Source of the DNA: Acidobacteriota bacterium
Lineage (GTDB): Bacteria; Acidobacteriota; UBA4820; DSQY01
NCBI GenBank assembly: GCA_021787565.1
Contig: JAJYLT010000016.1
Location: 9,156-73,155, forward strand
Direction of reading: 5' to 3'
DNA length: 64,000 nucleotides
Shown here: positions 1-64,000 of the stretch, piece after piece
Layout of the letters: the number at the start of each line of letters is the position of its first letter
How positions within the stretch are numbered: position 1 is the first letter of the stretch
Notes under the pieces: generated by a model
The model's database searches: none
What the model saw: only the letters and a program-made list of their open reading frames with translations
What the model was told of the DNA's origin: nothing
Translations under genes and position numbers: made by a program

Positions 1-1474
1 GCTCGAAGCCCCCGTCTCCATCTACGAGGTCCACCTCGGTTCCTGGGCCCGCGTCCCGGAGGAGGGGGGGCGCTCCCTCAGTTACCGGGAGATCGCCCCC
101 AAGCTGGCGGCCTACGTGAAGGAGGCGGGCTTCACCCACGTGGAGCTCATGCCGGTCATGGAACACCCCTTCTACGGCTCATGGGGCTACCAGTGCACCG
201 GCTACTTCGCCCCCACGAGCCGCTACGGCACGCCGCAGGACCTCATGGCCCTCATCGACACGCTGCACCAGCAGGGCATCGGCGTGATCCTGGACTGGGT
301 CCCCTCCCACTTCCCCACGGACGAGCACGGCCTGGGGTTCTTCGACGGCACCCACCTCTTCGAGCACGAGGACCCGCGCCGGGGCTTGCACCCTGACTGG
401 GGCAGCGCCATCTTCAACTACGGCCGCCACGAGGTCCGCAGCTTCCTGCTCTCCAGCGCCTTCTTCTGGCTGGAGCGCTACCACGCCGACGGGCTCCGGC
501 TGGACGCCGTGGCCTCCATGCTCTACCTGGACTACTCGCGCAAGGAGGGAGAGTGGGAGCCCAACGCCTTCGGCGGGCGCGAGAACCTCGACGCCATCGA
601 CTTTCTCAAGCGGCTCAACACGGAGATCTACGCCGGCTTCCCGGGCGTCCAGACCTGGGCCGAGGAGTCCACCGCCTGGCCCATGGTCTCCCGGCCCACC
701 TACGCCGGCGGCCTGGGCTTCGGCCTGAAGTGGGACATGGGGTGGATGCACGACACCCTGGAGTACTTCCGCAGCGATCCCATCCACCGCCGCCACCACC
801 ACGGCGAGCTGACCTTCCGCGGCCTCTACGCCTTCACCGAGAACTTCGTGCTGCCCCTCTCCCACGACGAGGTGGTCCACGGCAAGGGCTCCCTGCTGGG
901 CCGCATGCCGGGCGACGACTGGCAGCGCTTCGCCAACCTCCGCGCCCTCCTCGCCACCCAGTTCGCCCAGCCGGGCAAGAAGCTCCTCTTCATGGGGGGA
1001 GAGTTCGGCCAGTGGCGGGAGTGGTCCCACGACGGCTCCCTGGACTGGCACCTGCTGGAGTACGCACCCCACAAGGGCCTGCTGGCCATGGTCCGCGCCC
1101 TCAACGGGCTCTACCGGCGCGAGCCCGCCCTCCACGCCGGCGACTGCCGCCCCGAGGGCTTTTCGTGGGTGGACTGCAACGACGCCGAGAGCAGCGTTCT
1201 CCTCTTCGAGCGGAGCGCGGGCGACCCGAAAGAGACCATCCTCGTGGCGTGCAACTACACGCCCGTCCCACGGTACGGCTACCGCGTCGGCGTCGAGGTG
1301 CAGGGCCGCTGGGCCGAGCTCTTCAACTCGGACGCCGCCGAGTACGGCGGCAGCGGCCTGGGTAACGGCGGAGCCGCCGAGGCCCTGCCCGAGCCCGCCC
1401 ACGGCCGCCCCTTCTCACTCGGCCTCACCCTCCCGCCCCTCGCGGTGCTCTTCCTCAAGCCGGAGAAGAAATGA
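1..1474 (+). CDS. glgB: 1,4-alpha-glucan branching enzyme GlgB (GH13). The 5' end lies outside the window; the C-terminal ~490 aa are present.
   Basis: Frame 2 reads [21 protein letters not shown] from nt 2, continuous with ORF 116..1474. GH13 motifs [29 protein letters not shown] and [12 protein letters not shown] are present. There is no stop before nt 1. Confidence 0.9.
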
Positions 1475-1592
1475 ACCCCAGAGGCACCAAGACACGGAGG
1501 AAGCGCCCCATGATCCTCACGGCAACGGTTCCGGCCTCTTTCGACTCCTCACTCCTCGCTCCTCACTCCTCACTCCAGCGGAGCGCCAGCGC

Positions 1593-3977
1593 ATGAACCG
1601 CTACGTCTGTATCCACGGCCACTTCTACCAGCCCCCGCGGGAAAACCCCTGGCTGGAGCACGTGGAGCTCCAGGAGTCGGCGCACCCCTATCACGACTGG
1701 AACGAGCGCATCACGCACGAGTGCTACCAGCCCAACGCCACGGCCCGCATCCTCGACGGCGAGGGCCGCATCGCCGACATCGCCAACAACTACGAGCGCA
1801 TGAGCTTCAACTTCGGCCCCACCCTCCTGAGCTGGCTGGAGCTGCACGCCTCCGCCCTCTACCACCGGATCATCGAGAGCGACGAGGCGAGCCGCGAGCG
1901 CTTCTCGGGGCACGGATCGGCCCTCGCCCAGGCCTACAACCACATGATCATGCCGCTCGCCAGCCCGCGCGACCGGGAGACGCAGGTGATCTGGGGCATC
2001 CGCGATTTCGAACGCCGCTTCGGCCGAAGGCCCGAGGGGATGTGGCTGCCCGAGACCGCCGTGAGCACGGAGACCCTCGAGGTGCTGGCCCGCCACGGCG
2101 TCGCCTTCACCGTCCTCGCCCCGCACCAGGCGGCCGCCGTGCGCGCCATCGGCGAGGAGGAGTGGCGGGAGCTGGACGGCGCCTCGGTGGACCCCACCCG
2201 CGCCTACCGCTGCCTCCTGCCCTCCGGCGCCTCCATCGCCCTCTTCTTCTACGACGGCCCCGTGGCGAGGGCCGTGGCCTTCGAGGGACTCCTGACCTCC
2301 GGCGAGGACCTGGCCGCCCGCCTCGTGGGGGCCTTTCCCCAGGACGGCGAGGAGTCCCGCCTGGTCCACATCGCCACCGACGGCGAGACCTTCGGCCACC
2401 ACCACCGCTACGGCGACATGGCGCTGGCGTACGCCCTCCGGGTCATCGAGGAGCGGGGCCTCGCCCGCATCACCAACTACGGCGAATTCCTCGAGCGCTA
2501 TCCGCCGCGCTTCGAGGCGCGCATCCGCGAGACCACCTCCTGGAGTTGCATCCACGGCGTGGAGCGCTGGCGCTCGGACTGCGGCTGCGCCACGGGCACG
2601 CGGCCCGGCTGGAACCAGGCGTGGCGCGCGCCGCTGCGCCAGGCGCTCGACTGGCTGAGGGACGAGGCGGCCGCGGCCTTCCAAGCCCCCGGCGACAACC
2701 CCTTCCCCGATCCGTGGGCCGCCCGGGACGCCTACATCGACGTGGTGCTCGACCGCTCGGAGGACGCGGTGGAGGCCTTCCTGGCTCGCCACGCCCTCCC
2801 GGGCGGCGACCAGGTCCGGGCCCTCAAGCTCATGGAGCTCCAGCGCCACGCCATGCTCATGTTCACGAGCTGCGGCTGGTTCTTCGACGACCTGGCGGGC
2901 ATCGAGGGGATCCAGATCCTGCGCTACGCGGGCCGCGTGATCCAGCTCGCCAAGAGGCTCTGGGGCGTAGACCTGGAGGAGGGCTTCCTCTCCCGCCTCC
3001 AGGGCGCCCGCTCCAACCGCCCCGAGCTGGGCGACGGCCGGGCCCTCTACGAGCGCGAGGTGAAGCCCGCCGTGGTGGACCTCACGCGGGTGGGCGCCCA
3101 CTACGCGGTCCGCTCCCTCTTCGAGCCCTTCGCCCGGAAGTCCCATATCTACTGCTACGAGGCCGACCAGGAGGAGTTCGAGACGGCCAGGTCGGGGAAG
3201 GTCCGGCTCGTCCTGGGCCGCGTGCGGATCGCCTCGCGGATCACCGGCGAGAGCCTCCCCCTCAGCTTCGGCGCCCTTCTCCTCACGGACCAGCTCATGC
3301 GCTGCGGCGTGCGGCCCACCGTCTCGGACGAGGCCTTCTCCGCCACGCGGACGGAGCTGCTGGAAGTCTTCGAGTCGGGCGACTATTCGGCGCTCCTCAG
3401 GCTGCTGGACCGACACTTCGGCGAGGCCACCTACTCCCTGCGCGAGCTCTTCCACGACCAGCAGCGCAGCATCGTCCACCGCATGCTCAACGAGAGCCTG
3501 GCGGAGATCGAGGAGGCCTACCGGCGGATCACCGAGAGCTACGCCTCCCTCATCCGCTTCCACGCCCAACTGGGCCTCCAGCCCCCCCGCGCCTTCAAAA
3601 CCGCCGCCGAGTACATCCTCAACCTGGACCTCAAGCGGGAGCTCCAGAAGGACTCGCCCGACCTCGCCCGCGTCAAGGCCATGCTGCAGGAGGCCGCCGG
3701 CCTGCACCTGGCGTGGGAGGAGGCCACCCTCGCCTTCGCCCTTCGAACCTCCCTCGAGCGCCACATGCGCAGGCTCTGCGAGAGCCCGGCCGACCCGGGC
3801 CACCTCGCCGTCCTCGTCCACCTGCTGGACGTGGCCCGGGCCCTCCCCTTCCCCACCGACCTCTGGAACGTCCAGAACCTCTACCACGACCTCGCCTCAG
3901 GCGAGGCCCCCCTCCCCGACCCCGCCGCCTTCCGCGACCTCGGCCGGCGGCTGAACTTCAGGGTGGAGGAGGAGTGA
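1593..3977 (+). CDS. Glycoside hydrolase family 57 protein with a C-terminal DUF3536-like extension (alpha-glucan processing).
   Basis: 794-aa ORF. The N-terminus MNRYVCIHGHFYQPPRENPWLE is the conserved start of the GH57/DUF3536 family. It lies directly downstream of glgB on the same strand. Confidence 0.8.
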   Translation: MNRYVCIHGHFYQPPRENPWLEHVELQESAHPYHDWNERITHECYQPNATARILDGEGRIADIANNYERMSFNFGPTLLSWLELHASALYHRIIESDEASRERFSGHGSALAQAYNHMIMPLASPRDRETQVIWGIRDFERRFGRRPEGMWLPETAVSTETLEVLARHGVAFTVLAPHQAAAVRAIGEEEWRELDGASVDPTRAYRCLLPSGASIALFFYDGPVARAVAFEGLLTSGEDLAARLVGAFPQDGEESRLVHIATDGETFGHHHRYGDMALAYALRVIEERGLARITNYGEFLERYPPRFEARIRETTSWSCIHGVERWRSDCGCATGTRPGWNQAWRAPLRQALDWLRDEAAAAFQAPGDNPFPDPWAARDAYIDVVLDRSEDAVEAFLARHALPGGDQVRALKLMELQRHAMLMFTSCGWFFDDLAGIEGIQILRYAGRVIQLAKRLWGVDLEEGFLSRLQGARSNRPELGDGRALYEREVKPAVVDLTRVGAHYAVRSLFEPFARKSHIYCYEADQEEFETARSGKVRLVLGRVRIASRITGESLPLSFGALLLTDQLMRCGVRPTVSDEAFSATRTELLEVFESGDYSALLRLLDRHFGEATYSLRELFHDQQRSIVHRMLNESLAEIEEAYRRITESYASLIRFHAQLGLQPPRAFKTAAEYILNLDLKRELQKDSPDLARVKAMLQEAAGLHLAWEEATLAFALRTSLERHMRRLCESPADPGHLAVLVHLLDVARALPFPTDLWNVQNLYHDLASGEAPLPDPAAFRDLGRRLNFRVEEE

Positions 3978-4150
3978 TGGGGAGGGAGAGACCACAGAAG
4001 CGCGGCCGGGCAACCACCGTCCGATGGTGCAACAAAGTGTTGTCGGGTTGCGTCGTTTGGGGAATTCACCACGCCGAAATGGTGCGCCCGAAGCCGGGGA
4101 GGGCTACACGGAGCGCTGCAGCGGCATGGGCCGGAATCGGCGCCGCGTGC

Positions 4151-4594
4151 TCAGGCGCCAAGCAGCTCCTTCAAGCCTTCCACGACCTGCTCAACTTCGG
4201 CAGGTGAGGCCGAGCAGAGCCGGCTTCTGATGCGCTCTGTTGAAAGGGTGCGGACCTGACTGATCTTCACCCAGGAGTGCTTGGGCAACTTGGTGCCGGT
4301 GAGTTCCAGCGTCAAAGGGAATCCCGCTTTCGGCGCCTGGCTGGTAATGGCCACCGCAATGACGGTGCCGGAATGCTCATTGAAGACGTCCTGGCTGAGG
4401 TCATACCAGCGCACAACGCAAGCTCTCTTGGCGCCTGACGCCCCGCGTTCAACGGCCGGCCAACCACCCGTGATCCCACACCGACCCCACCAGCCCGGAC
4501 CACTGGCCGCCCCAGACGGCTGGGACCCAAATTCCGCGATGGAATTGCACTCGTAGGAGCGCCGCCCCCGGCGCGACGGACCGTACGCGGGCAC
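4151..4594 (-). pseudogene. MazF/PemK-family mRNA-interferase toxin remnant. The 5' end is replaced by MITE copy 1, the N-terminal motif is degenerate, and no antitoxin gene is left.
   Basis: The C-terminal ~100 aa (FNEHSGTVIAVAITSQ...GTKLPKHSWVKISQVRTLSTERI...) match MazF/PemK. The first 23 codons ([23 protein letters not shown]) are repeat-derived and identical in every MITE copy. Only 131 bp remain upstream, too little for a mazE. Confidence 0.45.
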
Positions 4595-4675
4595 CGCATC
4601 CTGGTCGCAGGGTCACCCGGTTCGCGGCGAGGCGCCGCTCCTACGCAGGCGTTGAGCCGCTATCGCGGAATTGGG
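4524..4675 (+). repeat. MITE-like repeat copy 1. It is ~150 bp, has AATTCCGCGAT terminal inverted repeats, and carries an internal long hairpin.
   Basis: Near-identical sequence recurs at 15122-15274, 31570-31720, 38371-38524, 44668-44816 and 58516-58665. The 11-bp TIRs are perfect. An internal inverted repeat pairs CGTAGGAGCGCCGCC with GGCGCCGCTCCTACG. Confidence 0.8.
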
Positions 4676-4806
4676 CTGGGAAGGGGTTCTTTCCTTCCTC
4701 ACTTCCTCACTTTGTCGCGCTCTGGAGAGCGCTCCTACGGTGGCAAACGGGCGCGCCCCCTTTCCTGTCCTCGAAGGCCTCCCCCCGTCCTACTCACCTA
4801 TCCACC

Positions 4807-6429
4807 TCAAAACCGCTTCCCCATGGTGAGGGTGACCTGGTCGAAGCCGCCCTTGGCGTAGCTGTAGCCGAAGATGAGGGGTCCGAACTTGGTGCTGGTG
4901 GCGATTGCGAGGGTGCCGGAGTAGCGTAGCGTGCGGGCGGCGATGTCCGCGGTGGTGAGCCAGGCGTTGCCGGCGTCGGTGAAGGCCATGAGGTAGACGC
5001 CGCGGCCGACGACGATGGGCAGGTCGGCAAGGCGGTAGGTGTAGCCGAGGCGGGCGACGGCGTAGTAGGGGCCCAGGAGCTGGCCGCGCTGGTAGCCGGC
5101 GAAGGAGTCGAAGCCGCCGACCCAGAACCACTCGTAGATGGGCGGGTCGGAGCCCAGGGCCGTTCCCGCCGATAGGCCGGTGGAGAGGGTGTGGCGCCCG
5201 CGCGTGGCAAATCCGTGCCACGCCAGCTCGGCGCGGTTGTAGCTGGCCTGGGAGCCCATGTACCGGCGGGCGAAGTAGGCGTTCACTTCGAGGAGATAGC
5301 CGCGGGAGGGGAGATCGGGCGCGTCCAGGTGGTCCAGGATCGCCCTGAGGCTCCAGCCGCCCGTGGAGACGCTGAAATCCTGAAAGATGTCGCTCTGGCC
5401 GATCTCGGGCGAAAAGCGGTCGTGCCCCCAGCGGGGCCCCAGGCGCATCTCCCCGTAGTGGCCCAGGTTGAAGCCGAGGTCCAGCCCGACGTCCGCCCGG
5501 GTGGCGCGGTAGCGGGCCATGTCCTCGCCGAGGAAGACGTCGTCCAGGAGGCTCTGGTACTCGGCCACGGGTGCGACAAACCACCTCCCGCGGCGGTCGA
5601 GGGGCTGGTGCAGCTCGGTGTCGAGCCGCCGGTTGAGGCCCAGCTCGGCGTCCGTCTTCCACTCCAGCCCCAGGCCATTGAGCCTCGTCCACCTGAGTCC
5701 CGCCAGCACTCCCGCGTCGCTCTGGCGCTGGAAGTCCGTGGAGAACCGGAGGCCCAACCTGAGCTGGATGGGCCCCATCGGGCTCGGCTTGGCCTGGATG
5801 ACCACGCCCTCCTTGCCCCCCTCCTGCGCCATGCGCAAGTCCAGGAGGTCGTAGCTCCCGGCGTTGTAAATGCGGGTCAGGTCGCGTTCGAGGACGGCCG
5901 TATCCAGGGGCCGTCCCGGGGCTGTCCGGATGTACTTGCGGATGGACGCCGCGTCGCGCGGGCTCGTCCCCTCCACGCTGACGAAGTCCACGGAGGGCGG
6001 CGGGGGGCGCCGCTCCAGCACCCGCCGGCGCCAGGCGGCGTAGGCCTCGGGCGAAAGGGCCAGCCGCTCCAGCTCGGGGGCCTTGGCCTCCACGGCCTTC
6101 TCGCCCACCGCCACCAGGGGCGCCGCGTGGCGGAAGTTCATGCTCGAGAAGCCCTTCAGGTCGGGCCGCAGCAGGATATCGGCCTGGGCGCTCGATGCCT
6201 CGACGTTCTTCCGCATCAGGATGGCGATCATCTGGGAGGAGACGGCCAGCGGCAAGGTGAGCTGGTCCCGCCTGAGCGGCGGGGTGCCGATGTCCACCGC
6301 GATGACCACGTCGGCGCCCATGGCCCGCGCCGCGTCCACGGGAAGGTTGTCCACGAGGCCGCCGTCCACCAGGAGCCGCCCGTCGCACTCCACGGGGGCG
6401 GCGAGGAGGCGGCGGGCGTTCTTGGGCAT
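4807..6429 (-). CDS. PlpD-like patatin/Omp85-barrel protein, N-terminally truncated. It has the DGG catalytic-Asp box plus a POTRA/beta-barrel, but the GXSXG nucleophile region is missing.
   Basis: 540-aa ORF begins MPKNARRLLAAPVECDGRLLVDGGLVDNLPV, i.e. the DGG/A motif that normally sits ~170 aa into a patatin domain. The C-terminal ~400 aa look like a surface-antigen (Omp85-type) barrel and end in an aromatic residue. Only 168 bp separate it from the next gene, so there is no room for the missing N-terminus. Confidence 0.6.
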   Translation of the reverse strand: MPKNARRLLAAPVECDGRLLVDGGLVDNLPVDAARAMGADVVIAVDIGTPPLRRDQLTLPLAVSSQMIAILMRKNVEASSAQADILLRPDLKGFSSMNFRHAAPLVAVGEKAVEAKAPELERLALSPEAYAAWRRRVLERRPPPPSVDFVSVEGTSPRDAASIRKYIRTAPGRPLDTAVLERDLTRIYNAGSYDLLDLRMAQEGGKEGVVIQAKPSPMGPIQLRLGLRFSTDFQRQSDAGVLAGLRWTRLNGLGLEWKTDAELGLNRRLDTELHQPLDRRGRWFVAPVAEYQSLLDDVFLGEDMARYRATRADVGLDLGFNLGHYGEMRLGPRWGHDRFSPEIGQSDIFQDFSVSTGGWSLRAILDHLDAPDLPSRGYLLEVNAYFARRYMGSQASYNRAELAWHGFATRGRHTLSTGLSAGTALGSDPPIYEWFWVGGFDSFAGYQRGQLLGPYYAVARLGYTYRLADLPIVVGRGVYLMAFTDAGNAWLTTADIAARTLRYSGTLAIATSTKFGPLIFGYSYAKGGFDQVTLTMGKRF

Positions 6430-6529
6430 GGCGGTCCCCTATCGCGGTGTCGCGGTGCGGACGTTGTCATGGGATGGATGCGGTGCCGCCCGCTCCACGG
6501 TTTGGGGAAGATCATACACCATCGCGCCG

Positions 6530-6565
6530 CCCCTAAACGCCGAAGGCGGGGGGCTAGCCCCCGCC
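6530..6565 (-). terminator. GC-rich hairpin (GGCGGGGG/CCCCCGCC) 35 bp downstream of pepC, followed by UUCGGCGUUUAGG on the minus strand. Candidate intrinsic terminator.
   Basis: 8-bp perfect stem with a 5-nt loop, read directly from the sequence. The U-tract is weak. Confidence 0.3.
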
Positions 6566-6597
6566 TTGGCGTGTGGCGAGAATGGATCAAGACCGAA

Positions 6598-8019
6598 TCA
6601 GGCGCCGAAGGGGTCCCAGGGGGGGAGGATGTAGGGCTTCTGGCCCACGATCTTCTGGATGGCGGCCGGGACGAAGCGCTTGTCCACGATGATCTCGTAG
6701 ACGTGCTTCTGGAACCAGCCCTGGTCGATGGTGAAGAAGCCCTCCTTGCCGGCCTTCTTGCCCCAGGAGTTCTCGACCTTCCACTTGTCGGGCTTGTCGT
6801 TCTGGATGTCCACGCCGACGAAGACCATGGCGTGGTCCGGGGCGCCGTCGAGGGTCTCCAGGGCGTCCTTCTTGTCCATCGTGAAGTTGAGGCCGAAGAG
6901 GTCGTCGTAATCCTCCGCGTCCTCGGCCCAGAGGCCGGCCTTGCGGTTGCCCTGGGCGCCGGCATCGGCCGCGAACCAGACGACCTGGTCGGCCAGGACG
7001 GAAGCCTTGGCCATGTCGGACATCTCCTCGGAGGTGATGTTGACGGCGCTCAGGTCAGGGTGGTCGGCCATGTCCCGGTCCCAGGCCCACTGGAGCCTTT
7101 CATGCATGGGCTTGCCGGGGTAGTTGACGAAGCACTCGTAGTTATGGAGGTCGCTGCCCACGAACTCGTTGTAGAAGCTCCGGGGCGTGTAGGTCTTGAA
7201 GGGCGAGACCTTGCCGTCTTTTCCCGTGTACCGCCACCGGAAGGTCTGCGGCGGCTCGCCCATGCAGAGGACGAGGATCTTGTAAACGTGGGTGAGGGTC
7301 CCCATTTTGATCTGCTGGAGCTTGGAGGCCGGCTCTCCCTTCCGGACGGCTTCACGCAGCGCGAGCACGCCCTTGCGGACCTCGGTGTTCAGGAGCTTGT
7401 TCATCTGGTCCGTGTGGGAGGCGCTGAAGGTGTCGGGCATGACCTCCTGGGGCACCACGCCGTACTTGTCCACGAGGCCGAGCACGTAATTCCAGTCGCC
7501 CCCGTCGTCCATGGGGCTCTTGAGCAGGTGCATGTTCTTGCGGCTGTCCAGTGGCTCCTTGGACAGCGCGACGGCCAGCTCCAGCGCCCGGTTGGCCCGC
7601 TCCACCTTGTCCCAGAAGTCCTCATAGGCCTGGGAGAGGGTGAAGTCCTTCATGTTGAACTTGTTCATGACTTGCGGGCGCAGGATGTTGAGGCCGGCGA
7701 AGAGCCAGCAGCGGCCGGAGCGCTCCTGGTCCGTGATGGAGCCCGGGTTCTTGATGACGTGGGTGAAGAGGTCGTCGTTGGCGAGAGCCTTCTCCCGGTT
7801 GATCGCCAAGTCGCTGATCATGTGATCGGCCAGCGCGTTCTGGGTGGCCTTCAGGGGCGGAGTCATGGTGAGGGAGGAGTGGATCTCCTGGATGTCCTTG
7901 GCGGAGAGGCCGGCGGCGGGGGTGGGCTCCTCGCCGGGGCCGGGCTTGTACTGGGCGAGGACAGGCAGGGCGGCGAGGGCCGCCAGCAGGGCGGCGGTCT
8001 TGAGGACGGTGTGGGTCAT
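6598..8019 (-). CDS. pepC: Aminopeptidase C / bleomycin hydrolase (C1B peptidase) carrying an N-terminal signal peptide.
   Basis: QERSGRCWLFAGLN catalytic-Cys motif; full-length C1B similarity. Start chosen at MTHTVLKTAALLAALAALPVLAQ (GGAGG 8 nt upstream). The 36-codon ORF extension upstream has no RBS. Confidence 0.85.
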   Translation of the reverse strand: MTHTVLKTAALLAALAALPVLAQYKPGPGEEPTPAAGLSAKDIQEIHSSLTMTPPLKATQNALADHMISDLAINREKALANDDLFTHVIKNPGSITDQERSGRCWLFAGLNILRPQVMNKFNMKDFTLSQAYEDFWDKVERANRALELAVALSKEPLDSRKNMHLLKSPMDDGGDWNYVLGLVDKYGVVPQEVMPDTFSASHTDQMNKLLNTEVRKGVLALREAVRKGEPASKLQQIKMGTLTHVYKILVLCMGEPPQTFRWRYTGKDGKVSPFKTYTPRSFYNEFVGSDLHNYECFVNYPGKPMHERLQWAWDRDMADHPDLSAVNITSEEMSDMAKASVLADQVVWFAADAGAQGNRKAGLWAEDAEDYDDLFGLNFTMDKKDALETLDGAPDHAMVFVGVDIQNDKPDKWKVENSWGKKAGKEGFFTIDQGWFQKHVYEIIVDKRFVPAAIQKIVGQKPYILPPWDPFGA

Positions 8020-8184
8020 GCAGAACCTCCATGGATTGGCGTGCTGAAGTCGCGAAACAGGCAACTTCCCTGGTGGCCGGTTCCTGGCCGGCCAGGGGCT
8101 CATGCCAGTCAAACGCGCGAGAAGCATGATTCATTCGCTCGGTGGTGGCCTTCGGCCGAGGCGGGTCCGCTGAAGCGCCGTTGG

Positions 8185-10329
8185 TCAGGAACCGACGCCG
8201 TTTGCGTGAAGGCCGAGGGCGGCGACGTAGAACTGCTCCACGTATTTCCGGACCATGCGGCGGGTGCCGTAGAGAGGGGCAACGGTCCTGATGGACTCCT
8301 TCATGCGGCGCACCCACCCTTTCGGGATACCGCCGTTGTAGGCATAGTACAGGGGCACGACCTGTTCCTCCAGAAGCCGGAAGAGCGCCTCGGCGTCGGC
8401 GGAGAAGCGGTCCCCCTCGCCGGAGAACTCCTCGCCGAAGGCCCACCCGTTCTTTCCGTTGAAGCCCTCGATCCACCATCCATCCAGGATGGAGCAGTTG
8501 AGCGTGCCGTTCATGCCGGCCTTCATGCCGCTGGTGCCGCTGGCCTCCAGGGGCGGGACGGGGTTGTTGAGCCAGACGTCCACCCCCCGCACCAGGTAGG
8601 AGGCGAGGGCCTGGTCGTAGTCCTCCACGAAGGCCAGGCGCCCCGCGAATTCGGGATCCTGGCAGAGGCGGAAGATCTCCTGGACGAGGCGCTTGCCCTC
8701 CGTGTCGGCGGGGTGGGCCTTGCCGGCGAAGATGATCTGCACCGGCCGGAGCGGATCGGTGACGAGGCGCTTGAGCCGGTTCCGGTCCCTCAGCAGAAGG
8801 TCGGGCCGCTTGTAGGCGGTGAAGCGCCGGGCGAATCCCAGGGTCAGGACCTTGGCGTCGAGCAGGGCCCCGCCGGCGATGACGTTCTGCGCCGAGACCT
8901 GCCTCCGCTCCCAGCGGGGGCGGGCCCGCTTGTGGAGGTGGTCGATGAGCCGGACCTTCAGCTCCTGGTGGAGGCGCCACAGCTCCTCGTCGGGTATCTC
9001 CTCGACCTTGTCCCAGAGGCCGGGGTCGTCCTGCCGGTCCCTCCAGTCGGGCCCCAGCACGCGGTCAAAGAGGGGCTGGAGTCGGTGCGGGTCGATCCAG
9101 GTGGGCAGGTGCACACCGTTCGTCACGGAGGCGATGGGAACTTCCTCCCGTGCGAGCTCCGGCCAGAGGGGGGCCCAGATCTCGCGGGCCACCTCCCCGT
9201 GCCGCCGGCTCACGCCGTTGGCGAAGCGGCTCATCCGCAGGGCGAAGGCGGTCGTGTTGAAGCCCGCCTCGGGCCGCTGGGGATGCGCTCCGAGCCCCAG
9301 AAACTTCGTGTGATCGAGCCCCAGGTCCTCGCAGCAGTGGGCAAAGTACTTCTCCATCATGGCGAAGGGGAAGACGTCGGTGCCCGCCGAGACGGGTGTG
9401 TGGGTCGTGAAGACCGTGGTCCGCCGGACCTCCTCCAGCGCCTCCGTGAACCCCATCCCCTGCTCCATCAGCGGCCGGACGCGCTGGAGCAGCGCCAGCG
9501 CCGGATGGCCCTCGTTGATGTGGACGGCGCCCGGACTCAAACCCAGGGCCTCCAGGACCCGCATGCCGCCCATCCCGAGCACGATCTCCTGCCTCAACCG
9601 CTGTTCCGGCTGTATGGCATAGAGGTGGTGAGCTATGGCGCGGTCCCAGGGCTGGTTCGTCTCCAGGTCGGTGTCCATGAGGTAGAAGGGGACGCGGCCC
9701 ACCTCCACCTTCCAGACCGCCACGTGGAGGGGCGGATCGAAGAGCGGCACCTGCACCCTCAGGGGGCGCCCCTCGCCGTCCAGCACGCGCCGGACGGGGT
9801 CATAGGTGCGGTCCAGCGTCTCGCGCAGGTCCTCGGGCGAGCCGTCCTCGCGGATGCGCTGGGTGACGTAGCCCCGCGAGTAGAGCAGGCCCACGGCCAC
9901 CACGGGGATGGCCATGTCGCTGCACTCCTTGAGGTAGTCCCCCGCCAGGATGCCCAGCCCGCCGGCGTACATGGGGAGAGATACGTGCAGCCCATACTCG
10001 GCCGAGAAGTAGGCCAGGGGCGCCCGGGGCGAGCCGTAGCGGCGGGTGAACCAGCCCTCGCGCCCGGCCGTCTCCGCCTCGAATCGGGCCATGACCGCGT
10101 CGTACCGCCGCAGGAAGGCCGCCTCCTCCGAGGCCTCCCTCAACCGCTCGCCGGGCAGGATGGCCAGCATGCGGATGGGGTTATGGCCGCTCTCGCGCCA
10201 GACGGCCAGGTCCAGGGCCCAAAAGAGGGCCCGGGCATCGGGGTTCCAGCTCCACCAGAGGTTGTAGGCCAGCTTCTCGAGGCCTCCGATGCGCTGCGGG
10301 ATGTCGGGAAATCGGGGGGTCCGGTCCAT
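8185..10329 (-). CDS. glgP: Alpha-glucan (glycogen) phosphorylase, GT35 family.
   Basis: EASGTSGMKAGMNGTLNCSILDGWW PLP-binding motif; alpha-glucan-family phosphorylase along its whole length. Start at MDRTPRF with GGAGG 6 nt upstream. Confidence 0.9.
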   Translation of the reverse strand: MDRTPRFPDIPQRIGGLEKLAYNLWWSWNPDARALFWALDLAVWRESGHNPIRMLAILPGERLREASEEAAFLRRYDAVMARFEAETAGREGWFTRRYGSPRAPLAYFSAEYGLHVSLPMYAGGLGILAGDYLKECSDMAIPVVAVGLLYSRGYVTQRIREDGSPEDLRETLDRTYDPVRRVLDGEGRPLRVQVPLFDPPLHVAVWKVEVGRVPFYLMDTDLETNQPWDRAIAHHLYAIQPEQRLRQEIVLGMGGMRVLEALGLSPGAVHINEGHPALALLQRVRPLMEQGMGFTEALEEVRRTTVFTTHTPVSAGTDVFPFAMMEKYFAHCCEDLGLDHTKFLGLGAHPQRPEAGFNTTAFALRMSRFANGVSRRHGEVAREIWAPLWPELAREEVPIASVTNGVHLPTWIDPHRLQPLFDRVLGPDWRDRQDDPGLWDKVEEIPDEELWRLHQELKVRLIDHLHKRARPRWERRQVSAQNVIAGGALLDAKVLTLGFARRFTAYKRPDLLLRDRNRLKRLVTDPLRPVQIIFAGKAHPADTEGKRLVQEIFRLCQDPEFAGRLAFVEDYDQALASYLVRGVDVWLNNPVPPLEASGTSGMKAGMNGTLNCSILDGWWIEGFNGKNGWAFGEEFSGEGDRFSADAEALFRLLEEQVVPLYYAYNGGIPKGWVRRMKESIRTVAPLYGTRRMVRKYVEQFYVAALGLHANGVGS

Positions 10330-10828
10330 CGGTCCTCCAGGTGGCGGTCGCCGAGGGGCACCCCGCAAGAGCGGGCGCTGCCGGCGGAGCGGCTACTGTA
10401 CCAGCTTGGGCCTCCCGGGTGAAGACCGGGGGGAGTAAGTGCGGGCCGCCGGGTCCTGCCGAAGGAGTAGCGAGGGGTTCATGCCTGTCCAAAACATGCC
10501 GCCCTGGCGGCTCCGACCCACCACGGGTGCGCCGGCGGCGACGGACCTCCTGCTTCGTCAGCCTTCGGCGTCCGCATCCTCAGCGTACAGGGAGTACGCT
10601 TGCGGTGCTGCCACCTCGGCTTCCTCCCATGAGGCCCATCGGCGCCGGGCCGCGCCTTCCTCCGCTTCGCTGCGGAAGGCAAACCCTCAAGTGCGTGCTG
10701 AAATAATCTTGGACAGCCATGAGGGGGGTTATACTGTCTCTCGCCTGCAGATTTTTGCGTCTTACGTCTCGCGCTTCGCGTCTTGCGTTTTTCGCCGCCC
10801 GCACCGCGCCTCTCATCCAGACCCTGCT

Positions 10829-13096
10829 TCACTCTCGGACCTCGGCCTGCCCTTCGCTCCCCACTTCCTGGCCCTGGGTCTCGGCCCTCTCCATCGTGCT
10901 TTCCGCTCTCTCGTCCAGCAGCATGCGGAGCAGGGCGCGGGCCTCCGCCGGCCCGCTGACGCGGTAGGCGGCCTTGCTGGGCCGGGACCCCACGTGCACG
11001 GTGATGCTCCCCGGCGGCAGCACGGCGAAGAGCTCTTCGTCGGTCCGGTGGTCACCCATGGCGAGGACCCCCATTCCATCGGCCGGCTCCAGGCCGATCC
11101 GCTCGGCGATGACCCCCTTGTGGGTCCCCGCCATGCGGACTTCCAGCACCTTGTTGCCGGGCACCAGATCCACGCCCAGCTCCTTGAGGTCGCGCAGGAG
11201 GCGGCGCGTGAGTTCCGCGGCCTGCCGCTCTCCGAACTCGGGGTCGGCCATGCCGTAATGCCAGGCCATGGCCGCCGTCTTCTCCTCCAGGAAGGACCCG
11301 GGCGTCGTCCTAAGGGCCTCGTTCAGGATGGATCCGACCTTCTCCTTCCAGCCGGGCGCCTCCGCGTGGAGGGGAAGCCACCATCCACCGGGGTAGAACC
11401 GCGACCAGAAGCCGTGCTCCGCGTGGAGGGTGATGGGAAGGGAGCCGAACCAGCGCTGGATCACTTCGGGCGGGCGGCCGCTGATGAGGTGGACCACCGT
11501 ACGAGGATGGACCGCCAGGGCCTTCAGCAGATCCAGGAGCTCCGCGTCGGGGGCGGCCAACTGCGGCGAGGTGGCGTAGGGCACGAGGGTGCCGTCGTAG
11601 TCGAGCAATAACACGCGCCCCCACGCCCCCCGGAGCTGCTCGGCCACGCGGGCCAGGGTCTGGGGGGAGCTGACCCGGCCGGCTCGGGTCGCGGTTCGCG
11701 GGCGGGCCGCATCGAGGGCCGCCAGAAAACTCTCCGCCCAGCGGTAGGAGTCGTAGGTGGCCACCCGCCGCCTGAGGGCCTGCATGCGCGCGCGGCGTTC
11801 CTCCTCGGACATGGACAGCGCCGCCAGGATGGCGGTGGCCGTGGCCTCCGTGTCGTAGGGGTTCACCTGCAGCGCCTCGGCCAGCTCGGAGGCGGCGCCG
11901 GCGAACTCGCTCAGCACGAGCACTCCCGAGTCATCCGTCCGCGTGGCCACGAACTCCTTCGCCACCAGGTTCATTCCATCTCTCAGGGGGGTCACGAGCA
12001 TGACATCCGCCGCCCGGTAGAAGGCCACGAGCTGCTCCTGGGAGATGGAGTGGTAGAGGTAGTGGATGAGCACCGACTGGATCGTGGCGTGGCGGGAGTT
12101 GACGCGACCCACGAGCCCATCCAGCTCCTGCCGGTAGTTCCTGTAGGACTCCACCTTGGTCCGCGAGGGAACGACCACCTGCACGAAGCGGATCTTTCCG
12201 CGGAGCGAGGGCTCCCGCTCGATGAGCCGGTCCACGGCCATGATCCGGTGGGGCAGCCCCTTCGTGTAGTCCAGCCGGTCGATGCCGAGGAGGAGCTTGC
12301 GTCCCCCGAGATCCTCGCGAATGGAGGCCACCTCATCTCGGACCGGCCCCGACTCGGCCATTCTCTCGAAGTGCTGGGCGTCGATGCCCATGGGGAAGAC
12401 GCCGAAGCGAATCTCCCGATTCGAGTACTGAAGCCTGTTCCCCGTGACTTCCCGCCGCAGGATCAGGTTTATCGTTCGGCTGAAGTGGCGCAGGTAGGAG
12501 TAGGTGTGGAAGCCCACGAGGTCGGCCCCGAGGATTCCCTCCAGGATTTCCGTTCGCCAGGGCAGGACCCGGAAGACGTCGGAGGAGGGAAAGGGGATGT
12601 GCAGGAAGAAACCGATGCGGGCCTCGGGCAGGATCTGCCGCAAGAGTACCGGAACGAGGGCCAATTGATAATCGTGCACCCAGATCGCGTCGCCGCGGCG
12701 GTAGTGGGCCGCCACCGCCTCGGCGAAGCGCTGGTTGGCCTCCGTGTACGCGAGCCAGTTCTCGCCCGCGTCCGGCTGGACCTTGTCGATCAGGTAGTGA
12801 AAGAGGGGCCAGAGCACGCCGTTGGCGAATCCCTCGTAATAGCGGCGAACCTCGGCCTGGGTCAGGTAGACGGGCGCCGTGCCCACCGCCGCGAGGCGCT
12901 CTTCGAGAACGGCCCGCTCCTCCTTGCTCAGCCGGGGCAGGTCGCCCGGCCAGCCGATCCAGAGGGCCCCGGAGCGCTCGTGGGGCCCCTTGAGGCCCGT
13001 GGCCAGGCCTCCCACCGAGGGGCCGACGATGAAATCCCCCTCCTCGCGGGTGACGGTCACGGGGAGGCGGTTGGATACGATCAGCAATCGGCTCAT
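10829..13096 (-). CDS. otsA: Bifunctional trehalose-6-phosphate synthase (GT20, OtsA) / trehalose-6-phosphate phosphatase (OtsB) fusion.
   Basis: 755 aa. N-terminus [13 protein letters not shown] with GT20 motifs. C-terminal HAD/TPP domain shows [21 protein letters not shown] upstream. Confidence 0.85.
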
Positions 13097-13496
13097 GTCA
13101 GCACCTTAGAGCAACGGCCCGCTGCCCCTGAGCTGGGGCTCTTCGGAAGTGGATGCCGGGGAGTTCGGGCCGGTCGCGCACCCTCTCCCATGAGGCTGCC
13201 GCCTATCACAGTTACCATAGGTCCCAAGGAAGCCGTCCGCAAGCCGGCCCGCTGGGGCCCCTCACGGGCCGCGCCGCCGGAAGCGGACGATCCCCCAGAG
13301 CCCCCGGAGGACCCCCATCAGGAAGTAAGACCCCGAGCAGGACGGCCCGAGGAGGGGGTGGGCCAGGGTCCACGCGGGATCGGTCTGGGCCTTCAGTACG
13401 GCGGCGATGACGACCCCGCAGAAGCAGCAGGAGAGGAGGGCGGCTGATCACGGTGACGGGGTGCCCCCTCCGATCCTCCCGCGCACGCCTGCCTCC

Positions 13497-15011
13497 TCAG
13501 CGGTCCCTCCGCCTGCGGGGGGGCCTGTTGCTCGAAGGCCTCCGATCCGGAGCGGCGCTCGGCTGGGCGGCGGGACGAGCCTCCACGGGCGCCTCGGGGG
13601 CAACGTTGAGGGTGCGCTGGTAGTAGTCGTCCAGGAGCATGGCCACCACGGCCGCCTCGTCCTCCTCCTGCCCGAGGCTGCGGGCCAGTGCGGTGAAGCG
13701 GTTCATGCGTTCGAGCTGGAGGCCGTCGCGGGAGCGCAGGTCGGCCTCGAGCTTGGCCGTGACGCGCTGGCCCACCAGCGTCCCCACCTCCTCGTCGGTG
13801 GGCAGCGTCCGCTCCTGGAGCGGGATACCGTACTGCTCGCCCACCTGCCGCAGCTTGATCTCCTCCATGCCCGCAACCAACGTGATGGACTGTCCGGTGG
13901 CACCCGCGCGGCCCGTGCGGCCGGCCCTGTGGATGTAGGATTCGGGGTCCTCGCCGGGCTCGTACTGGATCACGTGGGAGAGCTCGGGGATGTCGATGCC
14001 CCGGGCCGCCACGTCCGTGGCCACCAGAAACCGCAGGTCGCCCTTCCGGAGCTTGGCCATCACCTTCTCGCGCGCCGCCTGCGAGAGATCGGCGCTCAGC
14101 TCGTCCGCGTCGTACCCGAAGCGCTGGAGGACCACGGAGACGTAGTGCACGTTCGCCTTGGTGTTGCAGAAGATGATGGCCGAGAGCGGGTTCTCCACCT
14201 CGATGATCTTGACGAGGCTCCGGTCCTTCTTCATGGGGGGCACGATGTAGAAGATGTGCTCCGTCTCCGCCACGTGGACGCGGTCGCGGCTCAGGCTGAG
14301 AAACTCGGGCTCCTTCAGGAACTCGCCCGCCAGGCGGAGCACGAAGGCCGGGTAGGTGGCGGAGAACATGTAGCCGTTGATGCGATGCTCCGGCACGAAT
14401 TTCTGCAACCTCCGCATGTCGGGATAGAAACCCATGGAGAGCATCCGGTCGGCTTCATCGAAGACGAGGATCCGAAGGTCCTTCAGCGAGAGGGTCCGCT
14501 TGAGGAGGTGGTCCAGGATCCGGCCCGGGGTCCCCACCACGAGGTGTGCCCCCTTCTTGAAGCCCTCGATCTGGGGCCCGTAGGCGGCTCCGCCGTAGAC
14601 CACGACGGAGCGCATCCCCGCCGAGCCGCAGAGGAGCTCGGCCTCGCGGGAGACCTGGAGGGCCAGCTCGCGGGTGGGCACGAGCACCAGCGCCTGGCAG
14701 GAGGCTCGGTCGAGGTCGATGCGGTCCAGGATGGGCAGGAGGTAGGCTCCCGTCTTCCCGCTTCCCGTGCGGGACTGGACCATGAGGTCCCGCTTGGCCA
14801 GGAAATAGGGGATCCCCTTGGCCTGAACGGGCATGAGGGAGGTCCACCCGGCACGGATGGCCGCCTCCCGAATTCTCGGGGAGAGTTGCTCCAAACTCGC
14901 TTCCGGTAGGGCGTCCGCCGGTTCCACTACATCCTCGGCGGGTCCGCCCGTTTTCACTTCCTGGTCCGTGGCGCCGGCTGCGGGCCAGGGACGATTCGGT
15001 TCCTCGTTCAT
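13497..15011 (-). CDS. DEAD-box ATP-dependent RNA helicase (RhlE/DeaD-like) with an Arg-rich C-terminal tail.
   Basis: Q-motif, AQSRTGSGKT (motif I), VFDEADRML (DEAD), SAT and HRAGRTGRAG motifs. Start taken at MNEEP (GGAGAA 6 nt upstream); the alternative ATG at 15035 is also possible. Confidence 0.85.
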   Translation of the reverse strand: MNEEPNRPWPAAGATDQEVKTGGPAEDVVEPADALPEASLEQLSPRIREAAIRAGWTSLMPVQAKGIPYFLAKRDLMVQSRTGSGKTGAYLLPILDRIDLDRASCQALVLVPTRELALQVSREAELLCGSAGMRSVVVYGGAAYGPQIEGFKKGAHLVVGTPGRILDHLLKRTLSLKDLRILVFDEADRMLSMGFYPDMRRLQKFVPEHRINGYMFSATYPAFVLRLAGEFLKEPEFLSLSRDRVHVAETEHIFYIVPPMKKDRSLVKIIEVENPLSAIIFCNTKANVHYVSVVLQRFGYDADELSADLSQAAREKVMAKLRKGDLRFLVATDVAARGIDIPELSHVIQYEPGEDPESYIHRAGRTGRAGATGQSITLVAGMEEIKLRQVGEQYGIPLQERTLPTDEEVGTLVGQRVTAKLEADLRSRDGLQLERMNRFTALARSLGQEEDEAAVVAMLLDDYYQRTLNVAPEAPVEARPAAQPSAAPDRRPSSNRPPRRRRDR

Positions 15012-15121
15012 CCAATTTCTCCGGTTGCACTCCATCGCTGGCGCGCGGGAAACACCGGCTGCCCGCCACGGGCGCCCGGCCTGACGGCCATTATACACCG
15101 ACCGCCGGCCCGGCGGCGCCG

Positions 15122-15274
15122 TGGCGGCCGGACCCCGATTCCGCGATAGCGGCTCAACGCCTGCGTAGGAGCGGCGCCTCGCCGCGAACCGGGTGACCCT
15201 GCGACCAGGACGCGGTGCCCGCGCACGGTCCGTCGCGCCGGGGGCGGCGCTCCTACGAGTGCAATTCCATCGCG
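15122..15274 (-). repeat. MITE-like repeat copy 2 (opposite orientation to copy 1).
   Basis: CCCCGATTCCGCGATAGCGGCTCAACGCCTGCGTAGGAGCGGCGCC ... CGCTCCTACGAGTGCAATTCCATCGCGGAATTTGGG, the reverse complement of copy 1. Confidence 0.8.
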
Positions 15275-15306
15275 GAATTTGGGCCGGAGGGCGCTTCGGT
15301 GCCGCC

Positions 15307-15729
15307 TCAGTCCGGGTCCGGTCGCTCTCCCCGGCGCCGTTTCAGTTCGCCCCTCCGGTGCTTGCCGGAGAGCCGGCGCTCCCTGGAGGCCGTCGTCGGA
15401 GCCGTGGGCCTCCTGGCCTTGGGCGCCCGCGCGGCCGCGCGCAGCAGGGTCAGGAGCCGCTCCAGGGCGTCCTCGCGGTTGCGCTCGCGCGCCCTGAAGC
15501 GCCTGGCCTCGATGATCACCACCCCCTCCGAGGTGGCCCGCTTCCCCGCCAGGCGCAGCAGCCGGGCCCGCACCTCCTCGGGAAGCGAGGGAGACCGCGC
15601 GGCGTCGAATCGGAGCTGGACCGCCGTGGCCACCTTGTTCACGTTCTGCCCGCCGGGTCCGGGAGACCGGACGAAGGCCTCCTCCAGCTCCTCCTCCCGG
15701 ATGGACAGCCACTCGTTCACCTCGATCAC
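15307..15729 (-). CDS. arfB: Alternative ribosome-rescue factor ArfB (YaeJ), a GGQ peptidyl-tRNA hydrolase.
   Basis: 140 aa from GTG (AGGAGG 5 nt upstream): VIEVNEWLSIREEELEEAFVRSPGPGGQNVNKVATAVQLRFD plus a basic tail. The longer 411-aa ORF upstream runs through MITE copy 2 and is spurious. Confidence 0.8.
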   Translation of the reverse strand: MIEVNEWLSIREEELEEAFVRSPGPGGQNVNKVATAVQLRFDAARSPSLPEEVRARLLRLAGKRATSEGVVIIEARRFRARERNREDALERLLTLLRAAARAPKARRPTAPTTASRERRLSGKHRRGELKRRRGERPDPD

Positions 15730-16008
15730 CCGCACCTCCTTTCGGGGCGGACCAAGCCCCCTCGGGCCCTCCCCCACCCGGCCCATACCGGCGTAAGTCC
15801 TGCCCCGCGGCGGTCTCGGCCCTCCCCCGTAGCATCCCGTCGCGAATGAGGCTATAAGTTTAAGTGTGCCGCACCGGAGAGGCGCGCGCCAGGGGTCGGC
15901 CCCGGATGGTCCCGGGGGCCTCGATGGCGAGGGTTTTCCGCGCCGGCCGGGGTGGCCGCCTGGAACCGCGGAGTTCCGGCGGGAGAGGAACGGGGAGAGG
16001 GAGCTTCG

Positions 16009-17589
16009 ATGGCCCGTCAGGGTGCCCCTCATCAGGTATCCGCTTCCGATTTTGACGCCTTCCTGTTCGACTTGGACGGAGTGGTGACGCGTACCTCCAA
16101 GGTCCACGCGGCGGCCTGGAAGGAGCTCTTCGACGACTACCTTCGCCGGCGAGCCGTTCGGCTGGATGAGACCTTCCGTCCCTTCGATCCGTGCGCGGAC
16201 TACAACCGCTACCTGGACGGGAAGACCCGCTACGAGGGGGTGGAGAGCTTCCTCGCCTCCCGGTCCATCGAGCTGCCCCCGGGGACGCCTCAGGACGGCC
16301 CGGACGCGGAGACCGTCTGCGGCCTGGGCAACCGCAAGAGCGAGATCTACCTGGAGCTCCTCCGCCGCCACGGCGTGGAGAGCATCGCCTCGGCCCTCGC
16401 CTTCATTCAGTGCCTTCGCGTCCTCGGCGTCAGGACCGGCGTCGTCTCCTCCAGCCGCAACGGGCGGAGCGTTCTTGGGCGAGCGGGCCTGAGTCACCTC
16501 TTCGATGCGGTGGTGGACGGCAACGACGTCGAGGGCCTGCATCTTGCCGGAATGCCCGATCCCGCCATCTTCCTGGAGGCGGTCCGGCGCCTGGGCGCCT
16601 CTCCGGCCCGCACGGCCGTGGTGGAGGACGCCCTGACGGGGGTCCAGGCCGGGCGAAAGGCGGGGTTCGGCCTCGTCATCGGCGTGGACCGGTCGGGACA
16701 GACGAGGGCCCTGGAGCTGGGGGGGGCGGACATCGTGGTTTCAGATCTCGCCCAGGTGCGCCTGGCGGAGAGCCCGGAGATCGGGGGTCACCTGACCTCC
16801 CACCTGCCCTCCGCCCTCGAACGGATCGAAGAGATCTCGGCCGCCGCCCGGGGCAAGCGCCTCGCGGTCTTTCTGGACTACGACGGAACCCTCACTCCCA
16901 TCGTGGCGAGCCCGGAGCTGGCCGTCCTTTCCGACGAGATGAGGAGCGCGCTCGAAGAGCTGGCCCGGCGGTGCACGGTGGCGGTCGTCAGCGGGCGGGA
17001 CCTGCGCGACGTCCAGCGGATGGTCGGCCTGGACGGACTCCTCTACGCCGGGAGCCACGGCTTCGAGATCCAGGGGCACGAGGGGCGCCGCATCGAATAC
17101 GAGCAGGACGCGGCCTTTCTGCCGCTGGTGGACGAGGCGGAGCGGCTCCTCAGGGAGCGCCTGGGAGGCTTGCCCGGCGCCCTCGTCGAGCGCAAGCGAT
17201 TCTCCGTGGCGGCCCACTACCGCAACGTGGCCGAAGGCCACCGGCCGGCGGTCGCCCGGGCTGTCGAGGAGGTGCTCTGCGCCCTCCCGGGGCTCCGCAG
17301 GGGCGACGGGAAGATGGTTTACGACCTCCAGCCCCGCGTGGACTGGAACAAGGGCAAGGCCCTGCTCTGGATGCTGGAGCAGCTGGGGCTGCGCGGCGCA
17401 GGCGTCCTGCCCGTCTACGTGGGGGACGACCTCACCGACGAAGACGCCTTTCGCGCCATCGAGGGCCTCGGCCTGGGCGTCGTGGTCCGCGACCTCAAGG
17501 ATGAGAGGCCCACCGCGGCGCGCTACGCGCTCGCGGACACGGCCGAGGTCCTGGCCTTCCTGAAGGCGCTCTCCGGCCTGCATTCCTGA
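16009..17589 (+). CDS. Two-domain HAD protein: an N-terminal beta-phosphoglucomutase-like HAD-IA domain fused to a C-terminal trehalose-6-phosphate phosphatase (OtsB/TPP) domain.
   Basis: FDLDGVVTRTSKVHAAAW (HAD motif I, beta-PGM-like cap). Second domain has VFLDYDGTLTPIV, PVYVGDDLTDEDAF and KGKAL (TPP motifs). Start at MARQGAP with GGAGAGGGAG RBS. Confidence 0.8.
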   Translation: MARQGAPHQVSASDFDAFLFDLDGVVTRTSKVHAAAWKELFDDYLRRRAVRLDETFRPFDPCADYNRYLDGKTRYEGVESFLASRSIELPPGTPQDGPDAETVCGLGNRKSEIYLELLRRHGVESIASALAFIQCLRVLGVRTGVVSSSRNGRSVLGRAGLSHLFDAVVDGNDVEGLHLAGMPDPAIFLEAVRRLGASPARTAVVEDALTGVQAGRKAGFGLVIGVDRSGQTRALELGGADIVVSDLAQVRLAESPEIGGHLTSHLPSALERIEEISAAARGKRLAVFLDYDGTLTPIVASPELAVLSDEMRSALEELARRCTVAVVSGRDLRDVQRMVGLDGLLYAGSHGFEIQGHEGRRIEYEQDAAFLPLVDEAERLLRERLGGLPGALVERKRFSVAAHYRNVAEGHRPAVARAVEEVLCALPGLRRGDGKMVYDLQPRVDWNKGKALLWMLEQLGLRGAGVLPVYVGDDLTDEDAFRAIEGLGLGVVVRDLKDERPTAARYALADTAEVLAFLKALSGLHS

Positions 17590-17605
17590 GGGAGCCCGGG
17601 CCTCG

Positions 17606-18733
17606 TCACACCACCCGCCTGAGAACAACCAAGGACAGGTCGTCGAAGGGATGGCCGTCCCCCGAGAAGGCCGCCTCCTCCTGGAGCATGCGTCGGCCCG
17701 CCTCCTCGGCGGTGAGGCCCGCGAGAGCCGGCAAGAGGGCCGTCAGGCGCTCCTCCCCGAAGAACTCGCCCCGCGGGCTCCGGGCCTCGGTGAGCCCGTC
17801 CGAATAGGCCACCAGCAGGTCGCCCTGGGCCAGCTCCATGCGCTGCTCCACGAATTCGGCATCGGCGAGGATGCCGAGGGGCTTGGCCACGGGCGGAAGG
17901 GTGTGGACCTGGCCCTCGTGAAGCACCAGCGGCGGCATGTGGCCCGCGTTCAGAAGCCTCACCGCACCGTCCCCGGGAACCACCCGCAGGTAAAGCAGGG
18001 TGGCGAACTTGCCGGGGACGCCGTCCCGGCAGAGGATCTGGTTGACGCGCCGGCCCAGCTCGGCGAGGCCTGCGCACTCGGGGGCCAGGGCGCGCAGGGT
18101 GGACTGGAGCTTGGCCATGAGGAGGGCGGCCGGGAGCCCCTTGCCCGAGACGTCCCCGAGGGTGAGCCCCAGTCCGTCGGCGGAGAGCGAGAGATAGTCC
18201 ACGAGGTCGCCGCCTACGTCATTCGCGGGCCGGGTGAAGAGCCACGTCTCCCAGCCCGCCAGCACGGGGTTGTCCCGGGGGAGGAGGGCGAGCTGCACGG
18301 CGCGCCCGGCCTCCAGTTCGTCCCGCGCCAGGAGCTTGTCCTTGAGCTCGAGCATGAGGATCACCAGGACGATCGCGAAGCTGAAGATCGACATGCTGAG
18401 GGTGAGGTTCACGCGGCCGGTGTCGATCGAGACGTCGTTGAAAAAGAGGAGCAGGAAGGCCCCCAGGAGCAGGAGCCTCCGGGCCGGGGGCAGCCTCAGG
18501 ATGAGGCTCCTCACGAGCCAGCCGGCGACCTTGATCCAGCGCCGGAGGCGGCCCATGTTCTTCAGCCGCTCGCGCGAGGCCTCATCCAGGTAGAAATCGT
18601 AGAGCTCCTCCATGTCCCGCCTGAGGGTCCGGCTCAGACCGCCCTTTTGCAGGTCTGTGAAGACGGCCCGGCCCAGGTTCTTGACGGTGGGGGCGCCGTT
18701 CCCCTTTGCTTCAGATCCGGTTCTCACCGACAT
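17606..18733 (-). CDS. PP2C-family (SpoIIE/RsbU-type) serine phosphatase with an N-terminal membrane segment.
   Basis: Hydrophobic stretch LLLLGAFLLLFF ... IVLVILML, then PP2C motifs GGDLVDY, GDVSGKG, LLYLRV and LVAYSDGLTE. Confidence 0.8.
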   Translation of the reverse strand: MSVRTGSEAKGNGAPTVKNLGRAVFTDLQKGGLSRTLRRDMEELYDFYLDEASRERLKNMGRLRRWIKVAGWLVRSLILRLPPARRLLLLGAFLLLFFNDVSIDTGRVNLTLSMSIFSFAIVLVILMLELKDKLLARDELEAGRAVQLALLPRDNPVLAGWETWLFTRPANDVGGDLVDYLSLSADGLGLTLGDVSGKGLPAALLMAKLQSTLRALAPECAGLAELGRRVNQILCRDGVPGKFATLLYLRVVPGDGAVRLLNAGHMPPLVLHEGQVHTLPPVAKPLGILADAEFVEQRMELAQGDLLVAYSDGLTEARSPRGEFFGEERLTALLPALAGLTAEEAGRRMLQEEAAFSGDGHPFDDLSLVVLRRVV

Positions 18734-18776
18734 GCGAGTCCTTCGAAAGAGGGGAGCGTGCCGGAGAGGGCCGGCC

Positions 18777-19742
18777 TCACAGGCTCCACGTCCACCCCCG
18801 CCGGTCTAGAGCGAGCGCGATGGCGCTCAACAACGAGATGACCGCCGCATCCTCCAGGGCCAGGAGCCAGCCTGGCGCCTGAGCGTAGAGGGCATCCCCC
18901 AGCAGGACGTAGAAGGGGCCCAGCATCCCGAACTGCAGGAGATAGAGGAAGAGCGGGTTCCGCCCCCAGGCGGCGAGCAGCCGAGGACCCTTCACGAGCA
19001 GCCGCTCGGCCCGGTGAAAGCCCCAGAAGACCAGGGCGGCCAGGCCGGTGGTGACGAGGACGTAGGTGGGTGAGACGCGCGCCTTGCTCACGGGCGAGAG
19101 GGGAGCCAGGATTGCCCCCGCGGCCACCAGGAGGAGGCCCGCCCAGGGGAGCCACCGGCGGTTCCGCTCGTCGGCGTAGAGATCGCCCAGCGCGGTGGCC
19201 AGCAGCAGCATGGCCGACCAGGCCATGGAGCCCTGGATGCCGCCGTGGGAGGCTGCCTTCACGATGGAGAGCCAGCTGTCGTAGAGGAGGAAGTGGTAGG
19301 CGAGGAGCAGGATCAGCCCCGCGAGCGCCCGCACCCAGGCCGGCAGCAGGATGAAGGGGATGGCCACGAGACCCGCCATTCCGATGGCCTGAAGGACGCC
19401 CCAGTACTGCCCGCCCTGGGGTATGCCCACCACGTGGCCCACCGCCGAGATGAGGTAGCCCAGGCCGAGGATGGCCGCGTAGCGCTCGAAGAGGTGCTGC
19501 ATGGCCGCGTCGCGGCCCACCCTGGCGATGCGCCGCCTCACCGAGGGGCCGTAGGTGAGGCCGATGGCGAAGTAGAAGAAAGGCGCCACCAGATCCGTGA
19601 GCGTGAGCCCCACGTCGGGGCTGTGCTTCAGCATCGGCCACACGTGCACGGCGCCGTCCAGGAAGTTGAGGATGACCATGAGCAGGATGGTCAAGCCGCG
19701 GAAGTGGTCGATGGCGGCGATGCGCGCTTTGTTCTCCACCAT
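18777..19742 (-). CDS. DUF1624/HGSNAT-like integral membrane acyltransferase-family protein.
   Basis: AAIDHFRGLTILLMVILN signature near the N-terminus; ~9 predicted TM helices; AAGGAG RBS. Confidence 0.7.
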   Translation of the reverse strand: MVENKARIAAIDHFRGLTILLMVILNFLDGAVHVWPMLKHSPDVGLTLTDLVAPFFYFAIGLTYGPSVRRRIARVGRDAAMQHLFERYAAILGLGYLISAVGHVVGIPQGGQYWGVLQAIGMAGLVAIPFILLPAWVRALAGLILLLAYHFLLYDSWLSIVKAASHGGIQGSMAWSAMLLLATALGDLYADERNRRWLPWAGLLLVAAGAILAPLSPVSKARVSPTYVLVTTGLAALVFWGFHRAERLLVKGPRLLAAWGRNPLFLYLLQFGMLGPFYVLLGDALYAQAPGWLLALEDAAVISLLSAIALALDRRGWTWSL

Positions 19743-19801
19743 GGGCAGGCTCCTTTACCGAGGAAGAGCTGGAGAGCGCCGCGTTCCTTCCGGCCCCATC
19801 C

Positions 19802-20509
19802 TCATCCCCTGAAGGGTAGACGCGCGGGAAGCTCGGAGGGCAGGAGCGCCAGGGCGCGCTCCACCGCCCGGACCCGCATCCGGCGCTTGGTTTCCGCGTA
19901 GGCGGCGGGATCCAGCAGGAGCAGTTCCCGCGCCGCCCCCGAGGCGGCCTCCTCGAGCGCCTGCGGAGTGGCCGGTGCCCCCGAGAAGAGACCCCATTGC
20001 GCCGCCTGTCCGGGCGAAGCGGCCCTGGCATGGAGGAGGAGTTCCGCGTGGCGCCGCGGGGGAATCGCCGTCTGGGCCACGAGGAGCGCCCAGGTGGGCA
20101 GGGCGAGCCCCGCGGCCACCTCGTTCATCTGCACCTTGAAGGGGCCATCGAGGATGAACCTCAGATCGCAGGCGAAGGCGAGCAGCGCCCCGCCCGCGAT
20201 GGCGTGGCCCGTGCAGGCCGCCACGGTGGGGCACGGAAAGGTGAACACCCGCAGGATCGCGCGCGCGAAGGCCTCGACCAGTCCATCCAGCTCCTTCGGT
20301 CCCAGGGAGGGGAGCAGCTTCACGTTGAGGCCGGCGGAGAAGAAACCTTCCCGGCCCCGCACCACGAGCGCCCGCACCGCTTCCCCCTCGGCCCGGTCCA
20401 GGGCCTGGTTCAGATCGGCGAAGAAGCCCCGGTCCATGGCGTTCACCTTGCCGTCGTCCAGGAGAATCCGCCCGATTCCATCCGAGGTCCCGAATTGCAC
20501 CCTGCCCAT
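19802..20509 (-). CDS. Enoyl-CoA hydratase/isomerase (crotonase) family protein.
   Basis: 235 aa from MGRVQFGTSDGIGRILLDDGKVNAMD ... ACTGHAIAGGALLAFACDLRF (oxyanion-hole region). GAGGAGGAG RBS. The 117-codon upstream extension of the ORF is not used. Confidence 0.75.
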   Translation of the reverse strand: MGRVQFGTSDGIGRILLDDGKVNAMDRGFFADLNQALDRAEGEAVRALVVRGREGFFSAGLNVKLLPSLGPKELDGLVEAFARAILRVFTFPCPTVAACTGHAIAGGALLAFACDLRFILDGPFKVQMNEVAAGLALPTWALLVAQTAIPPRRHAELLLHARAASPGQAAQWGLFSGAPATPQALEEAASGAARELLLLDPAAYAETKRRMRVRAVERALALLPSELPARLPFRG

Positions 20510-20709
20510 GCGCCACTCCTCCTCTTGCCTTCGCCGAAGCCTTACTCTAGGCCAGATGCCTCCCTCATGGAAGTGCCGCGAAGCTTGTTTGGGCCCCCAC
20601 CTCGGGGTATGCTTGCCGTGCGAGCAACCGGCGGCGACCTTCTTCAGATGCGACGACGGGAGAACGAACTCATCCCGCGACGGCGGCCGCCGGAGGCAGG
20701 AGGAATGCC

Positions 20710-21786
20710 ATGGCGAGTGACCGGAGCGTGTCCGTCCTGGATGCCGTCGAGAGTGCCCTGCACCAGACCCACCGCATCTGTTTCTCGCCTTTCGATTGGA
20801 AGAAGTGGTTCGTCCTCGGCTTCTGCGCCTTCCTGGCCGCTCTTGGCGAAGGGGGACCAAGCGGCGGCTTGGCCAACTTCCGGAGCAATCCCTTCCTGCG
20901 CCGAAGGGAACCCTTGCCCCCTTCCTTCGACCACTTCTCGTCCTGGGTGCTCGGCCACCTGCCTCTCATCGTCGCCATCGGAGCCGTCGTGCTGCTTCTC
21001 GGCGTCGCCCTCGGGGCCTTGTTGCAGTGGCTCGGCAGCCGCGGGCAGTTCATGTTCCTGGACGGCGTCCTGCACAACCGGGGCGCCGTGGTGGAGCCGT
21101 GGCACCGCTTCCGAAGGCTGGGCAACAGCCTCTTCCTCCTCCGTTTCCTGCTCGGGCTGATGGGGCTGGCGGCGGTCGCGGCCATCTCGGGCGCCTGCCT
21201 CTTCATCGCCTGGCCCTCCATCCGTGGTCGCCTCTTCGACGGGAGGGCCCTGCTCGCCGCGGTCCTCTTCATTCTCCTGGTCATCCCCTTGGCACTCCTC
21301 CTGCTGGCCATCAACCTCGTGCTCCACGATTTCGTGGTGCCCGTGATGGCCAAGCGCGAGATCACCGTGATGGCGGGCGTGCGCGTCTTCCGCGAAGAGC
21401 TGCTGCCCGGCCGGATCGGCGCCTTCCTGCTCTTCTACCTCCTGAAGCTCTTCCTGGTCATCGCCGCCGGCGTCATCATCACCCTCGGCACCTGCATCAC
21501 CTGCTGCATCGCCGGCCTGCCCTACATCAGCTCGGTCGTCTTCCTTCCGATCTTCGTCTTCATGAGGGCCTACTCACTGGCCTTCCTGGAGCAGTTCGGC
21601 GACGATTGGCTCCTCTTCTCCGAGGCGCCCCCAGCGAGCGCCACGGGCGCCTCGCCCGATCAACCCCCGCCGCCGCCCTCCGGCTCCGCGCCCGCGGAAC
21701 CGCCGCCGCACGACCTTTCGGAGGAGACCCAGCCGTCGCTCCAGGCGCCACCTCCAGGGGAATCGCAGCCCCCTCCCGAGGCCTGA
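20710..21786 (+). CDS. Hypothetical polytopic membrane protein with a Pro-rich C-terminal tail.
   Basis: 358 aa with ~6-7 hydrophobic helices, a conserved-looking CITCCIAGLPYISSVVFLPIFVF segment and a tail PPPPPSGSAPAEPPP. Divergent from the crotonase gene. No confident family assignment. Confidence 0.55.
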   Translation: MASDRSVSVLDAVESALHQTHRICFSPFDWKKWFVLGFCAFLAALGEGGPSGGLANFRSNPFLRRREPLPPSFDHFSSWVLGHLPLIVAIGAVVLLLGVALGALLQWLGSRGQFMFLDGVLHNRGAVVEPWHRFRRLGNSLFLLRFLLGLMGLAAVAAISGACLFIAWPSIRGRLFDGRALLAAVLFILLVIPLALLLLAINLVLHDFVVPVMAKREITVMAGVRVFREELLPGRIGAFLLFYLLKLFLVIAAGVIITLGTCITCCIAGLPYISSVVFLPIFVFMRAYSLAFLEQFGDDWLLFSEAPPASATGASPDQPPPPPSGSAPAEPPPHDLSEETQPSLQAPPPGESQPPPEA

Positions 21787-22104
21787 TCGGGGAGCAGGGC
21801 GAGCAAGCCGGACCAACCCTGCCAGGGGGCCCTCCAGTCCAGCTCCACCCTGGCGTCGCTCACGCCTGCGTCCACGGAGATGCGGGCCGAGTCCTTGCCC
21901 GAGGTGCCGGAGTCGAAGATGATCTTCTGCGCGTTCTCGGGGCAACCGTCATCCTCGCGGTCGCACAGCACCGTCATCGCGATCTTCGCCTCCGCCCCGT
22001 CGGCCCGGACGTCCACACCGCCCGCCGGATTCCTACAGTGGTTCTACGCACCGAACCCCGCCCGAGTTTGCCGCCGCTCGGGATGCTAAAATCGTCCTCT
22101 TTCG

Positions 22105-22503
22105 GTGGAGGGCGCCATGGAAGACGGACCCGTCTATCAGCGGATCAAGGCGCTCCTCGCCGATAGGGGGATCCCCTACCGCGAGATGCACCATCCGCCG
22201 ACGCGGACCTCGGAGGAGTCGGCGCGGGCGCGGGGCGAGGAGATGGCCGTGGGAGGGAAGGCCCTCGTGCTGATGGTGAGGGGCGAGTTCCGCCTCTTCG
22301 TCCTGAGCGCCGCGCTCAAGCTGGACTCGCGGAAGATCAAGGACCGCTTCGGCACGCGCAAGCTCCGGTTCGCCACCCGCCCGGAACGACCGCATCGCCT
22401 TTAACGCCGGCTCGCTCACCGACTCCATCCTGCTCTCCGTGCCCGACTACCTCACCCTGGTAGAGCCCGAGATCTTCGAGTTTTCAGCCGTGACCGAGGA
22501 GTG
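22105..22503 (+). pseudogene. YbaK/ProX-type aminoacyl-tRNA deacylase, disrupted by an internal deletion plus a frameshift.
   Basis: Frame 1 (22105-22404) gives the N-terminal YbaK region and stops at ...RKLRFATRPERPHRL*. Frame 3 continues NDRIAFNAGSLTDSILLSVPDYLTLVEPEIFEFSAVTEE* to 22503. About 30-40 residues that normally lie between RLxFA and RIAFNAG are missing. Confidence 0.45.
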
Positions 22504-22600
22504 ACCTCGGGAGGAGCGCGGCGGATCGCCATCGGCTCGGCGTGGGATGAGAACAAAGTCTTGCCGGCAGGCGTATCAGGATGACGGAAAGGAGGAGTCC

Positions 22601-22828
22601 ATGGCCCTTGCGATGATGTTTTCCTTCTTGATGATCCCCCATATGCCGCTCTTTCTCGCGCTGGGGGGCTGCTCGGCCATCTTTGTCATCATCCCCGTCT
22701 GGCGCATCAGCGAGAAGGCCGGCTTCAGCCCCGCCTGGAGCCTGCTCTTCTTCATTCCCCTGGCGGGCCTCATCTATCTGTGGGTCCTCGCCTTCTCCGA
22801 TTGGCCCTCGCGCCGCGCCGGGGCCTGA
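22601..22828 (+). CDS. Small hypothetical membrane protein (75 aa, 2 TM).
   Basis: AGGAGG 6 nt upstream of ATG. MALAMMFSFLMIPHMPLFLALGG...FFIPLAGLIYLWVLAF. No family assignment. Confidence 0.45.
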   Translation: MALAMMFSFLMIPHMPLFLALGGCSAIFVIIPVWRISEKAGFSPAWSLLFFIPLAGLIYLWVLAFSDWPSRRAGA

Positions 22829-22969
22829 GCATTCGCATCTCTTTGAACGAGAAGGGGGCGGAGCCCCGCTCCGCCCCCACGATTCCTACCCGCTCGAACC
22901 CTGTGCCGTCCGGCGCTTCTTGACTAGTACCTGCTTAAAGAGAAGAGAGTAACGTATTACGAGTAGGGC

Positions 22970-23347
22970 GTGAGCTTCCAACCCACCCCGATTGTGTTGA
23001 AGGCGGCTGAGCAGGAGGTCCTGGAATCCTGGACGCGAACGGCCTCGATCCAGCAGCGGTACTCCTTTAGGGCGCGGGTCATTCTGATGGCAGGCGACGG
23101 CATGGGGACGCACGAGATCGCACGGCGGCTTGAGGCGAGGCCGGCGAGGGTGACGAAGTGGCGGACCCGGTTTGCCCTCAAAGGGATGGACGGTCTCCGA
23201 GATGCGCCGCGCCCGGGCAAGAAGCGCTGCTACGGTCCCAAGGAGGAGCGCCGCGTGCTGGAGAAGTTGGACCAAGAGCCTCCATCCGGATACGCGCACT
23301 GGAACGGTCGCCTTCTGGGTGAGGCGCCGAAGCTTCCGCCGGACTAA
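22970..23347 (+). pseudogene. IS630-family transposase remnant: the N-terminal HTH/winged-helix DNA-binding region only, with the DDE domain absent.
   Basis: 125-aa ORF ...RARVILMAGDGMGTHEIARRLEARPARVTKWRTRFALKGMDGLRDAPRPGKK... matches the IS630/Tc1 transposase N-terminus. It is flanked by locally AT-richer sequence (22900-22970, 23347-23413). The next gene starts 70 bp downstream, so no catalytic domain is possible. Confidence 0.6.
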
Positions 23348-23419
23348 AGGAGGCGAATGCGCTGGAGCAGGAGCGCAAGCCTTCTTTCTCGGATGGAGAA
23401 ATATCCATAGGAGGTGCCC

Positions 23420-24511
23420 ATGCGGCGGTTGGCTATCCTCGTTGGCGTCGTCCTGCTGTTCGGATTCCAATCTGCCCGAGCTGAAGCGCCCGCCGCGGAG
23501 CCCTCCGCGCCGAAGGTTGGCGCCGGCCTGTGGCCCGCGGGCAAGCCGGTCTACGACCACGTGGTGATCGTCATCGAGGAGAACAAGGACTACGACGAGA
23601 TCGTCGGCAACCCCGAGTCGCCCTACATCAACGGGGTCCTCCTCCAGGAGGGGGCCAGCCTCACGCGGATGTACGCCGAGGAGCACAACAGCGAGGGCAA
23701 CTACTTCTGGCTCTTCTCAGGCTCCAATCAGGGCGTGGGCTTCGAGGACGAGATCCCCTCCGCCAAGACAAACTCCCACTATCCTTTCACCGCACCGAAC
23801 CTGGCCTCCCAGCTCCTGGCCGCGGGGCGGACCTTCAAAGGATACTCGGAGGGCCTGCCCGCCCCCGGCTCCACGGTGGCCCACGCCGGCCTCTACGCGC
23901 GCAAGCACGTCCCCTGGGTCAGCTTCGCCAACGTCCCGGACGGGCCCGGCGCCGCCGCCTCCTGCAGTCTCCCCTTCTCCGCCTTCCCAGCCGCCAGCCA
24001 TTTCGACGAGTTGCCCACGGTGGCCTTCGTGATCCCGGACCTCGACCACGACATGCACAACTGCTACCCGCCCAACTGCCTCGCCTCCCCGCTGGCCTGC
24101 TGCGTCTCGAAAGGCGATGCCTGGCTGCGGAAGAACCTCGACCCCTACGTCCAGTGGGCCAAGACGCACAACAGCCTCCTGATCCTCACCTTCGACGAGA
24201 GCGACGACAGGAGCGGCTACGCCGGCCTCACCAACCCCGCCGTCGATCCTGGCTCGTTCGGGCCCTGCAAGAAGGGCGACTGCGGGCAGCTCTGCAAGGA
24301 CCTTCAGAACCGCATCGTCACGATCTTCGCCGGCGCGCACATCAAGCCCGGGACCTACGCCGAGAGGAATGGCATCACCCACGTCAACGTTTTGCGGACC
24401 CTCGAAGCCATGTACGGCCTCCCCAGAGCCGGCGCCCAGCAGCCCAACGCCGCCGGCTGCGGCATCGGCGATGGCGCCATCATCACCGACGTCTTCCTGC
24501 CAACGCCCTGA
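23420..24511 (+). CDS. Secreted phosphoesterase-family protein (AcpA-like acid phosphatase / non-haemolytic phospholipase C family, PF04185).
   Basis: Signal peptide MRRLAILVGVVLLFGFQSARA. Motifs VVIVIEENKDYDEIVG, HVPWVSF, DLDHDMHNC and ILTFDESDD. AGGAGG 5 nt upstream. Confidence 0.8.
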   Translation: MRRLAILVGVVLLFGFQSARAEAPAAEPSAPKVGAGLWPAGKPVYDHVVIVIEENKDYDEIVGNPESPYINGVLLQEGASLTRMYAEEHNSEGNYFWLFSGSNQGVGFEDEIPSAKTNSHYPFTAPNLASQLLAAGRTFKGYSEGLPAPGSTVAHAGLYARKHVPWVSFANVPDGPGAAASCSLPFSAFPAASHFDELPTVAFVIPDLDHDMHNCYPPNCLASPLACCVSKGDAWLRKNLDPYVQWAKTHNSLLILTFDESDDRSGYAGLTNPAVDPGSFGPCKKGDCGQLCKDLQNRIVTIFAGAHIKPGTYAERNGITHVNVLRTLEAMYGLPRAGAQQPNAAGCGIGDGAIITDVFLPTP

Positions 24512-24643
24512 GCCCGGTCCCTGCGCGGCGAGCCGTCCGCGCCGACGTGCAGAGAAAAGGCCGCCCCGCCGGGGAGAGCGGGGCGGCCGCGCTTCGGTCC
24601 AACGCGAGGTCAAGCCTCAACGGCCTTCACGCCGGGCGCGGCC

Positions 24644-26938
24644 TCACTTCGCGGCCTTCGGGGCGGGCGGCTCCCTCACGCCGAGGTTGTGGGCTAGAAA
24701 GGACCAGACGTCGGCGGCCTGGGCGATGAGCTTGTCGGTGGGCATGTAGCCGTGGCTCGTGTTGGTCTCCACGTGGACGAGGATGGGGTTCTTCGGGCAG
24801 CCCTGGGCCCACTGGAGGGCCGCCGTGAACTGGTAGGTGTGGCTCGGCACCACGCGGTCGTCGTGGTCGGCGGTGGTGAGGATGGTGGGGGGATAGCAGA
24901 CCCCCTTCCGCACGTTCTGGAGGGGCGAATAGGCGATCAGCCACTTGAAGGCCTTCGGATCGTCGGAGGTGCCGTACTCGGGGGCCCACATGGCGCCGCC
25001 GGAGAACTTCTGGTAGCGCAGCATGTCCATCACCCCCGCGCCGGCGTAGGCCGCGCCGAAGAGCTCCGGGTGCTGGGTGATGCTGGCGCCGATGAGCAGG
25101 CCGCCGTTGGAGTAACCCTCGACGCCGAGCCGCTTGGGGTTCGTGTAGCCCTGGGCGATCAGGTACTTGGCCGCCCAGGCGAAGTCGTCGAAGACGTTCT
25201 GCTTGTTCCCCAGCATGCCGGCCTTGTGCCAGGCCTCGCCGTAGGCGGCGCCGCCGCGCAGGTTGGCCACGGCGTAGACGCCCCCCAGACCGAGCCAGAC
25301 GGGCAGCGAGGGCGAGAAGTAGGGAGTAATGGTGATGTCGAACCCGCCGTAGCCATACAGAATGGTCGGGTTGTTCCCGTCGAGCTTCAGCCCCTTCCTG
25401 GCTACGATGAACATGGGCACCTTGGTGCCGTCCTTCGAGGTGTAGAAGACTTGCTTGGTCTCGTAGGGCGAGGGGTCGAAGTCCACCTTGGGGGCGAAGA
25501 GGGTCTCTGTCTTTCCGTCGCGGACGTCGTAGTGGTAGACGGTGGTCGGGTAGAGGAAGGAGGTGAAGAGGTAGTACACGTCCGGCGAATCGTTGCGGGA
25601 CGAGAGGCCGCCCACCGTGCCGAGGGTCGGCATCCCCAGCGAGGCAAGCTCCTTGCCGTCGGTGCCGTAGAGGGCAAGGCGGCTGGTGGCGACGACCTGG
25701 GAGTCCACGAGGATCTTGCCGCCGGCCATGGCGGCTCCCGCGATCACCCCATCGCCCTCGGGCACCACCACGCGCCAGTGAGAGGGATCGGGCGTAGCCA
25801 GCGGCACGGCCACGATGCGCCCCATGGGCGCGTCGAGGTTGGTCTGGACGAAGAGGGTCTCGCCCTCGTGGCCGAAGACGACGTACTGGGCGTCGTTCTT
25901 GGTGAAGAGCGGCTTCAGGGGAGCTTTCACGTCGGGCTTCATGGGGTCGCCCAGGTCCGCCGCGTAGAGCTCGTTCTCGGGCGCCGTTCCGTTGTTCAGG
26001 TAGACGAAGAGATACCGGCCGTCCTCCGTCACGCTGCCCGAGATACTCCACTCGGGCAGATCGGGCCGGGCGTAGATGAGCTCGTCCTGAGACTGCGGCG
26101 TGCCGAGCCGGTGGTAGTAGAGCTTCTGGTCCCGCACGGCTTCGCTGATGGCCTTTCCCTTGGGCGGCTCGGGATAGCGCGAATAGTAGAAGCCCTTGTC
26201 GTCATTCGTCCACGAGACTCCCGAGAACTTCACCCAGCGCACCTCATCCGGCAGCACCTTGCCCGTGGCCACGTCGAGGAGGTGGATGGTCTCCCAGTCG
26301 GAGCCCCCCACCGACAGCTCGTAGGCCAGGTAACGGCCATCTTCCGTGGGCTGCCAGCCCGCCAGCGCGATGGAGCCGTCGGGCGAGATCACGTTGGGAT
26401 CGAGGAGCACCTTGGGCGCGGCCGTGGGGCCGTCCTGCACGTAGACCACTGACTGGTTCTGCAGCCCCGAGTTCCGGTCGAAGAAGAGCTTGCCTCCCGC
26501 CTCCACGGGCGCGCTCTCCTTGGCGTAGTTCCAGAGCGCCGTGATGCGATTCTGAATCCAGCCCCGCAGGGGAAGCTTCGCGAGGTACGAATCGGTCACC
26601 CGATTCTCAGCGGCCACCCACCGCTTCACCGCGGGACTGTTGAGATCCTCCATCCACTGGTAGGGCGCGGGCACCTTCGTGCCGAAGTAGGTGTCCACGA
26701 TGGCGTCGCGCTTCGCCTTGGGATAACGGAGGCGATCCGTCCCCGCCGCCGTTTTCGTCCCCTTCGCTTCGCGGGGCGCCTTGACGCCCAGAGCGGAAAC
26801 GGGCCGTGGCCACAGAACGGGTGCGCTCACGACCAGCACCGCCGCCAGGACCGCGCAAAAGCCGGCACGGGACCGGCCCCTCCGGCTCCATTGGGGCGAG
26901 ATTCCTTCGCCACGATCTCCATCGTGCACCTCACGCAT
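24644..26938 (-). CDS. Prolyl oligopeptidase (S9A serine peptidase), secreted.
   Basis: 764 aa from MREVHDG (GGAGG RBS). N-terminal beta-propeller, then the C-terminal catalytic domain [11 protein letters not shown] (Ser), ADHDDRV (Asp) and HGY (His). Hydrophobic signal-like segment [15 protein letters not shown]. Confidence 0.85.
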
Positions 26939-27352
26939 GCTTAAACCTCCTTGGCCGCAAGCGCCCCTGCCACCGGAGCATCCTCTCCGCCGGTCCCGCC
27001 GCAGCACTCCCCTTTTCCACCTTCCCGGCCGTTCTGTCAAATGGGGGCACAACTCCACGATGCCCCGGGTATGACTGGCACCATCCGAGTGGCGCCTTGG
27101 CCTTTCGGACGAGGATGGCCTAGGCGGTTCCTACAGAACGGAGATACCTCGGAGGGGCTTTCCGGGCAAGAGCACTCATCGGTCCAAGGGAGAAGGTTGG
27201 CATGGGCATGGGGAGAGCTACCTGGTTCAGCGTCACGGCCTCGTCGGCCGTGACGGACCCTCCTTTTCGATGGGAAGCGGGCGGGGAGCCGCCGGGCGAA
27301 GGCCGGGCGGCTCCCCTTGGGAGGAAAGGGAGGAGGGGAGGAACGGTGGTGC

Positions 27353-27766
27353 TCAGTGCCCACCAGCTCGGGCGATGGCGATCTGGATAGGCACCGGAGG
27401 AGGAAAGAAGGCCGTGGGGTTCTTGTCCTTTCGGTGAATCTGGTCGTAGATCAGAAAGTCGAGGATCCTGGGGATGTCCTTGCTGGGGATCCCGGCGAGG
27501 CGGGTGTGAGCGCTGGTGGCGCAGGCCCTCCACTGCTCGGGAGTCATGGTCGTGTTGAGGGGCCGGGCCACGCTGTGGCACGCACCGCAGTCCTCCTGCA
27601 AGAGCTTGTAGCCCTGGCGGATGGCCGCAGGGTAGGAAGAAACATCCACCCGCTTCACGCCCTTGTCCTGAGGCCAAGGGCCCTGCCCAGCCGCCGCGGG
27701 CGCGAACACCACGAAGGCGAGGATCACCGCAACCGAGAAACCGATGGCCTCTTGCATCCTTGACAT
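27353..27766 (-). CDS. Small mono-haem c-type cytochrome (periplasmic).
   Basis: 137 aa with a signal peptide and a single CGACH haem-binding motif. AAGGAG 8 nt upstream. Located 13 bp downstream of the OMP gene on the same strand. Confidence 0.7.
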   Translation of the reverse strand: MSRMQEAIGFSVAVILAFVVFAPAAAGQGPWPQDKGVKRVDVSSYPAAIRQGYKLLQEDCGACHSVARPLNTTMTPEQWRACATSAHTRLAGIPSKDIPRILDFLIYDQIHRKDKNPTAFFPPPVPIQIAIARAGGH

Positions 27767-27778
27767 GGCATCTTCTCC

Positions 27779-29059
27779 TTACCAGCCGAACTTGAGGTCG
27801 AACTTGACCAGCTTGTCGGTGGCGAAACCATCGAAGGGACCGTCGGCGCGCTGGTCGCAGTAGGCGAGGCGTAGCGCGGTGTTCCCCTCGGCCGTGAGGC
27901 ACTTCTGGCACCCCACGGACCAGGCGCGCAGGGTGGAGTTGTCGCCCCCCGCGGGATAACTCTCGGTGAGGCGGTCGTAGCGCGCCATGAGAGCGAAGCC
28001 CTGGGCGAGGTAGTAGTCGGCCTCGGCGTAGCCGGCATGCTGGGTGTAGCCGCCTGCGTTGATGCCTTCGGCCACCCGCCAGTCGTCCCGGCCCACGCCG
28101 TAACCCGCCAGCAGGTCAAGCTTGCGCGGCAGCACGAAGTAGTCGCCAAAGACGCCGTATCGCCGGAAGCTGGGCGAATAGGTGAATTCGGAGGGCAGGC
28201 CCGCGTTCTGGATCTGGTCCTTGCGCCCCTGGTAGTAGAAGACCGAGAGCCCTCCGCCGGCATTGATCCACCAGTCCCCGATCACGAAGACATCCTTCGA
28301 GTTCTTGGTGGCGCCGGAGGTGATGACGCTCCCGTCCGGGTTCAGCCCGTCGCTGACCTTGACGGTGAGGCCCAGTGACTCGTGGAAGTCGGGCGGCGCC
28401 CAGGTGTAGCCGAAGGTGAGGCCCACCGGCTGCTGGTCGAAGGAAACGTTGTTGGGATCACCGTAGGAGAAGAGAACGGGCGCAGCATCGAAGAGGCTGT
28501 ACCCTGCCCCGCGCACGCCGTCGGTGCCGATCAGTTCGCCCCGCCCGAAGCTGACGAAGTAGCTGCTTGTGGCGCGCCCCCCGGTGTAGCTGACGAACGC
28601 CATGGGCGCGTCGCCGTCGCTCATGGAGTACTGGGTCAGGTAGGAAAAGCCGGAATCGGGCATAGTGCCGGCGAGGTAGATGGAGGCGTCATCGAGATTG
28701 AAGCTGGAGGCCGAAGCGGAGCTGCCGGGCGCGGAGGTCCTCTCCTGCGTGGCGCTGCCTTGGAAGGTGAGCGAGACCGTGTCGCCCAGCTTCCACGGCA
28801 TGGACGAATCGAGGTCGCGGACCTGCGGAGCCTGCTGGCCCGCCCCGATTTGCGGGGGTATTCTGAAACCGAGCCTCTTGAAGAGGTAGCCGGTCAAAGT
28901 GAGGCGGGGATAGATGGTGTGGCACGTGAAGCAGCGGACGTGATACTTCCGCGAGAACGCCGGCACGGCTTCGGTCTTCTGGGGCCACAGCGCAAGGGTC
29001 AGTCCCGCGATGACCGCCAGCGTGGCGATGGCGATGGAATAAGTGCGTCCTTCTTTCAT
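27779..29059 (-). CDS. Outer-membrane beta-barrel protein with an N-terminal CFTCH (CXXCH) motif. Putative porin partner of the adjacent cytochrome.
   Basis: 426 aa from MKEGRTYSIAIATLAVIAGLTLALW (signal peptide; GGAGG RBS). Alternating amphipathic strands rich in Gly, Tyr and Phe, ending ...KFDLKFGW (aromatic C-terminus typical of OMPs). A CXXCH sits 20 aa after the signal peptide. Confidence 0.65.
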   Translation of the reverse strand: MKEGRTYSIAIATLAVIAGLTLALWPQKTEAVPAFSRKYHVRCFTCHTIYPRLTLTGYLFKRLGFRIPPQIGAGQQAPQVRDLDSSMPWKLGDTVSLTFQGSATQERTSAPGSSASASSFNLDDASIYLAGTMPDSGFSYLTQYSMSDGDAPMAFVSYTGGRATSSYFVSFGRGELIGTDGVRGAGYSLFDAAPVLFSYGDPNNVSFDQQPVGLTFGYTWAPPDFHESLGLTVKVSDGLNPDGSVITSGATKNSKDVFVIGDWWINAGGGLSVFYYQGRKDQIQNAGLPSEFTYSPSFRRYGVFGDYFVLPRKLDLLAGYGVGRDDWRVAEGINAGGYTQHAGYAEADYYLAQGFALMARYDRLTESYPAGGDNSTLRAWSVGCQKCLTAEGNTALRLAYCDQRADGPFDGFATDKLVKFDLKFGW

Positions 29060-29905
29060 AAGCAAACCTCCTCTGGCTTGTGCTTTCCCAATAGGTTCCA
29101 AGCGGTGAGCCCGCACCCCAGCGGACCGGCGCCTGAACAGCAACGGGTGTGCCACGCGCCGGCCAGCGAGGGTATCTGTAGCCCAAAGCCAGGCCACGCC
29201 GTCGTGCGCCGGTACCGCGATGGGCGGCGGGCAGGCCGGCGATGGATGGGTGTGATGAAATGTGTTCAGAGAAGGTGAGGGACCCTGGACAGTTTTCGCT
29301 ACGCGCCCTTGCCTGCTCCTCCCGACCGGCGACTTGGCGCCTGGTGGCCCGGGGATATGGTGTGGTATCGAGCTTTCAGCCGAGGAGGAGACGATCATGG
29401 AAGAGGCCGTGCGGGCCACGTTGCAGGCCCAGCTGTTGGACAGGCGGCAGAAACTGGGGTCGGCCATGGAGGAGAGCGGGGAGGCGGGCCAGCTCGTGCA
29501 CTTGCTCACCGAGGTGGACGCGGCCCTCGAACGGCTCGGATCGGGCGAAAAGGACGGCGACCCTGCTTCTGGGCGCGTGCGTCGGCCTCGCGGCCTCGGG
29601 CGCCGCCTTCCCCACCCAGCCCGCCCCGGCGCCCCGCCCCCCGACCGGCACCTCCCCGGCTCCCGCCGGAGACCACCCCGTCTCCCAAAGGGAGGGGCCG
29701 GCCCAGGGCGGCGAAAAGGAAAACCTTGCCACGTCTTCTCCGGGGACGGATACCATCGCCGGGCGGCCGAGCGATGACGCCGGAAGCGAGGGGCCCCTCC
29801 TTGGCGCCTGGACGTGGTGTGAGCGCCAGCACTTCACAAGGAGGGTGCAAGGGTGCATATTGGCACTGGAAGTAGGGAGGAGAGGCAGAGAATAGGAGTG
29901 AGACC

Positions 29906-30382
29906 ATGAAAGCCTCCCTGTCCGCCGCAGCCCTTCTCTCGGCCACGATCCTTCTCTCCGGCTGCGCATCCAGCATGTCCAACCGCAACTACTCGCTCAA
30001 CGAAGCCTACCAGCCCATGAACGTCCAGTACGGCACGGTGGACAGTGTCCGGTCGGTCCTCATTCAGGGCGCCCAGACCGGCGTCGGCCCGATGGCGGGC
30101 GCCGTCATCGGGGGTGCCGCCGGCAACGCCGTGGGCGGAGGGAACGGCCAGATCATCACGACGGTGGCCGGGGCGCTCCTGGGCGGCCTGGCCGGCGCCG
30201 CCGCCGAAGCGGGCGCCTCGCGCCAGGAAGGTCAGCAGATCACCATCCGCATGGACGACGGCCGCCTCATCGCCGTGGTACAAAGCGGCAAAGTCGCCTT
30301 CACGTCGGGAGAGCGGGTGCAGGTGCTGACGGCGCCCGACGGGACCACCCGCGTCGAGGCGGCGCCCGTGGCGCCCAGATAA
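29906..30382 (+). CDS. Glycine-zipper 2TM (SlyB/Pcp-like) outer-membrane lipoprotein.
   Basis: Lipobox LLSGCAS. Glycine zipper GVGPMAGAVIGGAAGNAVGGGNG...GALLGGLAGAAA. Confidence 0.75.
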   Translation: MKASLSAAALLSATILLSGCASSMSNRNYSLNEAYQPMNVQYGTVDSVRSVLIQGAQTGVGPMAGAVIGGAAGNAVGGGNGQIITTVAGALLGGLAGAAAEAGASRQEGQQITIRMDDGRLIAVVQSGKVAFTSGERVQVLTAPDGTTRVEAAPVAPR

Positions 30383-30662
30383 TTCCGGTCCGCCCGGCCC
30401 AAACCACCACCTCCCCTTCTCCGTACACCTTCGGGAGGACCGCCTGTTGTACGCTGGAGTGCGTCCTCTGGGAGAGGAGGAGCCATGCGTCGGATGCGCG
30501 GATTGGGACCGGGTGGCCCAGCTCAAGGCGGAGCCCGAATCCGCCCGCGCCACGCGCTTCCTGGTCTGCCACTCGCCCGAGGACATGGCCATTCCCTCGG
30601 CCCTGAGCGACACGTCCGTGGCCTACCTCAAGGAGCAGAAGATTCCCGTCGAATCCTTCCCG

Positions 30663-31430
<768 letters not shown>

Positions 31431-31569
31431 GGCCCGAGTCTAGCAGGCCCGCGCGGGACTGTCGCGGGGGCAGGCGCGAAGGAGGCGCCGGACTCTCCGC
31501 ACCGGCACCCGAAAGGAGAGGGGCCGGCGAACCGGCCCCTCTCCGACACGCATGAACCGCCTGGGCATT

Positions 31570-31720
31570 CCCCTATTCCGCGATAGCGGCTCAACGCCTG
31601 CGTAGGAGCGGCGCCTCGCCGCGAACCGGGTGACCCTGCGACCAGGATGCGGTGCCCGCGTACGGTTCGTCGCGCCGGGGGCGGCGCTCCTACGAGTGCA
31701 ATCCCATCGCGGAATTTGGG
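31570..31720 (-). repeat. MITE-like repeat copy 3.
   Basis: Same orientation as copy 2: CCCCTATTCCGCGATAGCGGCTCAACGCCTGCGTAGGAGCGGCGCC ... ATCGCGGAATTTGGGG. Confidence 0.8.
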
Positions 31721-31790
31721 GAGGAGAGCCAAAGCCTGGCTGCACCAGTTTGGCGCTATATTATGGAGACATCGATGCGAGGGAGGTCGC

Positions 31791-32279
31791 ATGCGACTGG
31801 CCGCTTTCTCTCTGGCGCTTCTGCTGACGGCCCCCCCCGCTGCCCCTCCGCCCGTCGAGCCGGCAGCCTTGGGGGCACCCTTCCGCCTGGCGCAGGGGCA
31901 GGAGATCACGGTGGGCGGAGAGCTCCGGGTGCGCTTCGACGCCGTCACCGCCGACTCCCGCTGCCCCAAAGGGGTCCGATGCGTCTGGACGGGCAACGCC
32001 AGGGTGGTCCTGGTCCTCACGCTCCCGGGCCGTCCCTCGGCCTTGGTGACTCTGAACACGAACGTGGATCCCCGCGCCGCCTCCGCCCTGGGCTTCACGG
32101 TGGAGATGGAGGACTTGGAGCCCTCCCCCGAGCGGGGAAAGACCCTGCGTCAGAAAGACTACGTGGTCACGCTGGTGGTGAAGAGGGGCGAACCGCCCCC
32201 CGCCCAGCGCGGGCCAGCGTCTGCGGAGGTGCCCCATGCCCCTGTTGAATCTCCTGACGTCCGCCCCACTCGACGATGA
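31791..32279 (+). CDS. Hypothetical secreted protein (162 aa).
   Basis: GGGAGG RBS. Signal peptide MRLAAFSLALLLTAPPAAPP. Conserved-looking RCPKGVRCVWTG pair of cysteines. Overlaps the next gene by 44 nt. Confidence 0.45.
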   Translation: MRLAAFSLALLLTAPPAAPPPVEPAALGAPFRLAQGQEITVGGELRVRFDAVTADSRCPKGVRCVWTGNARVVLVLTLPGRPSALVTLNTNVDPRAASALGFTVEMEDLEPSPERGKTLRQKDYVVTLVVKRGEPPPAQRGPASAEVPHAPVESPDVRPTRR

Positions 32280-32583
32280 GCACTCCGGGCCCCTCGCGGC
32301 CAAGCTGTCCAAGCTCGTCGCCTCGGCCATCGGCAAACCCGAACGCTACGTCATGGTGGCCCTGGGGAGCCTGGCCGTGGCCATGTCGGGGGGAATGGAG
32401 CCGTCCGCCTTCGCCGACGTCCGGAGCATCGGAGGCCTCACGGCCGATGTGAAGCGGAATCTCTCCGCGGGGATCTGCGCCCTTCTCCAGGAGAGCCTTC
32501 GCGTCCCCCCCGAGCGTGTGTATCTGAATTTCACCGATGTCCCACCCGAGGATTGGGGCTGGAACGGATCGACCTTCGCCTGA
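32236..32583 (+). CDS. MIF/tautomerase-superfamily protein (macrophage-migration-inhibitory-factor-like).
   Basis: MPLLNLLTSAPL..., with the N-terminal Pro-1 tautomerase signature right after the initiator Met. 115 aa, MIF-like length. Confidence 0.7.
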   Translation: MPLLNLLTSAPLDDEHSGPLAAKLSKLVASAIGKPERYVMVALGSLAVAMSGGMEPSAFADVRSIGGLTADVKRNLSAGICALLQESLRVPPERVYLNFTDVPPEDWGWNGSTFA

Positions 32584-32755
32584 TTTCGGTCCTGTCCGGC
32601 TCCTGAAATGCCGGGCCTTTGGGCCGCGGTCGTCGTTCAGCTCCTTGAAGCCGTCCAGGTCGAGGTAGGCCGGCACGCTGCCATGGATACGGCCGGATAG
32701 GTGTTACATTCATTGCCAGGATGGGAGGGGCCATCCGGGCCAGGAGGTGCCGGAC

Positions 32756-35197
32756 ATGCCAGATTCCCCGTGCTTCGCCCCCGGTTGGCCGGGCATTGCG
32801 CCCACCTGGACATCGAGCGCCAAGTGCGGCGTCGGCACCTCGGCGGGGCGCTCCAGCCCGCTCTGGTACACGCTGAGCCACGGCATCGTGAACGAGGTCT
32901 ACTTCCCCCGGCTCGACACGGCCTGTATCCGGGACCTCCAGCTCATCGTCACCGACGGAGAATCCTTCTTCTCGGAGGAGAAGCGCCACACCGAGAGCAC
33001 CATCACCCTCCCCGAGGAGGGCATCCCGCTCTACCGCCTTGAGAACGCCTGCCGAGAGGGCCGCTACCGGATCGAGAAGGAGATCCTCTCGGACCCGGCC
33101 CGCCCCGTGCTCCTCCAACGCATCCGCTTCCAGCCCCTGACCGGCCCCGCCGAGCGCTACCGGCTCCACGCCCTGCTCGCCCCCCATCTGCACAACCGCG
33201 GCTCCGGCAACACGGCTTGGTGTGGCGATTACAAGGGCGTGCCCATGCTCTTCGCGCGGCGGCACGGCTACGCCCTGGCGCTGGCCTCCTCGCTCCCGTG
33301 GCGGGGCCGTTCGGCGGGCTTCTCCGGCTCTTCCGACGGATGGCAGGACCTCGTCCGGCACTTCCGGATGACCTGGTTCTACGACCGGGCGGAGAACGGC
33401 AACGTCGCCCTCACCGGCGAGATCGCCCTGGACCCTTCGGCGGACGGATTCCTGCTGGCCCTCGGCTTTGGAGAGAACGAATGGGAAGCGGGCCAGCGCG
33501 CCAGGAGCAGCATCCTGGAAGGCTTCGATGCCGTCCGCTCGGCGTTTGTGGAAGAGTGGCGGAGGTGGCAGGAGGAGCTCGTGCCCCTGGAGCGCCGCCC
33601 GCACCGCGGCAGCCTCTTCCGCACCAGCGCCATGGTGCTCAAGAGCCACGAGTCCAAGGCCTTCCCGGGCGGCCTCATCGCCAGCCTGAGCGTGCCCTGG
33701 GGGCAGGCCAAGGGTGACGACGACCTGGGCGGGTACCACCTCCTGTGGCCCAGGGACCTGGTGGAAACGGCGGGAGGGCTGCTCGCGCTGGGCGCCCGCC
33801 GGGACGCCCGGCGCGTTCTTCGCTACCTCCAGACCACCCAGTGCGAGGACGGCCACTGGCCGCAGAACATGTGGCTCGACGGCAACCCGTACTGGCAAGG
33901 GGTCCAACTCGACGAGACGGCATTCCCGGTCCTGCTCTGCGACCTGGCCCTCAGAAACAAGGCCCTGGGGCCGGAGGAGGCCGCCCGGCTCTGGCCCATG
34001 GTCCGAAGCGCCGCCGCCTTCCTCGTCCAAAACGGCCCCGTGACGCAGCAGGACCGCTGGGAAGAGGATCCCGGCTATTCGCCCTTCACCCTGGCGGTAA
34101 CGGTGGCCGCCCTGCTGGCCGCCGCCGAGTGGGCCGAGGGCGCCGGGGAGGGCGAGGCGGCCGCCTACCTGCGGGAGACGGCCGACGCGTGGAACGACTC
34201 CATCGAGCGCTGGACCTTCGCCACGGGGACGGAGCTGGCAGCCGAGCTGGGCGTTTCGGGCTATTACGTTCGCATCGCACCGTCGGACTCGGCCGACGCC
34301 TGCTCGCCCATGCAGGGCTTCGTGCCTATCAAAAACCGCCCCATCGGCCAGAGCGCCGCCCCCGCCGCCCAGATCCTCAGCCCGGACGCCCTGGCCCTCG
34401 TTCGTTTCGGCCTGCGCGCGCCTGACGACCCCCGCATCCTGGACACCCTCCGGGCGCTGGACGCCCGGCTGAGGATCGAGACGCCCGCCGGCCCCTGCTG
34501 GAAGCGTTACAGTGGCGACGGCTACGGAGAGCACGAGGACGGGAGCCCCTTCGACGGGACGGGTGTGGGCCGGCCCTGGCCCCTTCTCACGGGGGAGCGG
34601 GCCCACTACGAGCTCGCCGCCGGCCGGAGGGAGGAGGCGAGGCGGCTGCTACGCTCCATGGAGGCCCTGGCCGGCGCGGGCGGGATGCTGCCTGAGCAGG
34701 TCTGGGACGGGGCCGACCTCCCCCCCCGCGAGCTCTTCTTCGGCCGCCCCTCGGGCTCGGCCATGCCGCTCGTCTGGGCCCACGCCGAGTACCTGAAGCT
34801 CTTGCGCTCCCTGAAGGAGGGGCGGATCTTCGACCTTCCGCCGCAGACCGCGCAGCGCTATCTGCGTGACCCACCGGCTCCCCGCTTCTGGGTGTGGCGC
34901 TTCAGCCACAAGTCCCGCCGCATCGAGGGCCGCGGACTGGACCTGCGCATCGAGACCCTCGAGCGGGCCGTTGTCCACTGGAGTTCCGATGGCTGGGCCT
35001 CGGCGCGGGATACGGAAACCCGGTCCACCGGGCTGGGCATCCACGTGGCCGACCTGCCGGCGGCCGGGCTGCCGGCGGGGGCCTCGGTGCGGTTCACCTT
35101 CTACTGGCCCGATGCGGCGAGATGGGAAGGGGAGGATTTCGAGGTCGGGTCCGCCGGCGCCTCCACCGCGCCCGCCGAGACGGGGAAACGTCCGTGA
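32756..35197 (+). CDS. Glycoside hydrolase family 15 (bacterial glucoamylase / glucodextranase / possible trehalase).
   Basis: ~810 aa. N-terminal beta-sandwich typical of bacterial GH15, then an (alpha/alpha)6 catalytic domain (LLWPRDLVETAGGLLALG; WEEDPGYSPFTLAVTVAAL). AGGAGG 9 nt upstream of ATG 32756. Confidence 0.85.
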   Translation: MPDSPCFAPGWPGIAPTWTSSAKCGVGTSAGRSSPLWYTLSHGIVNEVYFPRLDTACIRDLQLIVTDGESFFSEEKRHTESTITLPEEGIPLYRLENACREGRYRIEKEILSDPARPVLLQRIRFQPLTGPAERYRLHALLAPHLHNRGSGNTAWCGDYKGVPMLFARRHGYALALASSLPWRGRSAGFSGSSDGWQDLVRHFRMTWFYDRAENGNVALTGEIALDPSADGFLLALGFGENEWEAGQRARSSILEGFDAVRSAFVEEWRRWQEELVPLERRPHRGSLFRTSAMVLKSHESKAFPGGLIASLSVPWGQAKGDDDLGGYHLLWPRDLVETAGGLLALGARRDARRVLRYLQTTQCEDGHWPQNMWLDGNPYWQGVQLDETAFPVLLCDLALRNKALGPEEAARLWPMVRSAAAFLVQNGPVTQQDRWEEDPGYSPFTLAVTVAALLAAAEWAEGAGEGEAAAYLRETADAWNDSIERWTFATGTELAAELGVSGYYVRIAPSDSADACSPMQGFVPIKNRPIGQSAAPAAQILSPDALALVRFGLRAPDDPRILDTLRALDARLRIETPAGPCWKRYSGDGYGEHEDGSPFDGTGVGRPWPLLTGERAHYELAAGRREEARRLLRSMEALAGAGGMLPEQVWDGADLPPRELFFGRPSGSAMPLVWAHAEYLKLLRSLKEGRIFDLPPQTAQRYLRDPPAPRFWVWRFSHKSRRIEGRGLDLRIETLERAVVHWSSDGWASARDTETRSTGLGIHVADLPAAGLPAGASVRFTFYWPDAARWEGEDFEVGSAGASTAPAETGKRP

Positions 35198-35385
35198 GCG
35201 CTCAGGTGGAGATCTACTCGGCGCCGGGCTGCCCCTACTGCCGGCATGCCAAGAGGCTGCTCAGGGAGAAGGGGGTTCCCTTCGTGGAGCACCGCCTCTA
35301 CATAGTCCTCCTCTGGCTCCTGCCGATTGGAACCTTCCGGGAGATGAAGGAGCGGAGCGGAGGGCGGGACACGGTTCCGCTTTGA
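35194..35385 (+). pseudogene. Glutaredoxin (GrxC-like) remnant. The CPYC active site is intact, but the gene is C-terminally truncated with an aberrant middle segment.
   Basis: GTG overlaps the GH15 stop (GTGA). VSAQVEIYSAPGCPYCRHAKRLLREKGVPFVEH ... REMKERSGGRDTVPL*. It stops immediately after TVP(Q), whereas normal Grx continues IFIGGxHIGG. It also overlaps the 3' end of the convergent TMEM14-like gene. Confidence 0.4.
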
Positions 35386-35602
35386 CTCCGAAGAAAGCCC
35401 CGGTCAGCGCGGCCGCCGCCACCGCGAACCAGAAGCCGACCGGGTGCCCCATGGCCATCAGGAGGCCCCCCGCTAAGGCCACCAGGCCCAGCAGCCCTCC
35501 CGAAATCAGGGAGGGCAGGCTCTTGGCCGCCACGAAACCGGCCACGCCTCCCCCCGCGATGAGGAGCCCGTACACGATCGTCGCCCCTGCCTGAAAGGTC
35601 AT
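35261..35602 (-). CDS. TMEM14/DUF-type small membrane protein.
   Basis: AAGGAG RBS. MTFQAGATIVYGLLIAGGGVAGFVAAKSLPSLISGGLLGLVALAGGLLMAMGHPVGFWFAVAAAALTGAFFGVK (3 TM) plus a low-complexity tail. The 3' end overlaps the Grx remnant on the other strand. Confidence 0.5.
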   Translation of the reverse strand: MTFQAGATIVYGLLIAGGGVAGFVAAKSLPSLISGGLLGLVALAGGLLMAMGHPVGFWFAVAAAALTGAFFGVKAEPCPALRSAPSSPGRFQSAGARGGLCRGGAPRREPPSP

Positions 35603-35691
35603 CCGCACTCTCCTTGGCGCCGCCGTGGCGCCGGTAAGTTCGGGCCGCCGGCCGTCAAAGGGTGGGGATTGTATATTTCCGAGAGCCGGCT

Positions 35692-36879
35692 TCACTCCTC
35701 CTCCCCTCCCCACCGGACGGCGTCCTCTCCGAAGCGCCGGCGGAGCTCATCCAGCGTCCTGTCGAGCTTGCGCTCGCGCGCCCGGTCTCCCACCGAGAAG
35801 AGATCCCCCTGCGCGGGACGCTGCCCCGCTGGCGAGAGATCGAAGGCGGCCATGCCCACCAGGCGCACGGGGATGGTGAGATCGAACTGGCCGAGGAGCA
35901 TCTCCGCCGCCCTCTCCAGCTCCCGGTCCGAGTCGGTCGGACCGGCGAGCGCCATCTGCCGGCTCAGGATGCGGAAGCCGGAGGTCTTGAGCTTGACCCG
36001 CACGGCCCCGGCGAGCAGGCCTTCGGCGCGCAGGTGGCGCCCCACCTTGGCCGCGGCCTTGCGCAGGTGCGGACGGATCGGCCCCTCTCCGACCACGTCC
36101 TTCTCCAGGGTGGTCTCGGCGCCGACGCTCTTGGTCTCCCGTTCGGAGAGAACGGGGCGGTCGTCCACACCCCAGGCCAGCTCGTGAATCCGCCGACCCC
36201 ACTCGCCGAGGCGCCGCTCCAGCCTCTCCGGCGGCGCGTGGGCCACGTCGCCGATGCTCCGAAGGCCCATTCCCTCGAGCTGCTCCCTCGTCTTGGGCCC
36301 GACGCCCCAGAGCCGAGAGACGTCGAGGGGCCAGAGGAAGGCCGTCACCTCCCCGGGCGGCACCACCACCAGCCCGTCCGGCTTCCTGAAATCGCTGGCC
36401 ACCTTCGCGACGAACTTGCAGGGTGCCAGACCCACGGAGATGGTGAGCCCCCGCGTGGCCTCCGAAACCTCCCTCCTGATCCGGCGCCCCATCTCCTCGG
36501 GCGGCCCGAACAGGCCCTCGGCGCCGGTCATGTCCAGGAAGGCCTCGTCCAGACTGAGGGGCTCGACCAGCGGCGAGAAGCGGGCGAAGACCCCCATGAC
36601 CACCTCGGACACGGCCTTGTATCGTTCGAAGTCGGGCGGCAGGACCGCGGCGTGCGGACAGAGGCGGCGGGCCTGGGCCATGGGCATGGCGCTTCGGCAG
36701 CCGAAGGGGCGCGCCTCGTAGCTGGCGGTGGAGACGACGCCCCGGTTGCCCGTGCCCCCCACGAGGAGGGGCTTCCCCCTCAGCTCGGGCCGGTCGCGCT
36801 GCTCCACGGCCGCGAAGAAGGCGTCCATGTCGGCATGGAGGATGACTCTCGGCCAGATTTCCTCTCCCTGCCGCTCCAT
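35692..36879 (-). CDS. dinB: DNA polymerase IV (Y-family).
   Basis: ILHADMDAFFAAVEQRDRPELRGKPLLVGG and SIDEAFLD-type motifs. Full-length DinB similarity, 395 aa. Confidence 0.9.
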   Translation of the reverse strand: MERQGEEIWPRVILHADMDAFFAAVEQRDRPELRGKPLLVGGTGNRGVVSTASYEARPFGCRSAMPMAQARRLCPHAAVLPPDFERYKAVSEVVMGVFARFSPLVEPLSLDEAFLDMTGAEGLFGPPEEMGRRIRREVSEATRGLTISVGLAPCKFVAKVASDFRKPDGLVVVPPGEVTAFLWPLDVSRLWGVGPKTREQLEGMGLRSIGDVAHAPPERLERRLGEWGRRIHELAWGVDDRPVLSERETKSVGAETTLEKDVVGEGPIRPHLRKAAAKVGRHLRAEGLLAGAVRVKLKTSGFRILSRQMALAGPTDSDRELERAAEMLLGQFDLTIPVRLVGMAAFDLSPAGQRPAQGDLFSVGDRARERKLDRTLDELRRRFGEDAVRWGGEEE

Positions 36880-36910
36880 CCGTCACCTTCCTTCCTGCCG
36901 GGGACGCCGC

Positions 36911-38124
36911 TCAGGCCTCGGCGGCCTCGCGGCGGCCGCCGAGGCTCCTCATGGAACCCACCATGGCCGCCGTGCAACACCCCAGGAGAAGACAGAGGCC
37001 CCACAGGGGGCGCGATCCGAGCCTCTCCAGAACCAGGGTCCCGAGCCACGGCCCGACCGTGAGACAGAGGCTGAAGGTCATGGCGTAGAGCCCCATGTAC
37101 TCCCCCCTCCGGTCGGGGGGCGCCCAGTCCGCCACCGCCGCCGCGCTGCCCGGGAACAGGATCATCTCGCCGAAGGTCCAGATCACGACGGTCAGCCCGA
37201 CGCTCCAGTAACCCCCGGCCAGCGCGAGCGCTCCGAACCCGGCTCCGGTCAGGAGCGCACCCAGGGCCAGCGAGCGCCGGTGGGACCATCGGGCCATGGC
37301 GGCATTGAGGGGGACCTCCAGGAAGATGATCAGCACCGTGTTCACCGTGAAGAAGAGGCCGTAGACCGCCTCCGGCATGTGGAGGTCCTTCACGAGGTGG
37401 AGCGGGAAGGCCGCGTCGATCTGCAAGAAGACGATGACCGTCGGGATGATGGCGGCCAGGAAGAACAGGAAGGGGCCATTGGCGAGGGCGCGCCCTGAAG
37501 GAGCACCGGCGCTCCCTCATCCTCCGGGGAGGCCGCGCCGCCGCCCGCGGCGGTCTCGTGTCGTGGCGTCATGAGCCACAGAAATCCGAAGGCAAGCAGC
37601 GAGGTGGCCCCGTCCACCCAGAAGAGCCACCGGAAGTCCACCATGGCCAGAAACCCGCCCAGGGCCGGTCCGACGCTCATGCCCAGGTTCACGGCCAGAC
37701 GATTGAGGGCGAAGACGGCCTTCCGCTGGCCGGGGGCGGCGAGCCCCGCGAGAATGGCCATGGCGGCAGGACGGTAGGCCTCGTTCACCAACGCCCAGAG
37801 GAAGGTCGCCGCGAGAACCGGACCGAACCCCCGCACCAGCGGAAAGAGCAGGAGCGCGGCCCCCGACAGGAAGAGCGAGGCGGCCATAATCCAGAGGGCG
37901 CCCACCCGGTCGCAGAGCCTTCCCGCGAAGGGGCCCATCAGGAGCGCCCCCGCGCCGTACACGGTGAGCGCCGAGCCCGCCTGGGCGGGCGAGAGGTGGA
38001 GCCCCCTGCTCAGGTAAAGCACGAGGAAGGGCAGCACCATGGTGCCCATGCGGTTAATGAGGGTCGTGGCGCAGAGGACCCAGACCGCGCGGTCCAGGCC
38101 CCCGAGAGAGCGCCAGGGGTTCAT
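36911..38124 (-). pseudogene. MFS transporter disrupted by a frameshift in the central cytoplasmic loop. The N-terminal 6-TM half and C-terminal 6-TM half lie in different frames.
   Basis: N-half ORF 37390..38124 (MNPWRSLGGLDRAVWVLCATTLINRMGTMVLPFLVLYL...) ends ...ASPEDEGAPV... in frame A. C-half frame opens at a TGA at ~37505 and reads SAGAPSGRALANGPFLFFLAAIIPTVIVFLQIDAAF... to 36911. A 1-nt indel within ~37470-37520 would fuse them. Confidence 0.55.
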
Positions 38125-38370
38125 GGGGGCCTCCTCCCGGCTCATCATAGGCGGCGCCCCTCCCCCTGTCCACGGCCGGGGTGCCGCTGTTTTCGGCGTC
38201 TCGTCCGAAGGGACCGCCCGCTCGCCGGGGGCGCCGGAAGGGCCCGTGGCCGGCGCGTGGCGAGGCACTCTCGCGCCGAAAGATGTCGTCCGACTTCAGG
38301 CTTCACCACCTCTCAAGAGCGGTTCTTTTCAGTGCTCACCTCCCCCATCATCCGCCACCCCAACAGACCA

Positions 38371-38524
38371 TCCCCAAATTCCGCGATGGAATTGCACTCG
38401 TAGGAGCGCCGCCCCCGGCGCGACGGACCGTACGCGGGCACCGCATCCTGGTCGCAGGGTCACCCGGTTCGCGGCGAGGCGCCGCTCCTACGCAGGCGTT
38501 GAGCCGCTGTCGCGGAATCGGGGA
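38371..38524 (+). repeat. MITE-like repeat copy 4.
   Basis: CCCCAAATTCCGCGATGGAATTGCACTCGTAGGAGCGCCGCCCCCGGCGCGACGG ... GTTGAGCCGCTGTCGCGGAATCGGGG. Confidence 0.8.
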
Positions 38525-38588
38525 CCATCGACCCTTCTAGACTCTCGAGGCGACGCGCGAATAGAATGGCCCGTCCGCGCGCCGGACG

Positions 38589-39818
38589 ATGCGCGGAGAG
38601 AGGGGGGAGCCGGTGGCCAGGCGAGATTGGATTCGCGGCGTCGCAGCCTTTTGCCTCCCCGGGGGGGCGCTCCTTCTCCTGCTGTCCCTGGCGGTCCGGG
38701 CGGGACTCCTCACGGCGTGGTGGCCGCGGGCCGCGCCCTACGTTTCGGGGACCGTCCTCATCGCCGCCATCCTGCTGGCCTGGCGGTTCCGCCGCAGCCG
38801 AGCCCTCTACGCCCTGATGGCCATCGCGCTGACGGAGGTCCTCCTGGAACGCTTGGGGATGCGAGCCTTCGGGGCGGCAGCCCTGCTCCTGCCCTTGAAT
38901 CTGGCCGCCGCGGGGCTCCTCAGGGAGCGGGGGGTGATCAGCCGCGCCGGCCTCCTCCGGCTCGTCGCTCTCCTCCTCCAGCCCGCGCTGGCGGCCGCGG
39001 CCCTCCTGCTCCTTCCCGCCGCCAGCGCGACGTTCTTCCTCGGCCGATTCTCGTCCTCGGAGTGGATGGCGCGGTCGGGGCTGCCGCAACCCTCCCTGGC
39101 TGCCTTCGCGGTGGCCGCGGTGGCCCTCAGCGTCGGGTACGGCATTCGGAGGAGCGCTCAGGATTCGGCGCTCATCTGGGCCCTGGCCTCCGCCTTCCTG
39201 GCGCTGGACTCTCGCGGATCGGGGCCCCTCCCCGCCCTTTACCTGACGGCGGCGGCGCTGATCGTGGGCTTGTCGGTGGTGGAGACCTCTCACCGCCTGG
39301 CCTACCGCGACGAACTCACGGGACTGCCGGGGCGGCGGGCCCTGGAAGAGGCGCTGGCCTCGGCCGGCGGACAGACCACGGTGGCCATGGTGGACGTGGA
39401 CCACTTCAAGCGGTTCAATGACCGGTACGGCCACGATGCCGGCGACGAGGTGCTGAAGATGGTGGCCGCGCGCCTCTCGGAAGCCGGAGGGGGCGGGCAG
39501 GCCTTTCGTTACGGCGGGGAGGAGTTCACCATTCTCTTCCCCGGCCGCCGGGCCGAACAGGCACTCCCCCACCTGGAGCGCGCGAGGCGGACGGTGGCGG
39601 CCCAGAGCTTTGCAATCCGAGCCAGCCAGCGGCCAAGGAAGAAGCCCGGCCGCCCCGAACCGAGCAGGACGAAGCCGAGGCGCGTTTTTGTCAGCGTGAG
39701 CATCGGAGTGGCCGAATCCTCTTCGTCTCAGGATATACTTTCCGCGATGAAGGGCGCGGACCGCGCCCTCTACAGGGCCAAGGGAGAGGGACGCAACCGG
39801 GTCGTCCTGGGGCGCTGA
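38589..39818 (+). CDS. Membrane-anchored GGDEF diguanylate cyclase.
   Basis: ~6 N-terminal TM helices, then LTGLPGRRALEE, DVDHFKRFNDRYGH and RYGGEEF (GGEEF active site). Confidence 0.8.
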   Translation: MRGERGEPVARRDWIRGVAAFCLPGGALLLLLSLAVRAGLLTAWWPRAAPYVSGTVLIAAILLAWRFRRSRALYALMAIALTEVLLERLGMRAFGAAALLLPLNLAAAGLLRERGVISRAGLLRLVALLLQPALAAAALLLLPAASATFFLGRFSSSEWMARSGLPQPSLAAFAVAAVALSVGYGIRRSAQDSALIWALASAFLALDSRGSGPLPALYLTAAALIVGLSVVETSHRLAYRDELTGLPGRRALEEALASAGGQTTVAMVDVDHFKRFNDRYGHDAGDEVLKMVAARLSEAGGGGQAFRYGGEEFTILFPGRRAEQALPHLERARRTVAAQSFAIRASQRPRKKPGRPEPSRTKPRRVFVSVSIGVAESSSSQDILSAMKGADRALYRAKGEGRNRVVLGR

Positions 39819-39872
39819 GGCCGGCCGGGAACAAATGCACGCTGCGGTTTCCCGTATGCTGGCAGGTGGAGG

Positions 39873-40853
39873 ATGCACGTGACTCACCCCATCGACCGCC
39901 GCCTCTGTGTGGCACCGATGATGGAATGCACGGACCGCCACGAGCGGTTCTTCCTCCGCCTCATTACCGCGCGAACACTGCTCTACACGGAGATGGTCAC
40001 TACGGGAGCGGTGCTCCACGGCGACCGCGAACGCCTCCTGGCTTTCGATCCCGTGGAGCACCCGGTCGCGCTCCAGGTAGGCGGGAGCTCGCCGATCGAG
40101 CTGGCCAAGTGCGCCCGCATCGCTCACGCCATGGGCTACGACGAGATCAACCTGAACGTCGGGTGCCCCAGCGACCGCGTCCAGTCGGGGCGCTTCGGCG
40201 CGTGCCTCATGGCCGAACCCGATCTCGTCGCCCGCTGCGTGGCCGCCATGGCCGACGCCTCCCCCCTGCCGGTGACCGTAAAGACCAGGATCGGCATCGA
40301 TGAAAGCGACTCCTTCGAGGAGCTGCTCAACTTTGTGGACAAAGTGGCCTTGGCCGGCTGCCGCGTCTTCGTCATCCATGCCCGCAAGGCATGGCTGAGC
40401 GGCCTCAGCCCCAAGGAGAACCGGGAGGTGCCTCCCCTTCGGTACGACGTGGTCTACCGGTTGAAACGCGAGCGGCCGACGCTGAGCGTCGTGTTGAACG
40501 GCGGCGTGGGGAGCCTGGACGAAGCCCAAGACCACCTTCGCCAAGTGGACGGGGTCATGATCGGCAGGGCGGCCTACGAGACGCCCTACGTCCTCGCCGA
40601 AGCGGATCGGCGGTTATGGGGAGAGGAGCGGCCCATTCCCAGCCGAAGAGAACTGCTCGAGCGGTTCGTCCCTTACGCCGAAGAACAGGCTCGGCGGGGA
40701 GTGCCGTTGAACCTGATGGCCCGCCACCTGATGGGGATCTTTCACGGCGAGCAGGGGGCCAGACTCTGGCGTCGTCGGCTCGGCGAACTGTGCCGGAAGG
40801 ATTCAGGGGGAGAAGAGCTTCGGGAGGTGATCGAAGCCTTCCTCACTTCCTGA
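39873..40853 (+). CDS. dusA: tRNA-dihydrouridine synthase A.
   Basis: APMMECTDRHERFFLRLITARTLLYTEMVTTGAV and GYDEINLNVGCPS (DusA signatures); 326 aa. Confidence 0.85.
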   Translation: MHVTHPIDRRLCVAPMMECTDRHERFFLRLITARTLLYTEMVTTGAVLHGDRERLLAFDPVEHPVALQVGGSSPIELAKCARIAHAMGYDEINLNVGCPSDRVQSGRFGACLMAEPDLVARCVAAMADASPLPVTVKTRIGIDESDSFEELLNFVDKVALAGCRVFVIHARKAWLSGLSPKENREVPPLRYDVVYRLKRERPTLSVVLNGGVGSLDEAQDHLRQVDGVMIGRAAYETPYVLAEADRRLWGEERPIPSRRELLERFVPYAEEQARRGVPLNLMARHLMGIFHGEQGARLWRRRLGELCRKDSGGEELREVIEAFLTS

Positions 40854-40961
40854 GGCTCTTTCACGACGGCTTCCAGAGAGCTCATGGAGCGGCGGATGGG
40901 GCCGCCTCGGGGAGAGCGCCCGTCGATGCCGGCCCGCCGACGGGGCGGCACGGCTTCTGGT

Positions 40962-41882
40962 TCAGGAGGTTGCCGAGAGAGAGGCGGCGGATCGGGCCAG
41001 AATGTCCTCGATGAGGGAGTCCTTGTCCTGCCAGATCTCCCGGATCCAGTTCTGGAAACGCTCCCGCAGTTCGGGGTTCTCCAGGTATCCGCCCCTCATG
41101 AACTCCTCGGGGATGGAGAATTCGCGGACCCTCACCACCACGCGGCGGATGCGTCCCGTGAAAAGGTCCCAGAAGCCGGTGCGCTTCTCGGGGTAGACCA
41201 CCGTCACATCCAGCAGGGATCGCAGCCTTCCGCCCATGGCCTCCAGGGCGAAGGCGACCCCTCCGGCCTTGGGGCGGAGCAGGTGGCGGTAAGGTGAATC
41301 CTGGTGGGAGTGTTTCTCGGGCGTGAATCGTGTGCCCTCAAGGAAGTTCAGAATTGTAACCGGCCTGCCCGCGAACTTGCGGCAGGCCTTCTTCGTGGTT
41401 TCCAGGTCCTTGCCCTTCTTCTCGGGGTGGGCTTCGAGGTAGCTCTTGGTATAGCGGCGCATGAACGGGAAATCGAGGGCCCACCAAGCGCCCCCAAGCA
41501 CGGGGACCCAGGCCAACTGCCTCTTGAGGAAGAACTTGGGAAAGGGGATGCGCCTGTTGAAGACCTTATGGAGCACCACCACGTCCACCCAGGACTGATG
41601 GTTGCAGCTCACCAGGTAGCTGGAGGCCCTCTTCAGCCCCTCCGCCCCCTGGACGTCCCAATGGATGCGCTGGGTCATCCTCAGCCCCCAGTTGTTTCCG
41701 CAGGTCCAGGCCTCCGCTATCCGGGTCATGAGGGTCGTGCACCCGCTCTTCCACCGGCGGTGGGGCACGAGCACCTTGGCCGGAATCACCAGATAGAGGA
41801 GTGCCCCCCAGAACAGCGTATTGAGGCCGAACAGGAAGAAGACGAGAGGACCCAGAATGGGCGGTGGCAGGAACGATAACAT
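40962..41882 (-). CDS. Lysophospholipid/1-acyl-glycerol-3-phosphate acyltransferase family protein (YihG-like).
   Basis: N-terminal TM. NHQSWVD (HX4D acyltransferase motif) and FLEGTRF (EGTR motif). Confidence 0.75.
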   Translation of the reverse strand: MLSFLPPPILGPLVFFLFGLNTLFWGALLYLVIPAKVLVPHRRWKSGCTTLMTRIAEAWTCGNNWGLRMTQRIHWDVQGAEGLKRASSYLVSCNHQSWVDVVVLHKVFNRRIPFPKFFLKRQLAWVPVLGGAWWALDFPFMRRYTKSYLEAHPEKKGKDLETTKKACRKFAGRPVTILNFLEGTRFTPEKHSHQDSPYRHLLRPKAGGVAFALEAMGGRLRSLLDVTVVYPEKRTGFWDLFTGRIRRVVVRVREFSIPEEFMRGGYLENPELRERFQNWIREIWQDKDSLIEDILARSAASLSATS

Positions 41883-42366
41883 TTCGGCGCTCTCCTCGAC
41901 CCTCCCAGTCCCGTTGGAGAGCCTTGGATCATCGTATCAACAAGGCTCCGGCGATACAAGCGAGGGCTGGGAAAGGTGGAGGGTGGAGGGCGGGGCGGCA
42001 AGAGGGAAGGGGGGTGATGAGCCTTCAAGCGCCCGATCTCTATTGCATCCCTTTTGCCTGCCTGTTGGATCTTGTCTTCACTCAAGCGCCCATCTGCCAT
42101 TGACTCGCGCCTGCCTTGCCCCTCCCCCGGCGGCCCCCAGCCGTGTCATTTTGGGAGGCCAGGCCTGCCTTGGATTGTCAATATGGCCTGCCGCCTGGGC
42201 AGGGCAACGATCCCGTGATCGAGAATTGGGGGATTTCGGGCGCACACAGCCTGGCACTGATATTGCTTAAGAAGGGGCGGAGATTATCTTGGGCGTGGGG
42301 TCCGACTCAACCCCTAGCTCCGGGAGGTCCGGAGGCCCGAAGAAGATAACCCTCCATACCTCCGAG

Positions 42367-42398
42367 GGCCCGCCTCCTCCAGGCGGGCCTTTACTTGT
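42367..42398 (+). terminator. Strong GC hairpin GGCCCGCCT-cctcc-AGGCGGGCC followed by TTTACTTGT. Terminator-like structure inside a 565-bp ORF-free region.
   Basis: 9-bp perfect stem with a 5-nt loop and a partial T-tract on the + strand. There is no annotated + strand gene upstream (see findings). Confidence 0.3.
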
Positions 42399-42447
42399 AT
42401 GCAACCAACGCGCTCATTCGTCTTTTCGAAACAGTTGGACCCGCCTC

Positions 42448-44508
42448 TCAGCGGGTATACGAGAAGGGCGCCGAAGCGGTCCCGTCGACGTTCGTCACCA
42501 TGATCTGCACGGCCGTTCCCTTCGGCACCAGGGCCTTCAGGCCCGACCCTTTGGCCACCACTTTGGTGCCGCTGGCCCAGCGAGTGGCGGGGGCCGGACT
42601 TCCGTTGACGGCCACCGAACACCCCGCCTTGAAGCCGCTCCCCGTGATGGTCAACCTGAAGGGGGGCTGAGCGGCCCTCACCGCTCCGATCACCACCGAA
42701 TGGCCGACCGTCAGCGTCTGACTGGAGGTATCGTGGGCACCCGCCGCGTCCGTCACGTCCAGCGTGATGGTGTATACGCCGGGCGGAAAGGTCCTCGTGA
42801 CCGTCTCCCCCTCGGCGGCCTGTCCTCCCAGATCCCACGTGAAGGTATAGGGAGGGGTCCCGTCGGCGCTGCCCACGAAGGTCACCGGCGTGGCATCCGT
42901 GGGCTGGACGGGAGTGTAGTTGAAATCGGCGGTAACCGGTGAAGGGGGTGCGGCGTCCTCCGCGGCGGTGCAGCCGGCCCCCTTGCACGAGGTCAGAGTG
43001 CCAAGGTAGGCGGAGGCGGCACTGAGGAAGTTCGGACTCGCCACTGCCGCCTCGTTGCTCATCTCATCGGGGTCGGGACCGAGGTAGTAGAGCTCCTTCT
43101 CCCCCGTGCTGTACTCCACGTACTTGTAGGCGCTGGTCCTGTACCCCTGGTGGCCCGGCCAGTCGCTGGTCCTGGCCAGGTCCTCAGGATCGGGCGGCTC
43201 GGCCTGCCGGTCCTGGGGAAGAAGACCGGCCTGCTGGGGATGGGGAGCGGGCCCTTTGATCTGTTCGATGAGAACGGACTGCCGCCACGGCGAGGGCGTC
43301 TCTCCCTTCAACAGCGGGACGAGGGACCGGCCGTCGGGCACGTCGTGCATGGTGACGCCGCCCAGCTCCGCGAAGGTCGGGGCCAGGTCCACCTCCTCGG
43401 CAAATTGGTTGATCTGGAGGCCCGCGGGCACGCCCGGACCCACCACCACCAGGGGCACGCGGATGTCCGTCTCGTACGGGGTGTACTTGCCGGCCAGGAA
43501 GCGGTGCTGGCCCATGTGGTAGCCGTTGTCCGAGGAGAAAAAGATGTAGGTATTGCCTAGCAGCCCGTCTGCCGTGAGTTCGTTCACGATGGCCCCCACC
43601 ATGTCGTCCACCGCCTGGAGCGACTGGAGCCTGAGCCGGTACTCGGCGTCGATCTCCTGGATGTCCTGGTCCGTCAGCAGGGGCAGGGATTGCATGTAGG
43701 CCGGCTTGCCCGTCATGTCGGCCTCGTTGAAGGAAGGGGTGCGGGGCGCCTGGGCGCCGGGAAACAGGTTGGCGTCCCTCGGGGCCGGGGTGCTCGGCCG
43801 GTGGGGCGCGAAGGGGGTGAGGTGCATGAAAAAGGCCGGATGGCTGGGATCCTGGGCCATCTGGTGGACGAAGGCGACGGCCTTGGCCGACATGACGTCG
43901 GTCAGGTAGTCCGAAGGGGCGCTTCCGAAGCTCACCACGGTGCCGTTTTCGTTGAGCGAGTAGTTGTACTCGCCGTAGGGATCTCCGCTCACGGGGCTGT
44001 ACCACTCGTCCCAGCCGGGCGGGATGTAGGTCTGGCTCGCGGTGGCGGGGTACCCGTTGAGGTACTTCCCGAAGAAGAAGGTCTTATAGCCGGCCCTCTG
44101 CAGGGCCGTGGCCACGGTGTGGCTCTCCAGGGAGTCGGCGTAGGCTTTCTGGAAACCACCATCCGGCGGATTGTTGGTCCAAATCTTGGTGTTGTGAGGG
44201 TACTGGCCACGCAAGATCGCCGTCCTCGATGGACAGCAGAGGGAGAGAGGCACGAAGTAATCGTCGAAGGTGGCCCCCTGGTCCTCCAGGAGCGCCTTCA
44301 CGTTCTGCATGTACTCCATGGAGTGGAGCATGAGGTCCTGGTCGTCCGTCAGGATGAAGATGATGTTGGGCTTCTGCGGCTCGTGCCGCCCCGCCGTCTG
44401 GCATGGGGTGGTCTGCGCCGAGGCGGGAAGCGCCGCCGCGAGGAGGGTGGCGAGGATCAGGCCTGTGGTCTTCAGGTAGGGCAGGGCGTGGCGCGCCTTC
44501 AAGGGCAT
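42448..44508 (-). CDS. Secreted sulfatase (formylglycine-dependent, S1 family) with C-terminal PKD/Ig-like domains.
   Basis: Signal peptide. LSLCCPSRTAILRGQY (C-x-P-x-R FGly motif) and GKYLNGY. C-terminal ~200 aa have PKD-like repeats (PYTFTWDLGG ... VYTITLDVTDAAG). Confidence 0.85.
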   Translation of the reverse strand: MPLKARHALPYLKTTGLILATLLAAALPASAQTTPCQTAGRHEPQKPNIIFILTDDQDLMLHSMEYMQNVKALLEDQGATFDDYFVPLSLCCPSRTAILRGQYPHNTKIWTNNPPDGGFQKAYADSLESHTVATALQRAGYKTFFFGKYLNGYPATASQTYIPPGWDEWYSPVSGDPYGEYNYSLNENGTVVSFGSAPSDYLTDVMSAKAVAFVHQMAQDPSHPAFFMHLTPFAPHRPSTPAPRDANLFPGAQAPRTPSFNEADMTGKPAYMQSLPLLTDQDIQEIDAEYRLRLQSLQAVDDMVGAIVNELTADGLLGNTYIFFSSDNGYHMGQHRFLAGKYTPYETDIRVPLVVVGPGVPAGLQINQFAEEVDLAPTFAELGGVTMHDVPDGRSLVPLLKGETPSPWRQSVLIEQIKGPAPHPQQAGLLPQDRQAEPPDPEDLARTSDWPGHQGYRTSAYKYVEYSTGEKELYYLGPDPDEMSNEAAVASPNFLSAASAYLGTLTSCKGAGCTAAEDAAPPSPVTADFNYTPVQPTDATPVTFVGSADGTPPYTFTWDLGGQAAEGETVTRTFPPGVYTITLDVTDAAGAHDTSSQTLTVGHSVVIGAVRAAQPPFRLTITGSGFKAGCSVAVNGSPAPATRWASGTKVVAKGSGLKALVPKGTAVQIMVTNVDGTASAPFSYTR

Positions 44509-44667
44509 CTCCTAGAGCGCAGAATTTGCGGGGGGAACCGGGAACCGGGGGGATCCTCGTCTCTCCATCAAAATAGGGACGCGGCACGCGCCGCCTCCCA
44601 CGTCGTCCCCCTCCCTCCTCACGGGATTTTACTTCCGGCCGGGTGGTCCGTCAAAGGAGCGGGGTGA

Positions 44668-44816
44668 CCCAAATTCCGCGATGGAATCGCACTCGTAGCG
44701 CCGCCCCCGGCGCGACGGACCGTACGCGGGCACCGCATCCTGGTCGCAGGGTCACCCGGTTCGCGGCGAGGCGCCGCTCCTACGCAGGCGTTGAGCCGCT
44801 ATCGCGGAATTGGGGG
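44668..44816 (+). repeat. MITE-like repeat copy 5 (carries a small internal deletion, GTAGGAGCG to GTAGCG).
   Basis: CCCAAATTCCGCGATGGAATCGCACTCGTAGCGCCGCCCCCGGCGCGACGG ... GCCGCTATCGCGGAATTGGGGGG. Sits 16 bp from the dnaE2 stop. Confidence 0.8.
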
Positions 44817-44832
44817 GTGAGTGCCCGGGCCC

Positions 44833-47800
44833 CTACGCCGCCCCCTCGGCGGTGGCCTCCTCTCGCACTGGCTTGGGCACGACGACGCCGCGGATGGCCC
44901 AGGCGCGGGAGACGGCGAGCGTGAGGCCGCCGCGGTCGTCCTCCGCCCTGCCCTCCACCACCAGCGGTCTGCCGGACGTGATGAGCTCGCCGAAAGCCTG
45001 GTAGGCGCGGGGGAAGAAGACCAGCTCCGTGAGGCCGGTGGGATCCTCGAGAGTGGCGAAGGCCATGCCCTCCTTCGTCTTGCGGGTGGAGATGCGCTTG
45101 TAGGTGATGACTTGGCCCCACACGCGCGCCGTCTCCCCCGCCTTCACGGCCAGGCTCATCGCGTGCGTGTAGCCCCGCCCCGCCGCCCACTCCAGCAGAG
45201 GCGTCAGCGGATGCGCGGTCGTCGCGTAACCGAGAGTGCGCACTTCACCGGCAAGGGTCTCGGCTAGGGAGAGGGATGTTGAGTCGGCGTGAATCAGAGA
45301 GCCATGGAAACCCAGGGAAGAAACTCTTCTCTCGCCGCGTCTCTGGCTCTCTGGTTCCCTGTTTCTCATCGTGCTGACGCCAGCCTCACCAGACCGCAAC
45401 AGGCCCAACAATACGCCTCGATCGAACCCGAAGTCATCGCACGCTCCCGCGCGGACGAGGACCTCCACTTCCGCGAGGGTGAAGCGGCGGCGCAGGCGGG
45501 AGCAGAGGTCGGCGAAGGAGCGGTAGGGCCCCTCGCCGCGTTCCTCGAAGAGCGCGTCCAGGGCCGAGGGCCGAAGGCCGCGCAGGGTGAAGAAGCCGCA
45601 GCGCAGCAGTCTCCCCTTCCCCGCGAAGTCGCTGCCTGAGGCGTTCACGTCGGGCGGCAGGATCTCCATTCCCCAGCGCCGCGCCTCCTCCACGTAGGCC
45701 GCCGTGCCGTAGAAGCCGCCCTGGTTGTTCACGAGCGCCGCGAAGAACTCGGCGGGGTGGTGGGCCTTGAGGTAGGCCACCTGGTAGGAGAGCTGGGCGA
45801 AGGAGGCGCTGTGGGCCTTGCAGAAGGCGTAGCCCGCGAAGGACTTGATCTGCGCCCAGAGCTGGGCCAGCACGAGAGCGCCGATGCCCCGCTCGCGGCC
45901 CTTCTCGAAGAAGGAGCCCGTGAGCGACTCCATCTCGGCGTGACTCCGGTACTTGCCGCTCATGGTCCGGCGCAGCGAGTCCGCCTCGGCCAGGGAGAGC
46001 CCCACGAACTCGTGGGCCACGCGGATCACGTCCTCCTGGTAGACCATGACGCCGAAGGTTTCCCTGAGGATGGGTTCCAGTTCCGGCGCGGCGTACTGTG
46101 CGCTCTCTTCGCCCAGCCGGCGCTTCACGTAGGCCTCCATCATGCCCGACTCAGAAACGCCGGGCCGGATGATGGAGGAGACCGCCGTCAGGTCCGGGAA
46201 GGTGCGCGTCTTGAGGCGCTGGAGCAGCAGGCGCATGCCCGGCGACTCGATGTAGAAGCAGCCCATGCTGCGGCCCTGTGAGATGACGGCGTTGGTCTCC
46301 GGATCATCGTAGGTCCGCTCCGGCGGGAAGATGGGCGGCGCCTGGCCCGTGCGGTCCTTCACCGCCGCCACCGCGTCCACGAGGACGCCGAGAGACCGGT
46401 TGCCCAGTAGGTCGATCTTCACCAGGCCCAGCTCCTCCACGTCAACCATGTCGCACTGCGTGATGGCCACGCCCTTGGCGGCGCGTTCCAGGGACAGCCG
46501 GCGCGTGAGCGGGACCGGCGAGACCACCACGCCGCCGCAGTGCACCGAGAGGTGGCGCGGGAAGCCGTCGATCCAGCGCGCCACCTCCAGCAGGTCCTGC
46601 CACGGCCGCTCCTTGAGGGGCGCCCGGCGTGACTCGGGCCTCGCCGCCAGAGCCTCTGTGAAGTGCTCGAAGGAGGTGTGCGGGATGGCGCGGGCGATGA
46701 CGCCGATCTCCTCCTCGGGCACGCTCAGGGCCTTGCCCACCTCCCTAAAGCCCGAGCGCGCGGAGAAGGTGTTGTGCGTGGCGATCATGCAGACGTTCTC
46801 GTCGCCGTAGGTGTCGTAGACGTGCCGGATGACGTGGTCGCGCTCGCGCCAGGAGAAGTCCAGGTCGATGTCGGGCGGGTTCCTGCGGCCGGGGTTCAGG
46901 AAGCGCTCGAAGTAGAGGCCCTCGGCCACCGGGTCCACGTGGGTCATGAAGAGGCAGTAGGAGACGAGGCTCGAGGCGCCCGAGCCGCGGCCGATATTGG
47001 GGATGCCCTGGTCGCGGGCGAAGCGGGCGATGTCCTCCACCACCAGGAAGTAGCCCGCGAAGCCCAGGCGCACGATGACCTCCAGCTCCCGCTCCAGCCG
47101 TTCGATGTACGCCATGGAGACGTTGCGCACCCGCCGAGCCAGGCCCGCGTAGGCCAGGGCGCGCAGCTTGCCCGCCTCGGTCTCGCCCGCGGGGATGGGC
47201 GGATGGGGCAGGAGCCAGTCGCCCAGCGGCAGTGTAAGGTCACAGGAGGCCGCCAGCTCCCCCGCCGCGTCCAGCGCCGTGGCGCGGGCGCCCCCGCCCG
47301 CGAACCGCCGCTCCGCCTCCTCCGGTGGAAGCAGGTACTCCCCCGGCCCCGCCTCGGGCCGCAGGTGTTTCGCCGCCCGCAGGACCCGGTGGATGGCGTA
47401 CCCCGAGGGACCCGGGAAGAAGGCCGGCGGCGCGGCGATGCAGGGCAGCTTGAGCCAATCCGCCACGGCACGGGCGTCCGCGTCGGCTTTGGAGTCACCC
47501 GAGAGGCGCGCGAAGAGGCCCCCTTCCCCACCGCCCGCTCCCGGAGGACTTCTCGCTCCCGCCTTCTTGAGCGCGTAGAGCAGGGGCACGTCTGACGCCA
47601 CGAGCGCTACGTGGCCTCCTTCCGTGGCCGCCGCGCACTCCCTCACCCGGTCGAAGCGGTCCGGATCGAGGTTGCGGCGCGTGATGAGGCGGCAGAGACG
47701 GGAGTAGCCCTCGCTGTCCCGTGCAAAGGCAAAAAGAGAGGCCCTTGCGCGGGGAGCTGGAGAGCTGGAGATCTGGAGATCTGAAGAAGAAGGAAGATGC

Positions 47801-48168
47801 CTTGAAGGAGCAAGTTCCCCTGATTGCTCCCTTTTGCCAGATGGGCCGTTCCACGGCTCTTTTCTCCCCAGTTCGCCAGTTCGCCAGCTCTCCAGCTCGC
47901 TCTTTTCCGCCCCCGCGGCTCGCCAGCTCCTCAGCTCCCCAGCTCGCTCTCTATAACCGCCTCCCGTGATCTCCGCCCCCAGAACCGGCTTAATACCCGC
48001 CGCCCTAGCCGCCTTATAGAACCGCACCGCGGCGTAGAGCCCGTCGCGGTCGCAGAGGCCCGCGGCGGGATAGCCCAACTCGGCGCACGCCGCCGCCAGC
48101 GTCTCGGGTAGCATGGCCCCGGAGTAGAACGTGAAAGCGGTCCGGTTGACGAGCGGCACGAACGGCAT
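44833..48168 (-). CDS. dnaE2: Error-prone DNA polymerase III alpha subunit DnaE2 (ImuC), carrying a ~65-aa in-frame low-complexity insertion in the N-terminal PHP domain.
   Basis: 1111 aa. PHP, polymerase core, (HhH)2 and OB-fold regions are recognisable (GYFLVVEDIARFARDQGI; DIDLDF; CGGVVVSP; FAGYAFCKAHSASFAQLSYQ). Residues ~67-145 (GGGYRERAGELRSWRAAGAEKSELESWRTGELGRKEPWNGPSGKREQSGELAPSRHLPSSSDLQISSSPAPRARAS) are inserted between GAEIT and LFAFARDSEGY. Confidence 0.85.
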   Translation of the reverse strand: MPFVPLVNRTAFTFYSGAMLPETLAAACAELGYPAAGLCDRDGLYAAVRFYKAARAAGIKPVLGAEITGGGYRERAGELRSWRAAGAEKSELESWRTGELGRKEPWNGPSGKREQSGELAPSRHLPSSSDLQISSSPAPRARASLFAFARDSEGYSRLCRLITRRNLDPDRFDRVRECAAATEGGHVALVASDVPLLYALKKAGARSPPGAGGGEGGLFARLSGDSKADADARAVADWLKLPCIAAPPAFFPGPSGYAIHRVLRAAKHLRPEAGPGEYLLPPEEAERRFAGGGARATALDAAGELAASCDLTLPLGDWLLPHPPIPAGETEAGKLRALAYAGLARRVRNVSMAYIERLERELEVIVRLGFAGYFLVVEDIARFARDQGIPNIGRGSGASSLVSYCLFMTHVDPVAEGLYFERFLNPGRRNPPDIDLDFSWRERDHVIRHVYDTYGDENVCMIATHNTFSARSGFREVGKALSVPEEEIGVIARAIPHTSFEHFTEALAARPESRRAPLKERPWQDLLEVARWIDGFPRHLSVHCGGVVVSPVPLTRRLSLERAAKGVAITQCDMVDVEELGLVKIDLLGNRSLGVLVDAVAAVKDRTGQAPPIFPPERTYDDPETNAVISQGRSMGCFYIESPGMRLLLQRLKTRTFPDLTAVSSIIRPGVSESGMMEAYVKRRLGEESAQYAAPELEPILRETFGVMVYQEDVIRVAHEFVGLSLAEADSLRRTMSGKYRSHAEMESLTGSFFEKGRERGIGALVLAQLWAQIKSFAGYAFCKAHSASFAQLSYQVAYLKAHHPAEFFAALVNNQGGFYGTAAYVEEARRWGMEILPPDVNASGSDFAGKGRLLRCGFFTLRGLRPSALDALFEERGEGPYRSFADLCSRLRRRFTLAEVEVLVRAGACDDFGFDRGVLLGLLRSGEAGVSTMRNREPESQRRGERRVSSLGFHGSLIHADSTSLSLAETLAGEVRTLGYATTAHPLTPLLEWAAGRGYTHAMSLAVKAGETARVWGQVITYKRISTRKTKEGMAFATLEDPTGLTELVFFPRAYQAFGELITSGRPLVVEGRAEDDRGGLTLAVSRAWAIRGVVVPKPVREEATAEGAA
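47735..47935. repeat. Inverted-repeat, lower-GC insertion (~200 bp) lying in frame inside dnaE2. The left arm GGAGCTGGAGAGCTGGAGATCTGGAGATCTGA is complementary to the right arm CCAGTTCGCCAGTTCGCCAGCTCTCCAGCTCGC.
   Basis: Read directly from the sequence. It contains the short direct repeats CTGGAGAT x2 and CCAGTTCGCCAG x2, and its arms are mutually reverse-complementary. Local GC drops well below the ~70% background. It corresponds exactly to the extra residues in the DnaE2 PHP domain. Confidence 0.45.
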
Positions 48169-48217
48169 GGCGAACCCGAAGGAGGCGGAGACCAGCGACT
48201 ACTATCCGCACCCATAT

Positions 48218-48237
48218 TATAGTCATACATGACTATA
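48218..48237. promoter_or_regulatory. 20-bp palindrome TATAGTCATACATGACTATA, 50-70 bp upstream of the dnaE2 start. Candidate SOS (LexA-like repressor) operator.
   Basis: Perfect 9-bp arms (TATAGTCAT / ATGACTATA) in an AT-rich patch. A near-identical palindrome lies upstream of the LexA-like gene at 52768-52787. Confidence 0.45.
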
Positions 48238-48419
48238 CATTCAAGAGAAAAAGAGGCGGGAGAAATCCACTCCCCCGCCTATAAGGGGTTAGGGCTTCTT
48301 CACGGCCGAAGCCGGCTTTTATGGGTCAAAGCGGCCGCAGGCCGCTCGTCGCGGCCTTCGCCATAGGGCGACCATGGGGATAGAACCACCATGCCCCCCG
48401 CCGGACGGGCACGAAACCT

Positions 48420-50987
48420 TTACCACGTGAGCACCACGTCGTTGCCGCTCCTGGCCACGCGGAGCGTGTCTCCGGCTCCGTCAACGTTGTAAAAGAAGAG
48501 ATCCGGGCCAGAAGCCGCGCCGGCATCCGTGTAGGTGTTGCCCAGGGCGGCACCAAGCGGCGGGAGGCTTGAAGCCACCGTGCCCCGGCGGATCAGATTG
48601 GCGAAGAAGGCTAGAGAGCTGTCCAGGGTGAGCTTGCCGTAGCCCCAGAAATCGTTCGGCGTGGTCCCCGTGAAACCGTCCGAGCGAGCCCCCGCCTGAA
48701 GATCCCCTCGGATCTGGCCAAGCGTGAGCGCGGGGTCGGCGCCGAGAAGAATGGCCGCCGCCCCAGAGACCTGGGCGCAGGAGAAGCTCGTCCCCGATTC
48801 GGCGATGTGCTGCCTGCTCGGGGTCTCCTGGACGATGTACTGGCTCTGCGGGGAGCCGGTGTACCAGCCGGCGCCGAGTTGGCTGGAGAGCGAGGTCACG
48901 ACCACCTCCCCGGGCGCGGTGAGGTTGGGCTTCTGGTCGTTCACCACGGCGTTGCCCTCCGAAATCCCTCGCAGAGGCCCGTGCGAAGAATAGGAGGCCA
49001 GGGCGCCGAGCGTTTCGCTGGAGGACTGTGGCGTTCCGTTTTGATCCACCCACGACGTCTTGGTGACGTGGGCGCCCACGGCGATGACGTCGTGGGCTGC
49101 CGCCGGGCCGTTGATCATCTTCGCGTCGTCCCCGCCGAGGTAGCGGTTCGTGCAGTCCTCCGTGGCGGTAGCGAAGTAGCCGTAGGTCCAATTCGTCATG
49201 TAGCCGTCCACGTGGGCCCCCGAAGCCGTACCGCCGTTTTGCCGAAACTGAACGATGATGGGCATGGGGCCGGACCAGCCCGGCGGCACGTAGTAGAGGT
49301 CTCCGCCATAGGCGGACTCCGCGGTCGTCGCGTAGTCGTAGGCCACGAAAGCATACTGTAGATTGCCGTTGTGGTAATCGGTCATGGGGTTTTCGAGGCC
49401 GAGGTAGACTCCGAAAGTGCTGGATGAACCAGCCGTCGTGGGATCGCCGACGAAGGAGTCCCGCCAAGACTTCCGGGAAATCGAGTAGTAGCCGCTGTTG
49501 GCCGAGGAGATGGCCACCCATCCCGTACTGAAATAGGTCCAGCTAGCGTAGTAGTCCACCGGGATCCAAGCCCGGAGCTCGATGTTCGCCGATGTGGGGA
49601 AGTAGAACTCCATGTTCATGGGCTGGCCCGCGTAGCCGTTGCCGTTCCAGTCGTAGGAGTAGGCGGTGATATTCGTCGCGTCGGTCTGGTTGCTACCGGA
49701 CGGTGTCGTCATGGCGCAGATGTTTCCATCCGCGTGCATGAGGTTGCCCGTGGCGTTGCCCGCGGCGGCCGAGAGCGCGATCCCGGCGCTCGAATCGGAA
49801 ACCCCAAGGTTGTTATCGATCCAGTAGGAGAGGTCGTCCCCGCCATCGTGCGGCCCCCAGTCCGAGCCGAAGCTCATGTTGATGGAGACGGGCTTCCCCA
49901 GGCTGGCGGCCTTGTCCTTGATGTAGCGAAGGCCGTCCTCGATGTGGGCATCGGAGAGGTCCGATTTGACCAGGATGATGTCCGCTTGATCGGCCTGCCC
50001 GTCGTAGGTTCCACCCGTTGAACTGCCGTTACCCGCCGCCACCCCCGTCGTGGAGGTGCCGTGTCCCCACGTGGAGGCGTCGTTGTCCTGTTCCGTGCAC
50101 GCCCCGGCGTTGATCTGGCCAGCCGTCCATTCGGCTCCATACGTGTAGCCGGCGGGAGGCGTTCCCGTCGCCGTCTGGTCCCAGATGAAGAGGATGCGCG
50201 TCGTACCGTCGGGGTTCTTGAAATCTTGGTGGCTCCAGTCGATGCCCGTGTCGATGGAGGCGTAGATCGCCCCGCTTCCATGGAGCTTCCAGTCGTTGTG
50301 CACGGCTGTCGTATGCGTGTCCGGCAGGGCTTGATCCATGTAAGGCTGGTAGAGTACCGGGGCGCGGACCCTGGTCACGCTCGGATTCTCGATCAGGGAG
50401 CGGATCTGCGAAATGGGCACCACGAGAAGGGCTGAATGCTCGGGGAACCACTGGCCTTCGAAGCGGGCGCCCAGCCGGCCAGCCACCTCCGGCAGTAAGG
50501 CCGGCGTGTCCGATTCCACCTGGACGGCGATGGCCGGAGTGCCCTGAACCTCCTCGAAGCGAAACAGGCGATTGAGCCCCTTGTAACCGGATTGGGGGGA
50601 GCCTTCCCCGGTTTCGCTCCGGGGGCCCATCTTGGCCAAACGGCGCGCGTCCAGGGCCAGCGTTGCCTTGGGCAGGCTCGCCGGGACGGACATCTGGGCA
50701 TCCTGCTTCGGATCCGCGGCCTGCAGCGGCACGGTCTTCGGGGCGAGGAGCATCTGGAGCCGCGCGTCCAGTTTCTCCTGCTCATTGGCCTTCAAAGGCC
50801 GGCTGGCCACTGAGTTCCTCAGGGCCGCCAAGGCCTCGGCCGTTTCCTGAAAGGAGGGGATGGTCCGCGGGGGCTCGGCCCACAGCACCACTCCTATCAA
50901 GAAGAGCGTTCCCGCCCATCCCGCCAACCGGGCCACCGAGCCGGCTCGGCTCGTTCTGCTTCGCGGCGTGTTCACTGGCTTGGTCAT
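48420..50987 (-). CDS. Secreted subtilisin-like serine peptidase (S8 family) with large insertions.
   Basis: Signal anchor GTLFLIGVVLWA. Catalytic triad motifs SIDTGIDWSHQDF (Asp), WGHGTSTTGVAAG (His) and ESGTSFSCAQVSGAAAIL (Ser). GGGGAG RBS. Confidence 0.8.
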   Translation of the reverse strand: MTKPVNTPRSRTSRAGSVARLAGWAGTLFLIGVVLWAEPPRTIPSFQETAEALAALRNSVASRPLKANEQEKLDARLQMLLAPKTVPLQAADPKQDAQMSVPASLPKATLALDARRLAKMGPRSETGEGSPQSGYKGLNRLFRFEEVQGTPAIAVQVESDTPALLPEVAGRLGARFEGQWFPEHSALLVVPISQIRSLIENPSVTRVRAPVLYQPYMDQALPDTHTTAVHNDWKLHGSGAIYASIDTGIDWSHQDFKNPDGTTRILFIWDQTATGTPPAGYTYGAEWTAGQINAGACTEQDNDASTWGHGTSTTGVAAGNGSSTGGTYDGQADQADIILVKSDLSDAHIEDGLRYIKDKAASLGKPVSINMSFGSDWGPHDGGDDLSYWIDNNLGVSDSSAGIALSAAAGNATGNLMHADGNICAMTTPSGSNQTDATNITAYSYDWNGNGYAGQPMNMEFYFPTSANIELRAWIPVDYYASWTYFSTGWVAISSANSGYYSISRKSWRDSFVGDPTTAGSSSTFGVYLGLENPMTDYHNGNLQYAFVAYDYATTAESAYGGDLYYVPPGWSGPMPIIVQFRQNGGTASGAHVDGYMTNWTYGYFATATEDCTNRYLGGDDAKMINGPAAAHDVIAVGAHVTKTSWVDQNGTPQSSSETLGALASYSSHGPLRGISEGNAVVNDQKPNLTAPGEVVVTSLSSQLGAGWYTGSPQSQYIVQETPSRQHIAESGTSFSCAQVSGAAAILLGADPALTLGQIRGDLQAGARSDGFTGTTPNDFWGYGKLTLDSSLAFFANLIRRGTVASSLPPLGAALGNTYTDAGAASGPDLFFYNVDGAGDTLRVARSGNDVVLTW

Positions 50988-51210
50988 GTTCGTCTCCCCA
51001 ACCTAAAATGAGTGGCATGCCAGCGTGTGTATGCTCGTCCCCACGCTCTCGGTTCCGCTCTAGCAAGAAATTTGCCAGGGATGAGGGCCGGCCGGCCCAT
51101 GGCGAAGTGCTGACCTGCATGGTTTTTTCTTGGGGATGTGCGCTGACCGCCCTCAATGGAGCCTCCGGATTGATTCGGCCAGGTAACATCCGTGGTTCGC
51201 CACGGTGACA

Positions 51211-52107
51211 TCAACCGGCGCCGGCGAACAGGCTCCGCTGAAACACCGTGTCGCTTACGGTCTCTAGGTGCGGGTAGAGAGCGATCAGCTCCTGAGGGAT
51301 GTGCTGCTTTTGGCCCGTGAGGGCAAACTGGACCTGGAATGCGTTGGCCACGGCCTTGCCTCGAAAATGGTTATTGAAGATGAGGATCACCTCCTTGGCC
51401 ACGGTGGAGGCCTCCCGGACGGCGTTCACCCACGGGGCCAATTCGGCGGCGCTGTAGAGGTAGTTGTACCGCTCGTCCCGGCCCGCCCCCTCGGTGAACC
51501 AGGCGGCGGCGTTTCGGCCGTGGAAGCGGAAGTAGGCGAGATCCGAGGTTACGGCGCAGGTGGGTCCGAGGCAGTGGGCCAGGGCCGGCTGATCGATGTT
51601 GCAGAAGGCCACGCCGCACTCCCGCAGCATCCGCAGCACATCCTTGGAACCCCACGAGGCGTGGCGCAGCTCCACCGCCAGCGGATAGGCGGAGAAGCGG
51701 CTGGCGAGGGCCAGCAGGGTTTTCCGGTTCTCTTCCGTGTTCTTGAAGGACCAGGGCCACTGGATGAGCACGGCGGACAGACGGTGGAAACGCACCAGGG
51801 GTTCCACCGCCCGGTGGAAGGCCCGCTCATCTACCAGAGAGGCTTTGCGCGTATGGGTGAACCCCTGGAAGAGCTTCACCGTGAAGCGGAAATCGGGGAA
51901 GTCAGACGCCTTCCGCACCCACTCGCCCGTGGCGATGGGATCGGGGATCCGGTAGAAGGTGCTGTCCACCTCCACCACGCCGAGGAGCCCCGCGAGGAAG
52001 GCCAGGGGGACGAAGTCGCGGCCGACCCTCGGCGGGTACACCACCCCTTTCCAGTCGGGGTATGTCCAGCCGGCTACGCCGATGCGGAGGGAGGTTTGTT
52101 CCTTCAC
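51211..52107 (-). CDS. DUF72 (YecE-like) family protein.
   Basis: 298 aa from GTG. IGVAGWTYPDWKGVVYP ... FYRIPDP ... VELRHASW are DUF72 hallmarks. Begins 48 bp downstream of the LexA-like gene on the same strand. Confidence 0.8.
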   Translation of the reverse strand: MKEQTSLRIGVAGWTYPDWKGVVYPPRVGRDFVPLAFLAGLLGVVEVDSTFYRIPDPIATGEWVRKASDFPDFRFTVKLFQGFTHTRKASLVDERAFHRAVEPLVRFHRLSAVLIQWPWSFKNTEENRKTLLALASRFSAYPLAVELRHASWGSKDVLRMLRECGVAFCNIDQPALAHCLGPTCAVTSDLAYFRFHGRNAAAWFTEGAGRDERYNYLYSAAELAPWVNAVREASTVAKEVILIFNNHFRGKAVANAFQVQFALTGQKQHIPQELIALYPHLETVSDTVFQRSLFAGAG

Positions 52108-52155
52108 GGCAGTACCTCAATCACCATCCCACCCCTATAAGATAGGGACAGATTT

Positions 52156-52746
52156 CTATCTTTCCCTCACCCACACGATCTTGTAGGCGAAACGGACATC
52201 CTGCGGCTCGACGACCACCGGCGGATAGAGGGGGTTCACCGATTCGAGGATGATCCGCCCGCCCGCCTCCCGGTAGCGCTTCACGTACTTCTCGCCGGTC
52301 ATGAGGCCTATCACGGCGTAGTCGCCGCTGACGGGCCTCTTGCGCGTGTCCACCATGACCACCTGGCCGTCCTCGTACTTGGGCACCATGCTGTCCCCCG
52401 CCACCTCCACGCCGAAGCCGTTGGGGTCCGTGAACTGCGGCGGGCGGGGCAGGAAGTACATGCCGCCGCCCGCGGGGTAGCCCTGGTCGGTGAACTCCAC
52501 CGCCTCCCCCGCGGAGGCGAAGGCCACTACCGGCACCTCCTCGGCCAGGGAGTTCTCCTGGGTGATCATGGAGAGGGGCACCTCCATGGCTTCGGCGATG
52601 GCTTCCAGGGAGCGGAGCGAGGGGGTGATGCGCCCCTTCTCGATGCGCGCGTAGTTCGGGGGGCTCCATCCCAGGCGCCGCGCCACCTCCGCCTGGGTCA
52701 ACCCGAGAGACTTCCGGACCGATACGAGCTTCTTCGCAAAATCCAT
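52156..52746 (-). CDS. LexA-like transcriptional repressor with an XRE-type HTH N-terminus and an S24 self-cleaving peptidase C-terminus.
   Basis: 197 aa from MDFAKKLVSVRKSLGLTQAEVARRLGWSPPNYARIEKG (HTH_XRE). C-terminal S24 domain with GDSM (Ser nucleophile) and GEKYVKRY (Lys). Its own upstream region carries the same palindrome as dnaE2. Confidence 0.75.
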   Translation of the reverse strand: MDFAKKLVSVRKSLGLTQAEVARRLGWSPPNYARIEKGRITPSLRSLEAIAEAMEVPLSMITQENSLAEEVPVVAFASAGEAVEFTDQGYPAGGGMYFLPRPPQFTDPNGFGVEVAGDSMVPKYEDGQVVMVDTRKRPVSGDYAVIGLMTGEKYVKRYREAGGRIILESVNPLYPPVVVEPQDVRFAYKIVWVRER

Positions 52747-52767
52747 GACCAGCCTCCGCACCATAAT

Positions 52768-52787
52768 AATAGTCAGGCATGACCATA
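52768..52787. promoter_or_regulatory. Imperfect palindrome AATAGTCAGGCATGACCATA, 22-41 bp upstream of the LexA-like start. Candidate autoregulatory operator.
   Basis: Matches the dnaE2 palindrome at 16/20 positions (consensus TATAGTCAT-N2-ATGACTATA) and sits in a local AT-rich patch (ACCATAATAATAGTCAGGCATGACCATAAAG). Confidence 0.45.
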
Positions 52788-52997
52788 AAGTCAAGTGAAA
52801 GCCCCACGACCGGTGCGGATTGGCTCCCGGCAGCCCCGATCGGATCTGCGTCTACGAGATCAGCTGGAGAGGGCCGGCGCTGAGCGCCGGTCCTCCTGAG
52901 GGCTCCACCGAAGGCCCGCTCACGAAGGATCTTAGGTTGCGAAGCCCCGACGCCGCTGTACGTAGCGCAGCCGTTCCGGCCCTCGTTCCATCTCCCG

Positions 52998-54842
52998 TCA
53001 GTGCAGAGCGGCCAGAACATCCACGAGGACGGGCATCTTGCGGCCGCCGGAGGTGAGGTAGGCGCCGGCGGCGAACTCCTTCAGGCCTCGCAGGAGTTCC
53101 TGCGCGAGCTCCACGCCGAGGGCCATCTGGTCCTCCCTCCTATCGAGGCGCTCGAACCGATCCATGACGGTCCTGGGGACGGTCATCCCGGGCACCTCGT
53201 TGGCTAGGTACAGGGCCTGTTTCAGGCTGGCGATGGGCAGCACGCCCGGCAGGATCACCACGGGCAGGCCCTTCAGCCGGTCAAGAAACCGGCGGACGGG
53301 CTCCAGGTCGAAGACGGGCTGGCTCATGGCAAAGACCGCGCCGGCATCCAGCCGCTCCCTGAGCTTGGCGATCTCCTTCTCGGGGTCCTGGGCCGTGAGA
53401 TTCACCCCCACACCCACGGCGAATTGGGTGGGGGTACCCGTGGGGTGGTCCGAGAAATCCAGCCCCCGGTTCAACGAGGCGATGATCTTCACGAGGCCCA
53501 CCACGTTGACGTCGTTCACCGAGGTGGCCAAGGGGAAGTCGCCGTGGGCCGTCGGATCGCCGGAGAGGGCCAGGATCCCCTCCACGCCCAGGAGCGAGGC
53601 GCCCAGGAGTTCGGATTGCAGGGCCAGCAGGTTCCTGTCCCGGCAGGTCATGTGCAGGATGGTGGGCAGGCCGGTCTCCTGCTGGACGAAATGGGCCAGC
53701 GCCATGGAGGAGACGCGCACCCGGGCCATGGGGTTGTCCGCGATATCCACCGCGGACGACCCGGCCTGCTTGAGCAGGCGGGCCACCTCCACCGCCTCGC
53801 GCGCGTCGGGCCCCTTGGGTGGATTGATCTCGCAGGTCACCGCGAAGCCGTTCCGCAGACGGGCGAAGAAGCCTCCGCCCTGCGGCGGTGCCGGCGCGAC
53901 GGCCGGCGCGTCCTCGATCAGGAGCCATCCCTCCGGGCTGCCCTGGCGCTTCACGGGCGGCCTCTTCCGGATGATCTGCGCCACCGCCCGGATGGTCTCC
54001 GGCGTCGTGCCGCAGCAACCGCCCACGATGTTCACGCCGAGATCCACGTATCGCTTGATGTAGTTCGCCACGTACTCGGGGCTGGAGAGGTAGTGGATCT
54101 GGCCGTCCACCTCGGCGGGATAGCCGGCGTTGGGCATGACCACCAGCGGGTGGTCCACGCTCTGGCAGATCTCCTCCACCAGGGGAAGCGTGTCGGCGGG
54201 GCCCACCGAACAGTTGATGCCCACCACGTCGGCGCCCTGCTTGGCCAAACGCCTGCACCCTTCGATGGGCGTGTCGCCGAAGAAGGTCCTCCCCTCCCGG
54301 TTGAAGGTGAGCGAGGCCAGGATGGGGATTTCGGGCGCCACCTCCCTGCACGCGTCGATGAAGAAGCAGGTCTCCAGCGCCGACTGCTGGGTCTCCAGGA
54401 TGAAGAGGTCGGGTTCGGCCGAGGCCAGGGCCGTCACCTGCTCCCGGCAGATCTCGCGCGCCGCCTCCTCTTCCATGTCTCCGTAAGGCTTCAGCATCAC
54501 CTTGAGGGGGCCGATGGAAGCGCCCACCCACACGGGAGCTCCGTGGGCCGCTCGCCTGGCGATCTCCACGCCGCGGGCATTGATCTCCTCCAGCCGCCCC
54601 TCCAGGTCGTAGACACGCAGGCCCAGGCGGTTGGCCTTGAAGGTGTTGGTGGTCAGGATCTGGGCCCCGGCGTGGACATACTCCCGGTGGAGGGCGAAGA
54701 CGAGGTCCGCCTGGCTGAGGTTGGCCTCCTCCAGACAGCGGTTCCTCGGGATGCCGCGGAGGTGCAGGACGGTGCCCATGGCGCCGTCGGCCAGGATCAC
54801 CGATTCCTTCATCCAGCTCGCCAGCGATTCGCGTTTGGTCAC
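52998..54842 (-). CDS. Bifunctional homocysteine S-methyltransferase-domain / 5,10-methylenetetrahydrofolate reductase (MetF) fusion protein.
   Basis: N-terminal Hcy-binding domain (ILADGAMGT ... GGCCGTTPE). C-terminal MetF-like TIM barrel (CEINPPKG ... TCRDRN ... FDLEPVRRFLDRL). 614 aa; GTG start with GGAGG 8 nt upstream. Confidence 0.8.
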   Translation of the reverse strand: MTKRESLASWMKESVILADGAMGTVLHLRGIPRNRCLEEANLSQADLVFALHREYVHAGAQILTTNTFKANRLGLRVYDLEGRLEEINARGVEIARRAAHGAPVWVGASIGPLKVMLKPYGDMEEEAAREICREQVTALASAEPDLFILETQQSALETCFFIDACREVAPEIPILASLTFNREGRTFFGDTPIEGCRRLAKQGADVVGINCSVGPADTLPLVEEICQSVDHPLVVMPNAGYPAEVDGQIHYLSSPEYVANYIKRYVDLGVNIVGGCCGTTPETIRAVAQIIRKRPPVKRQGSPEGWLLIEDAPAVAPAPPQGGGFFARLRNGFAVTCEINPPKGPDAREAVEVARLLKQAGSSAVDIADNPMARVRVSSMALAHFVQQETGLPTILHMTCRDRNLLALQSELLGASLLGVEGILALSGDPTAHGDFPLATSVNDVNVVGLVKIIASLNRGLDFSDHPTGTPTQFAVGVGVNLTAQDPEKEIAKLRERLDAGAVFAMSQPVFDLEPVRRFLDRLKGLPVVILPGVLPIASLKQALYLANEVPGMTVPRTVMDRFERLDRREDQMALGVELAQELLRGLKEFAAGAYLTSGGRKMPVLVDVLAALH

Positions 54843-54930
54843 CTTGCGCCTCCGTGTCGGAGCCGGTAAGCCGCCTCTTTCCGGTCTCTCCTCATCATCT
54901 CCTCATCTCCTCATCTCGGCACCCCATCCC

Positions 54931-57900
54931 TCACACGCCAAAGTACTTCGCCTGCGGGTGGTGCACCACCACCGCGGAGACCGAGGCTTCCGGCTCCATC
55001 ATGAAGCCCTCCGTGAGCTCCACCCCAATCCTCTCGGGCCCGAGCAACTCGAACAGGCGCGCCTGGAGCGAGAGGTCCGGGCAGGCGGGATAACCGAAGC
55101 TGTACCGCTTCCCCCGGTAGCGCGCCTGGAAGCGGTCCATCATGGTCATCTCCGGCGGATCGGGGAAACCCCACCGCTCGCGGATCTTGCCATGGAGCCA
55201 CTCGGCCGTCGCCTCCGCCAGCTCCAGCGCCAGCGCCTGGAGGGCGTGGCACCTCAGGAAGCTTCCCTCCCGCTTGAGCCCCTCCACCCGATCGCGGATG
55301 CCCTCCCCGGCCGTCGTGACGAAGAGGGCCACCGAGTCGCCTCCGCCCTCCGAAACCGGCCGGATGAAGTCGGCGATGCACTCCCGCTCGCCGCCGCGCT
55401 GCCGGGGGAAGGCGAAGGACGCCGGGGGACGGCCCCGCGCGAAGAGGCGGAGGTCGTTTCCGTCGGATTCGGCGGCGAAGAAGCGATAGATCGCCCTCAG
55501 CCTGATCCAGCCGGAGTCCCGGAGCCCCTCCATCAGCGATGCCAGCTCGACGGCCCGGGGATCGCCCTCTTCCCTGAGCCTGGCGAAGCTGCCGCGGAGG
55601 CCGAGGTGCTTGCCGTAGAGCATCTGGGGATTGAGGTAGGGCCACACTTCCGCGACGGAAGGCTCCAGAATGTGCTCCGACTCATCCGGAGGAGGCAGAG
55701 CCGGAAGGAGTTCGATCCGTGGGCTCCTCACGGCGGGGACATCCCACTCCTCGGGCACGGCCCGCGGGGGCACCTGGCCCGCCGTGCGGCGCCTCTCCTC
55801 GATCTCGGCCCGCGCCGCGTCGGCCCGCTCCGGGTCGGTCAGGCGGTTCAGCAGATCCAGCCCGGTCATGGCGTCCTTGGCGTAGGCCACGAATCCTCCA
55901 TAGGCGGGAGCGATCTTCAGGTCGGTGAACTTCTCCGTCAGGGCAGCCCCGCCCACGAGCAGCAACGGGGCGACCCCGGCCGCCGTAAGGTCCTCGGCCG
56001 TGGTCACCATCTGAAACGCGCTCCTGACGAGGAGGCCCGAGAGGCCGATGGCATCGGGCTCGTGCTCGCGAAAGGCCCGGACGAGCGTCTCCGGCAGCAC
56101 CTTGATCCCCAGGTTCACCACACGGTAGCCGTTGTTGCTGAAGATGATGTCCACGAGATTCTTTCCGATGTCGTGGACGTCGCCCTTCACGGTGGCCAGG
56201 AGGACGGTGCCCCGCAGGGCGTCGGCGCGCCGCTCCATCTTCGCCTCCAGCCTGGAGACGGCGGCCTTCATCACCTCCGCCGACTGGAGCACCTCGGCCA
56301 CGATGAGCTGGTTGGCGGCGAAGAGCCGGCCCACCTCGGCCATGCCCGCCATGAGGGGGCCGTTGATGATCGCAAGAGGCTGCATCCCTTGCGCGAGCAG
56401 TTCGTCCAGGTCCTCCGCCAAGCCCTGCTTGGTGCCCTCGATGATGCACCGAGGAAGCCGCTCCGCCGCCGTTCCCGCTCTCTTCCGAGAGGGGGCCGTG
56501 GTTCCGCCCCGCCCCTTGAAGTAGGCCGAGAAGGCTCCCACCGGATCCCCTCCGCGGCGGAAAAGAAGGTTCTCCGCCAGGGCGCGCTCCTCCTCCGGAA
56601 TGGTGGGATAGCGACGGATCTTCTCGCTGTTCACGATGGCCAGATCGAGGCCGGCCAGCGTGCAGTGGTAGAGGAAGACCGAGTTCAAGACCTCCCTCCC
56701 TACGGGCGGCAGACCGAAGCTGACGTTCGAGATGCCGAGGATGGACTTGCTGTCGGGGAACTCCGCCTTGATGAGCCGGAGCCCCTCGATGGTCTCCACG
56801 GCGCTCCCCGCGTAGGCCTCGTCGCCTGTGCCGCAGGGGAAGACCAGGGGGTCGAAGAAGAGATCCTCGGGCGGCATGCCGTATTTTTCCGTGAGCAGGG
56901 AAAAGGCCCGGCGGGCGATGGAGAGCTTTCGCACTCTCGTCACGGCCATGCCCGCCGAAGGGTCCTCGTCGATGGTCCCGACGACGAGGGCCGCCCCGAA
57001 GGATCGGGCCAGGGGGACGACCTTGCGGAAACGCTCCTCCCCGTCCTCGAGATTCACCGAGTTGATCACCGCCTTGCCCTGGCATAGCGACAGGGCCCGC
57101 TCGACCACCCCGGCGTCGGTGGAGTCGATCATGAGCGGGGCCCGCACCATCCGGGAGGCCTTCTCCAGAAAGCCAGTCAGGTCCGAGAGTTCGTCCCGGT
57201 CGGGGTCCTGGAGGCAGACGTCCAGGATCTGGGCGCCGGCCCGCACCTGCTCCCTCGCCAGCTCCGCGGCCCCCTCCGCATCGCCCGCCGCGATGAGGCT
57301 CTTGAATCGCCGGCTGCCCAGTACGTTGGTACGCTCGCCCACCAGGACCGGCCGGTTCTCCTCCTCCACCTCCAGAAAGTCGATGCCCGACAGGAAGGTC
57401 CGGTGGTGCTCGGGCACACGGCGCGGACGAAGGCCCGCCACGGAGTCGGCGAGGGCCCGGATGTGCTCCGCCGTGGTCCCGCAGCAGCCACCCGCCAGGT
57501 TGATCCAGCCCGATTCCGCGAAGCGCGCCAGATGGGCCGCGAACTCGGCCGGAGTGGTGCCGTAGCGGCCGTTCTCGTCGGGCAGGCCGGCGTTGGGGTA
57601 GCAGGAGACCCTCGTCTTCGCGATGGCCGAGAGGCTCCGCAGGTGGCTCGTCATCAATTCCGGCCCCGTGGCGCAGTTGAGGCCCACGGCCAGGAGGGGG
57701 GCGTGCATGACGGAGGCGTAGAGCGCCTCGATGGTCTGTCCGGCCAGCATGGTGCCGGAGGGCTCGATGGTGACCGAGACCATCACGGGCACCTCCAGCC
57801 CGGTCTCCTCCATGGCACTCCGGAGACCGAAGAGGCCCGCCTTCAGGTTGCGCGTGTCCTGGACGGTCTCCAGCACCAGCAGGTCCGCGCCCCCTTCGAG

Positions 57901-58359
57901 GAGGCCGAAGGCCTGGATCCGGTAGTGCTCTCGCATCTGTTCGAAGCTCACGCCGCCCGTCACCGTGATGGAACGGGTCGTTGGGCCCATGGAACCGGCC
58001 ACGAAGCGGGGCTTGGAGGGGGTGGAAAAGGCCGCGCAGGCGGCGCGGGCGATCTGGGCCGCGCGACGGTTGATCTCCATCGCCTTCCCCGCCAGTCCGT
58101 ACTCGGCCAGGACGAGCGGGGTGCCGCCGAAGGTGTCGGTCTCCACGATTTGGGCCCCCGCCCCCAGATAGCTCTCGTGGACGGCCCGAACCACGTCGGG
58201 GCGCGAGAAGACGAGGTGCTCGTTGCACCCCTCCAACTCGGACCCGCCGAAGTCCTTCGCGGTGAGCCCGAAGGCCTGCAGGGCGGTGCCCGTGGCCCCG
58301 TCCATCACGACGACGGCCTCTTGCAGGAGATCCAGGAGTTGCTCGCCCCGGTCGTTCAT
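54931..58359 (-). CDS. metH: Cobalamin-dependent methionine synthase.
   Basis: 1142 aa. Contains the Hcy domain (VMDGATGT), pterin-binding, B12-binding (DVHDIGKN, the GDVHDIG-type motif) and AdoMet-activation domains. Confidence 0.9.
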   Translation of the reverse strand: MNDRGEQLLDLLQEAVVVMDGATGTALQAFGLTAKDFGGSELEGCNEHLVFSRPDVVRAVHESYLGAGAQIVETDTFGGTPLVLAEYGLAGKAMEINRRAAQIARAACAAFSTPSKPRFVAGSMGPTTRSITVTGGVSFEQMREHYRIQAFGLLEGGADLLVLETVQDTRNLKAGLFGLRSAMEETGLEVPVMVSVTIEPSGTMLAGQTIEALYASVMHAPLLAVGLNCATGPELMTSHLRSLSAIAKTRVSCYPNAGLPDENGRYGTTPAEFAAHLARFAESGWINLAGGCCGTTAEHIRALADSVAGLRPRRVPEHHRTFLSGIDFLEVEEENRPVLVGERTNVLGSRRFKSLIAAGDAEGAAELAREQVRAGAQILDVCLQDPDRDELSDLTGFLEKASRMVRAPLMIDSTDAGVVERALSLCQGKAVINSVNLEDGEERFRKVVPLARSFGAALVVGTIDEDPSAGMAVTRVRKLSIARRAFSLLTEKYGMPPEDLFFDPLVFPCGTGDEAYAGSAVETIEGLRLIKAEFPDSKSILGISNVSFGLPPVGREVLNSVFLYHCTLAGLDLAIVNSEKIRRYPTIPEEERALAENLLFRRGGDPVGAFSAYFKGRGGTTAPSRKRAGTAAERLPRCIIEGTKQGLAEDLDELLAQGMQPLAIINGPLMAGMAEVGRLFAANQLIVAEVLQSAEVMKAAVSRLEAKMERRADALRGTVLLATVKGDVHDIGKNLVDIIFSNNGYRVVNLGIKVLPETLVRAFREHEPDAIGLSGLLVRSAFQMVTTAEDLTAAGVAPLLLVGGAALTEKFTDLKIAPAYGGFVAYAKDAMTGLDLLNRLTDPERADAARAEIEERRRTAGQVPPRAVPEEWDVPAVRSPRIELLPALPPPDESEHILEPSVAEVWPYLNPQMLYGKHLGLRGSFARLREEGDPRAVELASLMEGLRDSGWIRLRAIYRFFAAESDGNDLRLFARGRPPASFAFPRQRGGERECIADFIRPVSEGGGDSVALFVTTAGEGIRDRVEGLKREGSFLRCHALQALALELAEATAEWLHGKIRERWGFPDPPEMTMMDRFQARYRGKRYSFGYPACPDLSLQARLFELLGPERIGVELTEGFMMEPEASVSAVVVHHPQAKYFGV

Positions 58360-58515
58360 GGGCTCAACCTCCGCGCGCGGACCCTAAACCATGGCTATAG
58401 TACCTCTGGCGAGGGGCGGATGACACGGGGGAGGATGCGAGGAGCGACGAAGGGCCGCGGAAATTCCGGGGCCTCCCTTGTCCCCTGTCCCTCCCTGCTC
58501 CATCCCTTCAGGCGC

Positions 58516-58665
58516 CCAATTCCGCGATAGCAGCTCAACGCCTGCGTAGGAGCGGCGCCTCGCCGCGAACCGGGTGACCCTGCGACCAGAATGCGGTGCC
58601 CGCGTCCGGTCCGTCGCGCCGGGGGCGGCGCTCCTACGAGTGCAATTCCATCGCGGAATTTGGGC
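58516..58665 (-). repeat. MITE-like repeat copy 6, ending 13 bp before the -35 box of the rpmB promoter.
   Basis: CCCAATTCCGCGATAGCAGCTCAACGCCTGCGTAGGAGCGGCGCC ... GTGCAATTCCATCGCGGAATTTGGGC. Confidence 0.8.
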
Positions 58666-58677
58666 AGGCGCCGGCAC

Positions 58678-58706
58678 TTGCAAGAATCTGCGGGATTTGG
58701 TATAAA
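58678..58706 (+). promoter_or_regulatory. Sigma-70-type promoter for rpmB: TTGCAA - 17 nt - TATAAA.
   Basis: -35 TTGCAA (58678-58683), 17-bp spacer, -10 TATAAA (58701-58706). AAGGAG RBS lies 7 nt before the rpmB ATG. Confidence 0.5.
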
Positions 58707-58731
58707 TGCTTCTTCGCGAAGGAGCACCACC

Positions 58732-58923
58732 ATGGCAAGAGTGTGCGAGATCTGCGGGAAGAAACCGAGCGTGGGAAACAACGTCAGCCACGCCCACAAC
58801 CTGACCAAGCGCCGGTGGCTTCCCAACCTACAGACCGTCCGGGCCAGCGTCAACGGACAGACCAAGACCGTCCGCGTGTGCACCAAGTGCCTCAAGGCCG
58901 GCAAGATCCAGAAGGCTGGCTGA
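58732..58923 (+). CDS. rpmB: 50S ribosomal protein L28.
   Basis: [63 protein letters not shown], 63 aa, near-canonical L28. Confidence 0.9.
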
Positions 58924-58967
58924 GCCTCCCTTCCCTTTGACTCCGCATCCCAACGGGTCCGGCCGGA

Positions 58968-60167
58968 TCACGCTCCGCCGGACCCTCGTCCGTCCGACGT
59001 CCAACCGGTGGCCCGGCTACTCCGACGCTCCGGCGCTTCCAGGAAGGCCATGATCTCACGGGCCGCTCTCTGGTAGCCGTTCCCCTCTCCAAGCCGCGCT
59101 CTGATTTCCCGAGACATCACCTCGGCCCGTGTCCGGCTCACCTCGGGCTCGTCCAGAAACCCGCCGAGCACGTCCGCCACGCGCTCACCCGTGAAGTCGG
59201 ACTGGATCAATTCGGGGATGACGCGTTTTCCGAGGACGATGTTGGGAAGCCCCACGTTTTCCAGCTTGACCAGGCGCGACCCGATGGCGTAGCTGGCCCT
59301 CCTCAGGCGGTAGACGATGACCTCCGGGACGCCCAGGAGCGCCCCCTCCAGCGTGGCCGTGCCCGAGGCCACGGCCGCCGCGTGGGCGTGTCCGAGCACG
59401 TCCCTGTACTCTCCCTCCACCCAGCGGACGTCCAGGTCGCGGTAAGGCCTCCGGAGCGAATCGGGCAACCCCTTCGCCCACGGGACGAGCACGCAGACCT
59501 CCGGCCGAGCCGCCAGGAGCCGGCGGGCGGCATCCATCAGGGGCGGGAGGTTCCTCTGGACCTCCGAGGCTCTGCTGCCGGGAAGAAGGGCGACGCGTCT
59601 CCGCTCGGGCCCGAGCCCCTGGCGGTCGAGAAAGGTCTGCAGGGACGTGTCGGTAGCTACCGTGCCGACAAAGGGGTGTCCCACGAATCGGGCGCGAACC
59701 CCGCGGGCCGCCAGAAAGGGCTCCTCGAAGGGGAAGATGACCAGGCAGAGGTCCACGTTCCGTCTCAGGAACTCGGTGCGTCCCTGCCGCCACGCCCAGA
59801 CCTGGGGAGTGATGTAGTACAGCACCGGCAACCCGAGCTGGTGGGCGAACCGGGCCAGGCGAAAGTTAAAATCCGGGAAATCCACGAGAACCAGGGCATC
59901 CGGTCGACGCTGCCTGAGCATTCGCTTGAGCGTTCCCATGGAGCGCCACAGGCTGGGCAGGTGGGCCACCACTTCGGCGATGCCCACCACGGCGAGCCTC
60001 TCCATGGGCACCGCGATCTCCACGCCGGCGGAGGCCATGGCGGGGCCGCCCGCGCCAAACCACCGGCTCCCCGGGGCCAGGCGGTCGAAGGCCTCCACCA
60101 GTTTCCCCGCGTGACCGTCCCCCGAGGGTTCGCCGGCCACCACCGCCACGCTGAAGGGCCTGCCCAT
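58968..60167 (-). CDS. lpxB: Lipid-A-disaccharide synthase.
   Basis: FSVAVVAGEPSGDGHAGKLVEAF N-terminus, GT19 family, 399 aa. Confidence 0.85.
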   Translation of the reverse strand: MGRPFSVAVVAGEPSGDGHAGKLVEAFDRLAPGSRWFGAGGPAMASAGVEIAVPMERLAVVGIAEVVAHLPSLWRSMGTLKRMLRQRRPDALVLVDFPDFNFRLARFAHQLGLPVLYYITPQVWAWRQGRTEFLRRNVDLCLVIFPFEEPFLAARGVRARFVGHPFVGTVATDTSLQTFLDRQGLGPERRRVALLPGSRASEVQRNLPPLMDAARRLLAARPEVCVLVPWAKGLPDSLRRPYRDLDVRWVEGEYRDVLGHAHAAAVASGTATLEGALLGVPEVIVYRLRRASYAIGSRLVKLENVGLPNIVLGKRVIPELIQSDFTGERVADVLGGFLDEPEVSRTRAEVMSREIRARLGEGNGYQRAAREIMAFLEAPERRSSRATGWTSDGRGSGGA

Positions 60168-60340
60168 GGTGCCTCCCGGCGCATTGTATCTGAAACGTCC
60201 CGGTGCAGGAAGAATGCGGGGATCGGGAAACCGCGGGCCGGGGTCTCGTCCGTCGGCCCTTTGCCGTCGGCCCTTTGCACCTTGTCGGAGCGGCCAAAAT
60301 CCTGTATCATGAAGCTCCTTGCGAGTGGAGGAAGCGCCTC

Positions 60341-62317
60341 ATGAACGTCTTGAAACGCATGCGCAACATGGGATTCCTGAAGTTTCTGCTGTGGATCATC
60401 GTCATCTCCTTCGTCATGGCGATCTTCACCCTCTGGGGCGGGGGCCTCGAGTACGAGAAGCGGGGCAGTTCCCTCTTCGGGGGCGACTACGCCGTGAAGG
60501 TGGATGGCGACAGCCTTCCTCCCGCCGTGTTCCGCCTCAAGTACCGCTTTTACGTGGACAGGATCAAGTCCATGCTGGGGGACAACTTCCGGGACAGCTT
60601 CCTCCAGGGCGCGCCGCAGAACATCGCCAACCAGATGGTCGACGAGCTCATCCTCACCAGGATGGCCAAGTCCTACGGGCTTTCGGTGAGCAATGAGGAT
60701 CTGGCCGCCACGATCCAGCGGCTCTACAATTTTACCGATCCCAAGTCCCAGTATCCGCAGCTCCTCGGCAGCCTGGGCGTCTCCGCCCAGGACTACCAGA
60801 CCTTCCTGCGGACGGAGCTGCTGATGGAGAAGCTGCACGACCTCCTGACGAGCTCGGTCTATCTCTCGGACGCCGACCTCAGGCGGCTCTACGCCGAACA
60901 GAACGACAAGTTCAAGGCGACCCTCGTCCAGGTTCCCGCCAGCCGGTTCGACCAGCAGGTGGGGGCCATCACGGACGCGGACCTCAAAGCCCGGTACGAC
61001 CAGGAGAAGGCCAGCCTCAAGATCCCCGAGAAGCGCGCCATTCAGTACGTCATGCTCTCCAAAAACTACTTCGAGAGCCGGGTCAAGCTCTCGGACGCCC
61101 AGCTCCAGGCGTACTACAACGCCCATCAGGCCGATTTCTCGATCCCGGCCACCGATCGCAGGGCCAGCCACATCCTCATCCGGGTGGCGCAGGACGCCAA
61201 GCCCGCTGAAGTCGAGGCCGCCAGGAAGAAGGCCCAGGAAATCTACGACAAGATCAAGGCCGGCGCGGATTTCGCGACCATGGCCAAGGCCTACTCCCAG
61301 GACAGTACGGCGCAGCGGGGCGGGGACCTGGGGTGGTTCTCGCGGACCGCCATGGTAAAGCCCTTTGCGGATGCGGTGTTCGATCAGTGCAAGGCGGTGG
61401 GCGACGTGGTGGGGCCCATCAGGACGCAGTTCGGCTTCCACATCATCAAGCTCACGGGCATAGGCCCCCAGACCAAGCCGTTCCGAGAGGTCCAGTACCA
61501 GGTCAAGCAGGCCATGCTGCTCAAGGACCCCGCCATTCAGAGCGAGGTCCAGAAACAGTACGACCATGCGCAGAAGATGCTCTCCTCCCTGAAGGGCGAC
61601 GAAGACCTGAAGGCCCTCGATAAGGGCTACGGTATCAAGCCGGCCGACGTCGCGGCCCCCTTCGGGGAGAACCAGGCCATCGGCCCGCTGGGCTTCGATC
61701 CGGAGCTGTCCAAGGCGATTTTCGCCACCGCCCAGGGGGCGTGGTCGAAGGTCCTTCCCTACCGCGACGGCGGCGTGATCCGCTTCAAGGTAACCACCAT
61801 CCAGCCCGCCCACACGGCCAGCTTCGACGAGGCCAAGAACCAGCTCCGGCAGGAGATCCAGAACGATCGGGCTTCCGCCTTCGCCAAGACGGCCGCCTCC
61901 GTTCTGCTGGCGGGGGCGAAGGATGCCACCTCCCTCGAAGCCGACGCCAAGAAGGACAGCTACACCCCGCAGCAGGTGGGTCCGCTCACCGCCACCGACA
62001 CCATCCCGAACGTGGGCAAGGATCCGGAGGTCAACAAGGCCTTCCTCGCCGCCAAGGCCGGCGACAAGGTGGGGCCGATCTCCACCAAGACTGGCTGGGT
62101 CGTGGGCATCGTGACCGATCGCACCAACGCCGACATGAAGAAATTCGAAGAGGACAAGGACCAGTTCGCCCAGACCCAGGCCGGCAAGGTTGCGGAACAG
62201 TGGATGAACGATTACGTGGAGCGCCAGCGACAGGCTCTCGACGCGAAGAAGGCCATCCGGTTCAACGAGTCCCTCATCAAGGAGATGGAGCCCGCTTCCG
62301 CCAAACAGGCCGGCTAG
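60341..62317 (+). CDS. ppiD: Periplasmic chaperone / peptidyl-prolyl isomerase PpiD (SurA-like N-terminal domain plus a parvulin domain).
   Basis: Starts at MNVLKRMRNMGFLKFLLWIIVISFVMAIF (signal anchor; GGAGG 9 nt upstream). Parvulin motif GGDLGWFSRTAMVKPFADAVFD...GFHIIKL. 658 aa. Confidence 0.8.
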   Translation: MNVLKRMRNMGFLKFLLWIIVISFVMAIFTLWGGGLEYEKRGSSLFGGDYAVKVDGDSLPPAVFRLKYRFYVDRIKSMLGDNFRDSFLQGAPQNIANQMVDELILTRMAKSYGLSVSNEDLAATIQRLYNFTDPKSQYPQLLGSLGVSAQDYQTFLRTELLMEKLHDLLTSSVYLSDADLRRLYAEQNDKFKATLVQVPASRFDQQVGAITDADLKARYDQEKASLKIPEKRAIQYVMLSKNYFESRVKLSDAQLQAYYNAHQADFSIPATDRRASHILIRVAQDAKPAEVEAARKKAQEIYDKIKAGADFATMAKAYSQDSTAQRGGDLGWFSRTAMVKPFADAVFDQCKAVGDVVGPIRTQFGFHIIKLTGIGPQTKPFREVQYQVKQAMLLKDPAIQSEVQKQYDHAQKMLSSLKGDEDLKALDKGYGIKPADVAAPFGENQAIGPLGFDPELSKAIFATAQGAWSKVLPYRDGGVIRFKVTTIQPAHTASFDEAKNQLRQEIQNDRASAFAKTAASVLLAGAKDATSLEADAKKDSYTPQQVGPLTATDTIPNVGKDPEVNKAFLAAKAGDKVGPISTKTGWVVGIVTDRTNADMKKFEEDKDQFAQTQAGKVAEQWMNDYVERQRQALDAKKAIRFNESLIKEMEPASAKQAG

Positions 62318-62337
62318 GACTCACTTCTGGAGTCGCC

Positions 62338-63441
62338 ATGATCAGGGTCGGCAGGATCGCAAGCTTCTTGGCCGCAGGACTCATGCTGACGGGGCTCACC
62401 TCTCACGGGGGTCAGCCCGTTCAGGTTCAGCCCATCCCCCTCGACATTGCGGCGGATTTCGGCCCCCTCCTCTGCGGCGGCCGCCTCTACGTGTTCAGCT
62501 CCAGCGGCCGCAACCAGATCATGAGTCCGGGGGATACGGCGCCCGACTGCGACCCCGTCCAGATCATGCCCCTCATGCAGCCCCGCTGCGGGCCGACGGG
62601 CCCGCTACTGGCGGACCGCGACGGGAACCTCTGGCAGATGGGCAAGGGCATGCCCGTGGAGGTGGGGCGCCTGCAAGGCCCGCCCTCCCAGCTCGTGGCG
62701 CTTCTGCCGAGCCAAGACGGAGCCGTGGAAGTCTACGCGGACCGAATCGTTTTCCCCGAAACCCAGACCCAAACCCTTCCGCTTAAGGCCACATCGGCCA
62801 TGCGGTTGGCCGATGGCGGTTTCTGGGTTTGGAACGCCCGATCGGCGGCCCGTCTGAATCCGCGGGGACGGACGCTCTGGACCTGGACGCCGAAGGGGGA
62901 GGGACCGGCCCCGGCGGTGCTGGCGGACGGACTCCTGCTGGCGGGCACCAGCAGCGGCTCCCTCGTGGCCCTTTCGGACGCCGAAGGCAAGCAGCGCTAC
63001 CGCTACCGTGGCGGCGGGCAGGTGGTGAACCCGCCGTGGGTAACCGGCAAGCTCGTCGTATACGCCTCCCTTGACCACCTCGTGAGGGCGCTGAGGATAC
63101 GCTCCGGCCAGCTCGCCTGGCAGTTCCGCACCGACGGCAGGCCCTCCTTCGGCCCATACCCCGTGCAGGCCGGCCTGCTCTTCGCCGAGGACCCGGGCCG
63201 GCGGCTGTTCATCCTCGATCCGATGTCCGGCAGGGAGATCTGGAGCTGGCGCGTACCGGAGGGCGCCATTCTGAAGGCGCCGGCCGTCGCCGGGGACCAG
63301 GCGGCGGTGCTGGCCTGGAGCGACACGCCCGAGCCCACCCTCTACCGCGTCACCCTTCCCCCGAAGCCTTCGCCCCCCAAGGCCAAGGCCCCGCATCCAT
63401 CGAAGGCTTCGCCTTCCAGGACGAAGACGCTCCATCCATGA
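62338..63441 (+). CDS. PQQ-like beta-propeller repeat protein (BamB-like fold, no lipobox) with a Pro/Lys-rich C-terminal tail.
   Basis: Signal peptide MIRVGRIASFLAAGLMLTGLTS. Repeated strand motifs (GNLW, GGFWVW, GSLVAL, GKLVVYAS, LFILD) are typical of PQQ propellers. Confidence 0.65.
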   Translation: MIRVGRIASFLAAGLMLTGLTSHGGQPVQVQPIPLDIAADFGPLLCGGRLYVFSSSGRNQIMSPGDTAPDCDPVQIMPLMQPRCGPTGPLLADRDGNLWQMGKGMPVEVGRLQGPPSQLVALLPSQDGAVEVYADRIVFPETQTQTLPLKATSAMRLADGGFWVWNARSAARLNPRGRTLWTWTPKGEGPAPAVLADGLLLAGTSSGSLVALSDAEGKQRYRYRGGGQVVNPPWVTGKLVVYASLDHLVRALRIRSGQLAWQFRTDGRPSFGPYPVQAGLLFAEDPGRRLFILDPMSGREIWSWRVPEGAILKAPAVAGDQAAVLAWSDTPEPTLYRVTLPPKPSPPKAKAPHPSKASPSRTKTLHP

Positions 63442-64000
63442 CCCCGAACCCCATCTGGATCACCCTCGACGATTTCGTGCCGGATGCGCGCCTGACAGAG
63501 TTCCTGGCGCGCTCCATCCCATACGGGGTGATCTTGTTCGCCCGCCATCTCAAGAGCGGGCAGCAGGTGGCCGAGCTCTGCCAGGCCATCCACGGCTCCG
63601 CCATGGGGTTCTCCCCCCTGATCGCCCTGGACCAGGAGGGGGGCAGGGTCAGCCGGCTTGCCGCCCTTGGATATGACCTGCCGGGCGCGGAGTCTTGCTC
63701 GGCGGACCCGGACAGAGCGAGGGCCGCCGGGACGGAGGCCGGGGAGATCCTGCACAGCCTGGGGTTCGACGTCGACTTCGCCCCCGTGGCGGACCTCGGC
63801 CCGGCCTGTCCGGGCACGGGACTCGAGGGAAGACTCTACGGCGACGATCCTCGCACGGTCAGCTCCTGCTGCAGGGCCTTCATCGAGGGCCTTCACGGCG
63901 CCGGCGTCGAGGGCTGCCTGAAGCATTTCCCGGGGCTGGGGGGCACTCGCTTGGACAGCCACCGCGCCCTACCCCTCGTAGAGGGCAGCCTGATGGACCG
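63438..64000 (+). CDS. nagZ: Beta-N-acetylhexosaminidase NagZ (GH3). The 3' end lies beyond the window.
   Basis: ATGA start/stop overlap with the preceding gene. GH3 motifs SPLIALDQEGGRVSRL and CLKHFPGLGGTRLDSH. No stop before nt 64000. Confidence 0.8.
   Translation, partial: MTPNPIWITLDDFVPDARLTEFLARSIPYGVILFARHLKSGQQVAELCQAIHGSAMGFSPLIALDQEGGRVSRLAALGYDLPGAESCSADPDRARAAGTEAGEILHSLGFDVDFAPVADLGPACPGTGLEGRLYGDDPRTVSSCCRAFIEGLHGAGVEGCLKHFPGLGGTRLDSHRALPLVEGSLMD

Follow-up and report, generated by a model that had tools for sequence, protein, structure and literature searches.

The repeat family and its surroundings

The window, by which we mean the whole 64-kb stretch of Acidobacteriota DNA that was analysed, contains exactly six copies of a short element, five of 150 bp and one (copy 5) of 147 bp. 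A preliminary description of this DNA had reported such a family, and its observation is confirmed: all six copies are intergenic when their positions are compared with those of the called genes, and three lie in each orientation. The coordinates it gave agree to within 2 bp for five copies; those of copy 2 differ by about 10 bp. Within the window, a 32-nt central segment of the element had six matches with up to three mismatches, where none is expected by chance, and AATTCCGCGAT had 11 matches with at most one mismatch, where 0.6 are expected. The copies, their target-site duplications (TSDs) and the features around them are as follows.

4526-4675 (+): copy 1, which matches the family consensus exactly; TSD CTGGGA at 4520-4525 and 4676-4681
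4553-4576 (+): left REP module of copy 1, GTAGGA-GCGCCG-CCCC-CGGCGC-GA, found in every copy
4622-4644 (-): right REP module of copy 1, GTAGGA-GCGGCG-CCT-CGCCGC-GA (read on the - strand)
4712-4795 (-): 84-bp insertion when compared with a relative (relative B), outside the element
4716-4740: lone REP within that insertion, of another stem type, GTAGGAGCGCTCTCCAGAGCGCGAC
15134-15283 (-): copy 2, with a DEAD-box helicase gene on one side and an arfB-like gene on the other; TSD CCGGAC (15128-15133) / CCGGAG (15284-15289), five of six bases matching
31571-31720 (-): copy 3, at an indel junction between an RluA-like gene and a 162-aa gene; no TSD
38373-38522 (+): copy 4, between divergent MFS and GGDEF genes; GACCATC on each side (38366-38372 and 38523-38529), a TSD of 6 or 7 bp
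44668-44814 (+): copy 5, shortened to 147 bp by a 3-bp deletion and located downstream of dnaE, 18 bp from its stop codon; TSD GGGTGA at 44662-44667 and 44815-44820
58515-58664 (-): copy 6, between the divergent metH and rpmB genes, 61 bp ahead of the rpmB start codon; TSD CAGGCG (+ strand) at 58509-58514 and 58665-58670, which reads CGCCTG in the orientation of the element
58732-58923: rpmB

The preliminary description had suggested looking for further copies outside the window, and two were found on another contig of the same strain, giving eight copies in about 100 kb, or about one per 12 kb. Pairwise identity among the eight is 96.0-99.3%, in line with the few substitutions and the single 3-bp deletion described earlier. 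Gene callers placed no gene on the element in the three loci L001, L235 and L249, where it falls in the gaps between called genes. Of the six window copies, three separate divergent genes. Two statements about neighbouring genes fared differently. One copy had been thought to replace the 5′ end of a mazF gene, which it does not: the end of the called PemK gene is 112 bp from it, and a relative without mazF shares the 16 bp to the left of that copy. The copy near rpmB does end 13 bp before a TTGCAA-N17-TATAAA motif, as had been noted, a motif that the promoter scan tool did not call.

Terminal inverted repeats and target-site duplications

All eight copies end in terminal inverted repeats (TIRs) of 14-15 bp, CCCAAATTCCGCGAT / ATCGCGGAATNGGG. 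These are longer than the 11-bp repeat originally given as perfect in every copy, which is perfect in only three of the six window copies and carries one or two changes at its right end in the other three. Flanking duplications, proposed as a check but overlooked in the preliminary description, are present: four of the six window copies have a perfect 6-bp TSD, one matches at five of six positions and one has none; for all copies in the strain the corresponding numbers are five, one and two of eight. A matching hexamer at this spacing is expected by background chance at 0.0014 per site. The duplicated hexamers vary in sequence, whereas the length of the duplication is fixed at 6 bp. We conclude that varied intergenic hexamers are the insertion targets of the element, and that 6 bp are duplicated upon insertion.

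Four insertion sites are empty in a close relative

The orthologous loci of relative B, which is 92-94% identical to this strain at the DNA level, show precise empty sites for four of the six copies, with an unduplicated hexamer in each: a single CTGGGA for copy 1 (L231), CCGGCC for copy 2 (L241, about 7956-7961), GACCACC for copy 4 (L236) and CACCTG for copy 6 (L222, 9821-9828). The site of copy 4 is also empty in a further relative, relative C (L244, 9818-9824). At the position of copy 3, relative B has a 2.2-kb blaI/blaR1-like block (L223, 7788-9991), and the corresponding spacer of relative C holds a different repeat with the same TIR. For copy 5 no empty site could be defined, the spacer being too diverged in the relatives. 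No copy of the element was found in 87 kb of synteny with relative B.

Comparison of relatives had been suggested as a check on mobility and, since flanking duplications and empty sites are both present, mobility stands. We conclude that the element spread in this Acidobacteriota lineage after its split from the 92-94% identical relative. The element is short and without coding capacity, has TIRs and a TSD of fixed length, and shows insertion polymorphism. The earlier reading of the repeat as a miniature transposon is thus supported by the 6-bp TSDs, by the four empty sites and by its absence from relative B synteny, and we consider it very probable that the repeat is a 150-bp, intergenic, recently active non-autonomous DNA transposon (MITE).

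The interior of the element is an inverted REP doublet

The element is predicted to fold as a long hairpin (RNA, -83 kcal/mol, z -3.8; DNA, -50 kcal/mol, z -4.7), which bears out the long internal hairpin described previously. Inside it lie two REP hairpins with GTAG heads, a doublet of the class GTAGGAGCG...CGCGA, the right module being inverted relative to the left. A REP is defined as a GC-rich palindrome, interrupted by 2-4 nt, that comes after a GT(A/G)G head (PMC2817692), and both inner modules have this structure. The 24-mer of the left module occurs in exact form in more than 120 metagenome contigs, mostly in inverted doublets or arrays, and the usual second half of these doublets is TCGCGGCGAGGGCGCCGCTCCTAC, a match to the right module. 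The exact 24-mer also directly flanks RAYT (Y1) genes: in four metagenome contigs from other organisms (L193, L211, L157 and L156) it abuts Y1_Tnp genes that match Pfam PF01797 at about 1e-11 and have homologues named RayT. We rejected a CRISPR reading of the regular 24-mer arrays, which are REP arrays adjoining RAYT genes. The remark that the repeat recalls REP/BIME-type elements was thus partly apt, the interior being a genuine REP doublet.

These observations bring in a different mode of transposition, in which the element would be a REPIN, that is, a REP doublet copied by a RAYT (HUH/Y1) enzyme that recognizes GTAG-headed hairpins on single-stranded DNA, and the outer inverted repeat would be an extended arm. 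The REP structure of both modules, the adjacency of the 24-mer to Y1_Tnp genes and its usual doublet or array arrangement are as this reading would have it, and some RAYT genes are known to be surrounded by composite arms made of a REP and a further stem-loop (PMC3733652). Moreover, the REP blocks are the best conserved parts of the element across its wider family, better conserved between distant members than the linkers and the centre, and in a version from Opitutaceae the REP stems differ in sequence yet keep their self-complementarity. However, HUH enzymes of the IS200/IS605 type make no target duplications (PMC2817692), whereas here we find duplications of fixed length and variable sequence together with precise empty sites; movement without target duplication, expected of REPs and REPINs, is not what these copies record. 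The outer ends were found on none of the RAYT loci inspected, and about 250 kb of sequence from this clade yielded no Y1, RAYT or TIRYT gene. Among RAYT relatives with an organism name, the top 120 all come from Proteobacteria, with none from Acidobacteriota. The same TIR also bounds unrelated, REP-free repeats of 260-325 bp in relatives B and C. Lastly, half of the copies are found in spacers between divergent genes, which agrees better with random insertion between genes than with where REPs usually lie (PMC3733652). We therefore regard movement by a RAYT as very unlikely.

Like REPINs (Bertels & Rainey 2011; Nunvar 2010), the element has two inverted, GTAG-headed, GC-rich palindromes and a spacer that together form a hairpin, and its 24-mer is found in identical form beside RAYT genes in other bacteria. 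Unlike REPINs, it carries a further, outer pair of 15-bp inverted repeats and duplicates 6 bp of its target, has no bias towards the 3′ ends of genes and no RAYT in the clade sequence searched, and has spread recently in one lineage instead of persisting vertically for a long time. No Y1 gene was found next to the ends of this element. Repeat families associated with TIRtrons and TIRYTs reportedly include Acidobacteria. TIRtron/TIRYT repeats (Di Nocera 2013) resemble the element in their long inverted arms, some of which combine a REP with another stem-loop, but by their descriptions TIRtron arms flank Y1 transposase genes, and no target duplications are reported for them.

A REP-bearing hairpin between genes might instead serve the host, for instance through gyrase or IHF binding, transcript stabilization or termination, as a REP/BIME-type element and not an active transposon. 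REPs hold such roles in other bacteria (PMC3184786), and the intergenic placement, the stable hairpin with its REP modules and the position of copy 5, 18 bp after the dnaE stop codon, would suit them. Against this, relatives of 88-94% identity lack the element at every orthologous site, and it is thus dispensable there; no T-run follows the hairpin; the copies are of mixed orientation, with half of them in promoter-side spacers; and their near-identity indicates recent spread, not long conservation. We judge a host-serving role highly improbable as an account of this family.

That the element encodes a structured small RNA of about 150 nt in multiple copies is more improbable still. The strong predicted RNA fold is what such an RNA would show, and the preliminary description had offered conservation as a structured RNA or protein-binding site as one explanation for the similarity of the copies. 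Yet neither the window nor the related loci L221, L223 and L244 had an Rfam match at the gathering score, and the RNAalifold covariation term is about zero: the conserved stems do not vary, and in the variable centre base pairs are frequently disrupted. Around copy 6, the sole region scanned, no consensus promoter was called, and the single terminator-like site nearby lies outside the element. The copies occur in both orientations relative to neighbouring genes, and close relatives lack them, so that the proposal of conservation for function was not upheld.

Related elements in other bacteria

BLAST identified family members in loci L038, L053, L046 and L050, and a comparison of the element's translated open frames with 5.8 billion proteins returned one protein, which led to locus L221. 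Composites that join the same kind of end to a REP doublet are present in further Acidobacteriota MAGs, in an Opitutaceae MAG (Verrucomicrobiota) and in Sulfuricellaceae-like Betaproteobacteria. A diverged member from another Acidobacteriota MAG (L053) has a TSD of 5-6 bp. The betaproteobacterial sister family is 123 bp long and has perfect, A/T-rich 5-bp TSDs in at least six copies. Together with the unrelated repeats that the same TIR bounds in relatives B and C, these duplications speak for the ends as the working unit of the element. The REP core appears to be a module conserved across a wider family of MITEs of this type.

The ends resemble those of IS1380-family elements

No cognate transposase had been seen in the window, and none was found by us. 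The IS630 stub at 22970-23347 was rejected as a mobilizer; it encodes the HTH domain only, and IS630 makes TA duplications. The search for an IS or transposase with the TIR of the element, suggested in the preliminary description, was negative for an autonomous element in about 100 kb of the strain, about 250 kb of the clade and 1.9 Mb of loci, and for matching ends or a parent IS in a plasmid collection and viral contigs. A regular-expression search for end pairs 0.9-3.5 kb apart gave none, and a 1.2-kb stretch between two ends in L244 contains no transposase ORF. Likewise, tblastn with ISEcp1 and IS1247-like transposase queries detected no IS1380-type transposase in the fetched loci.

The ends themselves (CCCAAATTCCGCGAT) resemble the inverted repeats of IS1380-family elements such as ISEcp1 and an IS1247-like element, with only about 6-10 bases in common. 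The motif is short: CCCAAATT in this element corresponds to CCTAGATT in ISEcp1 and to CCCACATT / CCTGCATT in the IS1247-like element, whose ends are CCCACATTTCCCAAGT / CCTGCATTCCCCAAGT. ISEcp1 has the left inverted repeat CCTAGATTCTACGT and 5-bp direct repeats (PMC6061673), and IS1247 also makes 5-bp direct repeats (PMC3281130). The ends of our element start with CCC, as those of piggyBac do, and IS1380 is the prokaryotic relative of piggyBac (PMC10813416). Our element shares with IS1380 and piggyBac the CC(C/T)NNATT termini, the short inverted repeats (14-16 bp) and a short target duplication, and the A/T-rich 5-bp duplications of the betaproteobacterial sister family are like those of ISEcp1. 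It differs from them in having no transposase gene, and the similarity covers the first 8-14 bases only; furthermore, a 4-5-bp duplication is expected of an IS1380 derivative, whereas the TSD here is 6 bp. Given that the ends begin CC(C/T)NNATT as in the IS1380 family, an IS1380-like enzyme would be the leading candidate for the transposase.

Discussion

Under the MITE interpretation, a transposase supplied in trans would bind both ends of the element, cut the target with a 6-bp stagger and join the element in; a 6-bp staggered cut and joining is the signature of DDE-type enzymes. The two inverted REP hairpins, a REPIN-like core, would turn the whole element into a long hairpin. This core may be a passenger taken from a REP/RAYT system, or it may be a cis-acting structure that draws the ends of a very short element together. 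The conservation of the REP blocks is not explained by a view of the REPs as pure passengers. Copies may in addition serve as substrates for recombination or deletion, which would explain the two copies without a TSD.

Bacterial MITEs such as Correia/NEMIS, RUP, ERIC, Nezha and TIMEs are likewise short and non-coding, with TIRs and a TSD of fixed length, and are multi-copy, intergenic, hairpin-forming and polymorphic for presence between relatives. In contrast to these, the ends of our element are neither of the IS630 (TA duplication) nor of the Tn3 (GGGG ends) type, and its interior is a REP doublet; according to reviews, REPs lack the signatures of MITEs (PMC3184786).

We tentatively raise the possibility of a cross-phylum MITE superfamily, with members in Acidobacteriota, Verrucomicrobiota (Opitutaceae) and Betaproteobacteria, in which IS1380/piggyBac-like ends always enclose a RAYT-type REP doublet. 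The hairpins might then act in cis when very short elements transpose by a DDE-type mechanism, or the MITEs might be horizontal vehicles of REPIN cores that seed new REP populations. If true, the vehicle reading would join two transposition systems now regarded as separate and call into question the idea that REPINs pass by vertical descent only.

This family is a clean natural case of a recent MITE burst in a little-studied group, the Acidobacteriota, with the sites before and after insertion kept in sister MAGs, and with insertions in promoter spacers, including that of rpmB-metH, and at an indel junction. REP hairpins, usually ascribed to RAYTs, are carried in three phyla by elements whose insertion resembles that of DDE transposons. 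How REPs and MITEs are related thereby becomes directly testable, and these elements suggest a possible route for REP sequences between genomes.

Six copies of the element lie between genes

The 150-bp element occurs exactly six times in the window (68% G+C): a 32-nt central probe with up to three mismatches gave six matches, none being expected by chance, and the 11-mer AATTCCGCGAT gave 11 matches against 0.6 expected. When the copies were aligned, three of them as reverse complements, the sequence was near-invariant between CCCAAATTCCGCGAT and ATCGCGGAATNGGG. Proteins encoded in the window fall into clusters at 90% identity in which the named members are annotated as MAG proteins of an Acidobacteriota bacterium.

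Copies of the element in the window, with alignment bounds, flanking genes and target-site duplications (TSDs)
4526–4675, + strand: copy 1; GH57/DUF3536, PemK stub, patatin/Omp85; TSD CTGGGA
15134–15283, − strand: copy 2; DEAD-box helicase, arfB-like gene; flanks CTCCGG / GTCCGG (5/6 matching)
31571–31720, − strand: copy 3; RluA, 162-aa gene; no TSD
38373–38522, + strand: copy 4; MFS, GGDEF; TSD (G)ACCATC
44668–44814, + strand: copy 5, with a 3-bp deletion; sulfatase, dnaE; TSD GGGTGA
58515–58664, − strand: copy 6; metH, rpmB; TSD CGCCTG

The flanking gene calls place every one of the six copies between genes, as in the preliminary description, and three of them in divergent spacers. Its placement of a copy at rpmB was also accurate, copy 6 ending 13 bp short of TTGCAA-N17-TATAAA and 61 bp short of the rpmB start codon. 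This promoter-like motif was not called in a promoter scan at rpmB; the empty site of copy 6 (see below) has it too.

Two further copies are on L221, another contig of the same strain, which was reached through the single ORF that matched the element's open frames in a protein search. The eight strain copies are 96.0–99.3% identical, with copy 1 as the consensus, and correspond to 8 copies per ~100 kb; 18 kb of contig extensions added none. Independent assemblies of the strain (L002, L247 and L248) break inside the element, the contigs stopping in copies 3 and 1; such breaks are expected at a high-copy repeat.

The element is mobile and duplicates 6 bp of target

Direct repeats stand immediately beyond the conserved ends, and their sequence varies among copies. 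Identical hexamers at the same spacing have a background frequency of 0.0014. On L221, one copy has a duplicated GCGTCC and the other has no duplication. The sister MAG GCA_027388645.1 (relative B), 92–94% identical in DNA, contained no copies in 87 kb of synteny read, and has precise empty sites at copies 1, 2, 4 and 6, each with a single hexamer. The copy 4 site is also empty in relative C, a JGI metagenome relative that is 88–92% identical. Given the duplicated hexamers and the single-hexamer empty sites, we conclude that the element moves, generating 6-bp target duplications, and that its spread postdates the divergence from relative B. The interpretation as a MITE thus holds, now supported by duplications and empty sites.

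The element is predicted to fold as a single long hairpin (RNA, −83 kcal/mol, z −3.8; DNA, −50 kcal/mol, z −4.7), and an alternative reading is that the element serves the host as a REP/BIME sequence or a structured RNA. Arguing against this, close relatives lack the element, the copies lie in mixed orientation, there is no covariation, Rfam gave no matches in the window, and no T-run follows the hairpin.

The MITE had also been proposed to replace the 5′ end of a mazF gene. It did not: the called PemK gene ends at 4414, and relative B, which lacks mazF, shares the 16 bp on the left side of copy 1. The PemK-like ORF (called gene 4151–4414) matches its Pfam profile only from position 19 (positions 19–109). 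The PemK/MazF-like toxin stub (3999–4510) has no antitoxin gene upstream, and the entire stretch is missing from relative B.

Copy 3 lies at an indel junction: a 2.2-kb blaI/blaR1-like block occupies the position in relative B, and a different repeat with ends of this kind does so in relative C; this context would fit an element-associated deletion or recombination. Other differences between the window and the relatives were also seen. Window positions 6401–6522 (122 bp) stand where relative B has 9.6 kb (L231 980–10632); what the window lacks there comprises an RND efflux operon, a porin, DUF4410 and the initial 630 bp of patatin/Omp85, whose product is thereby left at 540 aa, as compared with 741 aa in relatives. 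The stretch 48300–51210 carries a peptidase S8 gene (48420–50987) that is absent from relatives B and C, in which DUF72 and dnaE are nearly adjacent.

The interior is a RAYT-type REP doublet

The left arm contains the REP GTAGGA-GCGCCG-CCCC-CGGCGC-GA, and the other arm an opposite-strand REP, GTAGGA-GCGGCG-CCT-CGCCGC-GA; the stem type is GCGCCGCCCCCGGCGC. Both modules fit the published definition of a REP, and resemble REPs of Xanthomonas and Pseudomonas such as GTAGGAGCGCACCtGGGCGCGAC (PMC2817692). A metagenome scan found the REP 24-mer in at least 120 contigs, mostly as inverted doublets or tandem arrays among the matches listed. In L193, L211, L157 and L156 the 24-mer directly adjoins Y1_Tnp genes (PF01797, about 1e-11), homologues of which are named RayT in Thiorhodococcus, Thiobacillus, Pseudomonas and others. 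From the fit to the definition and the adjoining RayT-type genes, we conclude that the core is a bona fide doublet of the type associated with RAYT, the REP-associated Y1 (HUH) transposase.

Head-to-tail arrays of the 24-mer, with a spacing of 43–95 bp, occur at L132 61–385, L148 2131–2344, L160 5832–5998 and L156 3887–4204, the last adjoining a RAYT gene. A CRISPR reading of these arrays was rejected; they have the appearance of BIME-type clusters.

Compared with relative B, the window has an 84-bp insertion (4712–4795) with a lone REP of a different stem, GTAGGAGCGCTCTCCAGAGCGCGAC (4716–4740, − strand), and a related doublet in relative B (~L231 14860–14960) is missing from the window. Hence, a second REP family, without terminal inverted repeats, is also polymorphic in the clade.

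Related elements share the ends and the REP blocks

L038 and L053, from two further Acidobacteriota MAGs, carry diverged full-length relatives, 72–75% identical, and the L053 member has a 5–6-bp duplication. In an Opitutaceae MAG the same ends enclose a REP doublet whose stem differs yet stays self-complementary. A collinear 123-bp family, CCCRGATTGTCCATTGGAAT-REP-REP'-...ATGGATAATCYGGG, is found on contigs with RpoD 80–85% identical to Sulfuricella/Sulfurimicrobium, with perfect 5-bp A/T-rich duplications (at least six copies). Across family members the ends and REP blocks are conserved, and the linkers and centre are not. In several betaproteobacterial 123-bp copies (L168, L173, L202, L205, L208 and L219) a nested ~95-bp palindromic repeat (CAACCCCCATCCCAACCTTCCCCCGCAAGCGGGGGAAGGGG...) interrupts the right REP.

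The same ends also bound REP-free repeats of 260–325 bp in relatives B and C that are unrelated to the element and showed neither REP modules nor clear target duplications.

REP-free repeats with nearly the same ends (CCCAAATTCCGCGAT / CCCCAATCCCGCGATGGAA)
L223 (relative B): 4149–4453
L244 (relative C): 2590–2913 and 7043–7302; half units 312, 6035, 6111, 12994 and 16632

That these ends surround REP-free repeats indicates that they are what the mobilising enzyme recognises. The REP core supports a different reading, in which the element is a REPIN, a REP doublet moved by RAYT. However, this is opposed by the target duplications, the insertion-site pattern, the presence of outer ends, and the siblings that share these ends without REPs. 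The outer ends were absent from all RAYT loci examined, and no Y1 genes were found in ~250 kb read from the acidobacterial clade.

A candidate transposase

Duplications that vary in sequence but not in length are characteristic of DDE-type transposases. IS200/IS605-type HUH/Y1 enzymes make no target duplication (PMC2817692). The element's termini begin CC(C/T)NNATT, a start shared by ISEcp1, which has IRL CCTAGATTCTACGT and makes 5-bp repeats (PMC6061673). An IS1247-like element of 1671 bp that we delimited in a Phaeobacter plasmid ends in CCCACATTTCCCAAGT / CCTGCATTCCCCAAGT; IS1247 makes 5-bp repeats (PMC3281130). In piggyBac, whose prokaryotic relative is IS1380, the ends start CCC (PMC10813416). 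Judged from this likeness of termini and kinship, an IS1380-like enzyme may be the best candidate for the mobiliser, a tentative assignment, as the end match is short and the element duplicates 6 bp, not 5. No transposase for these ends was found in ~100 kb of the strain, ~250 kb of the clade, 1.9 Mb of loci, plasmids or viral contigs. A 125-aa ORF at 22970–23347 matches an IS630-type transposase in its N-terminal HTH_32/HTH_29 domains only; this stub, without a DDE domain, is unrelated to the MITE.

We conclude that the element is a real, recently active MITE, a known kind of element. REPs are described in reviews as being without MITE signatures (PMC3184786). The conserved interior of a RAYT-type REP doublet, common to related elements in three phyla, is unusual and apparently undescribed.

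Follow-up and report, generated by a model that had tools for sequence, protein, structure and literature searches.

The STRR repeats of cyanobacteria are short tandem repeats comparable to those described here. G-rich heptamer repeats of the types GGGNATC and GGGGAYT have been reported in Xanthomonas and Nostoc; in Xanthomonas, arrays in convergent pairs are located by stop codons and seldom occur in coding DNA (PMC4692102). TAACTGA repeats and the 'long simple sequence repeats' of Mrazek 2007 are covered in PMC4679880. The rRNA intervening sequence of Coxiella burnetii carries an S23p ORF and a variable number of tandem GACAGAT heptamers, and is excised by RNase III (PMC4990558). Rickettsia palindromic elements (Ogata 2000) are inserted in frame in unrelated genes and translated, with a length of about 100-150 bp (review PMC10969869).

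Here, we analysed a hairpin insert in a DnaE-family DNA polymerase gene of an Acidobacteriota bacterium. The window is the whole 64-kb stretch of DNA under analysis, and both hairpin cassettes found in it lie in this one gene (Table 1). At site 1, a sequence-only reading had described extra in-frame DNA of lower GC, built of short direct and inverted repeats and encoding a low-complexity linker in a loop that is usually short. These points were borne out: 75 residues separate GAEIT from SLFAFARD, compared with 4-10 in most of 120 homologues, the linker is of low complexity, and the GC content of the insert is 0.61 (minimum 0.55 in 100-nt windows) as compared to 0.69 for the gene. The location also held, with the limits of Table 1 in place of 47735-47935.

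Table 1. Coordinates of the polymerase gene, its cassettes and its putative regulatory elements, in window positions.
Feature	Position	Strand	Remarks
DnaE-family DNA polymerase gene	44833..48168	minus	1111 aa; hosts site-1 and site-2 cassettes
Site-2 cassette	45277..45405	minus	Between HHH_6 and OB domains, codons about 922-964
Site-1 cassette	47740..47964	minus	225 nt, codons 69-143; delimited against the 120 homologues
3' array (sense strand)	47754..47787	minus	TCCAGCTC / TCCAGATC x4.2; + strand reads GAGCTGGA; Tandem Repeats Finder
Non-repetitive centre	47798..47857	minus	Small internal hairpin: GGAGCAA (47807-47813) pairs with TTGCTCC (47824-47830)
Inner 5' array (sense strand)	47864..47900	minus	GAGCTGGN / GAACTGGC x4.6; partner is the 3' array; Tandem Repeats Finder
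Outer 5' array (sense strand)	47918..47945	minus	GAGCTGGN x3.5; Tandem Repeats Finder
Promoter-like TTGAAT-17 nt-TATAAT	48216..48244	minus	Encloses the operator palindrome; from sequence
16-bp palindromic operator	48220-48235		TAGTCATGTATGACTA; inside the promoter-like element of the polymerase gene
LexA-like repressor gene	52156..52746	minus	HTH_3 + Peptidase_S24; Pfam, ORF
Second operator copy	52770-52785		At the LexA-like gene; operator scan

Every sequence feature quoted in the earlier reading is present. There are two copies of CTGGAGAT at 47766-47781 and two of CCAGTTCG(CCAG) at 47868-47887, and GGAGCTGGAGAGCTGG (47752-47767) agrees with the reverse complement of CCAGCTCTCCAGCTCG (47884-47899) in all but one of its 16 positions. 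The inverted arms of the proposed reverse-complementary halves exist; however, the cassette has the 8-bp unit GAGCTGGN in three arrays around a centre of ~60 nt, and is not made of two halves. The two 5' arrays are direct and the 3' array is inverted relative to them. A minimum-free-energy fold gave a long hairpin, and the best inverted pair (41 nt, 78% complementarity, 63 nt between the arms) ranks first in the entire window, with a score of z=12.3 against shuffles. All seven matches to the 18-mer GAGCTGGAGAGCTGGAGA at up to three mismatches fall within the insert, compared with 0.17 expected by chance. No centre similar to that of the site-1 cassette was found in L085, L095 or the array hairpins inspected from other genomes. 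At site 2, the arms pair GAAACAGG/GAACCAGA/GAGCCAGA with CCCTGG..GGCTCTCTG, with a fold energy of -51 kcal/mol and an inverted-repeat z of 4.9.

In the structure predicted by AlphaFold2, the site-1 cassette occupies a permissive surface loop between two PHP beta-strands, a placement that the earlier reading had raised. Strands 60-66 and 145-149 border the insert in a domain that is folded with confidence; pLDDT is 44-57 inside the insert and >90 in the flanking regions. The cassettes are nucleotide-level entities, as seen in their GC3, stop counts and folds. Their GC3 is 0.34-0.74 (0.55 at site 1) as compared to 0.91 for the gene core, and they lack the codon signature of the gene. Over 17 cassettes the reading frame is free of stops, as compared to 10 and 8 stops in the two alternative frames (for site 1, none versus one in each), and the sense and antisense strands fold with about the same stability. 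Fold-energy z values against dinucleotide shuffles were modest: seven cassettes ranged from -0.8 to -5.9, and L086 gave +1.06.

The host polymerase has PHP, DNA_pol3_alpha, finger, HHH_6 and OB domains (Pfam). Among NCBIfam models it passes the cut-off of the superfamily model TIGR00594 only, scoring 656 against NF004226 (DnaE; cut-off 1002) and 576 bits against NF004225 (error-prone DnaE2; cut-off 939). Neither imuA nor imuB was found beside the gene, whose neighbours are an S8 peptidase, a sulfatase, a DUF72 gene and the LexA-like gene. With both scores under the cut-offs and no adjacent imuA/imuB, the name dnaE2 used in the sequence-only reading is unproven. The protein resembles DnaE2 (ImuC) in its size (~1030 aa once the cassettes are subtracted), in the loss of the PHP metal-binding histidines (P5 and R9 instead), and in lying downstream of an operator also present at a LexA-like repressor gene, while its NF004225 score and the missing imuA and imuB set it apart. 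The PHP domain is catalytically degenerate. The repressor at this locus differs from canonical LexA in being an HTH_3-S24 protein. The operator palindrome is kept upstream of dnaE in all eight orthologue loci, and upstream of the LexA-like gene in 4/4 loci that include that gene. The polymerase appears to be controlled by the LexA-like repressor, and the common operator points to probable damage-inducible control.

The orthologues speak against the one-off insertion of the sequence-only reading. Seven of the eight with DNA in hand (L001-L004, L087, L088 and L210) carry hairpins with arms of 7-8-nt arrays at the same codons, but their units (among them GGGATTT, GAATTGC and GGGAGCA) and lengths differ. 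The cassette is thus neither a private insertion nor a conserved domain feature, the two outcomes that had been set against each other. Inverted-repeat scores at site 1 were z=4.6-13.7 in L001-L004, L087 and L088, and the L210 hairpin is seen in the fold only (-58.3 kcal/mol). L001-L003 have the Nostoc-type units GGGGATT or GGGATTT. The hairpin is not strictly required, because it has decayed in L086/L005; it is also absent from P0018 and P0019.

The site-2 region is variable or swapped among relatives. Within clusters of at least 90% identity, site-2 cassettes are wholly different or have a duplicated or added module (P0002/P0123, P0004/P0131, P0005/P0132 and P0011/P0138), and site-1 peptides are nearly unchanged within pairs whose site-2 cassettes differ. 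The window and L085 also have different site-2 cassettes. At site 1 of L210 there is a site-2-type module, and the 5' half of the window's site-1 cassette is ~80% identical to the 5' half of the L085 site-2 cassette in an alignment judged by reading. These results show recurrence at the same loop, swapping between close alleles, and module types common to both sites.

Arrays of cassette-type units are dispersed, mainly in intergenic DNA, in genomes of Acidobacteriota, Gemmatimonadota and cyanobacteria. For example, GAGCTGG arrays occur on many contigs (at least five) of single genomes from these groups, among the matches listed, mostly at or past stop codons and often as inverted pairs; 80 of the 122 among the matches listed had no spanning open frame. 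Five further single arrays, apparently intergenic, are present in the window. Because the same arrays within one genome flank unrelated centres, the repeated unit is the array and not the element. Of 11 PF05635 (S23p, Avd-like) genes picked irrespective of arrays, eight are bracketed by inverted arrays (z=4-14). The PF05635 gene of L142 lies in GAGCTGGT stems, and in L001 the stems around the PF05635 gene and the site-2 cassette in dnaE use one and the same unit family. The inverted arrays associate the cassettes with PF05635-type hairpins. The window contains no PF05635 gene, and no PF05635 remnant was recognisable in any cassette.

We consider it somewhat more probable than otherwise that the site-1 segment represents a hairpin cassette without cargo, similar to an rRNA intervening sequence and read as a disordered loop. 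Its stem is formed by the tandem 8-bp units in inverted orientation round a short unique centre. It would belong to a class of repeat-array-stem hairpins, scattered and mostly intergenic in these genomes, some members of which carry a PF05635 gene in the loop, the architecture of 23S rRNA intervening sequences. Such hairpins may have colonised two loops of the polymerase gene across an Acidobacteriota clade. The insert would survive because it has no stops and a length divisible by three, and we infer that it is translated, which would give read-through as a disordered linker. The rapid turnover of the cassettes would proceed by whole-module replacement and by gain or loss of units, presumably through slippage with fold-back or ectopic template switching, or else through a mobility function. 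The cassettes showed neither a target-site duplication nor a conserved centre, and no mobility function was found for them.

As compared here, the likeness to rRNA intervening sequences is architectural only. In both, an insertion of 100-750 nt into an essential conserved gene has terminal inverted repeats that would form an extended stem; the stem region in Coxiella also holds tandem heptamers, in a number that varies by strain. The optional PF05635 cargo of the intervening-sequence loop has its counterpart in the PF05635 genes of the relatives, bracketed by like inverted arrays. In contrast to intervening sequences, the cassettes are hosted by a protein-coding gene and not by helix 25 or 45 of 23S rRNA, an ORF is missing from the window cassette, and the stems are nearly all tandem arrays. 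Judging from the intact frame, the host would tolerate the cassette without excision, unlike the RNase III removal of rRNA intervening sequences. We infer that the cassettes are true relatives of these elements and not mere look-alikes.

The cassettes share with the heptamer-type arrays the 7-8-nt tandem units, in about 3-5 copies, and plus/minus pairs able to form stem-loops, and arrays of cassette-type units may likewise be many per genome and mainly non-coding, near sense-strand stop codons; the arrays of the cassette are likewise on opposite strands, close together and longer than chance. They differ in that the pair lies in frame in a polymerase gene, at two loops, with a position conserved across a clade, and in that the unit of the window is an octamer with weak G-quadruplex potential, outside the GGGNATC / GGGGAYT consensus. 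Rickettsia palindromic elements are similar as in-frame palindromic insertions into ORFs at fold-compatible positions, but they form multi-copy families with a conserved consensus and peptide, whereas the cassettes have only their architecture in common.

A possible, though rather unlikely, alternative is that no mobile element was involved and that microsatellite dynamics acted in place. A slippage array in a permissive loop would have gained an inverted copy by fold-back (intrastrand template switching), slippage and quasi-palindrome correction would renew units and complementarity, and similar units elsewhere would reflect a genome-wide mutational or structural preference. Slipped-strand expansion, which the sequence-only reading had offered as an option, was probably part of the cassette history, because the arms are simple-sequence arrays; some genomes are known to be rich in heptamer arrays that are prone to slippage (Mrazek 2007, summarised in PMC4679880; PMC4692102). 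The equal sense and antisense folds are expected of DNA-level complementarity, and neither a target-site duplication nor a transposase was found. In addition, the GGGATT-type cassettes of six orthologues (P0002, P0003, P0004, P0008, P0010 and P0011) have homologous ends, which suggest vertical descent with divergence and would fit in-place slippage as well as mobility. Such dynamics are harder to reconcile with the replacement of entire cassettes, non-repetitive parts included, between alleles at least 90% identical, with a composite module common to site 1 of one genome and site 2 of a different one, with unit families that recur across phyla and in the stems of PF05635 genes, and with the presence of both hairpin cassettes of the window in a single gene.

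A selected regulatory RNA, that is, an early-coding stem that restrains expression of a mutagenic polymerase through cleavage by RNase III or slowed ribosomes, with selection keeping the hairpin while its sequence drifts, is less likely still. The hairpins of differing sequence in seven of eight orthologues are covariation of sorts at the level of the repeat unit, the polymerase gene lies within a putative LexA-like regulon, and RNase III cuts the stems of rRNA intervening sequences (PMC4990558). However, fold stability shows no strand preference, the hairpin has been lost or is absent in the orthologues named above, the arrays of several site-2 cassettes lack a complementary partner, and the cassette matched no Rfam family at the gathering score, the best being a plant miRNA hairpin at 31 bits versus 80.

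The classical MITE, a non-autonomous transposon with terminal inverted repeats in frame by chance, was the proposal of the sequence-only reading, and we regard it as very unlikely. The cassette does resemble a MITE in being small, without coding capacity and lower in GC than its host gene, with inverted termini in the form of the 41-nt arms; in-frame palindromic elements exist in Rickettsia genes (PMC10969869), and arrays of the cassette unit are multi-copy in some genomes. Yet no direct repeat or target-site duplication brackets the site-1 cassette, no second copy exists within the window, and the whole-element peptide is absent from all other proteins searched. A conserved interior is lacking and no parent element was identified; the termini consist of tandem arrays with a unit that differs from genome to genome, the arrays flank unrelated centres within one genome, and the orthologues bear different cassettes at the same codons.

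A contingency (phase-variation) switch, with the polymerase turned off or on by frameshifts as single 7- or 8-bp units are added or lost, is highly improbable. The units have a length not divisible by three, arrays lie inside the ORF at two sites, and heptamer copy number differs among Coxiella strains (PMC4990558), but the arrays are short, with 3-5 units, the cassette of P0121 is identical, all recovered alleles are in frame in a protein-based search that is blind to frameshifted alleles, and the only broken allele seen, P0134, is disrupted elsewhere in the gene. An assembly chimera or collapsed repeat, also raised in the sequence-only reading, has a vanishingly small probability: repeats and hairpins assemble poorly and the contig of the relative L085 stops inside the gene, but the exact protein is found on five contigs (NCBI, ENA and Logan assemblies), the ENA contig L209 matches 3336/3336 bases of the gene, P0121 from a second NCBI assembly differs by one residue and retains the site-1 cassette, the gene has an unbroken reading frame, and cassettes occupy the same position in relatives.

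With the site-1 segment read as a cassette resembling an intervening sequence, the insert ties a polymerase loop to the little-understood 7-8-base arrays of bacteria and to rRNA intervening sequences. It is a doubtful but wider suggestion that the 7-8-nt arrays of many bacterial genomes (STRR, long simple-sequence repeats, GGGNATC, TAACTGA and the like) are not plain slippage products but stems and footprints of one widespread hairpin class, akin to intervening sequences and with a PF05635 gene in its complete members. If true, such hairpin elements could insert into rRNA helices, into 3' ends between genes and even into protein loops, and the polymerase gene would be a recurrent target that exchanges cassettes as modules.

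The insert lies in an open reading frame of 1111 amino acids (44833-48168, minus strand) that carries PHP, DNA_pol3_alpha, finger, HHH_6 and OB domains. The sequence-only reading had named this gene dnaE2, but the name is unproven because the protein scores below both family models, with 656 bits against a cut-off of 1002 for replicative DnaE and 576 against 939 for error-prone DnaE2, and because imuA and imuB are absent next to the gene, its neighbours being an S8 peptidase and a sulfatase; only the cut-off of the superfamily model TIGR00594 was passed. P5 and R9 stand where active PHP domains have N-terminal metal-binding histidines. Alignment to homologues (n = 120) delimited the insert: GAEIT and SLFAFARD are separated by 75 residues here versus 4-10 in most homologues, and the insert is therefore codons 69-143 (47740-47964; hereafter the site-1 cassette). 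AlphaFold2 modelling of residues 1-340, from an alignment of 85 sequences, gave a mean pLDDT of 83.8 and a confident PHP fold, with pLDDT above 90 on either side of the insert, while the insert itself (pLDDT 44-57) fell between strands 60-66 and 145-149. It is thus modelled as a loop insertion on the PHP surface and is probably disordered. The assembly error once considered can be set aside: the exact protein was found on five contigs from NCBI, ENA and Logan assemblies, the gene on the ENA contig is identical to that of the window at 3336/3336 bases (locus L209), and a homologue from another NCBI assembly (P0121) differs by one residue and keeps the same cassette.

All of the repeat strings quoted from sequence alone were recovered at 47500-48200, and the lower GC was confirmed as a dip to 0.55-0.58 in 100-nt windows compared with ~0.70 in the surroundings. 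Besides the 8-bp arrays found by Tandem Repeats Finder (see the table), the insert contains an inverted pair with 41-nt arms, 78% complementarity and 63 nt between them, which ranks as the strongest inverted repeat of the 64-kb window. The 18-mer GAGCTGGAGAGCTGGAGA, with up to three mismatches, gave seven matches versus 0.17 expected, all seven inside the insert. Comparing fold energies with those of dinucleotide shuffles (as z-scores) has little power here because G-rich and C-rich halves pair regardless; an inverted-alignment score was used instead and gave z = 12.3 against shuffles. The cassette peptide had no match among 5.8 billion proteins, and an Rfam search returned only sub-threshold matches to a plant miRNA hairpin and a snoRNA, which are chance resemblances to the hairpin shape.

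Orthologues at 63-84% identity have 6-58 residues at the site-1 loop, with sequences unrelated to each other. Their DNA was compared at nine loci standing for eight orthologues (L-numbers denote DNA loci of relatives and other genomes); a metagenome scan with the clade alignment, whose peptide patterns were too general, found a single close one (L005) in a set of 80 loci. At the site-1 loop, the hairpin arms consist of tandem units of 7 or 8 nt in all of the orthologues except L086/L005, where the hairpin has decayed, and the units differ between orthologues. Inverted-repeat scores were z = 4.6-13.7 for L001-L004, L087 and L088, with the observed value reached by no shuffle, and the support for L210 is its fold (-58.3 kcal/mol) rather than the inverted-repeat score. 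Complementarity is therefore kept while the unit sequence changes. In the closest relative, L085 (90% identity), the 5' part of the gene is missing, hence only the second hairpin insert of the polymerase, site 2, is readable in it.

The polymerase promoter carries a perfect 16-bp palindrome, TAGTCATGTATGACTA (48220-48235), which fills the -35/-10 spacer of TTGAAT-17 nt-TATAAT. The motif T[AG]GTCAT-NN-ATGACTA was found upstream of dnaE in 8/8 orthologue loci and also upstream of a LexA-like gene (HTH_3 + Peptidase_S24) in 4/4 loci that include this gene. The palindrome probably serves as operator in a LexA-like regulon to which this polymerase belongs, and its sharing supports a putative damage-inducible control. 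The alphaproteobacterial-type LexA box GTTCN7GTTC was no more frequent than expected by chance and was absent from the promoter.

L001, L004 and L210 have, between the same LexA-like gene and DUF72, a gene of the PF05635 family (23S_rRNA_IVP, S23p, Avd-like) that does not occur there in the window, L002 or L003. Inverted tandem arrays flank this gene in 3/3 cases, and those of L001, AAACAGGG and CCCTGTTT, belong to the unit family of the dnaE site-2 cassette. The empty sites (window 52108-52155, set against L001 1770-2345 and L004 935-1530) retain a few bases resembling the outer arm ends, which might represent a footprint. With an HMM made from these genes, further members were found in the loci collected for this analysis, and Pfam confirmed them. 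In L142 (Gemmatimonadaceae), GAGCTGGT x11 and CACCAGCT x5 surround the PF05635 gene and have a 7-nt core as in the window cassette; arrays flank the gene in L055, L035 and L019 too. In an independent sample of cyanobacterial plasmids, inverted heptamer arrays flank five of six PF05635 genes, and one array pair, GGGAGCA / CCCCTGC, is the unit of the L087 dnaE cassette. The sample is small (17 genes); among the 11 picked regardless of arrays, inverted arrays reach significance around eight (z = 4-14), and ten carry arrays of some kind. This bracketing spans Acidobacteriota, Gemmatimonadota, Bacteroidota and cyanobacterial plasmids, and our literature search found no paper that generalises the association. 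Separately, a PF05635 gene lies 200-600 nt directly upstream of a dnaE-family homologue in distant lineages (L019 2436-2795; L029 2411-2779; L055 2308-2697), which suggests a recurrent association of the family with the polymerase locus.

The 23S rRNA intervening sequence of Coxiella is 428 nt long, contains an S23p ORF preceded by tandem GACAGAT heptamers in variable number, and is excised by RNase III (PMC4990558); the array unit of L055 is GACAGAC. The cassette and the PF05635 hairpins have a common architecture of 5' arrays, a purine-rich run, a centre or cargo, a pyrimidine run and 3' arrays. An HMM search of six-frame translations of 17 cassettes found no PF05635 remnant (best E = 0.3), and the link of the window cassette to intervening sequences is therefore architectural. 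Taking this analysis together, we lean towards a reading in which the insert is a hairpin cassette without cargo, its stems built of repeat arrays as in rRNA intervening sequences; the polymerase gene contains two cassettes of this type. Such a cassette would be tolerated in the surface loop because it is in frame, with predicted read-through. Slippage within arrays and whole-module copying would most likely act jointly in its origin and turnover, the copying occurring via fold-back or ectopic template switching or via an unspecified mobility function.

The arms of the window's site-2 cassette are 8-nt arrays, GAAACAGG/GAACCAGA/GAGCCAGA, paired with CCCTGG...GGCTCTCTG. Site 2 is variable or swapped in relatives; for example, L085 has GAGCTGGG and TCCTCAC arrays there instead, despite ~89-92% DNA identity with the window. 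Alleles that cluster at 90% identity or more differ most at site 2, and their site-1 peptides are nearly unchanged: among the homologue proteins, the site-2 cassettes of P0002 and P0123 are wholly different, P0131 has two tandem modules versus one in P0004, and the pairs P0005/P0132 and P0011/P0138 likewise differ. A site-2-type module was found at site 1 in L210, and the 5' half of window site 1 (array, purine-rich spacer, array) is ~80% identical, as we read the alignment, to the 5' half of L085 site 2. Module types thus appear to move between the two sites. The serious rival is purely in-place microsatellite evolution, which we regard as a tentative possibility; in its favour, the cassette ends GT[AV][FL]GI... 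and ...IPNP[QK]S are homologous in six orthologues, which indicates a presumed vertical descent with divergence. Cassette replacement and in-place change both seem to occur.

GC3 is 0.91 in the gene core and 0.34-0.74 in the cassettes (0.55 at site 1), in which codon periodicity is absent; the cassette sequence lacks the make-up of coding DNA, and cassettes behave as nucleotide-level entities. Over 17 cassettes, the coding frame contains no stops whereas the two alternative frames contain 10 and 8, and the frame is therefore held open by selection. It is doubtful that the cassette is a selected regulatory hairpin in the polymerase mRNA, a hypothetical role: a sense-over-antisense bias in stability was sought in the cassette folds and none was found, the strands being about equally stable, which favours DNA-level complementarity over strand-specific RNA structure. 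The classical MITE proposed in the sequence-only reading is very unlikely because a target-site duplication and a conserved centre are missing and the 64 kb of the source genome covered here contain no further copy. A hypothetical switch that would frameshift the polymerase through changes of unit is extremely improbable. An intein, an intron and translational bypass were rejected, as the insert is too small, conserved blocks are absent and all alleles are in frame and stop-free. P0134, a 347-aa fragment on a 50-kb contig in the cluster of P0008, matches polymerase residues 365-650 and is then out of frame; it was rejected as a frameshift allele at a cassette since the break lies elsewhere in the gene. 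As this allele is broken, some strains may be able to do without the polymerase gene.

The repeat units belong to a dispersed class of arrays. Searching 185,579 species genomes with GAGCTGGNGAGCTGGNGANCTGG gave at least 120 matches, and the window's contig is not among the matches listed. Among the matches listed, several single genomes matched on many contigs, arrays usually begin at or directly past a stop codon and frequently form inverted pairs that enclose unrelated centres, and 80 of 122 have no open frame spanning them (150 nt both sides), gene calls being crude (open frames and GC3 only). These arrays agree with published heptamer arrays in stop-codon position, inverted pairs and stem-loop potential; heptamer-rich "long simple sequence repeats" were described by Mrazek 2007 (as cited in PMC4679880), and two Xanthomonas genomes have 70-75 convergent, stem-loop-capable array pairs each (PMC4692102). 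Heptamer and octamer arrays on the one hand and rRNA intervening sequences on the other each have a history of over 25 years; for the spread of the former "no mechanism is evident" (PMC4679880), and of the latter the "functionality and origin remain unclear" (PMC4990558). Further 7-8-nt arrays, apparently intergenic, lie in the window and its relatives. The window unit ACTCCTC reappears as TCCTCAC in the L085 site-2 cassette. An apparent intergenic gap at 4545-4746 holds a 33-nt inverted repeat (73% complementarity, 136 nt between arms; TTGCACTCGTAGGAGCGCCGCC... vs ...GGCGCTCCTACGGTGGCAA) with the CTTCCTCA array inside, which may be the other MITE alluded to from sequence alone.

Positions and repeat units of cassettes, arrays, PF05635 genes and palindromes in the window and in other loci
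Feature	Locus	Position	Strand	Details
8-bp array	window	47754-47787		GAGCTGGA x4.2
8-bp array	window	47864-47900	opposite to GAGCTGGA array	x4.6
8-bp array	window	47918-47945	opposite to GAGCTGGA array	x3.5
Site-2 cassette, between HHH_6 and OB	window	45277-45405	-	fold -51 kcal/mol, inverted-repeat z = 4.9
Site-1 arms (5' / 3')	L001			GGGGATT / AATCCCC
Site-1 arms	L002, L003			GGGATTT / AAATCCC
Site-1 arms	L004			GGGATTCC-type array / inverse array
Site-1 arms	L087			GGGAGCA / GCTCCCC
Site-1 arms	L088			GAATTGC / GCAATTC
Site-1 arms	L210			GAGNCAGG / CCCTGGCTC
LexA-like gene (HTH_3 + Peptidase_S24)	window	52156-52746	-	palindrome copy 52770-52785
16-bp palindrome	L001	1140, 3933		
16-bp palindrome	L002	1395, 3929		
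16-bp palindrome	L003	816, 3943		
16-bp palindrome	L004	275, 3943		
Array-bracketed PF05635 gene	L001	1758-2308		
Array-bracketed PF05635 gene	L004	935-1515		
Array-bracketed PF05635 gene	L210	1-575		
Array-bracketed PF05635 gene	L142	4650-5270		
Array-bracketed PF05635 gene	L055	2200-2740		
Array-bracketed PF05635 gene	L035	1110-1630		
Array-bracketed PF05635 genes, plasmids	L211, L212, L214, L215, L216			
Single array, apparently intergenic	window	1544-1576		ACTCCTC x4.7
Single array, apparently intergenic	window	4694-4712		CTTCCTCA x2.4
Single array, apparently intergenic	window	10755-10788		TTGCGTC x4.9
Single array, apparently intergenic	window	27319-27343		GGGAGGAA x2.9
Array in gap between metH (54931-58359, -) and next gene	window	54887-54917		CTCCTCAT x3.4
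GAGCTGGNGAGCTGGNGANCTGG on many contigs, among the matches listed	L095, L103, L113, L140, L155			Acidobacteriota FAS170219_bin_60
GAGCTGGNGAGCTGGNGANCTGG on many contigs, among the matches listed				Acidobacteriota MFD04850; three Gemmatimonadota genomes; Cyanobacteriota MAG099

The polymerase loop offers a natural time series, in which close relatives hold different hairpin cassettes at one place, and the locus ties together dispersed simple-sequence arrays, PF05635 "four helix bundle" genes and intervening-sequence architecture, which are usually separate topics. It also shows tolerance, as two loops of a conserved polymerase accommodate peptide of essentially arbitrary sequence, 26-75 residues long. 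If the cassettes are inert passengers, the value is chiefly one of annotation, and such loops are not to be taken as domains. A regulatory hairpin or a frameshift switch, if true, would be the more interesting outcome, and the locus is a test bed for an effect of the hairpin on mRNA stability or for frameshift shut-off of a mutagenic polymerase.

Follow-up and report, generated by a model that had tools for sequence, protein, structure and literature searches.

Two matching palindromes in the window, a 64,000-nucleotide stretch of DNA from an Acidobacteriota bacterium, are probably the operators of a CI-type repressor that belongs to a local damage-inducible cassette of repressor, DUF72 protein, and DnaE2-type polymerase. 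The arrangement recurs across a clade of Acidobacteriota and looks like a familiar design in a new form: a compact damage-inducible switch that is complete in itself, not an SOS box used throughout the genome. This reading draws on directly observed sequence features and their conservation, on synteny, on domain architecture, and on the overlap of both palindromes with promoters.

Palindromes, promoters, and auxiliary half-sites

The palindromes TATAGTCATACATGACTATA (positions 48218 to 48237) and AATAGTCAGGCATGACCATA (52768 to 52787) differ at 4 of 20 positions, in line with the original prediction of a shared 20-bp palindrome with 16/20 agreement. A search of the 64 kb allowing up to three mismatches identified these two as the sole sites, and none was found in 100 dinucleotide shuffles (0 expected). 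Read on the minus strand, the candidate operator O-rep, TATGGTCATGCCTGACTATT (52768 to 52787; core GGTCA-N4-TGACT), is 22 bp from the start codon of the repressor gene (52156 to 52746, minus strand). O-pol, a perfect palindrome with the sequence TATAGTCATGTATGACTATA (48218 to 48237, minus strand), is located 50 bp from the start codon of the polymerase gene (44833 to 48168, minus strand).

On the minus strand, the AT-rich islands that had been noticed around both sites are promoters of the sigma-70-like type, running from 52794 to 52766 and from 48244 to 48216. The repressor promoter comprises a −35 box, TTGACT (52794 to 52789), and a −10 box, TATTAT (52771 to 52766), while the polymerase promoter comprises TTGAAT (48244 to 48239) and TATAAT (48221 to 48216); each has a 17-nt spacer and a 10/12 match. 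Three promoter-like sites scoring 10/12 were found between 44600 and 53100 (0.8 expected), including both operator promoters; the third (44654 to 44626) is found beyond the 3′ end of the polymerase gene and lacks a palindrome. Each operator takes up the whole 17-nt spacer on the coding (minus) strand and reaches into the −10 box, and bound repressor would thus exclude RNA polymerase. Directly upstream of the polymerase promoter is an intrinsic-terminator-like hairpin with an 11-bp stem and a T run (48254 to 48280, minus strand), also found at three related loci (L002, L003, and L018), which would shield the polymerase gene from read-through.

The comparison set consisted of 23 orthologous loci from Thermoanaerobaculia/Aminicenantes metagenome-assembled genomes (MAGs) and 17 metagenome contigs. 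Across these, the motif AT(G/A)GTCA-N4-TGAC(T/C)AT is kept upstream of the repressor gene, and it also precedes the polymerase gene wherever inserted genes part the two. O-rep is conserved at 19 genome loci and on seven metagenome contigs, and O-pol at nine genome loci and on 10 contigs. Phylogenetic footprinting across non-redundant promoters, 26 of repressor genes and 20 of polymerase genes, showed conservation of only the −35 box, the palindrome with the −10 box, the ribosome-binding-site region, and one auxiliary half-site; in these approximately 46 orthologous promoters the flanks diverge around the palindrome, and the repressor promoters share the consensus cTTGACaa/TATATT. GTCA-N4-TGAC was invariant in all 30 genome-derived sites, with the central 4 nt variable, although this invariance is partly by construction, as the sites were gathered with a pattern requiring the core. 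Invariant half-sites around a variable 4-nt center are the sequence signature of a dimeric helix-turn-helix (HTH) site. At loci L020 and L022 the palindrome reads ATTGTCA-N4-TGACAAT and is shifted to overlap the −35 box; thus, the position of the operator is not fixed.

The auxiliary element of the repressor promoter is a lone half-site, CTGGTCA (52746 to 52752, minus strand), which follows the left half-site at a distance of 34 bp downstream and overlaps the ATG start codon (52746 to 52744). RGTCR occurs at this offset in 21 of the 26 repressor promoters, whereas its background frequency is 0.003 per position. In the polymerase promoter the corresponding region, ATAGTAGTCG (48196 to 48205, minus strand), falls in the 5′ untranslated region (UTR) and is noncoding here, with RGTCR found at an offset of 37 to 38 in 13 of 20 promoters. 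A simple one-dimer model does not account for this conserved lone half-site.

Genes of the cassette

The repressor (196 amino acids) has an HTH_3 domain (residues 10 to 59), an Ala79-Gly80 dipeptide, and an S24 peptidase domain with Ser119 and Lys156. Pfam assigned HTH_3 and Peptidase_S24 (E = 3e-17), with HTH_3, HTH_31, and HTH_19 matching residues 5 to 63, and the structure model (pLDDT 85.9) has a five-helix XRE HTH without a wing, as anticipated by the original prediction of an XRE-type rather than a winged-helix domain. The best structural matches of the model were full-length lambda CI and LexA, and its C-terminal domain aligned with CI in the RecA complex 8gmu with a TM score of 0.81. 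The Ala-Gly site, the serine of the GDSM motif (Ser119), and Lys156 are invariant or nearly so in 32 homologues, and Ala79-Gly80 is the predicted cleavage site. Canonical LexA identity was rejected, as Pfam returned no LexA_DNA_bind match, TIGR00498 scored 33 bits against a cut-off of 110.95 with an alignment limited to residues 53 to 191, and the modeled HTH has no wing. The protein is a chromosomal CI-type S24 repressor, probably of the noncanonical LexA/HdiR/FddR kind, combining a multihelical XRE HTH with S24.

Immediately downstream of the repressor gene in 23/23 loci, and probably cotranscribed with it, is a gene for a DUF72 protein (51211 to 52107, minus strand), a YecE/TM1631-like TIM barrel. 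The assignment is well above threshold (PF01904, 176 bits against a cut-off of 25.3), and comparison with TM1631 (1vpq) gave an E value of 7e-44. Published work independently ties DUF72 to damage-inducible translesion synthesis (TLS) operons and predicts that it is an EndoIV/UVDE-like protein (PMC11791011, PMC3828134). A Peptidase_S8 gene (48420 to 50987, minus strand) separates DUF72 from the polymerase in the window and at L012, L013, and L018 only; it is a lineage-specific insertion and counts as a passenger, not among the constant genes of the cassette. In the basal, low-GC members (L019 to L022), repressor, DUF72, and polymerase genes form a tight operon with a single operator; where genes have been inserted between DUF72 and the polymerase, the latter has its own operator-promoter copy.

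The polymerase (1,111 amino acids) is a C-family enzyme with the Pol III alpha set of Pfam domains. Its PHP domain is degenerate: the N terminus reads PLVNRTAFTFYSGA where the HxH motif would stand, and the HxH ligands are lost, while the catalytic motifs are retained, with PDIDLDF and DLLG both in place. The chain ends at residue 1111, shortly after an OB fold (1025 to 1088) and without a tau-binding tail; alignments to DnaE1 structures end at about chain residue 1067 to 1131. From the degenerate PHP domain and the missing tau-binding tail we class the enzyme as a DnaE2-type, error-prone-type polymerase, though it scored below the NCBIfam cut-offs for both the error-prone polymerase model NF004225 (576 bits; cut-off, 939), the sole model to align from residue 2, and the DnaE1 model NF004226 (656 bits; cut-off, 1,002). 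Its nearest out-group relatives (41 to 45% identity) were located in lexA-IMS(PolY)-dnaE2 cassettes in five of the seven contexts read, two of which (L294 and L297) carry CTGT-N8-ACAG LexA boxes at the same spacer position. No imuA, imuB, or PolY gene is present in the cassette described here, their position being taken by DUF72; the absence of ImuA/B fits the ImuA/B-less DnaE2B class (PMC12926913).

From these features we infer how the cassette would work: that the repressor binds its sites, that its cleavage depends on RecA, that damage induces the cassette, and what DUF72 would do there. A repressor dimer would bind AT(G/A)GTCA-N4-TGAC(T/C)AT at both promoters and so silence the repressor-DUF72 operon from which it is made as well as the polymerase gene, which has a promoter to itself. 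By analogy with LexA and lambda CI, DNA damage would generate RecA-ssDNA filaments that provoke self-cleavage of the repressor, with the site in its flexible linker (Ala79-Gly80) cut by the putative S24 autoprotease (Ser119/Lys156), and both promoters would be derepressed; autoregulation would then reset the switch. The placement of the operators within promoters, DUF72 as a constant partner, and the likeness to a substituted lexA-PolY-dnaE2 cassette add to the original prediction, which had none of these.

Reach of the operator and alternative readings

A 24-bit position weight matrix (PWM) of the operator was used to scan the window and 24 related loci (about 410 kb), and no hit of at least 12 bits was found beyond the cassette operators. 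The dinB gene of the window (35692 to 36879, minus strand), a true Pol IV gene beginning about 30 nt after an MFS gene, has no operator, as had been noted. On Thermoanaerobaculia-type contigs of the metagenome sample there were 17 hits, each of them at a repressor or a polymerase promoter, and no clear non-cassette target emerged from the sample; the only possible extra targets are at L190 and L246 (taxon unknown), where the motif precedes a gene for a secreted beta-propeller protein. The operator matched none of the published LexA or noncanonical LexA motifs found (GGA-N5-TCC, CTAA-N5-TTAG, and GTG-N11-CAC; PMC8565304, PMC13148647), agreeing with the earlier remark that it is unlike known LexA boxes. 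The proposal of an uncharacterized operator and XRE-HTH/S24 repressor pair, with autoregulation and polymerase control, thus gains sequence-based support from about 46 conserved promoters. That of a lineage-specific SOS box stands only in part: the operator is conserved in repressor and polymerase promoters, but further copies were absent from the 410 kb and the metagenome sample, so that a local autoregulated cassette fits.

The same results bear on a wider role for the repressor, as master regulator of the DNA damage response with palindromes also in front of recA, uvrA, and further repair genes elsewhere in the genome, which we consider unlikely. In its favor, entire SOS networks of Bacteroidetes have passed to CI-type S24 repressors (PMC8565304), no canonical LexA was found in the window or within 10 kb on either side of the 24 related loci, and the scan covered just a small fraction of each genome. 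However, neither the PWM scan nor the metagenome hits extended beyond the two cassette promoters on clearly related contigs, the out-group polymerase relatives reside in self-contained lexA cassettes, and such local S24 units are familiar from the literature (PMC13148647). Quite unlikely is a scenario in which Thermoanaerobaculia/Aminicenantes lost canonical LexA and the CI-type repressor, with the ATRGTCA-N4-TGACYAT box and auxiliary half-sites, became SOS master regulator in a further independent phage-type take-over, while a DUF72 lesion-processing nuclease replaced the Y-family subunit as obligate DnaE2 partner, which would define a mutasome or repair module of a new type.

The motif alone does not identify the protein that binds it, since in unrelated lineages the same palindrome is found ahead of regulator genes of the PadR family and of two TetR-like ones; identical copies of ATAGTCA-N4-TGACTAT, often in tandem, precede PadR-family genes in many unrelated metagenome contigs. 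A factor encoded elsewhere, for example of the PadR family, could accordingly occupy the palindrome while the S24 protein recognizes something else or nothing, but this is improbable given that no PadR homologue was found in the window or the 24 loci, that the motif always lies in the S24 repressor's own promoter, as autoregulation predicts, and that it tracks the repressor-DUF72-polymerase cassette across 64 to 99% protein identity. At the PadR loci, too, the motif is placed at the promoter of the PadR gene itself, consistent with two families having come to use it by convergence. We give hardly any credence to a prophage or mobile-element immunity module with a resident phage CI and phage operators. 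Homologues are labeled "phage repressor protein C" by JGI, and the best full-length relatives of the repressor outside the clade, CI-like proteins encoded on viral contigs (30% identity, 69 bits), are nearer to it than canonical LexA, yet even the best viral relatives stay at or below 37% identity, and no close homologue was found on viral contigs. The cassette is set in the chromosomal core, flanked by housekeeping genes (metH, an MTHFR fusion, lpxB, surA, and a sulfatase) with synteny kept in 23 MAG loci, uniform GC content, and no integrase or phage structural genes around it. Equally remote is the reading of the conserved sequence as mere promoter, kept by descent or duplication without any regulator. 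The right half-site overlaps the −10 box (TGACTATAtt), so that part of the conservation is promoter driven, and a duplicated repressor promoter is the probable origin of the polymerase promoter. Nevertheless, such constraint is unusual in sigma-70 spacers, the conserved bases show dyad symmetry around the variable center, the left half-site is as invariant as the right without having a promoter role, the motif persists after its register shift in L020 and L022, and the 5′ UTR holds a third, likewise conserved copy of the half-site.

Significance and comparison with known systems

If the local cassette reading is true, an uncultured-rich Acidobacteriota clade joins Streptococcaceae, Bacteroidetes, and Francisella in placing a phage-type S24 repressor, not LexA, over error-prone DNA synthesis. 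It would also be a clean case of non-orthologous replacement, with regulator and accessory gene both exchanged in a mutagenesis cassette that is conserved in other respects. It would offer the best clue yet from genomic context that the uncharacterized DUF72 family takes part in DNA damage processing alongside a DnaE2 polymerase, as well as a precise operator of about 24 bits usable for regulon mapping in any Thermoanaerobaculia genome. L022, which bears the cassette with a variant box, is a MAG assigned to Thermoanaerobaculum aquaticum, a named species assumed to be in culture, in which the predictions should be directly testable.

The modeled repressor shares with lambda CI and Escherichia coli LexA (3bdn, 8gmu, 8trg, 1jhh) the fold of the S24 domain and cleavage site and the putative Ala-Gly/Ser/Lys chemistry, and, with lambda CI alone of the two, also the helical XRE-type N-terminal domain. 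Sequence identity to these proteins is only 20 to 25%, the repressor is not a prophage immunity repressor, and each promoter has one full operator and a lone half-site in place of the lambda OR1-3 array. Bacteroidetes noncanonical LexA proteins (PMC8565304) are likewise chromosomal, with a CI-like HTH and S24, are autoregulated via a fixed-spacer palindrome, and control error-prone polymerases, including PolY-dnaE2 operons. Their motifs differ (GGA-N5-TCC and CTAA-N5-TTAG), their extra C-terminal helix is not evident in our model, and they govern a broad canonical SOS regulon documented by EMSA and expression data. HdiR (Lactococcus/Streptococcus hdiR-umuC) and FddR (Francisella) are phage-type S24 repressors co-opted as local damage regulators of themselves and neighboring mutagenesis genes (PMC13148647), as proposed here. 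Lineages and motifs differ, with FddR using GTG-N11-CAC and divergently transcribed targets (PMC13148647), whereas the targets here are codirectional and a second operator copy serves the detached polymerase gene.

The closest parallels in gene order are the lexA-PolY(imuB/dinB-like)-dnaE2 mutagenesis cassettes, among them DnaE2B-PolY-RecA modules, as outlined in PMC3919608 (citing Abella 2004 and Erill 2006) and PMC12926913. These too are self-contained units in which an S24 repressor, an accessory gene, and a DnaE2-type polymerase follow one another, the repressor being autoregulated through an operator in the −35/−10 spacer, as would be the case here, and it is their polymerases that are the nearest out-group relatives. 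They differ from the present cassette in having the LexA winged helix where it has an XRE/CI-type HTH, a Y-family (IMS) accessory gene where it has DUF72, and CTGT-N8-ACAG where its operator is ATRGTCA-N4-TGACYAT. The cassette thus looks like the Thermoanaerobaculia/Aminicenantes counterpart of lexA-PolY-dnaE2, with LexA exchanged for a phage-type repressor and PolY for a DUF72 putative lesion endonuclease.

Promoter palindromes and their conservation

Both 20-bp palindromes of the original prediction were found at the claimed places, TATAGTCATACATGACTATA at 48218-48237 and AATAGTCAGGCATGACCATA at 52768-52787, and a search of the window allowing up to 3 mismatches returned only these two, with none in 100 shuffles. 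The genes adjoining them are both on the minus strand, where the order of transcription is a repressor gene (52156-52746; 196 amino acids, with HTH_3 at residues 10 to 59 and Peptidase_S24 at residues 72 to 186), a DUF72 gene (51211-52107), a gene for an 855-amino-acid subtilase (Peptidase_S8; 48420-50987), and a Pol III alpha homolog (44833-48168). On this strand, each palindrome is set within a sigma-70-like promoter, where it takes up the 17-nt spacer and extends into the -10 hexamer; the two promoters, both 10/12 matches, are TTGACT-17-TATTAT for the repressor (52794 to 52766) and TTGAAT-17-TATAAT for the polymerase (48244 to 48216). Only three matches of this quality occur in 44600-53100, two of them with a palindrome; the third (44654 to 44626), downstream of the polymerase gene, is without one. 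As the palindromes fill the spacers and overlap the -10 hexamers, the AT-rich islands described in the original prediction, which do exist, are read here as promoters. Immediately before the polymerase promoter is a strong terminator-like hairpin (48280 to 48254).

Nineteen high-GC loci shared the consensus cTTGACaa-(A/G)TGGTCA-N4-TGACTATAtt ahead of the repressor gene, and every locus with upstream sequence had a GTCA-N4-TGAC site. This core, with four variable central bases, was present in 30 of 30 genome-derived sites, an invariance that is partly circular because the sites were collected with a GTCA-N4-TGAC regular expression. Across 46 nonredundant promoters (26 repressor and 20 polymerase promoters, metagenome contigs included), the only conserved features observed were the -35 hexamer, the palindrome with the -10 hexamer, an RBS-proximal block, and one extra half-site. 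At loci L020 and L022, the palindrome is ATTGTCA-N4-TGACAAT and has moved to overlap the -35 hexamer; L019 has two sites side by side. The two groups also have different recognition-helix regions in the repressor (SPPNYARIE in one, DPSNLVRIE in the other), a change that seems, if weakly, to covary with the operator variant.

The extra half-site is a lone RGTCR with a background of 0.003 per position; 21 of the 26 repressor promoters and 13 of the 20 polymerase promoters have it downstream of the left half-site, at a distance of 34 ± 1 bp. In 7 of the 20 polymerase promoters, a mirrored YGACY precedes the right half-site by 34 bp; copies of it were seen in L004 to L006, L008, L023, L169, and L239. 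In the window, the repressor copy, GGTCATGG (52746-52752), overlaps the start codon, and the polymerase copy (48196-48205) is noncoding, as is that of L008; thus, coding constraint does not explain the half-site, which is regarded as belonging to the operator region, where it might serve cooperative binding or act as a roadblock. The idea of a second full operator at this position was rejected, as no partner half-site was conserved beside it among the 46 promoters. An RNA element at the operators was likewise rejected: a search of 44000-54000 returned no Rfam family, and the right half-site, being upstream of where transcription probably starts, could not pair with the auxiliary half-site in an RNA hairpin.

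The repressor, polymerase, and DUF72 proteins

Of the LexA-like repressor with an XRE-type HTH that had been proposed, the HTH_3 and Peptidase_S24 domains were found, but the protein is not a canonical LexA: a domain search found no LexA_DNA_bind domain in it, and it scored 33 bits against TIGR00498 (cut-off, 110.95). Ala79-Gly80, Ser119 (within GDSM), and Lys156 are conserved in its homologs (numbering in the homolog alignment, A1, is one residue lower, with Met1 omitted). In the AlphaFold model (pLDDT, 85.9), five N-terminal helices are connected to a beta-rich S24 domain by a linker of low confidence around the cleavage site. Using Foldseek, full-length lambda CI (3bdn) and LexA were ranked top; the C-terminal part matched CI in the RecA complex (8gmu) with a TM score of 0.81, and the N-terminal part matched XRE proteins, C.BclI and DdrO among them. 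Judged by sequence, CI-like proteins of viral contigs are nearer to the repressor (30% full-length identity, 69 bits) than is the canonical LexA of the out-group cassettes described below, which aligned over the C-terminal domain only (27 to 29% identity, 30 to 42 bits).

The polymerase scored 656 against the NCBIfam DnaE1 model (cut-off, 1002) and 576 against the error-prone model (cut-off, 939), the latter being the only model to align from residue 2. The HxH metal ligands of its PHP domain are replaced (MPFVPLVNRTAFTFYSGA), PDIDLDF and DLLG are retained, and the protein ends right after the OB fold and thus is without a tau-binding domain; the motifs are assigned as in DnaE proteins generally. 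Its next relatives outside the clade share 41 to 45% identity. Of the seven contexts read for them, two were stand-alone and five were cassettes in the order lexA (LexA_DNA_bind plus S24), IMS (Y-family), polymerase. In two of the out-group loci, L294 and L297, the lexA promoter has a CTGT-N8-ACAG LexA box between its -35 and -10 hexamers. The loss of the PHP ligands, the retained motifs, the missing tau-binding domain, and the lexA-IMS-polymerase relatives together argue for a DnaE2-type polymerase, and it fits the ImuA/B-less DnaE2B class (PMC12926913). At residues ~70 to 150, low-complexity sequence with many Glu, Arg, Ser, Gly, and Pro residues is inserted in the degenerate PHP domain; it is missing from the basal orthologs (1,023 to 1,037 amino acids), which align only from approximately residue 153.

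The DUF72 protein matched TM1631 (1vpq; E = 7e-44). This family is predicted to comprise EndoIV/UVDE-like DNA enzymes (PMC3828134) and has been noted beside damage-inducible PolB2 operons (PMC11791011).

Distribution of the cassette and users of the palindrome

The repressor has 86 close homologs (63 to 96% identity), the named ones being from Acidobacteriota MAGs. When one genome per species was scanned, 23 orthologous loci were identified, all from Acidobacteriota and labeled Thermoanaerobaculia, Thermoanaerobaculaceae, Thermoanaerobaculum aquaticum, and, in one case, "Aminicenantes," with DUF72 directly after the repressor in 23/23. In basal low-GC members, the repressor, DUF72, and polymerase genes form one tight operon with a single upstream palindrome, as in L021 (repressor, 121-729; DUF72, 711-1631; polymerase, 1640-4711) and L019 (9980-10576, 10580-11485, and 11494-14607, respectively). 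In the high-GC clade, DUF72 and the polymerase are separated by 0.7 to 5 kb of other DNA, sometimes including an S8 peptidase gene, and the separated polymerase has its own operator-promoter copy in the window and in L002 to L006, L008, L009, L018, and L023. Only this genome, L012, L013, and L018 had the subtilase insert, and other genomes had different inserts or none at this position; the site therefore appears to be an insertion hot spot inside the cassette.

Elsewhere in the window, the genes are those of an ordinary chromosomal core (methionine synthase, LpxB, SurA-like protein, glycogen and trehalose enzymes); no phage genes and no recA, lexA, or uvr genes are among them, and the contig extends beyond the window with glycogen-metabolism genes only. 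A prophage origin of the locus was rejected, given this gene context and the absence of close viral homologs, the best in viral contigs reaching at most 37% identity. The dinB gene (35692-36879, minus strand) comes ~30 nt after an MFS transporter gene; as had been predicted, it has no operator site, nor does it have a promoter of its own. As a bona fide Pol IV gene that lacks a site and shares an operon with the MFS gene, it was rejected as a second target and as ImuB, and it is not visibly damage-controlled in this genome. A paralogous S24 protein (49% identity; L024, 1-1023, from the same MAG as L015) lies beside proS, its N-terminal domain is not recognized as HTH_3, and a divergent HTH gene is nearby. 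It was rejected as a system member on account of its place beside proS and a different upstream direct repeat, TGCAACYATAG, in two copies.

The palindrome had been proposed as a lineage-specific SOS box. The cassette promoters are indeed conserved, but that label is not yet justified, as a 24-bit PWM run over the window and L001 to L024 (~410 kb) gave no further match of 12 bits or more. A scan of metagenome contigs with a strict promoter-plus-operator pattern listed at least 120 matches; among these, 17 were on cassette-bearing contigs (7 repressor and 10 polymerase promoters), and the only possible extra target was a polymerase-type promoter in L190 and L246. This operator-promoter (TTGCAA..CTGGTCAC..ATGACTATATT; 5471-5499 in L190) lies ~30 nt upstream of a minus-strand ORF (5049-6698) in L246 and precedes a gene for a secreted beta-propeller protein (DUF5122/Rax2-like) that adjoins M4 and M3 peptidase genes; the two contigs have a GC content of 57 to 58%. 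A broad motif scan of viral contigs gave at least 120 matches that were chance or unrelated, for which a stricter pattern was needed. An identical 29-mer, TTGTACATATAGTCAATCTTGACTATATT, was present in about 45 metagenome loci among the matches listed (e.g., L162, 6036-6064; L176; L193; L203), on gut and bioreactor contigs of 35 to 46% GC; it is followed by a conserved ~60-nt stretch. The 300 nt downstream contain no ORF, and no Rfam family was matched.

About 20 of the matches listed were PadR or TetR promoters. ATAGTCA-N4-TGACTAT was found upstream of PadR-family genes (172 to 192 amino acids) of unrelated lineages with 39 to 67% GC (L229, L231 [6502-6560], L234, L257, L259, L274, L191, L265, L232, L222, L262, L223, L188, and L211). 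It is usually repeated in tandem, with the -35/-10 spacer holding one copy and the second lying ~21 bp downstream. A TTGGTCA-N4-TGACTAT variant precedes TetR-like genes in L185 and L157. Since these genes have the same palindrome, the motif alone does not name its binder, and in the repressor and PadR families alike it is at the regulator's own promoter. A PadR regulator as the binding protein was nevertheless rejected, as no PadR homolog was found near any cassette; the same operator in different regulator families looks like convergent use.

Proposed regulation and comparison with known units

What was observed is the anatomy of the sequence and its conservation; from LexA/CI biology and experimentally characterized analogs (PMC8565304, PMC13148647), we infer that a repressor dimer on the operator would block RNA polymerase at both promoters. 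Upon DNA damage, RecA filaments would stimulate self-cleavage at Ala79-Gly80, derepressing both promoters so that DUF72, presumably for lesion processing, and the DnaE2-type polymerase, presumably for translesion or mutagenic synthesis, would be expressed until fresh repressor reestablished repression.

Self-contained S24-repressor units over error-prone polymerases are already known, as are co-opted phage-type repressors such as HdiR, the noncanonical LexA of Bacteroidetes, and FddR (PMC8565304, PMC13148647). PMC12926913 makes no mention of DUF72 or of the present repressor-DUF72-polymerase cassette. To judge from the literature searched, the lineage for such units (Thermoanaerobaculia/Aminicenantes), the operator motif, its auxiliary half-site, the duplicated operator-promoter at the detached polymerase gene, and the substitution of DUF72 for PolY are new. 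Compared with the out-group lexA-IMS-polymerase cassettes, the slot architecture is the same, whereas the regulator and the accessory gene have both been exchanged.
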